64,000 bases of DNA from Bilabrum cf. latius (taxonomy: Eukaryota), in the NCBI GenBank assembly GCA_965178125.1, contig OZ237762.1, positions 806,001-870,000 on the forward strand. Direction: 5' to 3'. This document shows positions 1-64,000 of this stretch, piece after piece; positions within the stretch are counted from its first letter, which is position 1, and the number at the start of each line of letters is the position of its first letter. The translations under genes were made by a program, and so were the position numbers. The notes under the pieces were generated by a model, which searched no databases, was not told the DNA's origin, and saw only the letters and a program-made list of their open reading frames with translations.

Positions 1-1143
1 CCCATGACGCAGGTCCCGTGCCCGTACCTAGGGCTCGGCGGGTCACCTGACACTGCGGAGAGAGAGGGCGGGCGAGCGAGGGGTGTGCGAGGAGCGCAGG
101 TTGGCCTCGAATGCACACGATATGCTGAATAGCACGAGCAAAACATACCAGCGTACGAAAGAGCAAGCGGGGTTGACCGCACCGATTGTGGCAAGCGAAA
201 GCTATGAGAGACAGACGAGGGAACCATGGATGGATGCGAGGAAGATCTGCGTGCTTTCGCCGCATGCCTGCCAGCCCTCACCTTTCGCAGATGCCCATGT
301 CATGCTGGCCGTGTCTAGTTCCCTGGTGTCCTTCAAGTACACTGGGTGTCCCTTTGAGTCTACCGCCCACCCGCCAAACAGGATGAGCCTGCCGTCGGGG
401 GCGACTGCGAGGCTGTGTCCGTGCCTGGCCTGGGGCGGGGTGCCCCCCACGGCGGGCTTGATCCAAGCTCGCGAAGACAGGTCGTACACCCACAGGTCAT
501 TGAAGGCCACAGAGCCGTCCCAGCCCCCAAACACGACAATCTTGTCCTCCACTGCCACCATCGCCTGTCCAAACCTGCCGAGCGGAGGGGAGGTCGCGGA
601 GGGCACGACGCTCCACGTCCACTTCTCCACGTCCAAACAGAACATATCATTGTATAATCGACCGTTCGGGCCTTTGCCCCCGAACACATAGACTCTGCGG
701 AAAGACAAGTGGAGGGCCAATGCGGCAAGTGCTGCTCGACGGACAGCTTCGAGAGACAGCCATGCCGCAGCTTTGGGCAATCCTTACTGAGTTCCTATCG
801 CTACGGCAGAATGGCCGTATCGTGGGCCTGGTGCCTGACCCCCGCACCTCGGGGAGTGCCAGCAAGTGTCGTGGATATCAATTACTTGGACATCGTTGAC
901 GTACTGAAACTTCTTGTCGAAGTATGTGCCTCCAAAAATAACAATGAGATTTCCTACGATGCAAGCTGTATGTCCGCCCCGGGCTGCTGGCGCCTTGCCG
1001 CTGATCAAGGGGCGGGACCACTCCCCAAGTGCTTCGGAATCCGGTACGCTCAAGTCCCTAACCTTGCTGAGTTTCTGCACCTTATCGGCAATCTCTGGTG
1101 GAAGCTACTACGATCCAGCTGATAAGCCGGATACCTTTGCCAT
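1..1143 (-). CDS. Kelch-repeat (Rab9 effector/RABEPK-like beta-propeller) protein, 3' end outside window
   Basis: Repeats 'ARGGHTACIVGNLIVIFGG', 'PRYGHSAVAIGTQVYVFGG', 'GRFGQAMVAVEDKIVVFGG', 'ARHGHSL..LILFGG', 'PSPRYGHG'. ATG 1143 is followed by tandem in-frame TAG TAG. GT-AG introns at 695-787 and 53-281 restore the frame. Confidence 0.88.
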
Positions 1144-1291
1144 TTTAGCAATCCTGTGGGCTGCAAATGACGCTGTTGCACTTCCTGCAACGGCTCAGTG
1201 TGCGGTTGCAACCAAATAGTGGCGCCGCGCAGTGTGGCCTTTCGACAAGTTCCGTAATGACATGTGGCAGGCAAGGCCATTCTTCGGATCC

Positions 1292-4200
1292 ATGGCTGGT
1301 ATGGCGCAGCCACAGGGAAACCCAGCCAATGATGGGGGTGTAGATCCAGCTCCTCCACCGTAGATCGAAATCGACGACCAAAGCCAAGCTCGAAAATGCG
1401 CGTTTCCGATCGGTTTTGCTCTGTATGCAATTGTTTCTATTTTGGCGGCTATCGCGGTAGTATTCAACGCACTGGAAACCAGGGAGCAGTTTTACCCGGC
1501 CATAGTTCATCTTGCTACAAATAAGATCAACGTGGCGGTGAGTCACAGCAAAACTACCTGCCATCGTTCGTCCGATCCGGCGGCATCTTCACACGGCGTT
1601 GAACTCCGTATCCCTTCTTCACCTTTCGCAGGTGCTGGGCAACCTTGGCCTTGTGTTTCTCATTTCGACTGGCTTCATGTTTATGCTAATGTTTTTTGGT
1701 CGCATGGAGGACAAGGAGGTCACCCGCATCAACGATTCGGTGCCATACTACGCGTTTGAGATAATATTTGCCCTGACAGTGTTCCGGGAGGAGCTGTCGA
1801 CGCGCGTGATAAGTCTCTTTGCAGTGATGCTAATGAGTCGCGTCTTCCACGTCCTAGCAGAGGCCCGTGTGGACGTGCTCCAGGTGTACAGCCTCCACGA
1901 CATCTGGTGGGTGCACGTGCGGCTGGTCTTTGCCCTGCTCTTCCTGCTGGGCGCGGACGCGTTTCTGTGCACGGTATTCACGTCCTTCGTGATGCAGATG
2001 GGCCCCACGGTGCTCCTCATGTTCGCGTTCGAGTACGCCGAGATGGGCCTCACGGCCGTCCTCACCGCCGCCAGGTTCGGGCTGTACGCCATCGGGCAGG
2101 CCGTGGCTGGCTCAAGGCGCGCAGCCCGGGCGGAGGAGCGGGCGAGGGACAGGAAGCAGCGCGAAGAGGCGCGGAAGGAGGCTAAGGAACAAAGGCAGCA
2201 GGCCATCGAGGCGGCCCAGGGCGAGGGCGACGAGCAGGAGGTGGCCAGGCTGCGGGAGGAAGAGGAGGAGGAGGAGGCAAACGCAGCCGAGGAGGAAGCG
2301 ATGGCCCAGATGGGGGAGGAGGAGGGCCTCAAGTGGGAGGACGAGGACTACTACTACCTCATGTGCTCGGTGATGGTCAACCTGCTCAAGCTCGTCCTCA
2401 ACGGGGCGTATTTCTACCTCATCTTCAGGCAGTACGGGATGCCCCTCCTCATGATCAGGGACCTGATGCGGTCCGTGTACGCCTTTGCGAGGGACGGGGT
2501 CAAATTGCGGACCGTGCTGCGCATGCGGGCGGCCCTCCCTCGGTTCCACGTGCTGGCGGATGGCGACAAGGAGGAGGTCAGCGACGAGCAGTGCCCCTTC
2601 TGCCTGGACCCCGTTGACTACGAGGGCAAGAGCGTGCTGCTGCCATGTGGGCACGTGATCCACCGCACCTGTCTCAGGCAGATGGTCGAGCACCCCGCGG
2701 GGCAGGGAGGTGGCGGAGGGGGCGAGCGGGAGCTGAGGTGCCCCTACTGCAGGCACAACCTGAGGCCCTACGTAGACGGCGCCAAGGACCCTGAGAAGGC
2801 CCTCAAGAAGCTGCTGAAGAACAGAAAGAAGAGGAGGGCCCGGGCAGAGGCGAGGAGCTCCCGCAGCAGGAAAGGGGACGCCACCACGGACGGAGAAGGG
2901 GCCGGGGACACAACAGACGCCGGGGCCACCACGGACGGGGGCGGGCTGTCCGCCACCGACGCGGACGAGACGGACGGCGGCACTGGCTAGGTGCGATCAA
3001 GCCGCGGAGGTGGTCGCGGCCGGGGCTAGCACGGCGCTAGCGACGTGGACGAGACCGACCATGACGATGACGACGAGGAGGAGGAGGAAGAGGAGGGGGA
3101 CGCGACCGAGACTGAGACAGACGCGGATGGTGAGGGCAGCCGCACCGGCCGACTCAGCGGTCCCAGTGCTCGCGCTGCTGAGAAGAGCCTTCTCGCTGCC
3201 GCGGCGAGGTTCCGCAGCTCGATGCGGGCCGCGTCGGATCCTTCTGGCTCCGGTCTGCATGCCGTGAAGGAGGTGGATGACGAGGAGGGCGGGGCATCCC
3301 CGCAGAGCAGGAGCGCAGGGGATGTGACGAGTGGGGGGGCAGGTGACACCACGGGCATGGACACCGATGGTGTGACGAGTGCTGCGGGTGAAGGCACGGA
3401 CCGGTCCCACGGCCAGGGAACAGCCAGGCGAGGCAGCCGCTCGCCCACCCGCAGGTCGGGCCGTAGCAGTGGTGGCAGCAGCGGCAAGCAGAAGAAGAAC
3501 AAAGAGTCCAAGCACGGGAAGAAGGAGAGGCGCAAGATGGAGAAGGAGAAGAAGCGAAGGGAGAAAGCCATGCGCAAAGCAGCCCTTGGCTTGGGTCCGC
3601 TGGCGGCTCCCTCTACTCCAATGGGCGTGCACAGCATCTACCAGGACCCCCACGGCCGCAGGGGCAGCGAGGTCGGGTCTGCCACGGAGTCAGAGTATTT
3701 GCTGCCTGGCCCCCTGGTGGGGGGCGGCAGGGGGGTCAGTGCAGGCTCCGGGTTCTCTGTCCCCGGCATGGGGACCGTGGGCAGCCCAGGGGCAGGGTTT
3801 GCCCCCTCCATGCACCAGCACGACCTCCATCAGCAGCTGCAGCAGCAGCTGCAGCACCAGTACGCTGCGGGCGGGATGCCGCTCGCCGCTGCTTCACTAT
3901 CCGCTGTTGGCGGTCCTGCGAGCAGCGGTGTGACGAGTGGGGCGTCCCCCCAACTGCAATCTCCCTCTCCCTCCGTCACGGGCGCCTTGTCTCCTGCTGG
4001 CGTCCTCTCGCCCGCGCACGTGCGGGCACTCATGCGGCTGCCCGAGGCGGAGAGGGAGCGGGCGCTTGTGCTGCTGGAGCAGGGGGAGCAGCGGGCCAGG
4101 GAGGAGCAGGCGCTGGCTGAGGAACAAGCGAGGCAGCTGGCAGCCCTGCAGGCGCAGCAGGCGGCCAGGGAGCAGCAGGCGGCGCGGGATGCAGCGCAGC

Positions 4201-4679
4201 TGCAGGCTCTGCTTGCGCAGGCAGGGGTAGGCAGCAGTGCCCCGATGGTGGGCGGGATGGGCAGGCCAGCACAAGTGCACGCTACCGCTGCCACTGCCAC
4301 GGCCCAGACGGCAGGTGTGGCAATGCACGGGCAAGCGGGGTACTCTTCGGGAGTGGGAGGTGTGCCGGCTGGTACTGGCTTCGGTTCAGGTGCACCGCAG
4401 GGTGGTGCGTCGGATGGGTTCGGTATCGCTGGCAGCAACGCACGCCTGGGATCGGCGGGTTCTGCCTAGCTTGGTCTGCATTCTGCCAGAGGTGGTGACG
4501 GGGAGGCGCAGGACCAGGAATTGGAAGTGGGAGGGGAGGCATCATCGCCGCACAGCAGCACCCCGATGGAATCGTCTCCGCCAGGGACGACTAGTACTTC
4601 ACCCGTGGTGCGACCGGGGGAGCCAGAGGAGGCTGCGGCTAGGAGGCGGGCGAGGCTCAGGGCCATGGGGCAGGGTTGA
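1292..4679 (+). CDS. HRD1: HRD1/synoviolin-like ERAD E3 ubiquitin ligase (multi-TM, RING-H2, long low-complexity tail)
   Basis: 'QFYPAIVHL', 'FALTVFREEL..FHVLAEARVD', 'LLMFAFEY', 'YGMPLLMIRD'; RING-H2 CPFC..CGHVIHRTC..CPYC. Intron 1538-1631 (GTGAG..CGCAG). In-frame TAGs at 1361, 2988, ~3027 and 4467; ends TGA 4677-4679 after 'EEAAARRRARLRAM', which resembles the HRD1 C-terminal VCP-binding motif. Start may be 1262. Confidence 0.85.
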
Positions 4680-4813
4680 CGAGCGTAGTCTACCTAAAGC
4701 TCCGAATCCACCATCCGCAAGGCCCAAACGAGCAGTTCTTGCATCCTGAAAGCTGATTTCTCCGGCTAAACTACAGCAAAGCTTCGTATGCATGCATCTT
4801 TAAACCGCCGCAA

Positions 4814-6076
4814 ATGATTGCCGCAGGTGGAATGTGCCTTGCAGCATGCTCATTGCTGGCATCCGCAACCATCGCTGACTTGGCGGGGCACTCGACTAGC
4901 TACCAACGTGCCAACGACACGCCGAGACGACGAAACAGACAAGTGTATCCATACCTTGCGATGGATCCCTCGCAGATTGTCTCCACCAGGCCGGTTCGTC
5001 CTGCAAGCCGCCTGGCAGAGCTATCAGGGCTGCCGTCGGACACCGAGCTTGTATCCCTTTTGTAGAGCGTGCTATCGGAACAAGAGGCAATTTAGTAGCT
5101 TGGACTTTGTCAAGCGAGGGATGCAAGGCTGATTTTGGCTGGGACGCCCAACGCAACCGTCGTAGAAGTCGGGGCCGCGTTGGGCTCGGATACTATCCTG
5201 TACGCGGCTCTAGCAGGCAAAGTGATCGCGTATGAAGCTGGACCTGCAACGGCAAACAAGCTTGTAAAAACAGTAGACGAGTTCAGAAGGCAGGCAGCAT
5301 CACGAAACATCGCAACCGGAGAAGTCCGCGTCGAATCCAAGGCCGTGAGCGACAAGACCGGCAGGACAGACCTGTTCATGGTGTGGGGGGACTCGGACCA
5401 AGCTTCTGCAAGCCAGATTGAGGGTCTTGTAGCGCATAGCACCGACCATGCCTAGGGGCAAGTTCTCGTGGAGAGCCTGCAGGACGCGATCGTGCCACAG
5501 CCTTGGTTTCTCCCAAGCAACACTACGGCGGGGGGTGCTGCTCCCAGTAGTACCAGTGGCGGTTCCAAGGGCAGCACACATCGCTCCGTGCAGGTGGACG
5601 TGGTGCGACTGGACGACGAGTTGGACGAGCGGATCGACTACCTTGAGATCGACGTGCAGGGGGCGGACTTTGCGGTGCTGAGGGGGGCTCGGCGGCTGAT
5701 CGAGCACCACGGTGTGGGGGTGATCCGTGTGGAGTACACGCCTCTGTTCCTCAGAGAGGCGGGGGAGGACCCCATCGAGATGCTGCACTGGCTTTATGAC
5801 CGAGGTTACGTATGCTTTGACACGCCAGACGACTGCGAGGGCAAGCGGACTGCGTTCAAGTGGGAGCACGCGCGGCTGTTTGCAGAGCAGCCTGGGGGGG
5901 AGTGGGGCGGGGCGGGAAGGGCGGGAACGGGGGCGAAACGGGTGGGAAATGGTATGGTGCGTGGTCCAGTTCTGTTTAAGGACCTGGAGCGTGCTCTGGG
6001 CGACGGTCAGCTGGGCGTGGAATACCACGGGCACACGTTGCCCTTTTGGACGGACTTGCTGTGCTTCCAGAATTGA
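4814..6076 (+). CDS. FkbM-family (Methyltransf_21-like) SAM methyltransferase with N-terminal signal/anchor
   Basis: 'VVEVGAALGSDT', 'KVIAYEAGP', 'VDVVRLDDEL..IDYLEIDVQGADFAVLRGA', 'VEYTP'. Three track ORFs are joined in frame by 4 TAGs; ends TGA. Confidence 0.8.
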
Positions 6077-6243
6077 CTTACATAAGGCATCGGCAATGCA
6101 AGTGATGATAGCTCACAGTCCAGGCCTGTCACAGTTGCCTAGATCTACTCGCGGAGCTCGGGTCTTTCACGAAGGTTCGGCACAAAGCAACTGTTCGAAA
6201 GAGCGTTGCGCAACGGTGCATCCACTTCAAGTAGGAAGTGTTG

Positions 6244-9138
6244 ATGAGTGGTAGAGGAATACCAAAATTGGACTTCACCCGATTGGATGGATTAGACCAG
6301 GAAGGGTCCTTGGGAAATGTAGCTTCTTCGGGTGTTGCAGCAGGCAAGCATGTTCGCCCTCCTTCCTCATTTCACCACACAAAGCAGACTGGTCACAGTG
6401 TAGGAGTGAGTGGTGCATCTGGTAGGAATAGGAAATAGGAAGTCGGCTCGCGAGAATAGCTAGACAAGCTGAAACGCAGTGCAGCTATTGCGAATGGATA
6501 CCTGCGCGATTCCATGCAGCGCAACCGCACGGTCGAAAACAGCGAAATTTCATCCGAGGAGAGCAGTAACGAGCTTGGAAGGGTAGTTGATGACGTCCCT
6601 ATGACAGCTAGGAGCCATGCACAACAAATCATGCTGCTGGCGGCCGGCGAGGTGCACGTTATCGCCATTCGATCGCGTTTCGTGCGCGGGGCAATCGCAA
6701 TGGCAGCTCACGGCATCCTTCTTGGAATTGTGGTCGGTGCGATGCAGCACCAGTACGGTAGAATCCCCTCCACGGTGCAGCCGGGCGCCGTGGGCTCCTC
6801 GGCGCTCAGCATGCTCACAGCCGCCATCGCGGTGTCGGTGACCTGCGCCGGCCTCGTCCTTGTTGGAGTGCTCACTCGAGCCAGCCCGGGCTATCGCATG
6901 GCGGGCGCTCTGCTCCTTACCTGCATGTCCATCGTGACGATGGTGGCGCTGTTCGCCGGGATCGCGGCTGCTGATGCGCTTCACAGGCAGAACCAGGAGC
7001 GTGGCGCGTTCCGCGGCGAGTGGCGGAACCTGAAGGTGCAGCTGGGGTTCAGCTGCTTTTTCAGTTTCAGTTGCATGCTATGGACGGGAGTGTACGTGGT
7101 CGCGGCGCTGAGTGCCTGGGGCGAGGGCTGGTCGGAGCTGGGTGAGCATGCCTGGGTGGCGGTGGAGTCGAGGGAACAACGGAGGTGTTAGCGGATGCTT
7201 GGGGAGCTGAAGGTGTCGTGCATGGGGGAAGCTGCCACTGGGGCGGTGTCCAAGGTGACAAGGAGGAGAAGGAGGCGGAAGAAGAGGGGCCGAATGGGGG
7301 GCAAGGGGGGCCGCGGCAGAGGCAGGGACGGTGCCAGGGGCAGGAATGGTGCCAGGGGCAGGGACGATAGCAGAGAGGAGCTGGTGGGAGGCGGCTCGGG
7401 CAGCGAGGATGGGAGCAACTGGAGTGACAGGGGCCAAGGAGAGGTGTGGGAGCAGAACGTGCTGGAGGATGGGGATGTGGATGGGGGCAGTGGCAGTGGC
7501 AGCGGAGACTCTGATGGTACAGGCAGTGATGACAGCAATAGTGGGGATGAAAGTTATTCTGACAAGGAGCTGTCTTCGGATGAGGATCTAGAGATGGGTA
7601 GGGGTGGTCGAGCAGGCCGGGGCGAGCAAGTGCAAGGCAAAAGGGGGAAAACCAGGAGTGCTGCGCGTGGCGGTATGGAGCTGGCAGTTGGAGACAGCAA
7701 TGGGTCTGGAGAGTTCGAAGACGAGGACAGCGGTGCTGATGCCAGCGGCACAGGCAGTATTGCCGCGCTTGGTGTGGGCGGATATGATAAGGAAGAGGAG
7801 GAGGAAGACGAAGACGAGAACCAGTTCGGGACCTCCAGACCCACTGCACGCATGGAAGCTGGTGCTGCACTCACTAGGTCCACTCACCACGCTGCTTTCG
7901 GACGACGGCACGGTGCCGCCAACCAACAGCACAGCGTGGACGACCCAAGTGTTCCGCCAGCCCTGCGCCAGCAGACGGGTGGACGGCGCGACCTGGCACG
8001 GGCTCGTGGGGCTGCGGCAACGAGCACGATCCGACCGAGCGACATCCCGGTTCTGTTCAGTCCAAGGGCGGATCGAGCCGCAGGCGTAGGCCCGATACCC
8101 TCTCGGGCCGCTCTACAAGCAGTCAGCTCGCGGGCACCTGCAGGAAGCACGGGGAGGGCCTTGCTGATGAGGGGAGCCGGTGGCCATGCGGCTCGGCCCA
8201 GCCTGTCGGTTGGATCCGCTGCCGCTCCCACGGCTGACGGCAGTCGGCGTGCGCCGCAAGGGGCTGCAGTAGGATCGGTGGTACGTCCGACAACGCCCGA
8301 AGACAGCCCACCGGCAAGCCCAACATGTGCATTGCCAGGAGGAGCGGCAGGATCCGCGGCTAGTCCGCCACAAGCCACCGGGAACGGGGACCGACCGAGA
8401 TCTCGCCCGAGTGGAGGCGCTTCACCCCCAGAACCAAGTTTGGGCCCTTTATCGGCAGAAAGCGATCTTATGGGTAGCTGCTTGGACTCGCCGACGCAGT
8501 TTGCAGACGCCTGGTCGCAAGCCGAAGCTGCGGGTCAGTTCCAGTGCCAGGTAGTGCGGCCGTTCCAGGCAGATGCTCTCGGGCTACATGTGAGGGGGAA
8601 GGGGTTTGTGCTGGGTCCAAGCGCCTCTGCTGCCTCTGCTGCTTCGATCCCTGGGAGCGTCGGGGCCGAGCTCTGGTTCGCTGCAACCCGGCGGGTGGTT
8701 AAAGGCAGTGCCGATGCTGCAGCAGCTGGATGTGGTCTTGAGGACGGGCTGGGTGTGCTGTTTCTGTGCAGGTTGAGAGTGTGGCAGGGGAGAGTAAAGC
8801 CTGGTGCTGGGCCAGCTGACCTGCGCGGGGCGGTGGGGTCGGCCGTCGTGTCTGCGGCAGAGGATGGCAGGGGCAGCGGCCTGTTTGAAGGGGCCAGTGG
8901 GAAGGGAGGGGCAGGGCCCACCCCGGTCGAGCGAGGGTCGTTCGAGGCCCCGTGCGTGCTCGCGGCAGCGATCCGGCTGTGCGTGGTGCGAGAGACCCTG
9001 GAACGTGGAGGTGACATCCAAGTGGTGGGCAAAAGCTCGCACGGGCTGGACTTGGGGTCTTGTGCGAGTGGGTTTGTGAGGCAGCTCAGGCTGAGGGAGG
9101 TGCTATCAGTTGAGGAGGATGGGACCACAGGCAAGTAA
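6244..9138 (+). CDS. Hypothetical protein with ~4 TM segments and a long Gly/Ser/acidic low-complexity region
   Basis: ORFs 6238-6438, 6514-7191 and 7195-9138 are in one frame, linked by 3 TAGs. Ends TAA, immediately followed by AT-rich intergenic DNA. Confidence 0.7.
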
Positions 9139-9288
9139 ATTCGTAGAAGCAGATCTTGGTCCTGGATTCAGAAAATGCTAAGTTTCTAGAAAGTGTTACA
9201 TAAGGTTATATCTTTAATAGTTAACAGCGGGAGTAGACCAGACAGTGCAGTGGGTAGCAGACGGCATGCCGACTCGGCCGGACTCTTG

Positions 9289-12200
9289 TCACTTTGTATC
9301 CTGCTCCTGCCCACCCGGAGGCTGCTGCTTCGGCTTGGGAGAGAGGCCGAGCCCAATGCCTGCCATCTCCACCACCCGCCTTAGACCGTCCTGCAGCGCC
9401 GAGGCCATGCTGGGCGAGGGCGCCACGTCAGACTCTGCGCCCTGGCCGTCGCCAGCAGATCCTGGCGCAGTGCCAGGGGATTTGATAGATAGAGACTGCT
9501 CATCAGCACCACCATTCTGATGTGCTCCGCCGTGTGAGGAGCTACTGCTGCTGCTGCTGCTCGTCGCCCCTCCGGTCTGTTGCTGCCGGCCGCCCAGGCC
9601 CTGCCACAGACTCATCGGGAAATGCATGGGGCCCTGCTGCGGGGCAGACCGGGGACCCGATCCGGAGCTGGATGCAGAGGATGACGATGATGCGGCAGAT
9701 GATGACGAGGACTATGAGCTTGTTCCCTGTGAGGCCGCCAGTGCATGCATGCCACCATACCCGCTCACACCGGTCCTGGATGCCTGCCCACTGGCCCCAG
9801 TGGCAGCACCACCCACGGTAGGTAGCAAGCCCGGGCCGTTGATGTCCGAAATCTCCGGGGTGTCATCCATGGGCAACTGCCGCTGCTCTTGCTGCTGCGA
9901 CGCCACAGCTGCACCGGCCGCACCGCTAGCACCCGCACCGCTGCCCCCAGCCGACCCATTGGCTCCGTCCTCGTCCCCCCCCTCATCTCCTGGGTCCACC
10001 CGCCCTCCCGAGTCAGACCCGGGCCCTGCCCCGTCGTCGTCTGCGTTCTTCATACTCATGCTGAACTGCATCCCGCCGCGGATCGTGCTCCCGAGTCCAT
10101 TGGAGGGCCCACCCTGCCCCTCGTCCTCCTCCCCCTCGTCCAGCTCCTCGATCATCATTGGGATCATCATCATGTCGCTCTCGCTGATCAAATCCTCCGC
10201 CCCCACCACGCGCACCTCGGGGTACTCGAAGCGGCCCTCGGGCTGCAGGGCATCTGCGGCGGCGATGAGGTCGTCGTCCGAGATTCGGGCGGGCCGACGG
10301 GCCATCGCCTCCCGCGCGTCGGCCAGGAGGACCCGCCTCCGGTCCCACTCAGAGGCGATCTGAGACTCAAGCTCGGTCAAGCGTCGGTTCCACGCATCCA
10401 GCACGCGCGGCTTCTCGTCGTAGATCGACCTGCCGGGGACTTTGACATACGCAGGCAACTCGAAACCGGCTGGGATCACACGCAGCCCGCGCGCAGCTGC
10501 GAAAGGCAGCAAAGGTGCCGCGACAGATGGGGGCCAATGGCCATCATCCAGATCCAGCTCCACTTTTTGGCACGGAACGACCGTGGGCTCCTGCATGTGC
10601 AGGTAGGCATATCCGCCCATCCTTGCGATAGTCTCCTTCTATTCCTTCCTAACGGCAGCCGCGGCAGTGTGGCTGGACCTCCGCTTCCTCCTGCCCTTGG
10701 CCCCGCCCAGCTAGCGGTTCAGTCTCACGAGCAGCTACTGGGCCGATTCCTCGAGGACAGTCACCTTGCGACCCTCGCGCTTCAGGCGACGGGCAAAGGC
10801 AGCCGGGGTGGCCAAAGGCGTGGCGAAGAGCTCCCCGTGGCACCCCAGCCGCGCCGCCACGACCGCGTACGTCCTCAGCCGCTGCCAGCAGTCCCCGTCT
10901 CCCCCTGCAGCCTCCAGGACGTCGGGATCCCCAAGGGCCTCGCTCAGGAAGGAGTGCGCCTGCGCGAAGTCCCGGATGGCAGCCACGTCGCTGGGAAACG
11001 CATCTTCGACTAGCTAGCGAGTGGTCTTCGGGATCTATCCCCCGGAGCCGACCGGCGGGGCCGGAGCAGATCTACCGGTGGACCGAGTGGCGCCTTTTGA
11101 CCCGCCCCAGGGCACAACCGTGCCGGCACCGGCAGCCCCACCAGCCGGGATACCGCCCTTGCCATCGATCTGCATGGTGTCTGCGACGTCGGGCGCGTCC
11201 AGCCGGTTGGGTGCGATGATTCTCTCCACGACGGCTCTGTTGGCGTGGAGGGTCTGCAGCGCCTTGTGCACCAGCGAGGCGATGTCGTCCGCGTTGTAGC
11301 CTAGGCTGCCCGTCCCTTGGGTCAGGTTGAGCCAACGGCTGCCGAGCCCGCCGCCCCCTCGACCCACCCCCCCGACTGAGCTGGCAGTCGTGCTCGCCGA
11401 CATGCCCCCCAGGCTCATGGTGCCGGCCTCGCTGGCTTGTTCTCCGGATGCCTCCCACGCCTGCGGACCTCCCTCTCCCTGGGCCTGTCCGCCTTCCCCA
11501 GGCATCGCCATGCGGGCCTCCCCAGGGCGGTTGCCCGCTGCAGTCCCAGCCGGCCCGGAGCCGACCATACCCACCTGTCCGCCTGCCGAGCTCTGGTACT
11601 GCTCGGCACCCCCCTAACCATCGCCCTCATCATCATCATCGTCGTCGTCGTCGTCCAGCATTGCATACTCGTCCTCATCCTCGTCATCGTACGAGTGGGG
11701 ATTGAAGGCCCTCCGCAGCTGGAAACGGATCGAGGAGGACAGGCAGTCGCTCACGCGGACGTGGAAGGGCAGGGGCACACCTCGCCCACGCACTCGAAGC
11801 AAAGACAGCTGCCCTAGCAGGTGCTGCGCGCACCTCTTTGCCACGGTCCACGTGTACGGTATCTCCAGGCTCGGCCGAGGGCCCGCGGGGCTGCCTCCTT
11901 GCTTGCCGCTGGACCCTCCAGTACTGGTGGGGTGGTAGCAGCGGAGCCCGCACTCCACCAGATCCACCGGTGGACTAGACGCACTGCCAGCCCGGGCCAG
12001 CAGCAACAGGAGAGCGCCCAGCGAGCAGCAGGCGCGAGTCGAGGACAGGAGCCCACCGTGCCCTGCCGCACCACTGCCAGAGCCGATCGCTGCCATCGCG
12101 TCCCCGCAGCAGCACGCCGCCGACACCAGTCGCGGGCCAAGGGGCTGCACCACCCCACCCGATGGCAGCTCCCAGCCGCGCTGCTCCGATGCCTGGCCCA

Positions 12201-15200
12201 CAGCAGCGTCCCCAGCGGGATCCATGTAAACAGAGGGCGCTCTGCCGCCCACCAAGTACCTGCTTCTGTCATCGCCCGACTCTCCCGCCAGCGGCATTGC
12301 GACAGGGGACAGCTCTTCAGCCAGCCCGCACTTGCACACCGCCTGGAGCTTGACTCCGCACGACTAGATCCGCAACACACGCCGCAGCATCGCCTCAGGA
12401 GGGGTGTCCTCTGGCGGAGCAGGAGCTGAGTCCACCACAGAGTCAGATTCACCTCCTGCCGACGCAGACGCAGCAGCGGTTGGGGCTTGGCCGGGTTGCT
12501 TTCTCTTCGCTAGTTTTCCTTGGTCCTGTGTCTTATGTGCTTCATCATCGCCCTTGCTAGCCTCGTCCTCATCCTCGTCCTCGTCCTCACCCTCGTCCTG
12601 CATGGCAACCTACTGGCTGCTGCTACCACCGGACGATGACCCCGAGCCTGCGGCCGACGACTCCGCGCAATCGATCGATTGCGACGCCCGCACCACCTCC
12701 TCTGGGAGCGCCACGGACTGCGCCTCGTCCTCGAACTCGGATGGCACGGGCTTTCCTTCCTCGTTCACCTGCACGTCCGGTGGCACGCTGCCCACTGTGC
12801 TAAGGTCGAAAGTGCAGAACCTCACGCGGCGCCGGGCACCGCCCCGCTCGCGCCTCGCCGCCTCGTCGTACTCCTCCACGCCAGCCAGCCGCTTGGAGCG
12901 CCGCCCCTGCGCCTGCGCCTGCGACTGCGACTGGGCCTTGGGCAGGTCAGCGGACGCCCCCAGATCCCTGTCGCTGCCGCCCCAGTTTATGGGCGTGGAC
13001 CTGTACCCAACTGCGCTACCGGCCGCGCCTGCACTGGTTCCGGCACTTGCGCTTGCGGTGGCAGGGCCACTGGCAGGCCCCAGCTCGGCGCCCACCTTGC
13101 GCTTCTCCTGCGTGCTGGCGTGCCGCGAGAACTTGCGGAGGATGCCGCGCGTCCTCGTGGGAGCACCGTGGCTGCTTACTACCTGGTTGGACGATGGCAA
13201 ACCACCTGCTGCTGCGCCCGCTCGCCGCTCAGCTTGAATAGCCTCCGCGCGGGCTGCGTCCGCCGCCCTCTCCGGGTCAAGCACGGAGTTTGCTCCGCTG
13301 GCCGCGAGCTCCTCCGCCCTGGCCACCGCCTCGCACATGTCACAGAGCAACCCCACCTCGTCCTCCCCGACCGCACTCGCCACAACGGAGAGACCACCAC
13401 TGCTCGCGGACTCTTTGCCGCTACCGCTGCTGCTACCGCTGCCGCTACCGCTGCTGCTGCTTGCGCCAGCCCCGCGCCGAGCTGCCCTCCTACCTCCTCG
13501 CCCCATCCCGGCATTGCCACGGCTGCTGCTGCTGCTGCTGCCGGCCTTTTTCCCGTCCGAGGCCCTGGCCCAGCACCGCAGCGACGCCCCAAGCAACTTC
13601 CCGCTCACCGACTCGGAGCAGAAGAGGGCGTCGGCGCGCGCCCGGAGAGTCTTTCTCGCGTCCTGGTCCAAGGGAGGCAGCAGCTCGCCGAGCCCGCCCC
13701 CGCCCTCGGGCACCCAGCGAGCCTCCGCGCTGTCGCTCGAGCCTGCATCGATGCCTTGCCGGTGTTCCCCGGGCACGAGCCCCGAGAGGCTGGCCATGTC
13801 TCGTGCCGCCCGCGCGTCCACGAATGGCCATCGCCGCAGGTGGTACAGCTCCCTGCGCGAGTAGAGGCTGGCGGGGGCGTTCCTCCAAGATAGGTCGTCC
13901 AGCAGGCCTACCTGTGTGTCAGGTCCCGCAGCCGCATCTGCAGCCCCGTGCAGGCCCTCCTCTTCCTCCTCCTCGGCCGCCTGGTCGAACTTGCTGGCCA
14001 GCGACATGGCCTGCGGGAGCCTCCGCCCATGCCCGGCCTTTGGGTCCGTGGCGCCAGCTGAGGTGCCGCCCGCTCCTGCCTCCCGTTCCTGGCGCTGCTG
14101 CTTCTCCTTCTCCTGGGCTGCCCTCTTCCGAGTGGATCTGCGGGCAGACGAAGTGCCTGCTGCCGCCCCCGCGCCGCCCGGGGTGGCTCGCTTGGTGCGG
14201 TGCTGCCTGGAGGTCTTTGGCGGTTCTTTGCTCTCATCGATAGGCCCTGCGTGGTCAATTGTGGGACTCTGCGCGCTGGCTGCTTCGGGTGCCAGGGAAG
14301 ACGAGGACGAGGAGGAGGCAGATGCGGAGCGCGCGCTGCTGCCGCTGCTGCTGTCGCCCTGATTGGGCTGCTTCTTCCTCCTGGGGGACCTTCTAAAGGC
14401 GGAGGAGGACGAGGCCCCCGCCCCTCCCTTCCTCCTGCCCTCGATCTCACCGCGGGGAGAAAGGGAGGGCGGAGACCCGCTGGAGGAGCTAGAGGCAGAG
14501 TCGCTGCCGGGGGCCTGTGGGCTGGGTGCCGCGGGAGGGCTGCCACTCCCTGTGCTGGTGCCTTGGGAGGCACGCGGTGCGACGAGCGGACCCGTGGGCG
14601 CTGCGGGCGTGGGCGAAAGCGCGGGCGGGGCATGTGCCTTCACCCTGCGCAGCCGAGGAGACCTGCGGGCGGACCCCTGGCTCGCAGAAGCAGGCCTTCC
14701 TGAGGAAGACTCTGCAGCCCCGGCACTTGTTCTAGCGCTAGAGCTGGCCGCCTGGCTGCTGCCTCCATCCGCGCTCCTGGACCTCTGCTGGATGTGCGGC
14801 GGTGACCCAGGTGGTGCTCTCGCCCCGGACCTGGCCCCGGACCGAGCACCTGGGCCGCTGCCGGTGCCTGCGCTTGCACCGACGTCCACCGGTGGAGGAG
14901 AGGGCGGCACCAGCCCAGAGCCCCTGCGCGCCTTGAGACGGGGCGAGCGACGCAGCGGGGTGGGCGGGCCTGCCCCCAGCTCAGCCGACGACGAGCGTCC
15001 CCCGCCCCTGGAAGCAGACCGGGAAGCAGACCTGGCAGGGGAGGGCGACGGGCCCCTGCCTCGATAATTTGAATGCTCGCCTGCACCTGCATGCGATGCA
15101 CCCGCGCCTGCGCTGTGCTGTCGGCTGCTTCTGGCAGAACCTGCACCTTGCTCCCTCGCCGTGTCGGTCCTCCGTCGCTTGCGGGCGCTGCCTGGCTGGT

Positions 15201-15891
15201 GGGCCGGCAGCTGCGGCGGCAGACCCTCATCGCCGCTAAATCCACCTGTGGACTGACTGGCAGCACCGCTGCCTCCACGCCCGTGTCCCCGCTCTTCCCC
15301 CTGGCCCCCCGACACGCCATTCTCTTGCCCCCGCCTGCGCTTGCGACCCGCAATGCCCGCCCCGCGCTCCGCCTCTGCCGCCAGCTCTCTCTCCTCCTCC
15401 TCCCGCAGCACGCGCAGCTCCTCCGCAGTGGGTGGCCTGGTCCCCGACACCCTCCTCTTCCTGCCCCCCCGGCGGCCTCCGGAGCTCCCCGTGCTGGACC
15501 CGGAGCCGGATCTAGGGCGGTTTCCGACCCCACTGAAGGCCGCGCCTGTCTGATCGGGCTGAAGACGTGTCCGGGAATTGTCCGGGGACAGGGCGAGAGT
15601 TCCACCACGGGGCGGGCTCAGGCTCATGGAAGCCAGGCCGCCCTCGGCGCCGTCTACCGCGACATCCATGGAATCCAGCCCCGGCTCGATTTCTAACGAG
15701 AATTCGCGTGAAGACTCGTGGGACCCCCTGCTCCGGCCGCCGTTATCCATCTCCGACTTCGAACTGGCATCAGACTTTGCTACTGACCGTGCCGGCGGGC
15801 CAAGTCCACTTTGCACCGCACGCCGGGGGCTCGTGCGCCGCCTTGTGCGCGACAATGCCTTGGATGCAGTCTGTGTACGTGGGGATGCCAT
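9289..15891 (-). CDS. Large (~2200 aa) low-complexity hypothetical protein, S/G/A/R-rich with basic NLS-like clusters
   Basis: Seven track ORFs are in a single frame, linked by 9 TAGs with no TAA/TGA; ends TGA at 9289. The same frame stays open (TAG only) up to ATG 16236, so the start may be further upstream. Confidence 0.75.
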
Positions 15892-16557
15892 CTCAACACC
15901 AGCAACCGCCGTGTTTCCAGCTGCGCCGCTGCGCTACTGCCGCGCGGACGGCGCCTTGTTCGCGTGGCTCTCACCCTATGATGTGGCTTTAGCTGCGATT
16001 AAGCGTAGTTTTCGAATCAAACATATACACACAAACTATGTTGGGTTCCCAGAAGGTCTCACTGCAGCAAGATACTGAAAGCTGCTTTCCAAACGTTTGG
16101 CCCAGCAAGTACTCCACACCATTTCTTTCTCACAGATAGGTGCTTTTGCAGAAGTTCTCGACCCATTCTTAAGTTTCGGCACTGTCATGGACTTGAAAGA
16201 CATAGACTTGGCTCCACCATTTCCGCTTGCACGCATATTAAGATGAGAATCAAACCAGTGGATGGACCCGACGAAAGGCCGACTACAACCTCAGCCTGGG
16301 ATAGTCTAGTCACTTCTGTCCTATGCTTGGCAAATGGCAGGAAATGATTGATGTGCACGTCCCACTAATAGTATGTGGCAAGTAAGGGTGTTTCCAAGGA
16401 AGCTGTTGAAGGATTGAAGGCAAATCTCAAGGGTATACCATATTTTCTTGCAACAATTTACACGGTACAAACAACAGTTGCCGTTGCCTAGGTTGCCAAA
16501 GATACCCTTTTAAACGCCCGAGTATGTCAAAAAGAGCAGATTGAGTGAACCTGAATC

Positions 16558-17853
16558 ATGGAGAGGCTTCTCGCGGCTGCGACACGGAAATCTGCGTGTT
16601 CAAGATCCACGGAGCACGGAGCATTTGACTACTTTGCAATGCGAAGCTCCAAATTTTCAAAGCAAATGCGTAATGTTCGAGGGCGGTCAAATTATAAGTC
16701 GGGTGACTTGATTTTCGATAATATGACATTCTACGTGGATGGAAGACAGACTGCAGTACACTCAACATAGCTCATAAGAATGCTCCACAGGCACGGCGGC
16801 AAGACGGTGCAGTTCATGAGTATAACAAGAGTCGACGTGGTTTTAGCCCCGCGTATACCGGAGACGAAGCATAGCCAATGGAAGAATTGCACCGTTGTCA
16901 ACTGTCAGTGGGCGGTCGACAGCGTCAAGGCGGGCAGGCGGCTGCCGTACGCCAACTACCTCGTGACGAATAGTTCGTCGAAGTGCCGCATCGAGCGGTA
17001 CTCTGCAGCATCAACGAGCCTGTCATTGCAAACAGGTACTACTGGTGCCAAAGATACCGGTTTTTTCCCGAGAAGTTCCACCAAGTCAGCAGAGAGCTCT
17101 GAGGGGGGCAAGGCCAGCGAGGCAGGTGCGATACCACTGCCACTGCCACTGCCGCTCACTGGGGCTGCAACTGAAACCGCTGGCAGTAGCAGCAGAGGAA
17201 GTGGGAGCAGCCGTAGCACTGAAGAACTGGGCGCCAAGCGATCATTCAGACCCTAGTCAGACAGCCGGCCTCTCGGAATCGACCCTGCGCCCAGTGGCAA
17301 GAGGAGTAGGACAGAGCAGGCTTCATCGTCTGAAGCAGTCGGTAATTCATAGATTGGGACGAAGTATCGTAGTGGGTTTTCATTAGGTACTCTGCTGGAT
17401 GCAACCGGCCACGGAGCGACAAGTGGTGCAGGTGCAGGCGCAGGTGCAGGTGCAGGTGCAGGTGCAGGTGCAGGTGCAGGTGCAGGTGCAGGTGCAGGTG
17501 CAGGTGCAGGTGCAGGTGCAGGTGCAGGTGCAGGTGCAGGTGCAGGTGCAGGTGCAGGTGCAGGTGCAGGTGCAGGTGCAGGTGCAGGTACAGGTGCAGG
17601 TGCAGGTGCAGGTGCAGGTGCAGGTGCAGGTGCAGGTGCAGGTGCAGGTACAGGTGCAGGTACAGGTGCAGGTGCAGGTGCAGGTGCAGGTGCAGGTGCA
17701 GGTGCAGGTGCGGATGCCTCTGCCAGTGGCAGGCCAGGCAAGCCAAAGCCACCACTACGGGCTCAAGGGGAGAGGTTGGGCGTGGACAGTACCAGCGGCG
17801 AGGGCGAGGACGATGTGATTGACTTGGTCTCGGAGTGCGATTCAATCGATTGA
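16558..17853 (+). CDS. REV1-type BRCT-domain protein without a polymerase domain; Gly-Ala repeat; C-terminal SIM-like motif
   Basis: 'IFDNMTFYVDG..*LIRMLHRHGG..VVNCQWAVDSVKAGRRLPYANYL' parallels the REV1 N-terminal BRCT (IFSGVAIYVNG..LHGG..WIVESIKAGRLLSY). 3 in-frame TAGs; ends 'EDDVIDLVSECDSID' TGA. Confidence 0.72.
17425..17712 (+). repeat. (GGTGCA)n hexamer microsatellite, ~48 units, coding (Gly-Ala)n
   Basis: Directly visible; a few GGTACA/GGCGCA variants; in frame with the BRCT gene. Confidence 0.97.
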
Positions 17854-18077
17854 GAGGTGTGTGCACCCAGCGAGCGTGGCAGACTATCGTGCGCAATCAG
17901 TCTGGCTTAAGAGGTACTCGAACATACTTCACACTGATTAACTCCGCCGCCCAGCGGCGTAGCTGTGAAGATATAGACTAGGCGATTTGTGTTTGGGGTG
18001 TCCAACCGTCCGGAATGTGAAATAAATAACGCAAACCTACTAGGATCTACACTAGAGTTCATTTTTAGTCTCTGAAC

Positions 18078-18791
18078 ATGAGACACCGATTCTAGCCAAC
18101 GACACTGGGAGTTTTAAGCGCATTTATTGCCATCGTGGCGCTAATAGAATCGTGTCCCGGAGCAGAAGCTCGGCGCCGATCCCGTCGACGTGGCTCCAAG
18201 AAAGGCTGGACGTCGCTATACATTCTGGCAATAGTATTTGCGTGTCTGCTGATACCTATCGTCGGTACATTTATTTACCAGGTCGTCACTGATCCAGTGA
18301 CACCTCACATAATGATGGAGTTGTATTACAGGCTAGTTGACACATTCGCCAAGCCGTCGAAGGCCGAGCTGAAGAGGCGGAGACGGGACGCGAAAGCCAT
18401 GGCGCGAACCGCAGCCAAAGTCGAACGGGACCGTCGACGAAGACTAGCAGTCGAGAGTGGTTTGTTGCCGAATGAAAGCGGTCGCAGAGATGGCGTTGAA
18501 CGAGCTCCAAAGCTTCGGAGCTCAGATGGTGACTTGGAGGATCGCCGACAAAGCCGCCGTCGTCGTAGGCGCCAAGATGCACCAGATGATAGCATTGAAG
18601 ACGCTGATGGGGATCCTCGTTTTGCTCTGCCTGCCAGAATGGGAGGGGGAAGCAACGGCTACGAAGGAGGTGTCGGTACTACTCAGGCGATGCAGGCAAA
18701 CGAGTAGGGTAGGTCCACTGAATCGGAATGGACAGGACGACATATTGGAAAAAGAGGGGTTACGACGGGCAGGCGCGGCACGCTGAGCTGA
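18078..18791 (+). CDS. Small membrane protein (signal-like N-terminus, one TM helix, basic/acidic tail)
   Basis: ATG 18078 'MRHRF*PTTLGVLSAFIAIVALIESCPGAEA'; TM 'LYILAIVFACLLIPIVGTFIY'; 2 TAGs; TGA 18789-18791. Confidence 0.65.
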
Positions 18792-19092
18792 TTGAACAGG
18801 GTTGCGCGTGATGAGGGGGGCGGTCACAAAGTTGCACGTGCATGCTTACAAAAACAATTTGTACGGATGCAAACACGCAAAAGCAGCGTAAGATACATTC
18901 CATCCGACTCACGGATAGATCCAAGGCGTTTGACCACCCCCGACCGGGAGTGGTAGGTCGGCTGGCTCGTGTCAAGCAAGGGCAGACGGGGAGGCAGCAG
19001 CAGGACGGGCGCACAGTAGAGTCCCGCTTCGCCTCCCATATCTTTGGCCCATTCGATTCGCTTGAAGTACCAGCGCTTGCCCTAATCACTCG

Positions 19093-22000
19093 TCACACTT
19101 CCTCAGCAGGCAACACCGACGACGAGGCATCTCCGGCGGGTGGGGAGGGGGCGGGGCTGGAAGCAGCCGCTGCCACGCTGGGCGGCGGGGGCGGCGCACC
19201 ACCACTGCCGCTCGCTTTAGGGGGCGGTGGTGGCGGCGGCAGCACGAAAGACCGCTTGGATGCAGAGAAGGACTTGAGTTCCCACACCCTGCGAGACCTC
19301 CTCCCGTGTTCCCTGTCCATGCCCATCAGGTCCTGCACCCTCGGGTTGTCCAAGGGGTTGTAGGAGGTGAGCCCGTGGAGCCAGCCGTTGGTCTGAGCCT
19401 GCGAGAAGCTCGGCAGCACGTCATGCACCTCCAGTCGCCTCCCACCGTAGGTTCCATCGTTCTCGTCCACCTTCCCCTTGCCCTTCCCGGCCTTCTGCGC
19501 GTCTTCCTGGTCCGCCCGCATTGCCAGCAGGTCGGATTGGGCCGCCGACAGCAGCGCAGCCGCGATGGGATCGTCCCTGTCCCCGCTGCAGAGACCGCAG
19601 GTGGCAAAGGCGCACACCTAGCAGCAGCACCGACACAAGGATCCAGCCGCCCACTCGAGCACCATGCCCAGGGCCACGACCACGAACAGCACCACCATGG
19701 GAACCACGTGAGGCTGGGAGAGCCTCTCGGTCACAGTCAGGACGTTCTTGTCCGCCTCCAGCTCCGGAGGCAGTCCCTGCAGCTGCTTGGCCAGTTCCTC
19801 GGCGCTCTACCTGGCCTGGTCCTGCCCCTCTGCGATCCTCAGGTCCTGTCCAAACTACTCCTCTACCCACTCGTCCGAGGAGAAGATCGTGCGGTTGCTC
19901 AGCTGCCATGCGCCCACGGCCAGGTGTGCCAGGACTGCGAGCGGCAGCCACGAGGTCAGGTGCTTGTGCAGCGTAGCGTCCTGGAAGGGGGGCGTCCTGA
20001 AGTGTCTGAGGAACAGCGCCTTATCGCTCCAGAATGTGACGAAGAAAGCGGCCGCTGCCACCACGTGCATCACTGGCATGCCTGTGGAGAACGCCAGGCA
20101 CACGTACGTGATGTTGATAAGCTCGGCATACCTCGTCTCGAACTTGAACCCGCTGCCCGTGAAGAGCGCGTCCAGCTCCCTCTGCGTGCGGGCGGCCTTG
20201 ATGTTGCCGCTGGTGCGCACGCAGCAGTAGGCCCACACCAGTGTGAGCCAGTCGTATCCGTTCATGACGATGATCTGCACGAACAGGGAGATCACCATCT
20301 GAGAGCCCACCTCGGCGTACCAAGTGGACGTGAAGTCCTTGATACCCAGCCCGCCCCAATCCAGCCCGGGAATGTACGCGTTCACCAGCGTAGCCATGTA
20401 GGCCGTGTTCACGATCTGGAACAGGGTGAGCCTAGATCCGAAGGACAGGCTCCTCGCCTCGAGGGAGTGGTGCCTCTCCCACTTGGCTAGCTTCCAGAGG
20501 CAGATCTCCAGCGCGCCATTCACGGCCACTGTCGCGAAAGCAGCCAGGATGACGATGGTCAGGGCGAGGGACTGCGCGCCCAGCCAGCCCTCGCAGAGCG
20601 CCTTTTCCTCTGAGTCCGAGAGGAGCTGCTGGGTGGGGACCAGCCTGCAGTAGCAGTGCAACATCTCGGGGTCCGCCTCTGCTTGTTCCCTGGCCACGGC
20701 GATGGGCTCGCCGGTCTTTGCATCCACGGGGCAGTCCCTCTCCCCTCCCTCGTTCTGCGCCTGCTCCTGCTAGATCGAGGCCCAGAAGGTTAGCGCGCTG
20801 CATGCAAGCACCACCACGAGAGCGACAAGGCTGGTGACCGACTGCAGACAGCACCGGGTGCAGGGGCTGTACCCGATGTTCTGCCACTGGATCGTCGAAG
20901 GTTCGCTGGCGCGGGTCACCAACATGGACGCTGGCTCGTCGCTCTCGGACCCCTTGGCGCTGGGTGCGCCCACCAGGCCAGTGCCCAGACTAGCCTCCCG
21001 GGCTACAGAGCCGTGATGGCCAGTGGGCGAATGCAGCGGGACGGGCGCAGCGGCGGCGAGGCTCGACTCCACGCCCACCTCGTCCAGCTCCACTGCCCCT
21101 GTCTCGCGGTCGGAGTCGCTGTTCTCTGCAGTCCCCTTCCCACCCTAGGGCCCATCACCCTTGCTGGCTGTTCCCTGCCGCCTCTTTCCCGCGGCAGAGG
21201 CCCCCGCCTGCTGGAAGGCACCGGCGGCATGCAGAGCAGCCGCGCTGAGCCCGTGGTCTCCCTCCAGCTGGGCTCGGGCCACGTCTGCGTGCCCAGTCCC
21301 TCCGCTCCCTGTCTCCTCCTTGCCCTCCCCCGGACCAACACTGCTTCCTGCAGCCGACGGGGAAAACCCTTCTGCTCCTGAACCCTTCGATCCCCCCGCC
21401 TCTGCTCCTGAACCCTTCGATTCCCCCGCCTCTGCATCCCCAGCTGGAGTCTCCCCCTCGTCGCCGTCGGCACCGAAGTCCAGATCCGCCTGCATGCCCC
21501 CATCCTCCAGCCACTCCTCCACGCCCACCACCCCCCCCTGCTCTGGCCTGCCCTCGGGCACCCTCAGGTGGGCAGAGGCCTGGTACAGGGAACTGATGGC
21601 CCGGGCTGCCCTGCGCAGGCGGGCCCCCATCGCTGCTTTCTTGGCGCTGCGGATGGCCCCGATCCCCAGCTTGGACTCTCTCGTGAGCCGCAGGTCGGTT
21701 GGAAGGCAGCACCACCGCGCGGCATCACCGTTGCCGTAGGCCCTCAGCACGCGAGCCGCGTCTTCAGCTCTCTCGAACGTGATGAAAGCGGCCAGCACGC
21801 CGCTCATGGGTCGCACAGCCTTGGCCCTGGTGGTTGCCTCCACCACCTTTGCCTTGATGAGGTCGCGCTTCCTCTCCAACTCATGCAGGCGGGCGTCTGC
21901 CTCCTTCCTCGCACGGGGCAGCTTGCCCCGCTCGGCCCCGTGCGCCGCCTCCAGCTACCTCACCCTTTGGTCTACCGCAGCCCATGCATTGTCCAGCCTT

Positions 22001-23173
22001 TTGATCAGTGTCCCCCGCATCATGCACACCTCGAACAGCTCCTCGCAGTCTTCCGCCAGGAACACCTCCGCCACTTTCCCTTCGTCCTTGGGCCCGGGTG
22101 CGACCTCGGGGGTCTCCACGGGCCCGCAGCAGGGGCTCCTGCTCCTGGCCTCCTGCAGGGCCTTGTGTTCCCTGGCCTCCTACCCCTCCCTGCGCGCTAG
22201 CTGCTCAAAGTGTGCCCTCAGCTCCCACTCCGTCGCATCGGGGGGAAGGCTCTCCACCTTGAGGGTGTAGTCCCGGGCCGACAGGAATCCACCGGTGGAC
22301 TGCACCTCCTCCAGCTGCACGCAGGCACGCATCCAGCAGGTGGCCATGAGGAACAAGAGCGTGCCCAGCAGGTCCATGGCCACAACCACCTGCGCCACCT
22401 AGCTCTTGTCCATCGAGCACTGCTCAGGCGTGCCATCACAGAACGGGATCAGGACGCTCGTCACGTTGCGCTCGTCGCCTAAGTTCCCCACAGAGACGGA
22501 ATCGAGCTCAACGCTCTCCCCGGCGCCTTGCGTCACGGCGCCCGTGCCGGCAGCTGCCAGAACGAAAACGGGGATCGACAGTAGCGTCCAAATCGCGAAC
22601 ACGGTGAAGCCCCACTTGTAAAACTTCCACAGGACGCTCAGTCCGGCACCGTACCTCGCAAAATCGCTCGAGGTGCGCTATCCGCAGCAAAAAATAGCAG
22701 AGATGAGCCAGTACAAGCTGTTCTCATCGTCAGTCCCGCAAAAGAGTCCTGTTGAGGATGAGCAGATGGGCCAAGGCACAGTGTCGCCATTCGGAAGTAC
22801 CTGTCGAGGGTGACTGCGCACATCAAACGAGAGTGGCGAACGCAACTCGGTTAGGCTGGCGCTCGAGAGGCAATGGATTACGTAGAAAGAAACTGCTTGC
22901 ACCAACGGCGCTTCTCCATCAAGTGCTTCCAGCCCCGACATTAGCTATCCCTACACAACAATTATTTCACATATCCCACAGTAAATCCACGAGCTGCATG
23001 GCCTCCTCAAGCGAGGGCTCCTTGTGCTGCTTCTTCTGTTTCGAAGACGGGTGCAACCCTGCCAGCGCCGTAGAGCCCTTCGGACTTGCTGTTGTCAGGT
23101 GCAGCCGCCTCGTTCGTGTCGACTCCGAGCGAAGCGGATTATTTGTTGCAAGAGGCGAAAGCGCATTGTCCAT
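19093..23173 (-). CDS. OSCA/TMEM63 (CSC1)-like calcium-permeable mechanosensitive channel
   Basis: 'YGAGLSVLWKFYKW', 'SARDYTLKVESLP', 'AAFITFERAEDA', 'VTRASEPSTIQWQN', 'FKFETRYAELINITYVCLAFSTGMP..FWSDKALFLRHFRTPP'. About 9 in-frame TAGs join seven track ORFs; ends TGA. Probable intron 22814-22970; 5' end uncertain. Confidence 0.8.
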
Positions 23174-23606
23174 GATGCCCGTAGGCTCTTCTAGAGTGAA
23201 AATAGACTAGCCGATCCATCTGCGCGGCGCCTCCGACGTTACGGAACATTCGCCATCGGTCGCAGACTATCATGAGGCCCCGCCGGTCCCGTGGTCGCAC
23301 CTCTGGCAAACTGCGACCATGCCACAGTGGCCGTCGCTTTACGAGGGGTGGCAGCACAATGCGCCGAAACTGGCAGCAAATGCGTGTGCGAATGATGCGC
23401 CATGCCCAAACTCGTGGGGTCTTTTTTCCGAAGAGGACAACATGCAGGGAATTGCAGCGTGACGTCCGTGCCGCCTCTTGCTGGTTGACAATTTGCTGCC
23501 CTGGCCACGAGAAGCGACCAGTCCCAGTAGATTTGCATTCTTATCGGGATTTATTGTCGACTATTTCCCGGGATCGCTAGAAGAATCTGTTTGCTAGGCT
23601 CATTCA

Positions 23607-25909
23607 ATGGCTGCAGCACGCGATGATGCTCGGCAGCCGGTCCGTCTCCGCATCGCACACTTCAATGACGTCTACGTAATGACTCCGAGATCACAGGCCC
23701 CCGAGGGTGGTGCTGCTCACTTTGCATCTGCTATGCAGGAGCTGCGGGAGTGCCGAGACGACTTTCAGAGGAACTCGGATGACTTCCTGACGCTGTTTAG
23801 TGGGGACGCGTTTTTCCCCTCTATGCTCTCAACTGTGACAAAAGGAGCTCACATGGCAGAGCTTTTGCCCATGCTTGGGGTAGACGTGTGCGGGTTGGGG
23901 AACCACGAGCTAGACGGCGGCGCTGACAACGCTGCCAGGCAGATACAGGCGTCTGCTCTCCCTTGGCTGTGCAGCAACTGCGACGACAGGTACACGGGGG
24001 AGCCCCTGGCGGGTTGCAAGCGAACGCATGTGTTGGAGCGCGCAGGCCTCCGGATCGGCCTCATGGGCCTGATTGAGGGTGACTGGATCGCGACGCTGTC
24101 GATGGACACAGCGGACCTTGTCTACCACGACTTCTGTGAGGCGGCCAGGAGGCTCGAGAAGCAGCTCAGGGAAGAGGAGGGCTGCCACATCGTGATCGCG
24201 CTGACCCACATGCGAGTGCCCAACGACCACAAGCTGGCCCGCGAGGTGCCTGGGCTCGACCTCGTGCTGGGGGGGCACGACCACACCGTCGAGGACGCGT
24301 TCGTGCGGCCTGCGGGCGGCGGAGAACAACCGGGAGAGGGAGAATTGACCGAAGAAGGCGGCCCGGAGGAGGCCGAACCGGCCGCCCCAACGGCCCACGC
24401 GGACAGCGGCAGCAGTGTGACGAGTGCGATGAGCGAGGCGCAGGTGGAGCGGGTCCTGTCGGGGTTCTCCGTGGTGGCGGGCGGGGCCGTGGGAACAAAG
24501 CACAGGGCTGCGGGAGGCAGCAAAGGGGCGGGTGGAGCTGTGGCACAATCGGAAGATGGCGCCAGTAGCACCCCGTCGGAGGTGGGCCGCACTGTGACGT
24601 CACAGTCCGTGCGGGCTGCCCGTGGGGCCCTTGGGTTCGACGACGAGGGCGCGGCCGAGGCAGCGGGGGAGGGGGGACCGGAGGAGGGCGCGGCGAGGGC
24701 GGGGGCGACGGCGGGTGCGGGGACTGGGACGGATGAAGGCTCCTCCGTGGAGCAGTCTAGCCCGCTGTCCCCGCGGGAGTCGCTGATGCACCCTCGGTGG
24801 TCGGGGTTCCGCGTGTCTGCCTCAAGGGGCGGGGTGCGGGTGGTGAAGAGCGGGACCGATTTCAGGGACCTGGGTGAGGTGATCGTGGAGTACTGGCCCC
24901 CTGCTAGGGAGGGGATGGGGGAGAGTGGCGGTCCCCCGCACCGGGGTGAGGTCCTGGTGGGGGTGCGTCACTTAGTGGTGGGGAAGAACTTCCCCCCCGA
25001 CACCAAGGTGGGGGCACTCGTCGAATCGCACGAAGCCAAGCTGGGGTCAGCCATGGGGAGCATCATTGGGGAGAGCGTCGTGCCTCTGGACGCGCGATTC
25101 GCAGCGGTGCGGACACGGGAGACCAACATCGGGTCACTGCTTGCAGACCTGATGCGGGAAGCCGTCAAGGCGGACGTGGCTATCCTCAACAGCGGAACTA
25201 TCCGTGCTGACGACGTGATGGGCCCGGGCCCGCTGCAGCTGCGGCACCTGGTGACGCTGCTGCCCATGCAGGACCCCATCGTGAAGATCCGGATCAACGG
25301 GGCACAGCTACTCAGCTGTCTCGAGAACGGGGTCAGCAAGTGGCCCGAGCTAGAGGGAAGGTTCCCACAGGTGTCCGGCATGCGCTTCGCATTCGACGGC
25401 AGCAAGGCACCGGGCAGCAGGGTGGTGCCCGGCAGCGTGACCGTGAGTGAGGGCGAGGGCGAGGCCCCCCTGGACCTGGAGAAGACCTACACTCTCTCCA
25501 CCAAGGGGTACCTCGCCCTGGGCAAGGACGGATACGGGGCCATGGCCGAGGGCGAGGTGCTCATCGACGCGGAGCAGGGGCCCGTGCTGCCCAACCTGCT
25601 GCGGCAGCGTCTGAGGGTGCTGGCAGCGCTGAACGGATTCTCCAGGAGCAACGTGCGCTCGTCACACCCCGCGTGGCAGAGGGCCATGCGGGCAGTGCGC
25701 CGCAGCACGCGCAAGCTCCGCCGCCGCGCGAGCGTGGTGCAGGAAGCCTCCGAGCACAAGGGCCTCGCCGCCCTCTGCCGGCAGCAGTCCTTGGCCGAGG
25801 ACGAGGGGGCGGTGGATCGCATGGAGGAGGCAAGGAGAACCAGGAAACAGGCCCGGAGCCGCGTGAGGAGGGGTTTATTTCAGGATGGCAAGGCCGGAGG
25901 AAAACCCAC

Positions 25910-25966
<57 letters not shown>

Positions 25967-27107
25967 TGAGGAGGAGGAGGAGGAGGAGGAGGGTGTGAAA
26001 GATGGGGTCGGTGACAGGCCTGCCTCCGGGGCTGGCCCTGGCTCTGGCATTCCCGCGGGCGAAAGCAGTGGTCACTCAGCGGCAGGCACGGATACAGAGG
26101 ACGACGGGCTGTTTTCGGCTGCCAGCGCCACTGAGGATGAGGAGGGGGAGCATAAGGACTGCGACGAGGACAAGAAGGGCGAGGGGTTGGGGCTGAGGAG
26201 GGGTCGCCGGGACTCGATGGCAATGGAAAGCAAGCACGAGCAGCGAGCGGCGAGAGCGTATGCCGCCATGTGGTGCAGGCGGGATTAGAAGGTCCAAGGG
26301 GACGGTTAGGGAAGGGGTACTGGTGCATTGCACGGTGGTGGATTCCGGGTTGCTCCCGCGGAGCTCCGTGAGGCTGCTGGTGAGCCCAGAGATAGCGCCA
26401 GTGGCAGGGGCAAGGGTATGGACGAGTCGGGTGCAGCGGAGTCCGGTGTTGGTGAAAGAGCTGGATCCAAGCCGACGGCGGCCGTCGGCATGTCCCGCGT
26501 TGTGTCTGCGCCGGACCGCATGGACAGCCGAGGCCTGGGCAAGCGCATGGCCCTGGGACCGGACGCCGCAGGGCCCGCGCGCGCGACCAAGGGCCACAGC
26601 GACGGGCAGGCTGAGGCTGGCGGGCCCGAGTCCAAGCCCAGCGGGGGTTTGTCCATCCGTGCCCCCCAGGTGGAGAGGCTTGCCTCCGGGGGAGCAGGGG
26701 CAGGGGCAGGGGCAGGAGCAGGAGGGTGCGGGATGCTTACCCCGGGCAGCGCCGCGTGGGCCAGCCACGCGCATCACATCGAGAGCGAGAGGAGAGACGA
26801 CCAGGAGAGGGCAGAGCGGTTCCTGCACCTAGCGAGGTCGCCCTCGCTGCACTCGCACAGGCTGGGAGTCGTGCGTGTGGCGGCCCCACCCGCGCCCCTG
26901 TACGCCCTGCACCCGCGCATGGAGGGCAGGATCAGGGCAGTGGTGCCCGGCCCTGCCCTGCCGAGTGCCAGCGAGGTGGCTCGCAAGACCGCGGCTCTGC
27001 GGGAGCAAGCGGCCGAAGAAGCCAGGAAGGCTAACCCGGGGAGTGGGGGTGCAGGTGTGGATGCAACAGCGGAAAACGATGGGGATGTTGGGCTGGCGGT
27101 GGACTGA
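23607..27107 (+). CDS. 5'-nucleotidase/apyrase family (calcineurin-like metallophosphoesterase + 5'-NT C domain) with large low-complexity inserts
   Basis: 'IAHFNDVY', 'FSGDAFFPS', 'GNHELD', 'ALTHMR', 'LGGHDH', 'VVKSGTDFR', 'RTRETNIG', 'LNSGTIRAD', 'GRFPQVSG'. The family C-terminal motif 'LHPRMEGRI' lies beyond two TAGs (26286, ~26307); ends TGA. Confidence 0.9.
25911..25990 (+). repeat. (CAG)18 poly-Gln followed by a (GAG)n poly-Glu tract inside the nucleotidase gene
   Basis: Directly visible trinucleotide repeats. Confidence 0.95.
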
Positions 27108-27379
27108 GGTAGAGTCTAGGGAGATGAGACCCCACGGGTCCGATTCGATTCAATTCGGCTGCTCGTTCCGTCATATATGGATCGGGGCGATGGCCAGGGT
27201 CGCATCAAAAGCGTGGCGTGCATAATTGCGCACATGGATCTGTGTGCACGCTGGCCAGTGGCCGCGCATACCAGGACCGGGCGCCAAAGGTACGCACCCA
27301 GTGGGACCCCACACAGAATATCGAACTGTTGCATCACATTCATGCACAGCTTGTCCCCATGCACATGCTCTCGGAACAG

Positions 27380-28954
27380 TCACACGAACTTGTCGCCCTC
27401 CCTGGACACGACCTTGCCATCCAAGAAGCGCATCCCGCCGCCATGCTGCGCGTCTAGCCTCCGCATCTGCTTGCGCACCTGCTTGGCCTGGGCCTTCGCG
27501 TGCCCGATTGCGGAGCGCACCATACGACCCCGGCTGTCTAGCCACAGCTGGGTCGGCGCCTTCTCCTTGCCCTTGCCCTTGCGCCTAGCTCGCTTCGCTG
27601 CCTGCTTGGCCTGCTCCGCCTCCTCCCCCGCCACATCCACGCCGGCCGCCAGGGGACGGGAGCTGCCGAACCGGGCCAGCACCCGCTCGTGCGCCCGCTC
27701 CTCCTTCCTGGCCTCTTCCAGGGAACAAAGCAGCTCCCGGCGCCGGGCGTGCCACCGCCGCCACAACCATCCGCGGTACTGCTCCAGTGGCTCACCGCCG
27801 CCGGGCCCCGCTGCACTCGTCACACCATCTTCGCCCGACGGAGGCACCCAATCGGGCAGGGAAGCCACCTCGCCCAAGCCCGGGCCACCGGCGCCACCCA
27901 TGTCCATGCCACCGCTGGCCCCGCTAGATTTCGGGGACGGCACACTGCTCTACCCCGCCGCGGCACTGCCGGCCGACCCGGCCGCACTCGTCACGCCTGA
28001 GGACGCGCCAAGCATCAGCATGGCTGCCTCATCCGGGGAGCCGCCGGCGCGCTGGAGGGCCCAGATCGCCAGGCCGAGACCGGCGGCCGAGCCAGTGTCC
28101 GCACCGCTGCTGCCTGCGCCTGCGCCAACCATCTCGACTAGCCGGTTGGCCGCGGCCACGGCCTCACGGGAAGCAGACTGTCCGCTGGAGCACCTGCTTT
28201 CGTGGATTCTCGCGAGCGATGCGGTGGCAGAATCGATGGTCGCGCCAGTGTCACGGACAGGCGCCTCGTGTGACGAGAGCGCACCAAGAGCGGCTCTGGC
28301 GCGGCGCACTGGGCCGGCTTCTGCCTGCGAGGCAGCCGCTGCCTGGGACACCGCTGCGGCTGCTTCTCGCGCCCGAGCCACCTGTGCAGCCGTTGCAGCA
28401 GTGGTGGCGGGGGCAGAGGCGGGGGCAGAGAGGCCGGACTGCTCCGTAGTGGTTGCGGCCGAGCCACTACCACGGCCCGCTTCTTCGCCGGCTTGCTCAA
28501 CGGCTGCCCGATCGCTCCTATTGGGTCGTCGGCGGGTGTCCACGCCGCCTTTCTGTTTAGCTTTCCTGCCTTTCCGGGGTCGCCTGGACTTGCGAAGGGA
28601 CTTTTCCGGCTTGTCGGTCAGTGGGTGGCACTCCTGACCGCTTGCTGCGTCCTTCGACCGAGCATCTGACAGCTCTCGAATCTCTTTGGTGCGGATTAGC
28701 GCAGCCTCCGAGCAAACATTCCAGTCTCCCAACTCTGCTAACATCTCCGCAAGATCCTCAAGTTGAATGCTTGCGTCTGCAACCAACCCTGCTTATATGT
28801 ACGAGGAATATGTCATGATTGGTTGCTAAAATGCAACTGAACGCTTTTTACAAGATAATATGATGCAAGAAAGCGGCTAAAACTAACCAGCAGCGTACTA
28901 TGCCACGTCTTCGTCTTCCCCAAAGTAACCCAGCATGGCCTTCGAGTAGCTCAT
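27380..28954 (-). CDS. Hypothetical protein, possibly CUEDC2-like
   Basis: Exon 1 '[21 protein letters not shown]', intron 28789-28887, TAG at 27950. The C-terminal '[17 protein letters not shown]' resembles the CUEDC2 tail (IRYIDNQVVSTKGERF). Ends TGA; a further 3' exon is possible. Confidence 0.5.
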
Positions 28955-29171
28955 TGTCCAAAACCTTCCCAAAACCTGTCTACTGGGTCAATCCACTAAT
29001 GATTTTTTAGTATATAGCCGAATACATGACAATGAGTATGTTCTGTGTTGGTTTCCACGAAGAGTTTCGAAGAGGTTGTGGCTCCGGGTATCCCACTCGT
29101 CACAGTATCAAATTCTGGAAATCCGATGTGCTTCTCGGCTTGCACCGAGCTTGCCACCAAGATCGAGGACC

Positions 29172-30461
29172 ATGGCTGCCGCTGGTGGTGCTGCTTCAGG
29201 AGTTGCGACGCCTGACTGTATTATTCTAGATAATGGTACTGGTTTCGTGAAGGCAGGGTACGCTGGAGACAATATTCCGAGGCATGTCTTCCCATCGATG
29301 GTTGGGCGGCCGACCTTGCGTGCTGAGGAAGACGTGATCGGGGACGTAGAGCTCAAGGTATGCGCATTGATTGTGCAACCTCCAGTAATTCTCTCTCTTA
29401 TTTCACGCATCGCTATTCGTGCATCGACTTACCAGTGCTCGCAGGATGTGATGGTTGGTGACGAGGCCTCTGCAGCACGGCGCGCCCTAGAAATCACTTA
29501 CCCAATGGAAGAGGGCAAGATTAAGAACTGGGATGACATGGAGATACTGTGGGACTACGCTTTCAATGACAGACTGCAAACAGAGACAAAAGGGAAAAGG
29601 ATCGTGTTGACTGAGCCGCCGGGCAACCCACGAGCGAGCAGGGCCAAAGTGTTGCAGTACATGTTTGAGAAGTACGAGATGGACTCTGTTTCTTTGAATG
29701 TACAAGCCATGCTGACGCTGTATGGTATTGGATCTGTGACCGGTCTAGTCGTTGACAGCGGGGACGGCGTCACCCACATTGTTTGTGTGGCTGACGGCTA
29801 TGTTCCAAAACACCTCGTAACTCGGCTGGATGTTGCTGGCCGCCATGTCACAGAGTACTTGGCAAAGCTCATGCTCCTTAGAGGGTACGCTTTCAATTCT
29901 ACGGCTGACTTTGCTACAGTTCAGGAGATCAAGGAGAAGTACTGCTACGTTGCAAAAGACCCTGCAGAAGAGCGGAAACTGGCCCTCGACACGACAGTCT
30001 TGTTGGAGAAATTCAAACTTCCGGACGGCCAGGATATCAAGATCGAAAGGGAGAGGTTTGAGGCCCCTGAAGCCCTTTTCAACCCATCGCTCATCGATGT
30101 GGAAAGACCTGGTTTAAGTGAGATGGTCTTCTAGACGATTTAGAAGGCTGACATTGATCAGCGTCGTCTGTACTACCAGAACATTGTTCTTTCTGGTGGA
30201 TCGACCATGTACCCCGGGTTGCCTACACGCCTCGAACACGACATGGTGAAGATGTACTCAGATCGAATCGCTAAAGGGAATGCGAGAATCGTCGAAGATA
30301 TGGCTATCACGATCAAAGATCCTCCGAAGCGTAAGCACATCGTGTTCAATGGAGCTGCCCTTGTAGGTGACCTCCTTAAGAGTAGCCCTGAGTTTTGGAT
30401 AACAAAGGCACAATATGAGGAGGAGGGGGAGCGGGTACTAGACAAGTATCGCACACTATGA
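29172..30461 (+). CDS. ARP2: Actin-related protein 2 (Arp2/3 complex)
   Basis: '[27 protein letters not shown]', 'QAMLTLY', '[10 protein letters not shown]', '[22 protein letters not shown]', '[10 protein letters not shown]', '[18 protein letters not shown]', '[10 protein letters not shown]'. 87-nt intron 29358-29444; TAGs at 30132 and 30141; ends TGA. Confidence 0.96.
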
Positions 30462-31084
30462 TTTGTTTACCAGCTAGATATTATTTTACACATTCCCGAA
30501 AAGTAGTGTAAAGAACTGTCAACAACACTTTTCAACAACAAAATATGGATTTTGAGCTGCCACGTTATACTTTCATATTTGACTGTATAACGCTTGATGT
30601 ACAATATTTACCATTTAGCCGGTTTGTTGATTGAACATAGTATGGCATTGATATAAAATTTAGTAGTACTTGCATGATATTTGACAGATTCTGAGTCGTT
30701 GTTGGCATGTCATGAGATAATAAACATGCAGCTCAGCAACGTAAGTGACAACCAAAATAGTTACGTAAGACAGGATAGTGAGGGTTTGATCGCATAGTGT
30801 GCAGCCAGTTCGCCATCTGCCCCGGCAGATACGCGGCTCTGGTTCAGCAGTAGTGGCGTAACAGTATGCTCAATCGGATGTCCTTATTTTATATTTGCAT
30901 GCAGGTGCTAAGCTACAGCAATGGAGTAGTAGTAGTTGTAAGCTGGTTGTGCCATAATACATTTGGTAGCACAAACATGATACTCATTGTTGGTTTTAGG
31001 GGTTACCTAAACGTATGTTGGGACGAATCAAAGCCAAATTCGAGCCTGTTCCGCCAAGTACTGTTTGTTATTTTTTAGTTTTCA

Positions 31085-34000
31085 TCAATAACAACACCAC
31101 AAACAACATTTTCCTTCAACTTCCTTTACTGCATCACCCGCGCTCTATGGATCCGTAAGACTAAGGTCTGTCTCCTTTTCTTGCTACACCTCAGTTGTGA
31201 TAATTACGGACTCCCCCTTCGAAGTTGGTGAGACTGGCACTCGCCTTGCCAATGCCAGCTATCCTTCTCTGCTTTCAAGCCAATCTGGAGCGACATTCTT
31301 CAGTACATAGTCGCACATTTGCTCTGCGATACCCCCAAAAACATCGCTTGGGGGAGGTGGCATCCTCCGCCTGGTGTCCTTGGAATGAAGATTAACATGC
31401 ATCGCACCTCCGCCAAGACACTTGACAGCCACATGAAACGCCTGAAGGCCAGATGATTGGGCATTATAAATTGAAAATGCTCTATCCCTTCCCAAGCTAT
31501 CCTAGTCAAGTGGATCGAGCACAGAACCCAGAACAGGAAGTTGCTACTCAGAGCTTAGCATGCTGTCTATGTCTCCAGCCTGAATTCCAAGAGCCTAGAG
31601 AACTTCCTCTGTATAGCTAGGTCGGACAAAAGCAACCCCAATTAGTGGACCAAGAAGTAGCAAGCGTTGCTTGCTCAAATCATCTACAGTTCCCTCGAGA
31701 TGCTGAAGTTGCAAGCCAACAAGAATATAACCCGCTATACACTGGCAAACAATTTCCTGTGCTCTATCAAGAAAAGCTTGTTCTTCTTGCCTATTCTAAC
31801 TGCTTGAGACCTGGTCTAAGATGGATGCCACTTCTTTCCATTGAGACTCAATGTCAAGTATCTCTAGCAGAGACTGCACCCGAGGCCACTGGTCTGGTAA
31901 CTTCTCCTTTACGAACTCCTGAAATCCAAAATAAGACTACTCGTCATCAAACAATGCATTGAATGCATCAACTGCGCGGGACTCGTGATGAGTAATGTGC
32001 TTTGCCCAGCACTAAGAAATACTGCTGCACTGTGCCAGCAACGTGTGGGTAGCTGGCGTATCATCCAAGAGCTAGTCAATAAGGGCCTCAGATTCGCGAC
32101 AACACTATGCTACTAAGCTCTCTTCATCTCCGGCTTCATTCGTGGAACGGGCGTGTTCAAGTGCTGTCTCTGCTTCCACACTCAGCAAGCGAAGCGTTAT
32201 ACTCCATGCAGCACGCCGCTTGCTCATGATGCTTCGTTCTAGCGCATCTACAAGATCTGCTGGAAGCACGCGCCCACTCAAGATTCGAGTCTGACCGTGA
32301 CTAGACCTATCCTGCGGTGAGTCGTGCCATGTGTTTCCAGAGTCTTCGCCAATACTCGACACAAAACTAGCATGCTACCCGTATGATGGCCCCTAGCTGC
32401 CGGTCTCAGCTGGGGCTTGCGCACCTCCTCCTACTTCTCGAGCGCCTGCTACACTTGCAGCAGGGGTAGATCCACGATCACTTCGGTTCATTACGCTGTC
32501 AATCACAGTTCTACTACGTCCAGCTTCCCTTGCGATGATTGCTACTGGCTACATGGCAGCTCGAAATGCCTTCGTCGCCTTCAGCTGAATGACCTCTTCG
32601 AATGGACACCCTCTCAAAGCTCCAAACGTCGATTGGCGTGTATAGTGCATGGCCTGCAGCGGTGGTGACGATAGCTCTATGCACTCATGTAGCAATCGCG
32701 CGCTGGAAATAGTGAGCAAGCCCCACTGGTGCATCCTAGATCCACAGCCACTGATGGAATGGCGATCGCACGCTTTCATCGCTTCGGGCCTTGAGCTGGC
32801 TGGCACCCATCGTGCTCGCCGCACGAGCTGGGCGATGGATGACAACGGCGTGCTCCGGCCCACGGTAATTATTCCCAGGGCTAGAATCTGACCAACCGGT
32901 ACATCCTAGCGTGTAGGTAGTTGCGGTTTACCTCTTGCACTTGGATCGCTAATGATTGTGCCTGTGGGGTGGGTGGTATCTTGATTCACAGCCACACCCC
33001 GGCTACTGGGCTCACGGGCAGTTATCACGAGTCTGCGGGGTGTCGTCGGCGAGGAGAGCTGCTGACAGGCTCCGTTGTCAGCCTTGCCAGATACCGCGCG
33101 AGGTAAACGCATGCCTTCTTCAGGCTCAGGTGTCGGGCTCCCCTCGTAATCCACTAGCGTGGTAGTCTGCGTGCGGGATACCTGCTGGATACTGCTTGCA
33201 CTGAGCCGCTGGTCGCGCAACGTGATTACTCGTTGCCCACGTTGCCGTGGCTGTGCCATCGAAGACGTCGCGCTTGCTGACGGCGTGCTGCTGCTAGGAG
33301 TGTACTCAAGCAAGCACCGAGGGGGTGCCATGAACGAGCCCTGGATCACGAGAGTATCACCACCGCTCGCGGATCCAGGGCTGCCTGTCAATTTTGCGGC
33401 GTTGAAGGTGCCTACAGTCGAACAAGCATTCGAACGGTGCACTGCCCGATCATAGACAGGGTCCGGGATGCCCATGGCCGAACAACAACTGGAGCACTTG
33501 CTGTTCTTCCGCGCACCCCCGGACGAGCATACACGTGTGTACATGGCCATGGCGCACCCCAGCAGTGCAGCCCAGAAGCCAGCGCCCGCGTTCTATTTCG
33601 CCAACGATACTGGGGGTATGCGTCTGGCGGAGTCCTATGTCTCGGCAAAAAGGTGGCAGGAAACTATGCACCCGGCAGCGCACAGAACAGTGGCTTCGAC
33701 CGTCTAATTGCTGGTCGACTCTAGTTCAGCGCACCAGTACTCGGCAATGCAAGGTGTGACGCGTGCCCGGTGCAAATCATACCAGCTCCATGCCGCAAAA
33801 ATCAGTGCGATCTGCTTCATCCAAGTGGAGCCACCAACCGCCCCATCACTCTGCTTGCCAGGGGTCTCTCGCACAGTCGGCATGAAACCCCCTTCCAGCT
33901 GCAATCCATGCGTGTCGTTATCACTTGGCCCGAGGCTTGGAAGTCCAGCAGCCGCCCCCGAGCGCTAGGAGCCGTCAAACCGCCGCGCGGATGCAGCGGG

Positions 34001-35686
34001 TGATACCATCCTGGCGAGCCGCTGCATGGTGGTACACCCACTGGTTGCGTGCTTTACTGCGGCTGGTGCGAGTCTTGACCGTACCTGCGCACACACCGCA
34101 CTGGCACGAGTGCTAGCGGCGCTAGCGGGATACTGGTGGAAACCCACTGCAGTGGAGGCGAGCAGCGGCCAGGCGGCCTCGAGCTACTCAACGAGAGTCC
34201 CGGCTTGACCTGCCAGGCGGGCTCTGGCGCGGTGCGGCGCTGCAGCAGCAGCGAGAAGGTTGTAAGATGCTCGCACGGCGTCCATATCAAAATGTGGGTG
34301 CCGTGTGGAATCTCGTCTGGGTCGCGCGTGGGCTGTGCGAGCGGAGTCCATGGCAGCATCCTCATGGTGGTTCTCATCGATAGACACTCGCAATCGCGGA
34401 ATAGACCGAGGTAGGCTCTCAATCGATAGGCGTATGCCCTTGAGCAGAGTGGTGCTTGGGAGGCGCGAATGCCGGTTCCCGCTGGTTGCAACGGCAGCAG
34501 TTCGACGGACTAGCGGAAGGCTAGCCCCTGCAGCATCTCGGCTGGTCGTAGGGCGAGGCCCCTCCGGAGCCTTGTCACCTTCATAGTTGGTATCGCACAC
34601 CTGGAGCTGTCCCATGGCGCTCAGCAATTCTGCATGAGCGCGGTCCTCGGCTGACACGTCTGCCGTCGCTGTGCCCCCCGCGGCCAACCCACCGACGATT
34701 CGCAGGTCTTCCAGCCCGCTGCAGTGGGCTGCCAAGATTCGGACGTTTAGCTCTGTCCATGGTACTACGTGCTTTGGCAAAGGCGCATCACCGCCGGCAC
34801 CTGAAGCTGCCCCCGCGTCTGAGTGCCTCGTCAGGTCAAGCGATCGAAGTAGCTGCTCTACATGCTCACGCGCATGCTCAAAGTCTCGACATTGGCTTCG
34901 AATGCTATTTCGGGCACTCGAAGGCAGCAGATAAACACTTGATAGCTAGGTTTGGGTTGCTCCACATCTGGCTAGGCTTGCTGTTGCAAGCAAAATAGGA
35001 GGAAGCCGTACTCCACTTGGACGGCTCTGCTAGACCACACGATGGCTTACAGCGTCATTCTGACTGAATTTGCACTGGAGTAGCGCAGCAGAACCTTGCT
35101 GCGCACCTATTGTGCGACCGAACTACTGCCATCGCTAAGAAATGGTTGAAATGACACGGTCTGAAGATCGCCAGACTTGGCCTTGGTCGTCCACAATCTC
35201 GAGGTCTATCTAGTCGCAGTCCAGCCAAACTGCGAGACTGCGTCGCAAACAGTCAAATGTGTGCTAAGAGCTTATCAAAGCTGACACCTGGGGTCTACCT
35301 GGGCGTTCAATCAAAATGCTGACTGCGCACTCTGTAGTTTCAGCAAGCAAAACAGAATCGTGCTCGGATAGCCATCCTGGCAACACGCGGGGTCGATCAC
35401 CCGGATGTACACTCGGAGACTCAAGCTAATAAGGAATTATTTCAAACAGCAAAGGTGCCAGGCCCGGTCCCAACTATTCGCCTATTTTGAGCATAGCACT
35501 TTCTTCGGAGTCGCGAGGAGATAGAAACACGCTTCCAATGCAATGAGTCTTTCCATCCAGATGACTTCGGACGACAGGTATTTTTGTGAACACATCACCG
35601 CGCTCCATATTAGACTGACCTGAACGGGAAAAGTAAGCTCCCAGGTTCGCAATGCAGCTCACACGAGTCGGGTTCAGTGCATTCAT
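31085..35686 (-). CDS. Large (~1530 aa) hypothetical protein, invisible under the standard code
   Basis: One continuous frame through track ORFs 35474-35704, 34184-34780, 33965-34147, 33704-33904, 32906-33550, 32549-32863, 32105-32362 and 31259-31495. About 28 TAGs, no TAA/TGA; ends 'GKCCLWCCY' TGA. Confidence 0.75.
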
Positions 35687-35776
35687 CTTCAGTATTGTGT
35701 ACACTCGTCATACTCTGCTGCAGCTTCTCTGCAGTAACAAGCGACATCAGGGGAGTTGTACAGCAACTCTTGTGGT

Positions 35777-36881
35777 ATGGAGGAAGGAGGTATTGTAGGT
35801 GCAGTGCTCAAGGCAGATAAATGTCGTGACTGGGTAATTGGCGATAGTGATCTCTCCCAGACGCCGTCATCACGAGATGGAATACCGAGATAGCTTGAGG
35901 ACGAAATGAGGCGTAGTAGCTGTGAATTCATCGCAAGGCTGGTCGGGAGGGCGCTACGAAGTAGGGACTTGCAGTAAGTTGGATTTTCTTCTCCGCTCTC
36001 ACAGGGCATGTGGCAGCGGGAATCATTCGCACAACAAGAAGGAAAACACGTCTTTTCCCACCGCAGAAGGCAATATCTAGTAGCATCAACCGCAATGGTA
36101 TTATTTCATCGCTTCTACTGCTCTCACTCTTTTGGAAGGCGCGATAGGGATGTGAGCCGTGGCCAGTGTGCAGCAGAAACTGGCTCTGCACGGTGCGGGT
36201 GCGAGAAGACCATTGTAGGCTTTTACTTGTATTCTACGTTCGCAGGTTATTGCCACTGCATGCGTATTGGTAGCATGCAAGGTTCGAGAATGTCCTGTGA
36301 AGGTCATGTTGCTCGCCGCAAACGCTGAAGCCATCCGCCAGAGAAAGCAGAATGTGAACGGGGACGAGTTCAAGGCATCGCTGGCTCGAATTGTTGCCGG
36401 CGAACGAGACGTCCTTACTACCCTTCGGTACAATATAATGCCTCAGGTTGCCCTTGGGCTCATCGCGGGAGTAGCTGATTTAGTTGTTCGAGATTCGGTT
36501 GCACGGGCGGCGGTGCGCGCATCCGGCAAGTCGGTGCAGTGTCTGGAGCCGCTCGCGTCTCGAACAGCGCTAGAGATGTACTCGACACCGCTGTCTCTGA
36601 CGCACACGGCCAGCGAGATTGCATACGCTGCTATCCACATGGTGTTTCTGCAGCTGAGGTAGAGGCTGCCTGAGCATACCCTCCCACCGCTTGCGTTCCC
36701 CAGCCGGATCGCTTGCGCGTGCAAGCGGTTCATTGACAGGCAGGTGGATATGTGCATGAAGCCCCGCGTGAAACCCAAGTCTAGTCCTACTAGTACTGCT
36801 GCATGTGCGAGTGGGAAAGACGCTGAGGCATAGGCAGCGACCAGCTTGAAGGGGACAGGATCCGGAGCGGGTCCACGGTAA
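35777..36881 (+). CDS. Transcriptional cyclin (cyclin T/K/L family)
   Basis: 'QTPSSRDGIPR*LEDEMRRSSCEFI', 'ASTAMVLFHRFY', 'VIATACVLVACKVRECP', 'ERDVLTTLRYN'. Introns 35974-36066 and 36152-36245; 3 TAGs; ends TAA. Confidence 0.82.
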
Positions 36882-36992
36882 AGAAAGTGGTTCCGCAGTT
36901 GAGAATAACACTAGAATGCCATCATAGTCGAAGTGAAATAGACACAGCAGATGCACCGATCGCGGTCACAACTCCCACTACCGTTGCTCCGA

Positions 36993-39878
36993 TCACTTAG
37001 CTCGATTCACCACGGTCCTCGTCCCGGAACGCGCGTTACGCCAAAGCGATGCTCATCCCCCAACACGAAGGTGGTATTCGCAAGCAGCCCACCACCGTCG
37101 AAGTCGTTCGTAAACTGCCTGCCCTACGATTCCGGCGGGTACTCGTTGCTTGAGGAGCGCAACTGTGCGATGTAGCTTCCTGGCCACAGCCCGTAGTACC
37201 GAAGCCGCTCGTCATGGAAGGCCAGATCATGGTACCATGCGGTCGCGTTCACACTCACTTCTTTCCCAGGCGCCACCGGTCCAGACTTGTTGAACGCCAC
37301 CAGGTGGGAAAATGGCCTCGCGACGGGAATGCTGCCATCCATTGGGTCGATGGCGTATACCTGCATCACGAATCGACCCGTTCGCTGTCCCTCGTTCCGG
37401 ACGACTGCTCCGAAGGAAACCTCGGGAGGGCCGCCGGGCTCCAGTGTTACCACGTTTGCGTGGAAATCTTTTACGGAGAAGTTGGTGTAGCTTAGTCCGT
37501 GACCCAACGGAAACAGGGGACTAGAAAGCATTTGCTTCGGACCAGAAGTAGGCCAGTACGGGCGCGACTTACGATAGATCGGAGCGCTCGGATCAACGAA
37601 GTCAGCAGACACGAGCATGCCAGCATTCGCACCCCCTGAACCTACCATCCCCACGGATCGCGGCCACTGGGACGAGAGGCGCCCGGATGCGTCCACGCTG
37701 CCGACCAGAATGTCGGCAAGTGCCTCGCCGCCCAGCGAGCCAGGGCGGCCCGCGTACACAACGGCGTCGAATGCATCGAGCACCTCGTTTCGATTCGATG
37801 CCCCGAAAGTCATCGGTCTGCCTCCCACGATCACTAGAACCAGCGTCGAGTTTTCCCCGGCTCCTTCTGAGTTGCGCGTGTGCGCGGCCTGAGCCACTGC
37901 CTCGAGCAGCTGCAGCTAGAGCCCCGGAGGATCAAGGTCCTGCACGTCCCCGCCTTCGCTGCAGGACGCAGTGTAGGCACCCAGGTCACCAATGAATATG
38001 ATGGAGACACGCGACCGGCGCGCTGCCGCCTGGGCCGCGGGGATCATCGAATCGTTCCACGCGTTCGGGCACTTGGGACTGCCAGCGTGCCAAGACCTGC
38101 AGACCGCCACGTCCATCCACAGCGGGTCCGGAGAGTGCACGCCAGGCACGTGCTGGACGACTGCCGCTTGTATTCCCGACACATCGAACGCATCAGCCCA
38201 TCCCACGCCCCCGCACCGCTGCGTGCTATCTCCAAAGCACGTGGTCGCGCATTCACCCAACCCCTCGGCAGCAGGCATGTGCTCGCTGCACAGGCACTCC
38301 GAGCCGTTCGAGGCTCCGGCGTACCGATATTGGCCTGCTTTGCCTGCGGCCATGCACAGACCCACGCACTTGTCGGGAGTTGCATCAACAAAGTGACCCA
38401 CCGACAGCTCGAACGACGCGGCAGCACGGCACCCCAATGCCACCGTAGCATTGGCTGTTGACCGGGTGCGAAGCTTGATTCGAAGAGCACTGGTAGCAGT
38501 GGGCATCAGCATGTGCAGCGGTCCAGACTGGTAGCTCGGGTTACCTAGCATTGCCTACCGAGCAGCACATGAACTAGATCCATCCTTGAAGCCTTCCGGC
38601 ACGGGGTCCATGATCCAAGGGGAAGGCCCGCAGTCAGCGAACGGACCGATGGTGCTCACAACCGCACCCTACTGCGCGAGAGATTCGGCATCAAGAGGCA
38701 GCGCCCCACCTCTGTTCTGGAGTACCACAATGCCTTCAGCTGCCGCCTGGCGGGCAACGTTCCTGCTGCGGTCATCATTCAGGCTCACCGCGAGGTCCTC
38801 GGAAGTGTACGGCTGATCCAGCAGGCCCGCCCTGATCTTGAGCTTGAGAGCGCGAAGCACGGACCGATCCACGTCTTGCTCGTCGATCTGCCCCTCCTGC
38901 AGCGCCTCCAGTAAGCTGCTCCGCGTGAATACGCGGTGGTTTACATCCACGCAATTGGCCCTCATGGTGCGGCCAATGGCCTGGGTTGCATTACGAGCGA
39001 CCCGAAACAGGACCAGGTTGTGCACGTCCCCGCCGTCGCTGATCGCCATGCCATCCCCGAAGCCCAGCTCTACTCGTAACGAATCGTTGCAGTGCCAGGC
39101 ACTTGAATGGGCTGGCACCCCATCGATGGCAGGGTGGTTGAGCATAACCGCAGCACCACCAGAGTGAGCGAAGGCGCGCCATGGCCGATACCACAACTCT
39201 AAGAGCTCGCGCGGCGATGCTTGTACGTTCCCAGCATTCTGTCCACCCGCCGCATCAGCGTACCCGCCGAAGTGCTTAGCTAGAGCCACGATGCTTGTAG
39301 TGAAGTTACCAAGATAGCGGTCGGCACCGGCAGGGCCAACAGTTCCCTGAGCTCCAGCAGTCGCAGCAGCTACAAATGAAGATGCTAAGGCAGGGTCCGA
39401 AGCGAATCCCTCTGGGTGGCGGCCAAATCGAGCGTCTCGATACATGTTCGGAGACGGTGTCCAGCCTACTGTCACGCCGCAAGCTCTCGCATCGCGTGCG
39501 ATGATCGAAAACACTTCTTTAACCAGGTCTGCATTCCAAGTCTGCCCCATTGAAACCCCCATTGGCATCACAACCCCCGCTGGACAGCCCTAATGCAGCG
39601 ATTCGTGATTGAAAGCTACCGGAATCCCTAGCCTACTCTCATTCGAAAGCAGCCATTCTCTTTGAATGCTATTCGACAGCGAAGCATTGTTCATGTCATA
39701 TAAGCTCACGAATGCTCTCGGAAGGGAGTCCGATGGTAATCCTATTTCTCGTAGTTTCTCGGAGACCGTCATTCGGCTTCTGCACGGGGAGTCGGGCGTC
39801 CTGGTAAGGTGCTCCAAGTGCATGAGCAATGACCAATACGCATGACAGAGTCGTAGAGTGCCAGCCTATTTCATGCAT
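36993..39878 (-). CDS. GH3 beta-glucosidase/xylosidase with inserted WSC domain and Fn3-like C-terminus; apparent frameshift near 39779
   Basis: 'SRLGIPV..HESLH', 'TWNADLV', 'RDARFGRHPEGFASDP', 'LAKHFGGY', nucleophile region 'ISDGGD', 'AAEGIVVLQN', 'GGEALADILVG..SGRL', 'PLFPLGHGLSYTNF'. 5 TAGs; ends TGA. Confidence 0.88.
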
Positions 39879-39995
39879 AGTACTAAATCTAGCAAAGTGT
39901 GTAGCCGTTGACGAACTTCTACGACTCGGAACTTCAAGTTCTGACTTCAAGTTGATGATGAACGTATTCCCTCTGCTGGCCAGATCATACTTGCG

Positions 39996-41306
39996 ATGAG
40001 TGCACTCTCAGACATGAATGCTACGGAAGATACATACGGCACAAAATACTCCCGCGTTGGCGAGTCCTTGACCGCAACAGCCCAAGCAACCTCATCAGGC
40101 TGCTTGGGAGTGCAACTTGAGTGCACGAGATGCTGTGTTGTGTCTGCCAGCGGGGTCGTTGCGGCTACTCTAGTTATTGGCATTGTCGCAGGTGTTCTCG
40201 TTAGTCGATCGAATAAGCAAAACGGTTCTCATTCCGACGACAGCCGCGATTTTAAGGTAGAGCTGCCACTTGTGACAAATACGTGGCCGTGGAAAGAAGC
40301 TACAGCAGCCGGCCATGCCGTCGTGTATATGCAATCGCCATCTGACAACGCTACCGAGCGTACTCTGCGGAGGCTCGATGGATTGGTTGCGTGCTTGTAG
40401 AGTTGCGAGGATCGCATGTGCGACCACACTGTTGGCAAGGACGGCTCGCCCGATTCAACTGGTGCAGTCAGCCTCGATGCCATGGTTTTTGACGGTCCCA
40501 CATGGGACTCTGGTGGGGTGGCGTATTTGCAGCACTCCGACCACGCGGCGGCAGTCGCGAGAGATGTTATGGTGTACACGAGCGAGAGCATTCTGTCTGG
40601 GGGCGGTGCGGATCGTTTTGCCGCGCTCATGGGCTACCCGCGGCGAAATCTGACGGGGTAGTGGGCGAGACAGGCCCACACACAATGGTTGGATGGCGGA
40701 TGCTAGCCCAACTTTTGGCGAAACGTGGGAGCAAGCGCGGGGGGGTGCGGTCCGTATACCCCTGAGCCCGGCGCACTGCCAGGGGGCGACTACCGGCTGC
40801 CAGCGAGCGCCCAAGAGGTGGACGCGATGGGAAGTCCCAAGGGGTCCGCCGGGGTACCCATCAGTAGGATTCGAGACACGATATCGGCCGTGGTCGTAGA
40901 TGAACAGGGCGACATCAGCGTGGGAACCTCGTCGAACGGGGCCAGGAATAAGATTGCGGGCAGGGTGGGCGATGCACCCATCGCGGGCGCTGGCGCCTAC
41001 GTCGACAACGATGTGGGGGCAGCTGTTGCAACGGGGGATGGAGACGTCATGATGCGTTTCTCACCGGCTGCCCTAGCGGTGGAAAAGATGAGAGCAGGTG
41101 CCAGCGCGACGGCCGCCTGCTCGGAGGCTTTGGGCCGGATCGGCTCCGTGTTCCCGTCATTCACCGGCGGCATGGTGTGCTACAACAAGGCCAGGCAAAC
41201 TGTTGGCGGTGCGTCGTTCGGGTGGGGATTTACGTTTGCCTACCAGGGCGGCAACGAGACAGCCCAAGTAGCGACACCACCCCGCGTGGACAAAACCTAG
41301 CCATAA
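39996..41306 (+). CDS. AGA: Glycosylasparaginase (aspartylglucosaminidase, Ntn-hydrolase) with N-terminal TM anchor
   Basis: 'LPLVTNTWPW', 'CEDRMCDHTVGKDGSPD..LDAMVFDG', 'C*PNFWRNV', autocleavage site 'DTI', 'GTSSNGARNKIAGRVGDAPIAGAGAY', 'ATGDGDVMMRF'. TAGs at 40398, 40659, 40704 and 41298; ends TAA. Confidence 0.93.
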
Positions 41307-41514
41307 AGCCAACGTAGCGGCGCTCCTGGCCCTGGGTGCACTGCGAATGCGTGTGCGTGTCAAGTTTGGTGCAGTTTCTCTCAAGTTTTCCAATCAGTCT
41401 AGGTGTACCCTGTTGATTCTGCTGTTCCATCCACATCCAATCAACGCGCCCACTGCCCGGAACCATCGGGCTGCTCCACCCCGTAGGCGGGCCACCAATG
41501 GCTGCACAGCGCGC

Positions 41515-43866
41515 TCACAACGGCAAGCGTGCCGGTCGCTAGCCGCCGGATGCACGGAGGAGACCTAGGGCATCGCGAAACGAAGCCTGCTTCTACCGCT
41601 GCAACGAAAGCCCTACTAATCGTGTAGCAGCAGACTGCGCCACCTGCCTGGTCGCTCGGATCGCAGCTGCTGCGGCTACCCGCGAGGCAGCTCCGACAGC
41701 TCCCAGGCGAGCGTGTCTAGCGGTGGGACCGGCTTGCACTGCGGCAGCAGCTGCAACCCCTTCGGCTAGGGGTGATACGTCGATGCCAGCTTGTTTCCCA
41801 GCGCGGCCGTCTGCTTGCGAGTCGTGTCTCGTCTACACTAGGACTTGCATGGCTCGCTTGCGCGCCTCACTCACCGCTGCTGCACTAAGCGCGCCCCAAC
41901 TCTCCTCCATCTCTATTCTCACTGTGGCGGATCCGGTGCCCAGATCACCTGCACTGCTGTGTGGCACAGGTCCATTCGACTGCCTGTCACGCGCCCCTGC
42001 CTTAAAAGCAGCGACAGCGTTAGCTGCCACCGATTCGCACATTTGCACAGCACGAGGGTCCAGAACAATGTCGTCCACACTCACAATTGTCGAGACAGCT
42101 AGCACAAGCCCGGCAGTGCGAGGAGCGCGGAGCAAAAATGACTCTCGCAGATCTCTGGCGAACCGGGCGCCCTCCAGCGCATCCAGCCCAGAGCCACGGT
42201 CGCCAGCAATTGGCCCGTGATCAGGGGCTGCGGTTCCAGATGCGGACTGGCTGCACTCAGCACGGAGCTCGTATCCCAAGCCTTCGACGTCCTCCGAGCC
42301 GCGGGGAATCAGTGTGGGGGCGATCTTGCGCTTGCTCGGAGAGTCCGCAGGCCCTGCTCCTCTGGACTGCTGCTGGCTCGGATGCACAAACGAGCTTGGT
42401 GCCGCACCTTGAGCGGGATCTGCCTCGCGAAGCAAATCATTACCTGGATCAGCTTCCTGCCCGAAAGCACTGGGGGGCGCCGAGCTGCTCTTGCTGCGCG
42501 ACGGCGCAAGCAGCGCCTCGCAGGCTTGGCTAAGCTCCACAGCGACCTGGTCTTGGTGGGGGTCAGCTACGCGTGGGAAATGCCTGCCTACTCGCTCCGC
42601 GCAGAGCGGACCACTTCGTACTGACCCAGGTATCGCAGATTCTCTAATAATATCGGCGGCTACTGCCAGCAGGGTTTTCCCGCGGCGTAGCTCAAGCGCC
42701 CCGACATGACGTGCGGCAGAAGGACTGCTGGCACGAAGCTAGGGTGGGGCGCCTGCCTGGCGTTGATCCCCATGGCTTGCACTAGCCTACTCTCGTGTTA
42801 CAAGCGCGATAGCGTCTTCTAATGCGAGAGCGTCTTCCACCACCGCATGCACGAGCTCCCTGCGCGCATTCTCGGCGCCGGTACTGTCGGCACCTGCGGC
42901 GCCTGCACCCGCAGCAGCTGGAGGCTCTGCACGGCCACGATCCAATTGCAGTCTAAGAGAGCTCATATGCGCGCGTATCGTAGAAGTTCCATTCCCTATC
43001 ACGCCCAGGAATTCGGCGATCCCTTTGCAGAGCTCAACAGCACCAGCCAGCGAGCCCAGCGGGGGCAGATGCACCTGCAGATGGGTGCGGGGGGCAGATG
43101 ACCCCACGGTACGTCTGCCGTCTGAAGCCGGTTGCACGCACATAAGCATCGCACTAATACTGGCATCGTATATGCTATGAATAAGAGAAGCGCTATCGCT
43201 TGCTCGTAGTGCCTTTCCCAGAGCATCACATGTAAACAGCGAAGCTAGCCGGCCGTCAACCCGAGCCCGAACCGAGACCAGCCTGCCTGCAGACTCCCGA
43301 GGCGCAGGTCGGGTGCTGGCAACTTCGCCCAAAGAGCCAACACGCAGCAATGCGATTTCTCGAACGATTACACCTGCTACCCACTTGGCGTTGTCGGGGT
43401 TAGCGTGCTCGCGAAGCTTCTTGCCAAGCTCGTTCTGCAATGGCAATTGATCCCTGGAAGATTCCAGGGCGATGGCACGGTAATGCTTGATAAATGAAGA
43501 AACGGATCGCCACGCTTTGTACCTATTTTCGTAGGCAGGCCGGCGTTCAGCTTCGCTGTGCGTGTGCCGACTGTCAGCAACCGGATCGAAGGGAATACCC
43601 CCGGCCGATCCTAGCACAGATGCCGCCCAGTAGCGAGAAAAATCGTCTTCTTCTAGTGATGTTGCGGATGTGCCGCTTGAAACCGTCTTGCTTCCCAATT
43701 GTTCAAGCGCAAACTCTACCACGCCAAGGACAAGCTAGGAAGTCTCAGCTGAGAGCTTGAGCGACTTCAATGAATGTAATAGATCCTTCTTAGCTGACCG
43801 TTTTTCTTTCGCGGCAAACTCTCTGCATTGATAGGCGATCTAGCTTCCTATTCGGCTAGGCAACAT
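41515..43866 (-). CDS. Hypothetical Ala-rich protein
   Basis: ORFs 42787-43722 and 41833-42540 share a frame that stays open (~7 TAGs, no TAA/TGA) from ATG 43866 to TGA 41515. The 5' end may include upstream exons. Confidence 0.6.
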
Positions 43867-44258
43867 CCGCTAGCCTGTTCAAAAATCACGGGGGGACGCT
43901 TGGCAACTGCAAACAAGCAGCGCAACGACTGCAAACGCACTCATATGTGTTTAATACGAGCTCCAGGCCTGAGGCTGCACAAGAGCGTGGGGAGAGAAGG
44001 TCTGCAGATCCAGTGCCACTGCAAGAACCAGCGGGCCGGGCACAGGCTGTCTTCATCATGATCCCGTGATGGCATCTTCAAGTTGTCATTTTCAACACGG
44101 AGTGGCTGCCAGGGCGGCGGTCTATCTCTTAACTTCATCTCCTTCAAAACAGGCGGGTTCAGCCCAAAGCCAGATAGACCTAGTGGTGGCAACAGCTTCC
44201 GGTCGGGAGATACTTCAAGTCACTGAAACGCAACTCTTCCGCCGCAGGCAACTCGTGA

Positions 44259-45445
44259 TCACTTCCGGTACGTTGTTCCGAAGAACGACGAGTAGGCTTG
44301 GTTAATTTGCTCGAGCGTGAGCAAGATGATCATCGCGTGGGGGGCGCACCGCAGGTAGTACGCTGACAGCCCCCTCCACAGGGCGAGAGGCCCCTCCTGA
44401 GTCACCACCTTCGTGGCGCAGTCCACCACCCCGCTGTACGGGAACTTGCCCGCGGCATCAGGTCTCATGTTCTGCAGGCGAGTCTTGATCAGGTCGAATG
44501 GCAGCGAGAACACTGCGCACGTTACCCCGGCGGCAGCGCTGCTCATGAGCTGCGTGCTGAAGTTGTCCCCGTTCACAGCCGTGATCATTTCACGGAACTG
44601 ATCGTAGGACGCCATCATCCCCACGTTCATGGCCATGGCGCGCAGGATGGTGGGCTCGCACCCCCGCCAAAGCCGGAAGAGCCCCTCCTCGCGGGTGATG
44701 CGCATTAGGGCGTCAAACACGTTCGAGTACCCCCTTCGCTCAGCTGCGGGTCGCATGCCGTCCGCCTGCATGCGCACCAAAGACACGTCAAACGGGTTTC
44801 CAATGAACGACGCGATGGCACCGCTGGTCATGGAGCTGGCAACCTTCAGGTGCACGGGCAGCGCATCCACCTTCTGCCAATCCTTGAGGAAATTGGAGAA
44901 TTCCCGATGCAAACCGATACGTGCCGTTCCATACACAGCCTGACGCATCAAAGCAGCGCTCAGTCCGGCGTACAGAGCCTGGACTCCTTCCTCGCGAATC
45001 ACGGTAAGCGCAACGGTGGCCGGATTCATCTTGGGGCCCTTCCCACCTTCGCCCAGCAGCTGCATGCGCACCTTTGTCAGGTCAATGGGGTGGATCTGCG
45101 GCATATCAAAATCGGATGGGCTCAGTGTCTCGCTGGAAGTGACAACAGGGATCAGCATGTCGGGCATCACGAGGCAGCTGATCGCAACTGGGGCGTAATC
45201 ACATGTCGCGCTTGCGAGCTCACGCAAGATGATGCAAACATGGCAGCACTTCCTCCGCATACGTACGGTTGGATGGCCTGAGCTACTGATGATCCTGCGA
45301 ATAGAGTGGCTCAAAGATACGTCTCCCTGAGGCAAGTCGCAGCTGCATTAGTGCATTGGACGTAAACCGCCGGAAACTACTGGAATAATAGTGCCCAGGC
45401 AAGGATCTCACCAAATGATCCATCGGTTTTCTTGGATCCAGCCAT
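44259..45445 (-). CDS. Mitochondrial carrier, 2-oxoglutarate/malate (OGC/DIC/DTC-like)
   Basis: 'QPYVCGGSAAMFASSCIHPIDLTKVRMQL', 'LYAGLSAALMRQAVYGTARIG', 'GNPFDVSLVRMQADG..ERRGY', 'SLPFDLIKTRLQ', 'RCAPHAMI'. Introns 45295-45411 and 45096-45223; no internal TAG; ends TGA. Confidence 0.93.
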
Positions 45446-45783
45446 CCTAAACGTCCAGAGCAAACTCAGTTTGTGACGCGTCGATGAGCCATGCCCTAGG
45501 CCTAGCGAACCTTTGCCCAGGTTCGGTCGAGTTCGATTGCGTTGGCCCAAAAAACTTTTTTTGAAAAAAGTCAAGATTCGCTCGTTCGTTCATCGTTCGG
45601 ACCTGGAGCCGGCGCTATTGCTGAATCCCGTGGAAATCAAACCATACATAACGTACGACTTGCTTGCTTTTTGCAACTGATAAGCGCCCCTTTCCCTCAC
45701 CTGTCCAGCCTTCGCCCAGCTGTTGCCCCGGCCACACAGAGCTCCAGCCTACCCGCGGGCCCTTCCACAGGTTGCGCTGTAAC

Positions 45784-46761
45784 TCATAACAGACGCACCC
45801 CTCGCACCTAACCACTGAAGCGATGGGAAGGTCTTGGCAGCACCGACCACCGCACCAACACCGCCGGCAAGCAGCCGTCACATTCCACGCCACTGCCATC
45901 AGAAGTGGTAGCGGCAAGCGCAGCTCTGCTCCTGGTTCCAAGGGTGCCGGCGGAACTGGTCCGCAATGCACCTGCCTCAGTCCATATGCGCCTCTTGTGG
46001 GCCTCCTCAACCTCGACTGGCCCTGACGTGCCCCGCGCGGTGCTCTCTTTGGGCCTGGACACCCGAACCGAGGCGCACCCTGTCCGGCACAGAGTCAGGC
46101 TGTCGCTTGCCTCGCCTTGAGCGCTGCAGACAGCCCACACTCGAATATATGCGGGGTCGTGCTGCTCGGGCAGGGCACTCTCCATGGATTCAAAGCCCTC
46201 CGTACCTCGGGGCGCTGCAGGACCCGCACCCTACCTGCTCGGTGGCTTGCCCGCCGTGGCTGAGCCGTGCTGTCGAGACGCGCTGGGCGCCCCCAAGCCG
46301 GTATTTGGTGATGATGCGTGCTGTAGGGCTGAGCCCTCAATACTGGCTCGCGAATTCAAGGCTGCAGTAGCCAAAGCTGGGAGTCGGGCGATTGCCGCAG
46401 CTCGGACACCCCCGGCGCCCAGTGCCCCGAGAATCGATTTCCCTCCCACCCACATTCTCCTACCACGGTGCTCCCCTTCGACTGAAAACATTGTAGTTGA
46501 ATGCAAATATCCTTTGGTTTTGAACGTCTTGTATACGAAACCCGCAAACTCCACGGTTTTGCCTGGTTTTGCTATCAGCTTTAGCAGCTCCAAGGAAGTT
46601 GCATCGATAGTTGACTGCCAAACTATGATAGGAACTAGTTTCCCAATCGACCGGGTGCACCTGGAGACTGCAACCAGGAGCTCAACAGCCTTTCTGCTGC
46701 TCGGACCGGCTTTGGGCTGCAGGCTGGCATAGGAGACAACCACGGCCTATCCAGCAGTCAT
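45784..46761 (-). CDS. Hypothetical protein
   Basis: ORFs 46231-46743 and 45808-46185 are in one frame via TAGs; ends TGA 45784. Start and upstream exons uncertain. Confidence 0.45.
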
Positions 46762-47104
46762 TGTGTGGATTATACAAAAGTTCTTGCAGTTTGTTCGCAG
46801 TTATTTAAAACGGCATGCCAAGCGTGATAGATTGGTTCAGCACAGGCTTGTGCTTCGCGGTCGAATGCACAGAAACAGTGCTATCGGCAAGTCCAAAATG
46901 TTCCGAGTTGGAGTCCATGACCAAACAAACCCGTCATTGGCTATACTAGTAGACAAGGATTCCATGATGTGGTAAACGAACGTGTATACTCGGTTCGATA
47001 TATGCTGGCTCGTCAGCCGTATGGCGTCCTGTCGACAATCGTCTGTCCAGTCAAGTACATCTATCATGATTTCAGAAAACCCAGCTAATCTGAACACAGG
47101 CGCT

Positions 47105-47603
47105 TTACTCGCGCTCTCCGAAGTACTCTCCGCGGTTCGAGTCCCTGCTGTCCTCGCGGCTACGCGTGAGGGGTGCCCCGTCAGGTCCGCTAACGTTCGT
47201 CGCCGTGATGCCACGATCCGACTCAGTGGGCTCAAACTCAACAACCTCGCCATCGCGAAGCATTCTGAATCCATCAGCCTGGATTGCGGTGTGATGCACA
47301 AACACTGCGGACAATAAAAAGCACGGCAGCTTCGACATCACTTCAGTTCAGTACATCTCATTACCGAATCATTGCGATGGCGAATGACAAAAAACACATA
47401 CCTTCCTAGTCGACCGCTTCATCGGGGATGATAAAGCCGTACCCGCGCTTCAGGTTGTACCACTTGACTGTGCCCTTCTGTACCTTGCCGATCTCCAAAG
47501 CCATTGACGCAGCGCTTCCGTGCAGCCCGCGTGCCGCTACACTCTGCGCAGACGATCGCAAAACTTGCATGCATACTCGCTGCATTGCACCGGTACGCAT
47601 CAT
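47105..47603 (-). CDS. Cold-shock-domain protein with a mitochondrial-presequence-like N-terminus
   Basis: 'KGTVKWYNLKRGYGFIIPDEAVD*EVFVHHTAIQADGFRMLRDGEVVEF..ATNVSGPDG'. Intron 47305-47401; TAG 47406-47408 lies between RNP1 and RNP2; ends TAA. Confidence 0.9.
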
Positions 47604-47767
47604 CTTGATAAGCTGTGATAGAGTGACGCGGGGGAAAGTCCGAATTATGTTCGCAGCAAAACGTCTCGTTATAATGGCATTTCGAAGTCCGGCCAAACTG
47701 CCCTGAACAAGTTGGCAGTACTCTCCTCGTGAACCGTACCTTCCTGCTTCGTTGTCTATTTTGGCAT

Positions 47768-49656
47768 ATGGAATGTACCATTTGCACGGATGACGTGTAG
47801 AATCCCGTGGCAACCCCTTGCGGGCACGTATTCTGGTATGTGCTGTGCAACTGATGCCCGCTCCCGTCCATTTCTTTGTTCATGTCTCAGTATTTATTTG
47901 AAATGTTGCCACTCGATATGTATGCAGCAAGGGGTGCTTATTTCAATGGCTAGCAAGAAGTCAAATGTGCCCAGTGTGTCGGAAACCGGCGCAAGCTAGT
48001 CGCTGCGCGGAGATCTCCGGTGAAGCAGCGGAGTTGCTATGTGGTTCGCAGCCCAGAATTGACCAGCCCGGGTTTGTGTTTGGAGCAAGCAATGGAGGGA
48101 GTCGTCCTGGGGACTCAAGCGACGAACAAGCTTCATTAGATGTTGCTGCCAGCGATTCGTTGCTACGTTCGATTCGCCAGAACTACTCGGCTGAGGCTAA
48201 AGATGGCTCCAATAATACAATAGCAAGAGATGCTGCTGGCGATCCGACGTTGGCACCTGGCAGAAGTACAGAGTCTGGGGATGCCCGCTTGTTGCAGAGG
48301 GCCGAGCAGCGCTACTCAGAGGCTCTCTGCGATGGGGCCAAGGCTTTGCAGCTGCATTGCTCCGCATTAGACAGGGGGGTTTATGCGCCGGGACTTGGCC
48401 TCCATCTTCTTGGAGCTCGCTTGTCAGCTTTGCTCGCTCACAACGGGCGCATCTGCCGCTTGCTAGAAGTCGGGTTCTTCTCTGCCGCTGCGATAGCGTG
48501 GATCTCATGGCGAGGGCTGCAGCACGTACAATGGTGCTTGGAATCAATCGGGTGGTCTGACTCCGGAACAGAGGGGGCATAGTCCATCGGTGCATACACA
48601 GCGTGGATAGTGGGCTGGCTGCAACTGGGGGTAGTCGCCGCTGCGGCTCTGTGCCTGGCCGCGGTCTTGGGCGGTACTCCTCAACAGCAGGGATCGGCGG
48701 CCCGGTGGCACGCAGGACTACTCGTGGCAGCTGCGGAATTGCAGCCAGCCGCTGGTCTTGCAGTGGCAGACTGCATCGAGATCACCAGCCGATTTGCGAG
48801 AGGATTCGCAATCTTGCAGCGAGAGAGCGAGCCTACCGCCAGCAGATCATCCCAGCACTCCCGACAGCAGCAGGGTGGGCAGTCCGGATCCACCAGCGGC
48901 ATGCCAGGCAGAGCACCCAACAGCAAGCGGTCTGCCCTTGAACGCCGTGGTGCTGCACTTCGCACAGGAGCCTCCGTGGTGGCCTGGGTGCAAGCCAGCC
49001 AGGCGGCCTACGCTCTGTGCGGCGGGTGGCCGCTGCTCCTGACCATTGCTGGCTTCTTGGCGCCCTGGTCTATGGCCGGGTGGTCGCGAGAGGTCACTCC
49101 ACACAACGCTCCTTCGTTGGCTGTGTATGCAAAGAACTGGCAGTCGCTCCACCGTTTCCGCAAGCCGCTGCAACGAGCCTTGCGATACTTCGCACAGTCC
49201 CAGCAGGCGCAGCTAGCCGCCGCATCCGCGCTCACCGCCTCATGTGTCGCCACTGGGAGCTTGTGGCCGCTGCGGCTTGCCTTGTTCGCAGTTTACTCGT
49301 CGATCCTGTGCGACGATACCATGGCCATGCTGGTGGAGGGCCTTCGCGTGCTAGCGGGGGCACTAGGGGCCTTGCGGAGACTGGCGCGCACATTTCCAGA
49401 GCTCTCGTACGGCCGCCCGGGTGAGAACGGGCTGGATGCGCTCCGCCGTCTACTGCTGCCGCAGAGGTGGCATCCGCCCCGTCGGCCCGTGACGTAGCCT
49501 AGCGCAAGCCAGGGGAATGCGCGGCCGCGTGCGGCAGGCCTGTATGCATATGGAGGAGTTGGCGTGCTGTCGACCGGAGTGCCCGGGGAAGAGGGCGAGG
49601 ACAAGCTGTCACGGGTGGTGGGGAGGCTGATCGGGCTGAAATCTACTTCCGCCTGA
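47768..49656 (+). CDS. C3HC4 RING-finger membrane protein (putative E3 ligase)
   Basis: 'MECTICTDDV*NPVATPCGHVFCKGCLFQWLARSQMCPVCR' assembled across intron 47836-47927; hydrophobic segments downstream; 3 TAGs; TGA 49654-49656. Confidence 0.8.
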
Positions 49657-49767
49657 TATCCGTGGGCTGGAACAAGGCAGTTTACACATGGCGTGTGTTA
49701 CAGAGAACCTGCCGTGTCTCCCAACAAGTAGACTCAAGTAGACTCAACATTGACTGTTCTAGAATGA

Positions 49768-50804
49768 TCAGAAGCCAAACAAGCCGCCTCCAAAACCGAA
49801 GGGGCCTCCTAGGCCCGAACCGCCCCTTGCCCCCGAATCCCCGCCGGTTGTGCCCCCGCCCCCGTCCCGGCGTCGGCTACCGCCGGCGTCACCGCGTCGG
49901 CCAGCACCCGCCGAGTCCCGCCCAGCCCCCCGTGCACCATCTCCCAGGGAGAGTCTCGTGCCGTCTACACCAGTCCCCATACCTCCGCCCCCCAGCATGC
50001 CGAAAGGGCCTCCGAAAGCGGCTCCCCCAAGCATCCCATCGAATCCTCCAGCGCCCCCTCCACCTCCCTCGTGCTCCTCTGCGGAAGTCTCCACGCTGCC
50101 GTCCGCGTGTCGGATCGTGGTCACGGTTCGCGTGACTTGGCGACCACCTCGCACAATAGTCTCGGTTCGCACCGACTTGCTAGTGCCCATTCTGCCTCCC
50201 ATGCTGCTGCTGGAAGACATGAACACTGCACCACCAGAGCCACCCATGTCCATTCCGCCGCCGAACCCACCCATCATTTCTGCCATCATTGCATCGAGTC
50301 CACCACTCCTACCAAATGACCCACCAAATCTGTCAGACCTGCCAGACTTGCCGCGCCTTGCACCGTGGCTTCCCATGCTTGCAAAGGGATCTGAGCCGAA
50401 GAATGCCTCAAAGAGCTCAAAAGGGTCGATACCTCCCCCACCTCCGAACGATGGGCCATCAGACCCTCCCCCTTTGAATGCAGATTTGCCATACTTGTCG
50501 TACATATTACGCTTTGACGGGTCCTTGAGCACTGCGTAGGCCTCTCCAATTTTCTTGAACATCGCTGTTGCCTCTTCCACCTTGTCCGGGTTCTTATCCT
50601 GCGGTAAACGTAAATATATCCCATACGATTCAATCAAGGGGTAATTTGCACGCATTTATATCATTCGGTGAGTCAGAAGCTTGCTCTCACTGGGTGCCAT
50701 TTCACTGCAAGTTTTCTGTAGGCCTTCTTAACCTCAGACTGGCTTACGCTAGGTGCTATTCCAAGCGTATCATAATATTCAGTATCGGCTACACGGTCAG
50801 ACAT
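49768..50804 (-). CDS. DnaJ/Hsp40 class B (DNAJB6-like)
   Basis: J-domain '[49 protein letters not shown]', G/F region, '[13 protein letters not shown]'. Intron 50599-50690; ends TGA. Confidence 0.92.
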
Positions 50805-51089
50805 GAGTGGTGAGGCTCTTGTCTGTGCACACCAACAAAGTCTACGTGGCCAAATGCTGCCGCCCGAGTTGGCGCCGCGCCGCACTGCCAGCATCATGCA
50901 ATGCATTTACGGAACTAACGTAACAACACAGGCCCTGCGGTCGTGCAGCGAAAAGCACCAACAGATCTCGCAGACTGTATCGCTAGTAGTTCAACTAAGG
51001 CTTCTGTCTTAGTCTCGCGCTTGATTCGTGCCGCACGTTGCCCGCCGGCCAGTGAGCTGTCCACCGTTGAATCCACCGGTGTGCACCTA

Positions 51090-51797
51090 ATGTCAGGCCG
51101 AGCAAGCGGGACTACAGCGGGTATGGGGAGGTTGGCAAGTGATGCTCCACAAAAAGCAGTCGATGCGGCATACGATGCTGTCGATTAGTCAAGAAAGCCG
51201 GCACATCAGCTTGATGCGGCAGTCCTGTCTGTGGAGAGACGACTATCAGCGGACAAACAGAATCTATCAATTACAGCAGCTAAATTATTGCAGGAATCTG
51301 AAAAGATCCCAGCAGAACTCAGGGAGCATGTCAGCAGCCTCTAGTGGTCGGCAGGTCAAATCGAATCGAGCGTAGAGGAGGCCACTCAACTCATTGGGGC
51401 GCTCGTTGCTCAAACGCATCGAGCTCAAGGGTACATAAAGGCTGCTCGCATGGCACGAGATCTTGAATCGAGAACAGCTTCAGAGTGCAGAAGGCAGGTT
51501 GCGGACCTTGGTCGGGAGTGCAGCGAGCTGAGGGCCGAGAGCCAGCAGCGCCTGGCCAGGGTGCTGGAGCTCGAGAAGAAGGCTGAGAGGCTGCGGTCCC
51601 GGGAGGAGGACGCAATGCGAAGGCTGAAGGAGGCCCAGGATCGTGCAGGGTCTGCCGAGGACGTGTTGGCTTCCCGCGAGGAATCCAACGCAGTGCTCCG
51701 CAGCCGCGTTCTAGAGCTCGAGAGGACCTGCGCCCGGCTGAGGGCCGCCGCGAGGGGGGCCAGCAGTCCGTCTGCAGGTCTGGGGGGCCGGGGATAA
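51090..51797 (+). CDS. Coiled-coil hypothetical protein
   Basis: Open frame with 2 TAGs; heptad-like E/R/L-rich C-terminal half; ends TAA. Confidence 0.6.
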
Positions 51798-52143
51798 CAC
51801 ATGGCCGGCTATGATGTGTCATGTTGTCGCTTCTTTTTTGTTCTCATTGTCTACTCGCGCCGAATCCTGCATGCTCAATCGAACCGCGGAACTGGCCCCG
51901 GTCTTGTTACGAGCACCATCGTGAACTCGGCCAGACGGCCCGGTACGGCGCGAATCAAGCTTGCCTCCGATGCTGCCCAGTCCTCCAGCCTGTCACCACT
52001 TCAAATAACGACAAACCTTCCACCCTATTCTGAGGCAGGGGACGCACGCATGGCAAGACTATGTCACGGTGCGAGCTCCGTTCCGACAGCCGAAACACGC
52101 CTGCGATGATTTTGGCCACAAGCTGCGGCGTCCGTTTCTCCCA

Positions 52144-53244
52144 TTACACGGCAACTGCTACCCTATGTAAACCGTTGGTCGATGTACCGGTACTGCTGCC
52201 TGTCGCGGCTGCTCCGCCATGGTTTGCTTGACCTGGGCCTCTGACTTCCAGCCCGTTCGACACGTGCGAGTCTTCTTCGCTGGCATTGATCTTGTCTCCT
52301 TCTTGGCTGGTGGTACTCTTGCTCCCTGTCTCCCCACTGGCAGGGTCTTCTGGCCCAACCTCATAGCTAGAGGCCGGGATGTCGCCACGTTCACAGGGAG
52401 GCTCATCGCCGGCATCCGCAACCTACTCCGCGCCATCCTCAGCTGTCTACCGCATGAGCTCTGCCCGAGCGAAACAAGCCAATAGAGAAGCGACCCCAAA
52501 CGTAGCAACGAGTCCAACCCCCAGCAGCACCCAGCGAACCACAGATGCAGTACTCGTGCCGGAATCATCCTCAGTGCCTCCGCCTGCCAGCGCGAACGCC
52601 AGATCACCTGCAATGGCACCAAGGTAAACATAAGCAGCACCGCCAGGAATCATGCCGATGAGCGACCACAAGCCGAATATTCCAGCCGGAATTCCTTGCG
52701 CCCCGCACCACAGGTTGAACAGGCCGAATGGGACGACTGGAGACAGCCTGCACAATAGCACCACGCGCCAGGCATGCCCGGGACGCAAAATAGCAGCTTC
52801 CAGCACTTCGAGCGCCCTGTATTGTCCCGACAAATCATGCACGCATGTTCTGAAACACGCGGTTGCGGCGAAATAGTCCGCAATAGCGGCTGCCTCGGCA
52901 GGCAACCACGAGCAAGCCAGAGCCAAAGGGAACCCTACAGCCCATCCATACGCCCCAACAAATACAAACCCTGATCCAAGGGTCAAAGCAGATGCTGGGA
53001 CCAGCATGGCGGCAAGGGCAAAGTACAGCAACGCAAAAACAATAGCACCCCACCAGCCGCTGTCAGCCACGAGCTCAAGAAAGGCTCTCAACCATCCGAC
53101 AACTATCCGAGTGGATAGCGAGTCAATCACAAGAATCGCGACTATGGCGATAATTAGAACGGCTGCAGCCCATTTATACCTATACTTCCAGCAACAATTC
53201 AGATCGCCTGGATTTGCTTCGCTCTAGCTCTGCTCTGGCTGCAT
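52144..53244 (-). CDS. TVP38/TMEM64 (VTT/DedA, SNARE-associated) membrane protein
   Basis: 'LVPASALTLGSGFVF', 'VVLLCRLSPVVPFGLFN', 'GMIPGGAAYVYLG'. 3 TAGs; ends TAA. Confidence 0.85.
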
Positions 53245-53529
53245 GCTTGGCGAATATTAGGTATTGCTCGCATAGTACGATAATCCTGCCGTGCTTGACA
53301 TAGCTGCCAGCTAGACTGGGATCACCGCATCCAAGGTACGGAAGCGTTTTATGGGATTCCGGTTTCGCGACCGGCGACGTGGCCTCTCTTACACCACTGT
53401 TCCGAGAGCAAACTGTGGCTTCTCTGGACTACAAACACACCCATATTGGGAAAAGGACGGTACGAACGGCTCGGCATGCACGCTGCTGATCGATCGCTGC
53501 CAGTCTCCGACTCAGAGCCAGAGTTTGCC

Positions 53530-56500
53530 TCATTCAAGCCTCTTCCGTTCGCTTCTTCTTCGCCACGAGCAGCACGCATCCCGCGCGTGCTGGAGGGCCC
53601 TCTCGCCGCAACACAATACGTCAATCCCTGCTCCCACGATGTTTCCGCATCGCCCCATGCATCGCCCCAGGTTTCCAGGAAGCCGCAACGCACCGGCTGC
53701 CTGCGCCAAGGACAGGGCGAGGAACGCCATGGCCAGCAGGCCCAACGTGAGGTACGGCAGAATCGCGCGCTCACCCTCCGCTACCCCAATCCAGTCCATG
53801 AGTCTCCCTAGAGCCCCTGGCAGAGGCGAAGCGCCCGCCTCCTGCGTGCCGTCAGCTCGCATTGAGACAGCCACTACCGCTGGTGCTCGCCTGCTGAACT
53901 CGCACCAGGGCCCGTACCAGTCCGCATGGCAGACGCATGTACCACTAGTAGCCCCCTTCTGCCCCCTGCAAGAGCCTTGGTTATTGAATGATCCGCAGTG
54001 AGAGTCAGCACCGCACATGAAAGCCTCAGCCGAGTCCCTCCAACCGCCTGGGTCGGCCTGTGAGGCAGCACCATCAGCTCGCAAAGCAGTCGCATCAACC
54101 GTAGGCCAGCTGCTTGCTCGAGTCTGGTCTCCCCAATCTAGATGCGCCGGAACTGCAGCGCCACCGCTGCTGACAGGTCCCGAAGCTCGCAATGCACCGT
54201 CCTTGTCGGCGGCAGCCGAGTACACTGCCCTCAGCGCACCCACAATTTCGCCTCCGGCTGCCGAGGCTGAGTCAGCGCTGCCGCCAACAAGCACGTCAGC
54301 CGGGCCCCCCTCAGCCTGCATGCTCAACCTAGCTTGCTACACAGCGCGCTTCCACCCTTGCCACGCCGGGACATCCCACACCCCGCTCGAGAGGGCGGCA
54401 CTCCCCTGCAGGGCCGAGGCTGCACGGCGCCCTGCCCTTGACAAGGCGCCTTCTGCAGACAGTACTAGAGGGCGGTCCTGCTCTAGCAGTTGCTCCCAGC
54501 TGGCGAGATACGTAGCCAGCCTGTGCGGGTGTTGCATGGAGTCGCACCGGCGCGGAAACTCCCCAACAAAGGATCCACCGGCATCCAAGCACGCTCGCTC
54601 GAGTCCAGAAGAAGACGTCGGCACAGCCCCCCCTGCGTTGATGCTTGTGGCTTCCAGCAGCGAGGCAGAACCTTCCGGCACAGCCAGCGTCTCTGCCATG
54701 TCGTCCAATTCCGATCTGGCTCCCTTGGCCCCGGCCGGCCGCTGCTCCGAAAGTCGAATGCGCCTCCCGACCAGCAGCGCGGCGGCAGATAGCTGATACT
54801 CTGCTGCAGCAAGCGTGGCAAACGCTCGAGCTGCACGCCGCTCCCAGGCGAGCTCCCTCCCATCCCACATATCGTCCCTCCCACGCCGCCTGCCCTTCGC
54901 CACAGGGCCCTCCAACCGGGTGCTGGTACTTGTTGGCGTCTGGATACCGTGCCATCGGCCAGGCCTCTCTCCAGCTGTCCCCAGCCCAAACGCCACATGT
55001 GCCGCTGACAATGCTACGTCACCCCCTTCCGGTGGCCACAACAGCTCCATGTCTCCTCTTCGCCTGTGCACGGACACCATCTGCATCAAGCGTGCAGCGG
55101 ACATTGGGCACAAATCAACGTCGGTCCGACCCATGCTCGAATGCCGCTGCAGTCGAGCGTGCATCAGCCGGTTGAATTCTCTAGCCTGCTCTGGCTGATG
55201 AGTCCCAGGCGCATTCCACGACTCCATCAAGGCCAAGATATCCTTCGGGAGCCAGTGCGAAGACGATGACATGGATAGAGCAGCCCTGATGGCGCCTCGC
55301 TTCATGGCGCCGTCCGAACCAGCGTGCTTGCCTTTCGTTCGGTGGGGGTGCAGGTTGGGGCTCATGTTCACCTCCAGCAGCCACGGTGTGCCGGAGCGGT
55401 CGTACACGAAATCAAACCGCAGCAGCTCGAAAGTGGACGATGGGCTCAGTCTGTCGATGTCTCCCCTCCCCTCGCTTGCCAGGCCAAGGAGCTCATCGAG
55501 ACGGCTGCCATTCACAACTTGTCCGGCCCGCCCAGCCGACATGACTGGCAGCAGTGCGCGCTCCAAGTCGCTATCGGAGAGAGTCAGTACCTCTGAAAGG
55601 CCCTCGGTACCTTTCTGGCTCCTTTGCGGGTGCACAGACTGCCTCTCTTTCTGCATCCTGGAGATTCGCTCCCACTCCTGCTCGCCGATGATGGAACGCA
55701 CGGCACTCTCGCCGCTGCTGGCGCCCGCAGCGGCTTGTTGCGCCGCCCGGAGCACCTTTGCATCCCCAAGAACAGCCGCCCCGGCCCTTCGCATCGCAGG
55801 CAATGCTGACAGGAGCGCGGTGCGGATCGCCGACCTGGTCCGCTGCCAGGCACGCACCGGGTCCAGCCCCAAGCGGGCCATGGCAGCCAGCAGCGCGCGT
55901 CTGTTGCTCGTGCCTTCATCTTCATCGCCTGGAACGCGCGAATAGAACTATCCTGTGGATGGTACGGACCAGGCCGGACGGTAGTCGTCTATGACGTATG
56001 CGTACTTGTGCGACTCGCGAGTCAGGTTGCCCGGCGTGGGTTCAGAGCACACGCGGACCAGAATGTTGCGATATGTGTATGCCACCAGTGGACGAGTAGA
56101 AAGTATGAGCACATACACCCCGATATCGAATTTATGCCCCGACAGCAGCAGCGGCTCGACGTACTTGCTCGCCATCGAGTTCGGGGGCAGCGAGTGAACC
56201 CAGGACCCTGGCGGGGAAGACTCCCTGCCTTTAGAGTCGCGGTCATCATTGGAAAGCGGGCTTGATGCGCTGCGTGTCTCCCCCTCTGGGCTGTCAGTAG
56301 CCCCCACGACCTGGTTGGCATCCAGCAGCACGATCCCGCGGTGGTCCCTGCTCTTGACGAGCCAACGCAGGCCGGACTTGGCGTCGCCGGGGACACCCAG
56401 AGCCAGGCCTTTCGAGGCCCCATCCGCGTCTCCATACGAGTGTTTGAGGGCCTATGAGCGCGCCCGCTGCCTCTCAAGGAATATCGCGGCGGTGAGCTCC

Positions 56501-57108
56501 GCAGCGCGCTCGGGAAGCAGGAAGTGACTCGGCGCCGGATTTCGCAGCAACCCCGTGCGCTGCATCCAAACGTGGGAATGTCCCAAAAACTGCCATGGGT
56601 CTACATTGCCAGCATTACTGCCACGATTCAACTTCTCAACGGTGTGCATCCATTGCAGCTGACTGTTTGCAGCCGCTGCAGCACCACTGAGCAGCGTCGA
56701 AGGCAATCGCGATTTTTTCGTGATCCCGAAATTGCCAGGTATATGGTTGACTCGCTGCGAGTTTCTGATTCTGCCAATAAGATCCCATCTGGGGTACCGG
56801 AAAGAGTACAAGAGATCCCAGTCAGCATTTTGTGCGTTGGGCCCGTAAGCGTCTTTAACTTCAGGATCGGACATGTCGCCAGCCTATTTGGCAACCCATG
56901 GGTCGTGCTCAAGGAATCCCAGCCATGAAAGTGCGTTTAAGGGGGTCCTTAAGTGGTACCTCTTCCATTCTGGCATCCGGAAGTACGTCTGCTTCCAACT
57001 ATCCCCAACGGGTTGTAGACCAGAAATCTTCTCCCGATCATGAGATTCGCCGCGGCAAGTCATGAAATGCACAAGAACGCACCATGGAATCTATGATGTA
57101 AGCACCAT
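53530..57108 (-). CDS. Tubulin-tyrosine-ligase-like (TTLL) ATP-grasp protein with C-terminal EGF-like domain and TM helix
   Basis: 'DWDLLYS', 'QRVNHIPG..ITKK', 'WLVKSRDHRGI', 'KYVEPLLLSGHKFDIGVYV', 'YVIDDY', 'FELLRFDFVYD..PWLLEVNMSPNL'; EGF 'C..QGSC..CVCHADWYGPWCE'. Five track ORFs are joined by TAGs; ends TGA. Confidence 0.85.
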
Positions 57109-57310
57109 TGATACGAAATTAACAACTACGGCAACTGTACCTGTATCGTGGGAGTTTTTCCTTTTTGCAACTCTTGACCGACTGCGTTATTCCGGTTTCG
57201 TACCCAAACGAGCGCTTGGGGCGGATTTTCAGACGTAGCAGCTTCCAAAGCCGTAACCTGAATTTGTTGGCCTTAGAAGCTGTTAAATCTGTCAGTTCCG
57301 ATCGCATTCG

Positions 57311-60070
57311 ATGGACGATTTATCCCCGCTCTCCAGAGCGAAAGCCCTGCTGGCTGCCATGCGATCTGTTGGCGATCAGAACGACTCGCTAAAGAATGTA
57401 AGGGCCCCGCATGAATCTAAAACCGGGACTGGTGGTGGCGAACCAGTGGTAATTAAGACCCCGGATGCTCTGGCACAAAGCGCAATCGGCCGGCAAACAC
57501 ATCGAGCTGTAGTTGCAAGGGCTCGTACAAGGGTGCGAAGGAGCCTAGACACCACCTTGCAAGCTGCATCATCGCGGCCAGCTGAGCGCAGTGCCGCATA
57601 GAAGCATAGCCCTTCTCCCGTTCTTGGGGCCGCAGGAACCCCTGGCGCGCACAGCTTCGATTCGAACTCCGGCTCCAGCAGCTCCAGCGAAGGTGACCTC
57701 TCGGAGGACTCCTCTGGCGATGAAGGCAGCGATGCGGGCAAATTGCTGCTGCAGAGAACATTGCAAGGAAGCATTCGTCCTAATGCTCCGGACAATGTAG
57801 CACGCAGCACCCACGCTTCTCCCTCCCTGGCCCAGAGTCCGCCTAGTGCTCGGTCCAAGCTCCCCGGCCGAAAGAGCCCTGCACGAGCCACACACTCTGT
57901 CTCATTCTTGTCTAGTAGTGGTTCAGCGGTGCATGCACAGGGTAGTCTTGTCTTGCAACCGGCTCCTCGGAACAAGACCCGACCCCTGAGTCAAGCCCAA
58001 CCTGCCAGAGAGCCCAACACCCAGCTGGCTGATGTGCTGACACGGAACCGCAAGGCCAGGGTTCAGCTGGCTGGTTGGTCGCAAAGGTCAAGTCCTTATT
58101 CAACCCGTGAGGAGAGTATACCGAGGGCCTCCCGGACGCCCCGCCCAGTGCTGCCTGCAGCCGACTACCTCGCTGCAATGCGGGAGACCAAGGAGGCCTG
58201 GAGACGGCCCGGCAGTCGTGTCAATCGACCGCAACCTGAGATGGTGCAAAATTTGATCAGCCCTGCAGATGTTGCTCGCAAGCACCACCGCTGGAGAGGT
58301 GCACCGGGGGCGGTGGTGCACGTGAGGACGGCAGGGACGGCTCGTGATGGCGAGTGGGCTCCCGAGAGTGTGCGAGACGATTGGGACAGGCTTCGGCTGT
58401 TTCTGGCCAATCTCTCTATTCGAATCGGATAGCGATTCCAGACAGACATGCAGGAGATAGCTCGTCTTGTAGACAGCTTGCAGGCTAGATCTGGCTGCAG
58501 CAGTGCCAAGCACCTGGCCCAGGCTCCGGGCAGTTCCAGCCTCGACTCGACCCACAGTAGTGCTTCTGAGACACAACCATCGGTGCGTAATGACTCTCCG
58601 CGCAATTGTCGCATTATCTAGGATCCGATACCACCAAGCGGGAATCCTCCGCCCCTATCTCCTGTGGGCTCCGTAGAAGCTGGGAGGACGGAAGCTGACA
58701 GCGCAGGCAGGTCTGTTGCCAGAAGTGTGACAGTGAGCCCAACTGACAGCCGCACTTCTTAGTTTTTGCCAAGCGAGGCGGACTCAGCTAGTACTGCGCT
58801 TTTAGAGGAAGGAATCATGCTGGCCGACTTCCAGGGGGATCCTAGCTAGAACCAGATATCGGTGGCGAAGGATACAAGGGTTCGCGTTGTGCAACGCTTC
58901 GATTCTGGATGGTGGTTTGTGGTTCCTGAGCCAGTCGACACGTCGATTGAGGGCTGGGTAGATCGAGGTGGATATGTGCCGGGGACGTACTTAGCAACGC
59001 TCGAGATGGGGGCCTTGGCCGTGGCATCGAGCCAGCAGCCGGGTGAGTCGTTCGAATCTAAGTACAAGACGGAAGCACAGCAGGCTGCAACTGATAGCGG
59101 CAGGAAGGGTGCACCTGCATCTAGAAAGCTTGCAGAAGCTTCCTTGGTTGCAGGAACAAGCTCACGCGTGCGAATGAAAATATGCGCCGATGTGGAGCGC
59201 GGATCTGTCCCCCCGTCAGACTCGCCACGCCAGGGTGCCACAGAGCGCGTTGTTGTGCTGAATTCCCACACTGGGTCGTTCAAAGGCGCAGCGATGCAGA
59301 ATGATGGGTCCCTAGGTCTTAGCGGTGCTGGTGTGACCGGTTCTGGTGCGAAAACAGCTTCAACATCAGCTGGGAGGGACGCCAAACAGGATGGTGGTGA
59401 GCATGCTCGCACGAAAGAGACTTCAGCAGTCAGAAAGACACCCAGGCCACCGAGCTCTACACCGCCTGCATCGAGACAGACCCGAAAACAAACAAGAACA
59501 CAAGCTTTGAGACCCAAAAACAGCGCGATGCAGCGCTAGCCATCATCCCGGTCCGCCCACAGCGGGCGTGCCAGCCAGGGGGGTCGAGGCACAGTAGGAA
59601 CGGGAACCCCACCTCGGTTCTCTCCAATTCAACGAGAAGATAAAAACGTAGAGTAGAGTAATGATGGGAGTCGTCCGGGCTCGAGAACCCCCAGTCCACC
59701 GCCGGATCTGCCTGGGCCATCAGAGAGAGCAGCGGCTAAGGCCAAGGCATCTCGGCTTGAGGCACGGGAATAGAGCACTGGCGTGTCGACAGGGCCGCCC
59801 GGGGGATCGTCTGGCAGAAGCAGCGTGGACATGTCACAGATCGAGCCGCCTCCCGGCTCAGCCAGCACCACCGACTCGAACAGTGCAAGCAGACCGGGTG
59901 GGCGCGATTCACATCAAAGACCCGGAGGACGCTCTCTCCCGCCTGCATCCAGGTAGGCAGCCACTGCTCCTGCATCATTTGCCCAGCAGTGGCTTCTGGA
60001 GGGCCTGCGCAGTCCTGCAGGTGCACGGACCGGTGCAAGGTAGCGGTCAGTCAAGAAGATTCGCAAGTGA
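57311..60070 (+). CDS. SH3-domain-containing, S/P-rich protein
   Basis: SH3-like 'MLADFQGDPS*NQISVAKDTRVRVVQRFDSGWWF..GYVPGTYL' (~58815-58995). About 10 TAGs, no TAA; ends TGA 60068-60070. Confidence 0.7.
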
Positions 60071-60180
60071 CCGTGTGCCAGCGGGCAAGATCACTTCTCT
60101 CTCTCCCTTTGCGCGGCGCAAGCGAGATTCTTGTGCAAGCATTTGAAGTCAGTTACAGCGACTATTTGATTCTGTATCAC

Positions 60181-62441
60181 ATGTCACAAGAACATAAAAC
60201 AAATCAACCAAGCCAAGAAGTGGTTGAGCTGTTGCAAAGGAACTTCTCAAGCAAGGAAGAGGACAAACTCGAACGGCAGCAAATAGACGTGAGCTGCCGT
60301 GACACCCCGGCAGCGACTAGACTGGTTTCGCGAATATAGCGATGTGGTACGATGTTTATCGTTTTATATCGCAGTAGCTGCGATCCTTGCGTGCATCCAC
60401 GCCAACCGGTGTTTGGCGATAGTGGGTTCGCGATGCAGTGTAGAGTCGAGAGTAGGCCAGCGGCATGAGGCAAACAGATGGATGGCCACAGCACAATGGT
60501 ACTGATACACAGTCGCCAGTGGCAGAGTAGCCTGCTACTTCACGAAAAGCACGTGGCGCCAGGTCGTTCGTTGGCCAGAGCCTATATGCTCAGCAGCAAC
60601 GTCTTGTGGCGTCTCCAGTGCGAAATCGCGACTCTACTTTGCCTTTCGTCCCGAGTCGGATCGACTAGTACCATGTATCAATGGGTATAGCTGCTCCTTC
60701 CAGGTCCCTTCATAGCCCGAAGCGCCCGAAAACGAGATGGCTAACGTCTTACGCAGCCAGCGTTGCTGAGGGCAGTTAGCAGTACCCTCCTTGTACACCG
60801 CTAGCCCATGGCTCCACTTTACCGTCTGGCCAAGACGAATCCAGTGAGTTAAGGCCTCTATAGTCTCAGAGAGATCTTGCGGCTGCTGGGTCTGCGTCGA
60901 CTGGAGACCCGTGGTTTGAAGCTGTCACCTTGCTAGAAGAAGCGCCTGAACCGGACCAGGCTCCGGCGCGCGCATCCACGCCTGATCACAAATAGGACGC
61001 CAAGGCGACACTTAGTCATGCATAGCCGTTGTTTAACGATTTGCCCGGCCTGTTGGCGGTGAGTACTGATGGCGCGCACAGTCAGGATGACGCGGAGGTG
61101 ATCGATGGCATTCGGCGGATCGGAGAGACTGCCCGACGGATCGGAGAGTCCATGGTGTATGCAGCACCTCTTGCGAGGTCTGGTGGTGCAACAGCAGAGT
61201 TTCTACCAAACATCTCTGCCTCAGGAGCAGGTGCGACGAGGCAACCTGATTGCGTGGCCGGCGATGCTGGCATGGTTGAGAGCCGTGGCGTTGGCGGCAA
61301 TGACAGCCCATTCCTGGTCGTGCAAGGGCCAGCAACCGCTGCACTTCGCATGTCACGCTCCTGCTCGGATCGAATCATGGCAGCAGGGCATCGCGAACGC
61401 CCGCCGCATTTCGATTCACTTTCTCCGCCTACGGGTGACTCGCTGTCCAGCAGAACCAAAGTGTCTAGCTTGAGTAGAGCAGCAGCGCTCAGCCGTGCGT
61501 AGGTTATAATTTCATCGACTCGCAGAGAGCTGCACAGTATTAAGGATAGGTTCACAAAAATGGTATCGGAGATGCAAGCAACCTTAGTGCGCTGCAAAGT
61601 TGCGCTTCCGACCCCGCCGGCACGAGTTGAGCTGGTGCACACCAGACTCCCCCATGTCCCGCAGTGGGTCCCGCCTTACATTTAGGAGTTGAACGAAGCG
61701 GAAGCAGGGGTATCTCACGGGGCAACTTTTGACAAGTGGATGAGCGGTCTACATTCCGCTGGCCCACTCGTTGTCTTACCTACTTGTTCACTGCTTGCAG
61801 CCAACGGCTTCAGTTCAGGTGCGGTACTTGGCAGGATTCTACTAGCTGCTGTAGATCGGCATGGGTCACTTGCTGTATCTGCGTCTCATTTCGGCCCATC
61901 GCGCATAGTTTCGCTAGCGGATCCCCCCGCCGGGGGAATCGGAGAGCGAATAGTAACAGATTCTGCTTCACTGCGTGGGTGCCTGTAGGCCATGCAGCGC
62001 TCTTTGCACCAGCTTCTCCCTGACCAGGCTGGTTGGGTGCTTTTAAAGCTGCATACTGTGTCTTCGGAGCGTGTCGGAAGTGCCCCTGGCTTTCCACCGC
62101 TTAGCCTGCTTGTCCCAGCCAGCCTTAGCTCGGTGGGTACCTGTGCCTGGGTACACGAGTGTCATATCCGAATCGCACGGTTTATTTCTGGTCAATGCAG
62201 TCAAATTGGCAGTTTGGAGGTTTAGCTGAGCCAGGTCTTCTCAGACCAGTCCCTGAAAAGAGGTTGCGGACCCAGAGTGACCATTTGCGTTACAGCAGAC
62301 ATTGAGTCTGGAATCTAGTATGAGATCGACTCGATGAGACTCTGGCTCCCGATGGTCGCTAGCTCATATGGACTGGTGAGTAAACCGCGTACAGCAAGGA
62401 GATCTGTCAGGCGAGGATCGGGGTTGCAGCGAATGACATGA
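60181..62441 (+). CDS. Telomere-adjacent hypothetical protein
   Basis: ATG 60181, intron 60289-60374, then one frame open with many TAGs through track ORFs 61029, 61689 and 61992 to TGA 62439. A further intron from the GTGAG near 62376 could move the end to ~62630. Confidence 0.6.
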
Positions 62442-62681
62442 TGCCTTGCACCAGACTACAGCATGTATCAGCGAAATAACATCAAGGCGGTCCTCTACTA
62501 GCTAGTTTCCCAGACTGTACCCGAGCTCGCTCCACTCCGACTATTTCGTTATCAATGCGCAATCATCCGCCGCGCTCGCATGCGACCTCTCAAACGGTTC
62601 ATATCCACCGCGTCCTCATCAAACTTGCTAATCTTCCCACATCCGCCGCACTTCCAGACGGCCATGCGAGCTAAACAAAGG

Positions 62682-63024
62682 TTAAGGGTTAGAATTAGGG
62701 TTAGGGTTAGGGTTAGGGTTAGGGTTAGAGTTAGGGTTAGGGTTAGGGTTAGGGTTAGGGTTAGGGTTAGGGTTAGGGTTAGGGTTAGGGTTAGGGTTAG
62801 GGTTAGGGTTAGGGTTAGGGTTAGGGTTAGGGTTAGGGTTAGGGTTAGGGTTAGGGTTAGGGTTAGGGTTAGGGTTAGGGTTAGGGTTAGGGTTAGGGTT
62901 AGGGTTAGGGTTAGGGTTAGGGTTAGGGTTAGGGTTAGGGTTAGGGTTAGGGTTAGGGTTAGGGTTAGGGTTAGGGTTAGGGTTAGGGTTAGGGTTAGGG
63001 TTAGGGTTAGGGTTAGGGTTAGGG
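62682..63024 (+). repeat. Telomeric (TTAGGG)n array, ~57 units, degenerate units on the proximal side
   Basis: Directly visible; variants TTAAGGG, TTAGAA and TTAGAG at the left edge only. Confidence 0.97.
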
Positions 63025-63086
63025 TATCTAATATAAAGTCAGGGACAGGGTCGAGGAAAAAATATTTTCATCTTCATTTTTTGCAT

Positions 63087-64000
63087 CAAAATACGGAATT
63101 GAGATCTCGGCAACCAGAGTAGATATGAAGATGATTCAAACTGCATTGGGTCGGTCCTGGGGCACAACATGGGGCAAAATTTTATTAGGATCCGTTTTTG
63201 TCGCGCGGCGCCGATATGGCCGGATGAAGAGTTTCGTGGACCAAAATACGGAATTGAGATCTCGGCAACCAGAGTAGATATGAAGATGATTCAAACTGCA
63301 TTGGGTCGGTCCTGGGGCACAACATGGGGCAAAATTTTATTAGGATCCGTTTTTGTCGCGCGGCGCCGATATGGCCGGATGAAGAGTTTCGTGGACCAAA
63401 ATACGGAATTGAGATCTCGGCAACCAGAGTAGATATGAAGATGATTCAAACTGCATTGGGTCGGTCCTGGGGCACAACATGGGGCAAAATTTTATTAGGA
63501 TCCGTTTTTGTCGCGCGGCGCCGATATGGCCGGATGAAGAGTTTCGTGGACCAAAATACGGAATTGAGATCTCGGCAACCAGAGTAGATATGAAGATGAT
63601 TCAAACTGCATTGGGTCGGTCCTGGGGCACAACATGGGGCAAAATTTTATTAGGATCCGTTTTTGTCGCGCGGCGCCGATATGGCCGGATGAAGAGTTTC
63701 GTGGACCAAAATACGGAATTGAGATCTCGGCAACCAGAGTAGATATGAAGATGATTCAAACTGCATTGGGTCGGTCCTGGGGCACAACATGGGGCAAAAT
63801 TTTATTAGGATCCGTTTTTGTCGCGCGGCGCCGATATGGCCGGATGAAGAGTTTCGTGGACCAAAATACGGAATTGAGATCTCGGCAACCAGAGTAGATA
63901 TGAAGATGATTCAAACTGCATTGGGTCGGTCCTGGGGCACAACATGGGGCAAAATTTTATTAGGATCCGTTTTTGTCGCGCGGCGCCGATATGGCCGGAT
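63087..64000. repeat. 155-bp tandem satellite, ~5.9 apparently identical copies, running off the window
   Basis: Unit starts CAAAATACGGAATTGAGATCTC at 63087, 63242, 63397 and so on; identical 87-aa ORFs recur every 155 nt in the track. Confidence 0.97.

Follow-up and report, generated by a model that had tools for sequence, protein, structure and literature searches.

UAG is a sense codon, most likely for glutamine, in the nuclear genome of a GC-rich protist

The window, the whole 64-kb stretch of DNA analyzed here, is a segment of a GC-rich protist chromosome with a GC content of 60%. It is very probably nuclear DNA of an intron-poor eukaryote in which UAG is a sense codon, most likely specifying glutamine, and in which UGA, the main terminator, and UAA are read as stops. 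The original prediction, that TAG is read as an amino acid throughout the genome and most likely as glutamine, is supported because several mutually independent lines of evidence converge on it: the continuity of protein domains across TAGs, the retention of TAGs in spliced contigs, their presence in a syntenic relative, and an excess of glutamine at the corresponding positions of related proteins.

Twenty supported open reading frames (ORFs) are distributed over both strands of the gene-bearing part of the window (positions 1–62441). By definition, the ORFs are bounded by TAA and TGA; 16 of them end with TGA and four with TAA. They contain 119 in-frame TAGs in 15,816 codons, which corresponds to 7.5 TAGs per 1000 codons, with a maximum of 28 in one gene. 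At least one TAG is present in 18 of the 20 ORFs, and the two without any encode a mitochondrial carrier and a DnaJ protein. TAG represents about 17% of the glutamine-type codons in the window. The number of stop-to-stop ORFs of at least 1000 amino acids increases from one to seven once TAG is treated as sense, and it stays at one if TAA or TGA is treated in the same way. The seven TAGs cited in the original prediction (30132, 30141, 40704, 47798, and 16768, as well as 37916 and 47406 on the reverse strand) are all TAGs in frame with the flanking homology. They include that of the RING gene (47798, forward strand) and that of the BRCT gene (16768), where the Pfam BRCT match runs through TAGs.

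Pfam matches in their own reading frame comprise 3,392 codons with 12 TAGs, zero TAAs, and zero TGAs. In the remaining two frames of these stretches, there are 45 TAGs, 35 TAAs, and 140 TGAs in 6,750 codons. The 12 domain-internal TAGs are spread over six gene families, and the matches that cross TAGs are those to Arp2/Actin, the N and C domains of GH3, Asparaginase_2, FkbM, BRCT, and TTL. Reading through TAG alone provides full-length domain coverage, and reading TAA as sense does not yield additional long ORFs; TAA and TGA remain stops in this code. The alternative of a UAR-to-Gln code (NCBI table 6 type) was rejected, as domains contain no in-frame TAA and 4/20 genes end with TAA. Window genes have ordinary GT..AG introns of 87–128 nt located away from the TAGs. 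The earlier statement that splice signals are lacking thus holds at the TAGs, but not elsewhere in the genes. The window also contains a (TTAGGG)n-type array. No tRNA was found by scanning the window and the related loci L001–L003 and L006, and an Rfam scan of the window and related loci gave zero matches. The window contains no gene for eRF1.

Four public sequencing runs from three studies contain zero differing letters and zero indels relative to the window over positions 28500–48400 (19.9 kb), when compared as assembled contigs, in which rare variants drop out. Eight canonical GT..AG or CT..AC joints were identified, exclusively in the runs X5, X6, and X7, indicating that these runs contain spliced RNA; none of the runs is on record as RNA, and the RNA nature of X5–X7 is presumed only from the joints. 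All 49 in-frame TAGs of the supported ORFs in this region are located on pieces from X5–X7 with no differences. Five of them (two in Arp2, two in the cyclin-like gene, and one in the cold-shock-domain gene) belong to genes with GT..AG joints in X5–X7, and for Arp2 and the cold-shock-domain gene the listed record itself spans the splice joint. At the contig level, the in-frame TAGs are not products of assembly error, editing, or splicing. The possibilities that TAGs are lost from spliced RNA or that the run data have CAG in their place are contradicted by the same contigs, in which the TAGs are kept and the letters are identical in all four runs. A joint seen only in run X1 (39833>41786; CA..TG borders and 30-letter sides) was rejected as an intron and taken for a contig-graph feature or a structural variant.

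The metagenome locus L001 is syntenic with the window and encodes Arp2 that is 93% identical to that of the window, whereas the DNA is only about 72% identical. L001 is the same in sequence as L002 and L003 and represents a relative with a GC content of 51% found in three metagenomes. The orthologous genes of L001 contain 41 in-frame TAGs in 3,240 codons, mostly at other positions than those of the window, and end with TGA (four) or TAA (one). TAG forms 28% of glutamine-type codons in L001, compared with 17% in the window. The in-frame TAG trait is thus common to at least two related taxa. Four protein fragments from relatives, P0218, P0219, P0223, and P0245, have ends that align with the window residues E, Q, A, and Q, respectively; each end may correspond to a TAG or a contig end, and they were left out of the counts.

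The last exon of Arp2 (29443–30461, forward strand) contains TAGs at 30132–30134 and 30141–30143 and ends with a TGA that coincides with the C-terminus of the family. The protein matches Pfam Actin (E 4e-91, model positions 6–408 of 410) and Arp2 from the PDB (E 2e-137). The preceding intron (29356–29442) is removed in the RNA-like contigs, with the GT..AG joint 29355>29443 present in X5, X6, and X7. Both TAGs are covered without differences by X6 record 14 and X7 record 21. The relative P0092/L001 has glutamine (CAA) opposite both TAGs, and fragment P0093 (96% identical) breaks off precisely at the first of them, at 30132. The expectation that glutamine is the conserved residue at these sites was borne out at 30141, where 95 of 120 homologues have Q. 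It failed at 30132, where the family residue is D, E, or N (D 56, E 33, N 21, and Q 1 among 120 homologues) and the column is variable and uninformative, although Q is present in the closest relative.

The GH3 beta-glucosidase-like gene with an inserted WSC domain (37007–39772, reverse strand; Pfam GH3 N, GH3 C, WSC, and Fn3-like) contains five in-frame TAGs downstream of the ATG at 39772, its likely start. A sixth TAG in the same frame (39866) is positioned after the first ATG (39874) but upstream of the likely start. X5 record 10 covers positions 36918–39886 with zero differences. The TAG at 37916–37918 occupies a conserved column in which 39 of 42 aligned homologues have Q. In contrast, the TAG at 39590–39592 (residue 119) lies opposite an invariant glycine, found in 42/42 homologues and in the 3/3 PDB alignments shown. 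It is possible that this site carries a one-residue insertion (H-Q-G), because X acts as a free wildcard in the GH3 alignments.

The aspartylglucosaminidase-type gene (AGA; 39996–41306, forward strand; Pfam Asparaginase_2, E 6.8e-52; stop TAA) has in-frame TAGs at 40398, 40659, 40704, and 41298, all of which are covered by X5 and X7 pieces with no differences. The L001 orthologue contains Q (CAG) opposite 40704 and S opposite both 40398 and 40659. The alignment with a bacterial enzyme from the PDB reaches only two TAG positions, both variable, with R and A opposite them. The TAG at 41298 is two codons ahead of TAA and is the only one within two codons of any ORF end. The ORF with the maximum of 28 TAGs (31085–35707, reverse strand; 1540 codons) belongs to no Pfam family; X5 record 9 (31141–35637) covers all of its TAGs with zero differences, and its L001 orthologue has 24 TAGs, mostly at different positions. 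The OSCA/RSN1_7TM-like membrane protein gene, identified from Pfam (19093–23094, reverse strand), contains nine in-frame TAGs after the first ATG. The 96%-identical relative P0218 has Q opposite all three of the TAGs at 22399, 22180, and 21955, and relatives with 62–78% identity have E (four), Q (one), and D (one) at six TAG-aligned positions. A PDB search with the OSCA-like protein gave zero matches.

Five in-frame TAGs are present in the gene of the tubulin-tyrosine-ligase (TTL) family (53530–57108, reverse strand; Pfam TTL, E 1.2e-24). One of these, at 55948–55950, is inside the TTL domain, and P0221, a fragment with 93% identity, breaks off immediately before it; the column is variable and uninformative (K 33 and Q 3 among 122). 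The FkbM-type methyltransferase gene (4814–6076, forward strand; Pfam E 7.1e-18) has four in-frame TAGs, including one at 5453 within the domain and a tandem TAG-TAG at 5093–5098. The first coding exon of the highly expressed cold-shock-domain gene (47403–47489, reverse strand; Pfam CSD) contains a TAG at 47406–47408, one codon ahead of the exon end, and is followed by an intron at 47305–47401. The spliced X5 record 13 (depth 942) and X6 record 19 carry both this TAG and the CT..AC joint 47304>47402. The last exon of the cyclin-like gene (36246–36881, forward strand; Pfam Cyclin_N; stop TAA) has TAGs at 36660 and 36831; joints 35973>36067 and 36151>36246 were identified, together with pieces X6 record 15 and X7 record 22. 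The L001 orthologue of the cyclin-like gene has TAG at two sites where the window has Q.

The amino acid specified by UAG is most likely glutamine, as judged from aligned sequences. Relatives with 93–96% identity in the respective protein show Q at 5/5 window TAGs, two in Arp2 and three in OSCA. Across six orthologue pairs of the window and L001, 8 of the 19 well-aligned TAG sites have Q as the partner residue, compared with 0.5 expected (binomial p 1.8e-6); the other partners at these sites include S (three) and L (two), and E is absent. When all 65 sites of any alignment quality are counted, Q occurs at 13, S at 11, and E at one. The log-likelihood is best for Q at every alignment threshold, with a lead of 10.9 to 16.5 units over the next residue. 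In these contig-level comparisons, the most frequent partner of TAG is Q, and the concern that TAGs align mostly with another residue did not materialize. Two TAGs are positioned in strongly conserved Q columns (GH3 37916 and Arp2 30141), and the single discordant site is that with the invariant glycine.

By analogy with other lineages that translate UAG as glutamine, decoding may be mediated by a tRNA-Gln with its anticodon mutated to CUA (accessible text of PMC5304391). Such an anticodon would pair with UAG and not with UAA. Alongside this tRNA, eRF1 may have lost or weakened its recognition of UAG. TAG codons would arise mainly from CAG by C-to-T changes where glutamine is tolerated. It is unlikely that TAG has a dual meaning and is glutamine internally yet a stop near the 3′ end of the mRNA of some genes. 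Ambiguous codes of this kind have been described in Condylostoma and karyorelict ciliates (accessible text of bioRxiv 10.1101/2022.04.12.488043), and the delimitation of ORFs by TAA and TGA, as well as the AGA TAG two codons before TAA, leave room for such a meaning. However, 20/20 ORFs reach TGA or TAA near the ends of their homologues or orthologues, for example in Arp2, and with dedicated UAA and UGA stops at hand a third stop is unneeded.

That TAG is a sense codon for a different amino acid, most plausibly glutamate and then serine, is very unlikely. E is found at 4/6 TAG positions in the OSCA relatives with 62–78% identity, S is the second commonest partner (11/65 overall and 3/19 in good neighborhoods), and some other eukaryotes read UAG as Glu or as Ser, according to the accessible text of PMC11687900. 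Against this, E is opposite TAG at 0/19 well-aligned and 1/65 total window/L001 sites, the log-likelihood lead of Q over the next residue persists at all thresholds, the closest relatives have Q at all five comparable TAGs, and TAGs match two conserved Q columns. Both E and S often replace Q in evolution, and TAG differs from the serine codon TCG by one base. An unchanged code is exceedingly improbable. Pseudogene lesions, consensus errors with C called as T, programmed readthrough, and removal or editing in RNA are each standard causes of isolated in-frame stops. However, the TAGs occur in nearly all of the supported ORFs, yet domains contain no internal TAA or TGA. Furthermore, the letters are identical in four runs from three studies, spliced contigs of expressed genes retain TAGs, as in the cold-shock-domain contig of depth 942, the FkbM gene has a tandem pair, and the relative with about 72% DNA identity has TAGs at different positions. 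Programmed readthrough was also rejected on the density of 7.5 TAGs per 1000 codons, the up to 28 TAGs per gene, the tandem pair, and the domain-internal sites.

The reading of UAG alone as glutamine, with UAA and UGA as terminators, is shared with Iotanema spirale (Fornicata), for which a tRNA-Gln(CUA) was predicted but not found, as stated in the accessible text of Panek et al. 2017 (PMC5304391). According to the same text, the main stop of Iotanema is UAA, unlike the TGA that ends 16/20 genes of the window. Set against Iotanema by description rather than by sequence, the window has 60% GC and contains mitochondrial-carrier, Arp2, and tubulin-ligase genes. Among ciliates, UAG is reassigned to glutamine without UAA in Protocruzia tuzeti and two phyllopharyngean lineages (accessible text of PMC11687900), and the window resembles them in this respect. 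Unlike those ciliates, the window carries many genes on 64 kb of GC-rich DNA, along with a (TTAGGG)n-type array. Ciliate chromosomes are generally AT-rich, often of gene size, and carry telomere repeats of other types. The best 120 Arp2 matches include no named ciliate.

UAR-to-Gln codes are used by many ciliates, hexamitid diplomonads, Streblomastix, ulvophyte green algae, and Amoeboaphelidium (accessible text of PMC11687900). The code of the window is similar to these in that the stop UAG has become a glutamine codon, presumably through a mutated tRNA-Gln, but differs in that TAA is not sense. The meanings of UAG and UAA are also uncoupled in the rhizarian exLh, where UAG alone encodes leucine, and in Scotinosphaera, where it encodes serine (accessible texts of PMC5304391 and PMC11687900); in contrast to these, the partners of TAG in the window favor Q (8/19) over S (3/19) and L (2/19). 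The literature search, which covered sources outside subscription journals and supplements, found no UAG-to-Gln nuclear code in stramenopiles or in lineages beyond those named here. The window organism is probably a new lineage with the known UAG-only-to-Gln variant. This variant was once listed as NCBI table 15.

The nearest Arp2 matches are stramenopile and unnamed sequences. In an Arp2 tree of 40 rows (the window, two relatives, and 18 named and 19 unnamed hits, with 81/120 hits left out), the lineage forms a long branch among unnamed sequences, outside the clade of oomycetes and ochrophytes. The labels "bicosoecid" and "stramenopile" were both rejected as conclusions, because the tree placed the lineage in no named group. 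The chances are about even that UAG-only-to-Gln originated independently in a so far unsampled, deep or fast-evolving lineage, which may have stramenopile affinities although the Arp2 tree separates it from oomycetes and ochrophytes. That lineage would comprise at least three taxa: the window organism, the 96%-identical relative that is represented by transcript fragments, and the 51%-GC metagenome relative. If so, this would be the first such code in which UGA dominates among the stops of a GC-rich genome. The changes in tRNA and eRF1 could then be read directly, since genome and RNA data exist.

Nuclear reassignment of stop codons is rare outside ciliates, and a change of UAG without UAA is rarer still. 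A further lineage that offers a contiguous genome and expression data, together with two or more relatives at different distances, could be used to date the change, trace the spread of TAG, and find the tRNA-Gln(CUA) and eRF1 changes. Annotation of the genome or its environmental relatives with the standard code truncates most genes, as is evident from P0093, P0218, and P0221 in the databases, all of them fragments that begin or end at TAGs.

In the window, TAG is read as a sense codon, most likely for glutamine, and TAA and TGA serve as stops. The original prediction named seven in-frame TAGs, and at all seven sites the triplet lies in the frame of the flanking homology. Open reading frames (ORFs) of at least 1000 aa, counted from stop to stop in six frames, increase from one to seven when TAG is treated as sense. 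Their number stays at one when TAA or TGA is treated as sense, although TGA is the commonest stop triplet. Pfam matches, calculated with TAG translated as X, continue across TAGs with essentially complete model coverage for Actin (6–408 of 410), GH3_C (1–200 of 200), FkbM (1–172 of 173), and Asparaginase_2 (38–281 of 309). Among the 3,392 codons within Pfam matches, TAG occurs 12 times, and TAA and TGA are absent; in the other two frames of these stretches, 6,750 codons include 45 TAG, 35 TAA, and 140 TGA. The 20 supported ORFs of the window (15,816 codons) contain 119 in-frame TAGs (7.5 per 1000), which are spread over 18 of the ORFs, with 28 in a single ORF of 1540 codons. A tandem TAG-TAG pair, as had been predicted, is present in the FkbM gene. 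The supported ORFs end with TGA (16) or TAA (4).

The window has a G+C content of 60%, and both strands carry typical eukaryotic nuclear genes with short GT..AG introns. The genes encode a Kelch protein, a synoviolin-type RING ligase, an FkbM methyltransferase, a BRCT protein, an OSCA/RSN1-like channel, a 5'-nucleotidase, Arp2, a cyclin-like protein, a GH3 glycosidase with a WSC insert, aspartylglucosaminidase (AGA), a mitochondrial carrier, a DnaJ protein, a VTT-domain protein, a tubulin-tyrosine-ligase (TTL) family protein, and a cold-shock-domain protein; several long ORFs are without a family. The BRCT protein contains a Gly-Ala dipeptide run of more than 100 residues (around 17400–17700). 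An expressed gene upstream of Arp2 (28500–29036, minus strand) has a 99-nt CT..AC intron at 28788–28886 in runs X5, X6, and X7. No Pfam family was found for its ORF (27383–28792, minus strand), which has an orthologue in the related metagenome locus L001.

Seven public sequencing runs contain the stretch 28500–38400. Four of them, from three studies, were compared with the window over 28500–48400, and the check for a consensus error yielded no other letters and no insertions or deletions. Run X1 is colinear with the DNA. Eight joints present in contigs of X5, X6, and X7, and absent from X1, have canonical GT..AG (or CT..AC) ends, and the depth of X5, X6, and X7 changes from gene to gene. Therefore, these three runs contain spliced transcripts; the RNA label of the runs is itself a guess. 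The spliced contigs keep the TAGs without any difference, as predicted for mature mRNA. The Arp2 intron 29356–29442 is spliced out in contigs that continue unchanged through both Arp2 TAGs, and the cold-shock transcript (depth of 942 in X5) retains its TAG, which is a single codon away from the exon junction that follows it. Supported ORFs have 49 in-frame TAGs in 28500–48400, and every one of them is present without differences on the listed X5–X7 pieces; however, low-level editing could escape this contig-level comparison, because contigs drop rare variants.

An Arp2 scan of JGI metagenome contigs identified L001 (12.5 kb); L002 and L003 match it at 100% identity. L001 is syntenic with 27.4–43.9 kb of the window and shares with it the gene upstream of Arp2, Arp2, a long ORF, the cyclin, AGA, and a 787-codon ORF. 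Its Arp2 protein is 93% identical to that of the window, while the DNA identity is only about 72%, and L001 has a G+C content of 51%. The L001 orthologues (3,240 codons) contain 41 in-frame TAGs, mostly at positions other than those of the window, with one TAG in common, and end with TGA (four) or TAA (one). The database fragments P0093 (Arp2, 96% identical) and P0221 (93% identical) end exactly at window TAGs, and P0218 (OSCA, 96% identical) reads through three of them. These fragments come from a relative still closer than L001. The trait is therefore shared by at least three taxa of one lineage.

The closest relatives have glutamine at five of five window TAGs: L001 (protein P0092) has Q, encoded by CAA, opposite both Arp2 TAGs, and P0218 has Q at all three OSCA TAGs that it spans. 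Six local alignments of window and L001 orthologues (28–93% identity), in which a TAG in either species was counted, provide 65 residues opposite TAG. Q accounts for 13 of these, S for 11, R, A, and D for 6 each, T for 4, G and L for 3 each, and no other residue for more than 2. At the 19 well-aligned sites, where the 12 neighbours are at least 40% identical, Q occurs 8 times, S 3 times, R and L twice each, and T, G, D, and A once each, against an expectation of 0.5 Q (binomial p = 1.8e-6). With substitution frequencies drawn from the same six alignments, Q has the top likelihood at all four thresholds, and the next residue trails by 10.9 to 16.5 log units. The column of GH3 TAG 37916 is Q in 39 of 42 homologues, aligned out of 91 hits with the omission of P0036–P0070 and P0073, for the most part Bifidobacterium entries that are nearly identical, and of the weakest 13 hits (P0079–P0091). 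The column of the second Arp2 TAG is Q in 95 of 120.

The main alternative is that TAG encodes glutamate, in agreement with more distant OSCA relatives, of which P0217 (66% identical) has E at three TAGs and P0219 (78%) at one; P0220 (62%) has Q and D. However, Q is commonly replaced by E or S, and the Glu and Ser partners of TAG do not outweigh the close relatives and the likelihood results, which favour glutamine. Other columns are mixed: the first Arp2 TAG faces D 56, E 33, N 21, and Q 1 of 120; the TTL TAG, where 122 of 145 homologues align, most often faces K (33) and P (17), followed by E, R, and D (11 each), with Q in only 3; and a bacterial AGA has R and A at two TAG positions. In all 42 aligned homologues, and likewise in the three PDB alignments shown, GH3 TAG 39590 is positioned opposite the invariant Gly of an E-x-L-H-G motif. 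Since X scores at no cost in those alignments and a Gly directly follows the TAG, a one-residue insertion is possible at this otherwise unexplained site.

According to passages of Panek et al. 2017 (PMC5304391), CUA is the sole possible anticodon for a sense UAG beside a stop UAA, and other organisms with UAG-to-Gln reassignment have tRNA-Gln(CUA) together with an altered eRF1. By analogy with these organisms, a tRNA-Gln(CUA) derived from tRNA-Gln(CUG) would decode UAG here, and eRF1 would no longer recognise it. No tRNA genes were found in the window or the related metagenome loci, and the Rfam search gave zero matches.

The best named Arp2 matches, at about 60% identity, are the stramenopiles Chromulina (identified by its EukProt label) and the oomycetes Globisporangium and Phytophthora, followed by Fungi and Amoebozoa (56–57%). 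In a quick maximum-likelihood Arp2 tree of 40 rows, with 81 of 120 hits left out, the three related taxa group together with support of 100, and the branch of this clade is long (0.59). Its sister is an unnamed sequence (support 96), and it lies outside the oomycete and ochrophyte clade. This position speaks neither for nor against the bicosoecid-like affinity suggested in the original prediction. A (GGTTAG)x57.5 array, in which the TTAGGG telomere repeat is permuted (97% matches), occupies 62680–63025. About 60 bases further on, a 155-bp satellite with 5.9 copies and 100% matches covers 63087–64000, the window end. The two represent either telomeric repeats in an interstitial position or the end of a chromosome to which the satellite is joined. 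Ciliates have other telomere repeats and AT-rich, often gene-sized chromosomes. The TTAGGG-type array, the GC-rich multi-gene contig, and the predominance of TGA among the stops speak against the lineages in which reassignment of UAG alone to Gln is already known, given in passages of PMC11687900 as Iotanema spirale, Protocruzia tuzeti, and two phyllopharyngean lineages. UAA is the main stop of Iotanema in passages of PMC5304391, whereas TGA predominates in the window. The full-text literature searched and a stramenopile review contained no report of UAG-to-Gln in a stramenopile or another new lineage. Because subscription journals and supplements were beyond this search, and three studies include sequencing runs of the organism from the year 2025, a description of its code may be published or forthcoming.

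The GH3 gene (37007–39946) is positioned between the cyclin-like and AGA genes, and is absent from the syntenic part of L001 (8596–10107), where the cyclin–AGA gap is 1.5 kb versus 3.7 kb in the window. Its best matches are about 30–34% identical, the named ones all bacterial, and the WSC domain sits inside the GH3 C-domain. The gene may be a lineage-specific acquisition. A contig of 63 letters, present in X1 alone and with loose ends at 39776 and 41816, links 39833 to 41786, skipping 1,952 bases (CA..TG) with three other letters between, and the word depth falls stepwise from 26.7 to 21.4 to 17.8 over 39804–41816. This joint may represent a structural variant or haplotype from which AGA is missing, or else a contig-graph repeat. 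A further contig, L004 (11.9 kb), encodes at 8585–9715 an actin-like protein of 376 residues, 35% identical to window Arp2, among closely packed, prokaryotic-looking ORFs; it is possibly an archaeal actin homologue, and it is unrelated to the TAG finding.

Follow-up and report, generated by a model that had tools for sequence, protein, structure and literature searches.

Separate meanings of TAG and TAA in a GC-rich protist DNA: UAG probably read as glutamine, UAA and UGA as terminators

The question raised by this locus is whether TAG and TAA have separate meanings in its genes. The initial annotation of the window (the whole 64-kb stretch of DNA that was analysed) proposed that TAG is a sense codon and that TAA and TGA still terminate, which is the arrangement of NCBI table 15 and not of table 6. 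The decoupling of TAG from TAA is confirmed in the window. The proposed code is supported by triplet counts, by codon-usage scores, by a diverged relative (contig L001), by exchanges of TAA and TGA at orthologous gene ends and by the glutamine found at TAG sites in close relatives. It is highly probable that the window comes from the nucleus of a GC-rich protist with few introns, in which cytoplasmic translation reads UAG as glutamine, with UAA and UGA as the sole terminators.

The 25 curated gene models comprise 17,808 codons, with the first ATG taken as the start and RNA-supported introns taken out. The ORF pair 45784-46800 (minus strand) and 46121-46975 (plus strand) has no Pfam match on either strand; its coding strand is undecided, and it was excluded from all counts. 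TAG occurs in frame 131 times in the models, or 7.4 times per 1000 codons, with at least one in 23 of the 25. TAA and TGA do not occur in frame at all, which bears out the proposed absence of TAA within exons. The terminators are TGA in 19 models and TAA in six. These six are the gene ends that had been named for TAA, each of which closes a long open frame, and the remaining genes end in TGA as predicted. The 4.6-kb gene said to carry about 28 TAG codons indeed has 28. It is listed here with the longest open frame.

31085-35707, minus strand: gene of about 1,540 codons that ends in TGA and has 28 TAG but no TAA in frame (frame count)
9289-16290, minus strand: longest open frame, 2,333 codons, with 12 in-frame TAG and a TGA end (frame count)

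Table 6, in which UAA and UAG both mean glutamine, is used by many ciliates, by Dasycladales and Cladophorales, by hexamitin diplomonads, by Streblomastix and by Amoeboaphelidium. These codes have UAG as glutamine in common with the window, but UAA is a sense codon in them. A code of this kind, with TGA as the sole stop, might go unseen if TAA were rare through high GC. The GC content of the window is 60%, A-ending codons are a minority, and CAA is used 172 times in the models against 477 times for CAG. However, scaling of the TAG count by CAA:CAG gives 47 expected in-frame TAA despite this bias, and none is observed (P of zero about 3e-21). Chance cannot account for this. The 16 largest frames hold 118 out-of-frame TAA and not one in frame. 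With TAG as a stop, 21 frames reach 300 codons or more (9,603 codons, longest 1,108); with TAG as sense, 51 do (29,852 codons, longest 2,334). Reading TAA as sense instead brings hardly any gain: 25 frames, 10,966 codons, longest 1,108. Pfam domains are read through TAG codons in the HRD1-like, FkbM, BRCT, RSN1/OSCA, 5'-nucleotidase, ARP2, GH3, asparaginase, TTL, kelch and VTT genes.

The relative's contig L001, a metagenome contig of 12.5 kb and 51% GC, is syntenic with the window over six genes. Its usage of CAA and CAG is near equal (56 vs 52), yet its 3,251 in-frame codons include 41 TAG, no TAA and no TGA. About 44 in-frame TAA are expected there by scaling of codon counts, and 64 TAA are found out of frame in 6,502 positions. 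The L001 ortholog of the gene at 31085-35707 has 24 TAG and no TAA. At three orthologous ends TAA and TGA are exchanged: the cyclin-like and asparaginase genes have TAA as their stop in the window but TGA in L001, and the reverse holds for gene 41515 (TGA in the window, TAA in L001). The TGA of the L001 asparaginase ortholog is placed five residues earlier, past the common tail ...FAYQ.GN....ATPP. The presence of the same code in this diverged relative indicates that the code predates their split. Over the 64 kb and the one 12.5-kb relative contig, sense use of TAA, if any, is below about 0.17 per 1000 codons. With the coding signal also stopping at the six TAA, as described below, a table-6-like code is exceedingly improbable.

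It was also considered whether the TAG-bearing frames are pseudogenes, or whether TAG is lost from the message by RNA editing or splicing. None of the listed sequencing runs is recorded as RNA; runs X5 and X7 were taken as RNA because their contigs skip GT..AG introns, five of them, of 92-97 nt, that are kept in the DNA run X1. Over TAG-bearing exons the X5 and X7 contigs have zero differing letters from the DNA and are unspliced at the TAGs. One such codon lies close to a splice site.

47406-47408, minus strand: TAG two codons upstream of the splice donor of exon 1, in a cold-shock-domain gene with two exons

This TAG is inside a spliced X5 contig that joins 47402-47593 to 47100-47304 with zero differing letters, and it is therefore present, unedited, in mature mRNA. 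The intron of the gene, 47305-47401, is skipped in the RNA contigs of X5 (depth 942) and X7. Pseudogenes would also not be expected to give TAG in 23 of 25 genes, frames open for up to 2,333 codons, and L001 orthologs holding long open frames under the same rule; the probability of such an artefact is negligible. Run X8 gave short unrelated pieces and, at depth 2-2.5, two long identical contigs (44905-49795 and 49792-53499), which carry no variant information.

The coding signal was compared around the stop triplets. Over the 40 codons after an internal TAG the mean codon-usage score is 0.128 (n=113), near the 0.147 that coding sequence gives ahead of terminal stops, while it is -0.056 after terminal TAA (n=6) and -0.018 after terminal TGA (n=19). 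The score is higher after TAG than after TAA (p=2e-4), with no difference between TAA and TGA (p=0.33). As a check on circularity, every stop triplet with 50 codons free of TAA and TGA on both sides was scanned. Both flanks are coding-like at 53 of 289 TAG sites, 2 of 70 TAA sites and 2 of 223 TGA sites. One of the two TAA sites is located in a hexamer microsatellite, and the other precedes the start of gene 27380-28792, in its 5' leader. The sole same-frame continuation across a TAA falls inside an intron.

695-787, minus strand: intron of the kelch-repeat gene, 93 nt, GTAAGG donor and CCGCAG acceptor, holding TAA at 784-786

The splice sites of this intron match the five RNA-supported introns. 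Pfam kelch matches flank it on both sides, and its removal yields ...AIGTQVYVFGG, a regular kelch motif.

The six TAA terminators, each verified in the sequence, are as follows.

9136-9138, plus strand: TAA terminator of gene 6109-9138 (codon verified; no Pfam family)
36879-36881, plus strand: TAA terminator of a cyclin-like gene with exons to 35973, 36067-36151 and 36246-36881
41304-41306, plus strand: TAA terminator of a glycosylasparaginase-like gene, Asparaginase_2 (codon verified)
47105-47107, minus strand: TAA terminator of the two-exon cold-shock-domain gene, whose exon 2 is 47105-47304
51795-51797, plus strand: TAA terminator of the coiled-coil gene 50919-51797 (codon verified)
52144-52146, minus strand: TAA terminator of the VTT/TVP38-domain gene 52144-53256 (codon verified)

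The codon score changes from 0.31 before the TAA to 0.08 after it in gene 6109-9138, and from 0.14 to -0.14 in the glycosylasparaginase-like gene. Downstream of the TAA at 9136, a convergent gene ends at 9289, 150 nt away. The introns of the cyclin-like gene are backed by spliced contigs of X5 and X7, and further in-frame stops lie beyond its TAA at +7 (TGA) and +9 (TAA) codons. In the cold-shock-domain gene, an in-frame TGA follows at +11 codons. The following in-frame TGA in the coiled-coil gene is 104 codons on; the X7 contig 50959-51851 ends 54 nt past the TAA, which is a weak hint of termination there, as contig ends are not RNA ends. The X7 contig 51843-53303 spans the VTT/TVP38-domain gene and 300 nt past its TAA. 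The contigs do not carry transcript ends, so that 3' UTR lengths drawn from them are hints at most.

An ambiguous, context-dependent code like those of Condylostoma, karyorelicts and Blastocrithidia, or more generally of tables 27, 28 and 31, would allow UAG to terminate as well when near transcript ends, or UAA to be both sense and stop. A TAG is indeed found within the last 20 codons in 5 of the 25 genes, and in the asparaginase gene it is placed two codons upstream of the TAA. However, a density of 7.4 TAG per 1000 codons would by chance alone place one there in about 3.4 genes. The Cys-rich C-terminus of gene 31085 is retained past the last TAG in both the window and L001 (KCCLWCCY vs KCTCWCW). 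All frames reach a TAA or TGA and are followed by non-coding-like sequence, and neither TAA nor TGA is found in frame in the window or in L001. Such ambiguity is improbable, though UAG may yet be a terminator in some genes. The TAG codons are spread over the quarters of the models as 43/23/23/42 (KS p=0.07), a slight enrichment in the first and last quarters which may come in part from first-ATG starts running into leaders.

The amino acid inserted at UAG can be approached through two genes, those for ARP2 and a GH3 enzyme.

29358-29444, plus strand: ARP2 intron of 87 nt, GTATGC...TCGCAG (homolog alignment)
30132-30134 and 30141-30143, plus strand: ARP2 pair of TAG codons in the actin fold, Q at both in relative P0001
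37916-37918, minus strand: TAG at a Gln position of the GH3 C-terminal domain (PDB alignments and relative P0122)
38669-38671 and 38555-38557, minus strand: further GH3 TAG codons (relative P0121 and a relative's split ORF, respectively)

The 29 in-frame codons of the ARP2 intron are absent from all 10 homologs that span the region (11 aligned). The start of the ARP2 model is too early under the first-ATG rule. Relatives that are 91-96% identical have Q at all four TAG sites where they can be read, although the number of sites is small. Both ARP2 sites have Q in relative P0001 (91% identical), and relative P0010 (95%) breaks off right at the first TAG. The GH3 TAG at 37916-37918 corresponds to Q in relative P0122 (95%) and is aligned to the Q of ..LPGvQeeL.. 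in the two printed PDB alignments that reach this position (7zb3 and 8c7f), and the TAG at 38669-38671 corresponds to Q in relative P0121. At two more TAG sites, the predicted proteins of relatives are broken exactly there. The relative's ORF is split at 38555-38557, which indicates a TAG common to both.

Could UAG instead encode leucine, as in the rhizarian exLh and the TARA phyllopharyngeans, serine, as in Scotinosphaera, or glutamate, with UAA again a stop? The regions that hold most TAGs are disordered or poorly conserved. Four other TAG sites that were read in printed alignments with distant PDB entries (the asparaginase alignments and three GH3 TAG sites) are at variable positions (R, A, T, gap) and are uninformative on the amino acid. 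The partners of TAG in alignments of window and L001 orthologs are mostly scattered over many codons. However, CAA/CAG is the commonest partner class in both directions (6/31 and 6/37 aligned TAGs), and TAG is the third commonest partner of CAA/CAG codons of the window. Together with the four glutamine sites of close relatives, one of them the Q of solved GH3 enzymes, this makes another amino acid very improbable. The alignments place TAG at Gln positions.

Published systems allow us to propose a mechanism for the glutamine reading. UAG would be decoded by a tRNA-Gln(CUA) derived from tRNA-Gln(CUG). The C34 of such a tRNA would be unable to pair with the A of UAA, and UAA could for this reason have remained a stop. 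In eRF1, recognition of the third-position G of UAG would be lost or weakened, with recognition of UAA and UGA kept. The sites of the eRF1 N-domain that read the third base are GTS, NIKS, YxCxxxF and L69, and in Iotanema the GTS motif carries a T32G change, according to PMC5304391. No tRNA gene was found by a tRNA scan of the window and contigs L001, L004, L005 and L006, an Rfam scan of the window gave no match, and the 64-kb window contains no eRF1 gene.

The same code might also operate with no dedicated tRNA(CUA), if the near-cognate tRNA-Gln(CUG) reads UAG once eRF1 stops competing. Readthrough of UAA and UAG by tRNA-Gln is reported in standard-code organisms (PMC13192750), and the lack of a tRNA gene in the window and L001 would fit. 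However, TAG is dense in the models, and it is also used in the transcript with the deepest coverage, which speaks for efficient decoding by a cognate tRNA. UAA would also be expected to be touched by near-cognate reading, and phyllopharyngean genomes with reassigned UAG carry tRNA(CUA) genes (PMC11687900). We regard near-cognate reading as unlikely and retain the dedicated tRNA-Gln(CUA) as the proposed decoder.

The organism is possibly a stramenopile, judged by its protein matches. The best named match is Cafeteria, at 65%. The ARP2 tree gives no placement, since the long branch (0.79) of the window and its relative falls outside every named group. Matches to ARP2 in a scan of genome contigs were limited to two actins of Asgard archaea, 31-35% identical. 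Contigs L004 (35% identical) and L005 (31%) were rejected as relatives, being mere distant actin-family matches, and L006 was rejected as a member of the lineage: this ARP2-like contig is AT-rich (22% GC) and has stops in frame. A stretch of 64 kb with at least 25 genes, GT..AG introns of 87-97 nt and 60% GC does not resemble a ciliate macronuclear genome. In the literature searched, whose coverage leaves out most subscription journals, no report of a nuclear stop-codon change in stramenopiles was found. With somewhat less than even confidence, we suggest an independent, undescribed origin of the code with UAG as Gln and UAA kept, in heterotrophic stramenopiles near bicosoecids. The supergroup would then have its first nuclear stop-codon reassignment, which would have arisen or persisted in a GC-rich genome with TAG use falling as GC3 rises, and would be common to at least two deeply diverged members found in several metagenomes and sequencing runs.

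Splits of UAG from UAA are natural experiments which show that tRNAs and eRF1 can both separate the two codons. Every further independent origin is a data point on codon capture versus an ambiguous intermediate, on the changed eRF1 residues and on acceptance of a CUA anticodon by GlnRS. The window departs from the published cases in its GC-rich genome and in having TGA rather than TAA as the main stop. Genomic reads, RNA reads and a diverged relative are already public, and tests on tRNA, eRF1 and proteome are therefore within reach. There is also a practical consequence. Standard gene callers cut proteins at each TAG, and the code must be set before annotations of this lineage can be right; close relatives are represented by three database fragments that break exactly at TAG positions of the window.

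The code of the window is most likely a further case of the published UAG/UAA decoupling. The initial annotation was right that such decoupling is rare, but the exceptions are more numerous than the few it named. UAG-only cases given in PMC11687900 include the rhizarian exLh, Iotanema, Scotinosphaera, Protocruzia, three phyllopharyngean events and Oligohymenophorea PL0344. UAA is kept as in the window in exLh and the TARA phyllopharyngean MAGs (UAG = Leu) and in Scotinosphaera (UAG = Ser), but the evidence from the window points to Gln. The assignment of the window is also found in viruses, since crAss-like phages use code 15 (PMC9523058). In contrast to these phages, the window belongs to the nuclear genome of a cell and has spliceosomal introns and housekeeping genes, and a scan of viral contigs with the mitochondrial carrier protein found no relative.

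Among cellular systems, the fornicate Iotanema spirale has the same assignment, with UAG as Gln, UAA and UGA as stops and a predicted tRNA-Gln(CUA) (PMC5304391). UAA is its main stop, whereas TGA is dominant in the window (19/25). Iotanema is an anaerobic metamonad known from its transcriptome, while the organism of the window encodes a mitochondrial 2-oxoglutarate carrier and has stramenopiles as its best named matches. The phyllopharyngean ciliates Hartmannula sinica and Trochilia petrani, and Protocruzia tuzeti, have UAG alone changed to Gln, as in the window (PMC11687900). The proportion of genes with sense UAG is 78-91% in these ciliates and 23/25 in the window. However, 87-98% of the ciliate genes end in UAA, with UGA the rarest stop, compared with 6 of 25 ending in TAA in the window.

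With standard stops the window, at a GC content of 59.8%, contains 21 frames of at least 300 codons (9,603 codons, longest 1,108). When TAG is read as sense, this number rises to 51 (29,852 codons; the longest are 2,334, 1,541, 1,334, 1,219 and 1,215), while reading TAA as sense instead brings hardly any gain (25 frames, 10,966 codons, longest 1,108). The frames opened in this way by TAG are ordinary eukaryotic genes. They include an HRD1/synoviolin-like RING ligase, an FkbM methyltransferase, a BRCT protein, an RSN1/OSCA-type channel, a 5'-nucleotidase, ARP2, a GH3 glycosidase with a WSC domain, a glycosylasparaginase, a tubulin-tyrosine-ligase-like protein, and kelch, mitochondrial carrier, DnaJ, VTT-domain and cyclin-like proteins. 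The BRCT gene carries 47.8 copies of GGTGCA at 17425-17711, coding a long (Gly-Ala)n run, and long low-complexity Ser/Gly/Ala/Glu tracts are found in many other genes of the window.

Five GT..AG introns (92-97 nt) are missing from contigs of the public runs X5 and X7 and are kept in the DNA run X1; X5 and X7 therefore hold spliced RNA. Two other introns were located in the kelch and ARP2 genes.

Introns of the window
35974-36066, (+), intron skipped in X5/X7 contigs
36152-36245, (+), intron skipped in X5/X7 contigs
47305-47401, (-), intron skipped in X5/X7 contigs
47835-47926, (+), intron skipped in X5/X7 contigs
50598-50689, (-), intron skipped in X5/X7 contigs
695-787, (-), kelch intron of 93 nt with GTAAGG donor and CCGCAG acceptor
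29358-29444, ARP2 intron

The RNA-supported introns end in GCAG in all five cases and in CGCAG in four of them. Taken together, the seven introns form a strikingly uniform class, all 87-97 nt long and ending in CGCAG (six) or TGCAG (one). A further intron probably joins the frame at 908-1759 (+), upstream of the HRD1-like gene, to the 1542-4679 frame of the gene; the upstream frame resembles the N-terminal membrane portion missing from the protein. The coiled-coil (+) and VTT-domain (-) genes converge, and their RNA contigs share 9 nt (51843-51851) between the two TAA stops; the 3' ends are packed very tightly. A short X1 contig (depth 10 compared with 21-27 nearby) joins positions 39833 and 41786, with three other letters between them, and omits 1,952 bp that include the entire glycosylasparaginase gene; this junction could reflect either a deletion allele or an artefact of the assembly graph.

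Twenty-five gene models were taken from the first ATG of the frame to the stop, and introns evident from RNA contigs or from homologs were spliced out (ARP2, kelch, cold-shock, RING, DnaJ and cyclin-like genes). After splicing, the DnaJ model reads ...KWHPDKNP... across the junction and the kelch model ...AIGTQVYVFGG. The ORF pair 45784-46800 (-) and 46121-46975 (+) was kept outside the counts, there being no basis for choosing the strand. The models comprise 17,808 codons with 131 TAG, no TAA and no TGA in frame; first-ATG starts are sometimes too far upstream, certainly in ARP2, so leaders may account for a few of the 131. At least one TAG is present in 23 of the 25 models. Of the 25, TGA closes 19 and TAA six. 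The initial annotation, which had found no TAA inside exons and TGA at the end of all genes not closed by TAA, is borne out by these numbers. The six TAA stops named in it are all present on the strands assigned, each closing a long frame, and the count for the lower-GC 4.6-kb gene at 31085-35707 (-), here g31085, is indeed 28 in-frame TAGs. Across genes of 200 codons or more, the use of TAG drops with rising third-position GC (Spearman rho -0.65, p=6e-4). It is highest in the gene 60303-62441, at 22.5 per 1000 codons, and zero in the carrier and DnaJ genes.

Four lines of evidence say that the lack of TAA exceeds what GC bias or a circular definition of frames would give. Over the 15,515 codons of the 16 largest frames, TAA occurs 0 times in frame and 118 times in the two other frames, while TAG occurs 123 times in frame and 154 and 120 times out of frame. 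If in-frame TAA stood to TAG as CAA stands to CAG (172:477), 47 TAA would be expected, and the probability of finding none is about 3e-21. The 95% upper bound for in-frame TAA is 0.17 per 1000 codons, compared with 7.4 for TAG.

Because the frames are defined by TAA and TGA, circularity was examined by a search for genes split by TAA, in which every stop triplet with 50 TAA/TGA-free codons on each side was scanned. Both flanks had a coding score at 53 of 289 TAG sites, 2 of 70 TAA sites and 2 of 223 TGA sites. The first of the two TAA sites is within a hexamer repeat array. The second, 28793-28795 (-), belongs to an AT-rich leader and directly precedes the region where the gene 27380-28792 (g27380) starts; the ortholog on L001, a metagenome contig of a diverged relative, aligns there. 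The only real case of a frame continuing past TAA is the kelch gene (784-786, -), and this TAA is part of the GTAAGG splice donor of the 93-nt intron with its usual CCGCAG acceptor. The coding signal was also followed by a leave-one-gene-out codon-usage score averaged over 40 codons, which discriminates weakly per site but gives a clear difference between groups. Ahead of terminal stops the mean is 0.147 (n=25), and downstream of internal TAG it is 0.128 (n=113); past a terminal stop it is -0.056 for TAA (n=6) and -0.018 for TGA (n=19). The score is higher for TAG than for TAA (Mann-Whitney p=2e-4), and there is no difference between TAA and TGA (p=0.33).

When JGI metagenome contigs were scanned with ARP2, three matched, L001-L003, which are 100% identical where they overlap and thus represent one relative. 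L001 (12.5 kb, GC 51%) has the gene order of the window, g27380, ARP2, g31085, cyclin-like, asparaginase and g41515 (a gene named by its coordinate), without the GH3 gene that in the window sits between the cyclin-like and asparaginase genes. Protein identity is 93% for ARP2, then 64-67%, and falls to 28-34%; the DNA identity of ARP2 is only 73%, and the two sequences are therefore well diverged. The 3,251 codons of L001 contain 41 TAG, no TAA and no TGA in frame, while TAA is found 64 times in 6,502 out-of-frame positions. CAA (56) is as common here as CAG (52) and in-frame TAA is still absent, which removes the explanation by GC bias. At orthologous ends TAA and TGA replace each other: the window has TAA for the cyclin-like and asparaginase genes where L001 has TGA, and g41515 has TGA in the window where L001 has TAA. 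For ARP2 and g31085 the stop is TGA in both sequences. The two asparaginase tails terminate no more than 5 residues apart, past the common ...FAYQ.GN....ATPP. The assignment proposed in the initial annotation, TAG as sense with TAA and TGA as stops (table 15 and not table 6), is supported by the counts, the coding score and L001, and the observation is confirmed. ARP2 and g31085 are convergent, and only 35 nt separate their stops in L001 (3023-3058), compared with 620 nt in the window (30461-31085). On another metagenome contig, L006 (1.7 kb), the ARP2-like gene is unrelated, AT-rich (22% GC) and interrupted by several stops in frame; such stops would be expected if the organism has reassigned stop codons.

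TAG might also serve as a stop in some genes. It is found within the last 20 codons in 5 of 25 genes, compared with about 3.4 expected, and one of these has TAG two codons ahead of its TAA. Pointing the other way, in g31085 and its L001 ortholog a common Cys-rich C-terminus (KCCLWCCY, KCTCWCW) lies downstream of the last TAG. The exon 1 TAG of the cold-shock gene, which has the deepest contig depth among the genes compared, is present in the spliced RNA contig with no differing letters.

The residue at TAG was compared with database proteins of relatives. For ARP2, protein P0001 (91% identical) has Gln at both TAG sites, and P0010 (95% identical) ends exactly at the first. For GH3, a relative represented by two fragments of one contig (95-96% identical) has Gln at two TAG sites, and the same fragments break apart at the third. 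Gln is thus found at all four readable sites in ARP2 and GH3, and the exact breaks of predicted proteins at two further TAGs would fit a shared TAG there. One GH3 TAG aligns with the Gln of ..LPGvQeeL.. in the two listed PDB alignments covering the site (7zb3, 8c7f); the four other TAG sites read in listed PDB alignments (two in GH3, two in asparaginase) correspond to variable positions or a gap. In the window/L001 alignments, which are noisy and mostly of poorly conserved proteins, CAA/CAG is the top partner of TAG in both directions (6/31 and 6/37), TAG pairs with TAG twice, and among the partners of window CAA/CAG TAG ranks third.

From published systems it may be proposed that UAG is read by a tRNA-Gln(CUA), one anticodon mutation from tRNA-Gln(CUG), which would be unable to read UAA because of the C:A mismatch, and that eRF1 has probably lost its affinity for a third-position G. 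The argument is that made in passages of PMC5304391 and PMC11687900. It is possible that a near-cognate tRNA-Gln decodes UAG with no dedicated tRNA; however, the heavy use of TAG is a worse fit for this. Known eRF1 changes at residues touching the third-position G are T32G in Iotanema and L69A in the rhizarian exLh. Scans of the 64-kb window found no tRNA genes or Rfam-family RNAs. Towards the end of the window, 57.5 copies of GGTTAG (TTAGGG, the common telomere unit; G-rich strand on +) at 62680-63025 are followed at 63087-64000 by a 155-bp satellite, which reaches the window end in at least 5.9 perfect copies; 62680-64000 has the look of an interstitial telomere-like array or of subtelomeric sequence.

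The best named match of the mitochondrial carrier is Cafeteria roenbergensis (65%), and the other carrier matches naming an organism are all stramenopiles (Mucochytrium, Tribonema, two Pythium, Blastocystis, Pinguiococcus and Ascophyllum). Viral contigs scanned with the carrier yielded no match. The best named matches of ARP2 are oomycetes and ochrophytes (53-56%). The ARP2 tree leaves the window on a long unplaced branch, so that the suggested stramenopile placement is tentative. No nuclear stop-codon reassignment in a stramenopile was reported in the full-text literature searched, the coverage of which is incomplete and without supplements. If both the placement and the absence of a prior description hold, the case would be of real interest for researchers of code evolution.

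The decoupling of UAG from UAA as such is already known. Reassignment of UAG only, with UAA kept as stop, is described in part of PMC5304391 for the rhizarian exLh (Leu) and Iotanema spirale (Gln). PMC11687900 reports UAG-only reassignment to Ser in Scotinosphaera, to Gln in Protocruzia tuzeti, Hartmannula sinica and Trochilia petrani, and to Leu in a clade of TARA phyllopharyngean MAGs. The lineage probably differs from these published cases, and the genome style of the window, with 60% GC and TGA as the main stop (19/25), sets it apart from them.
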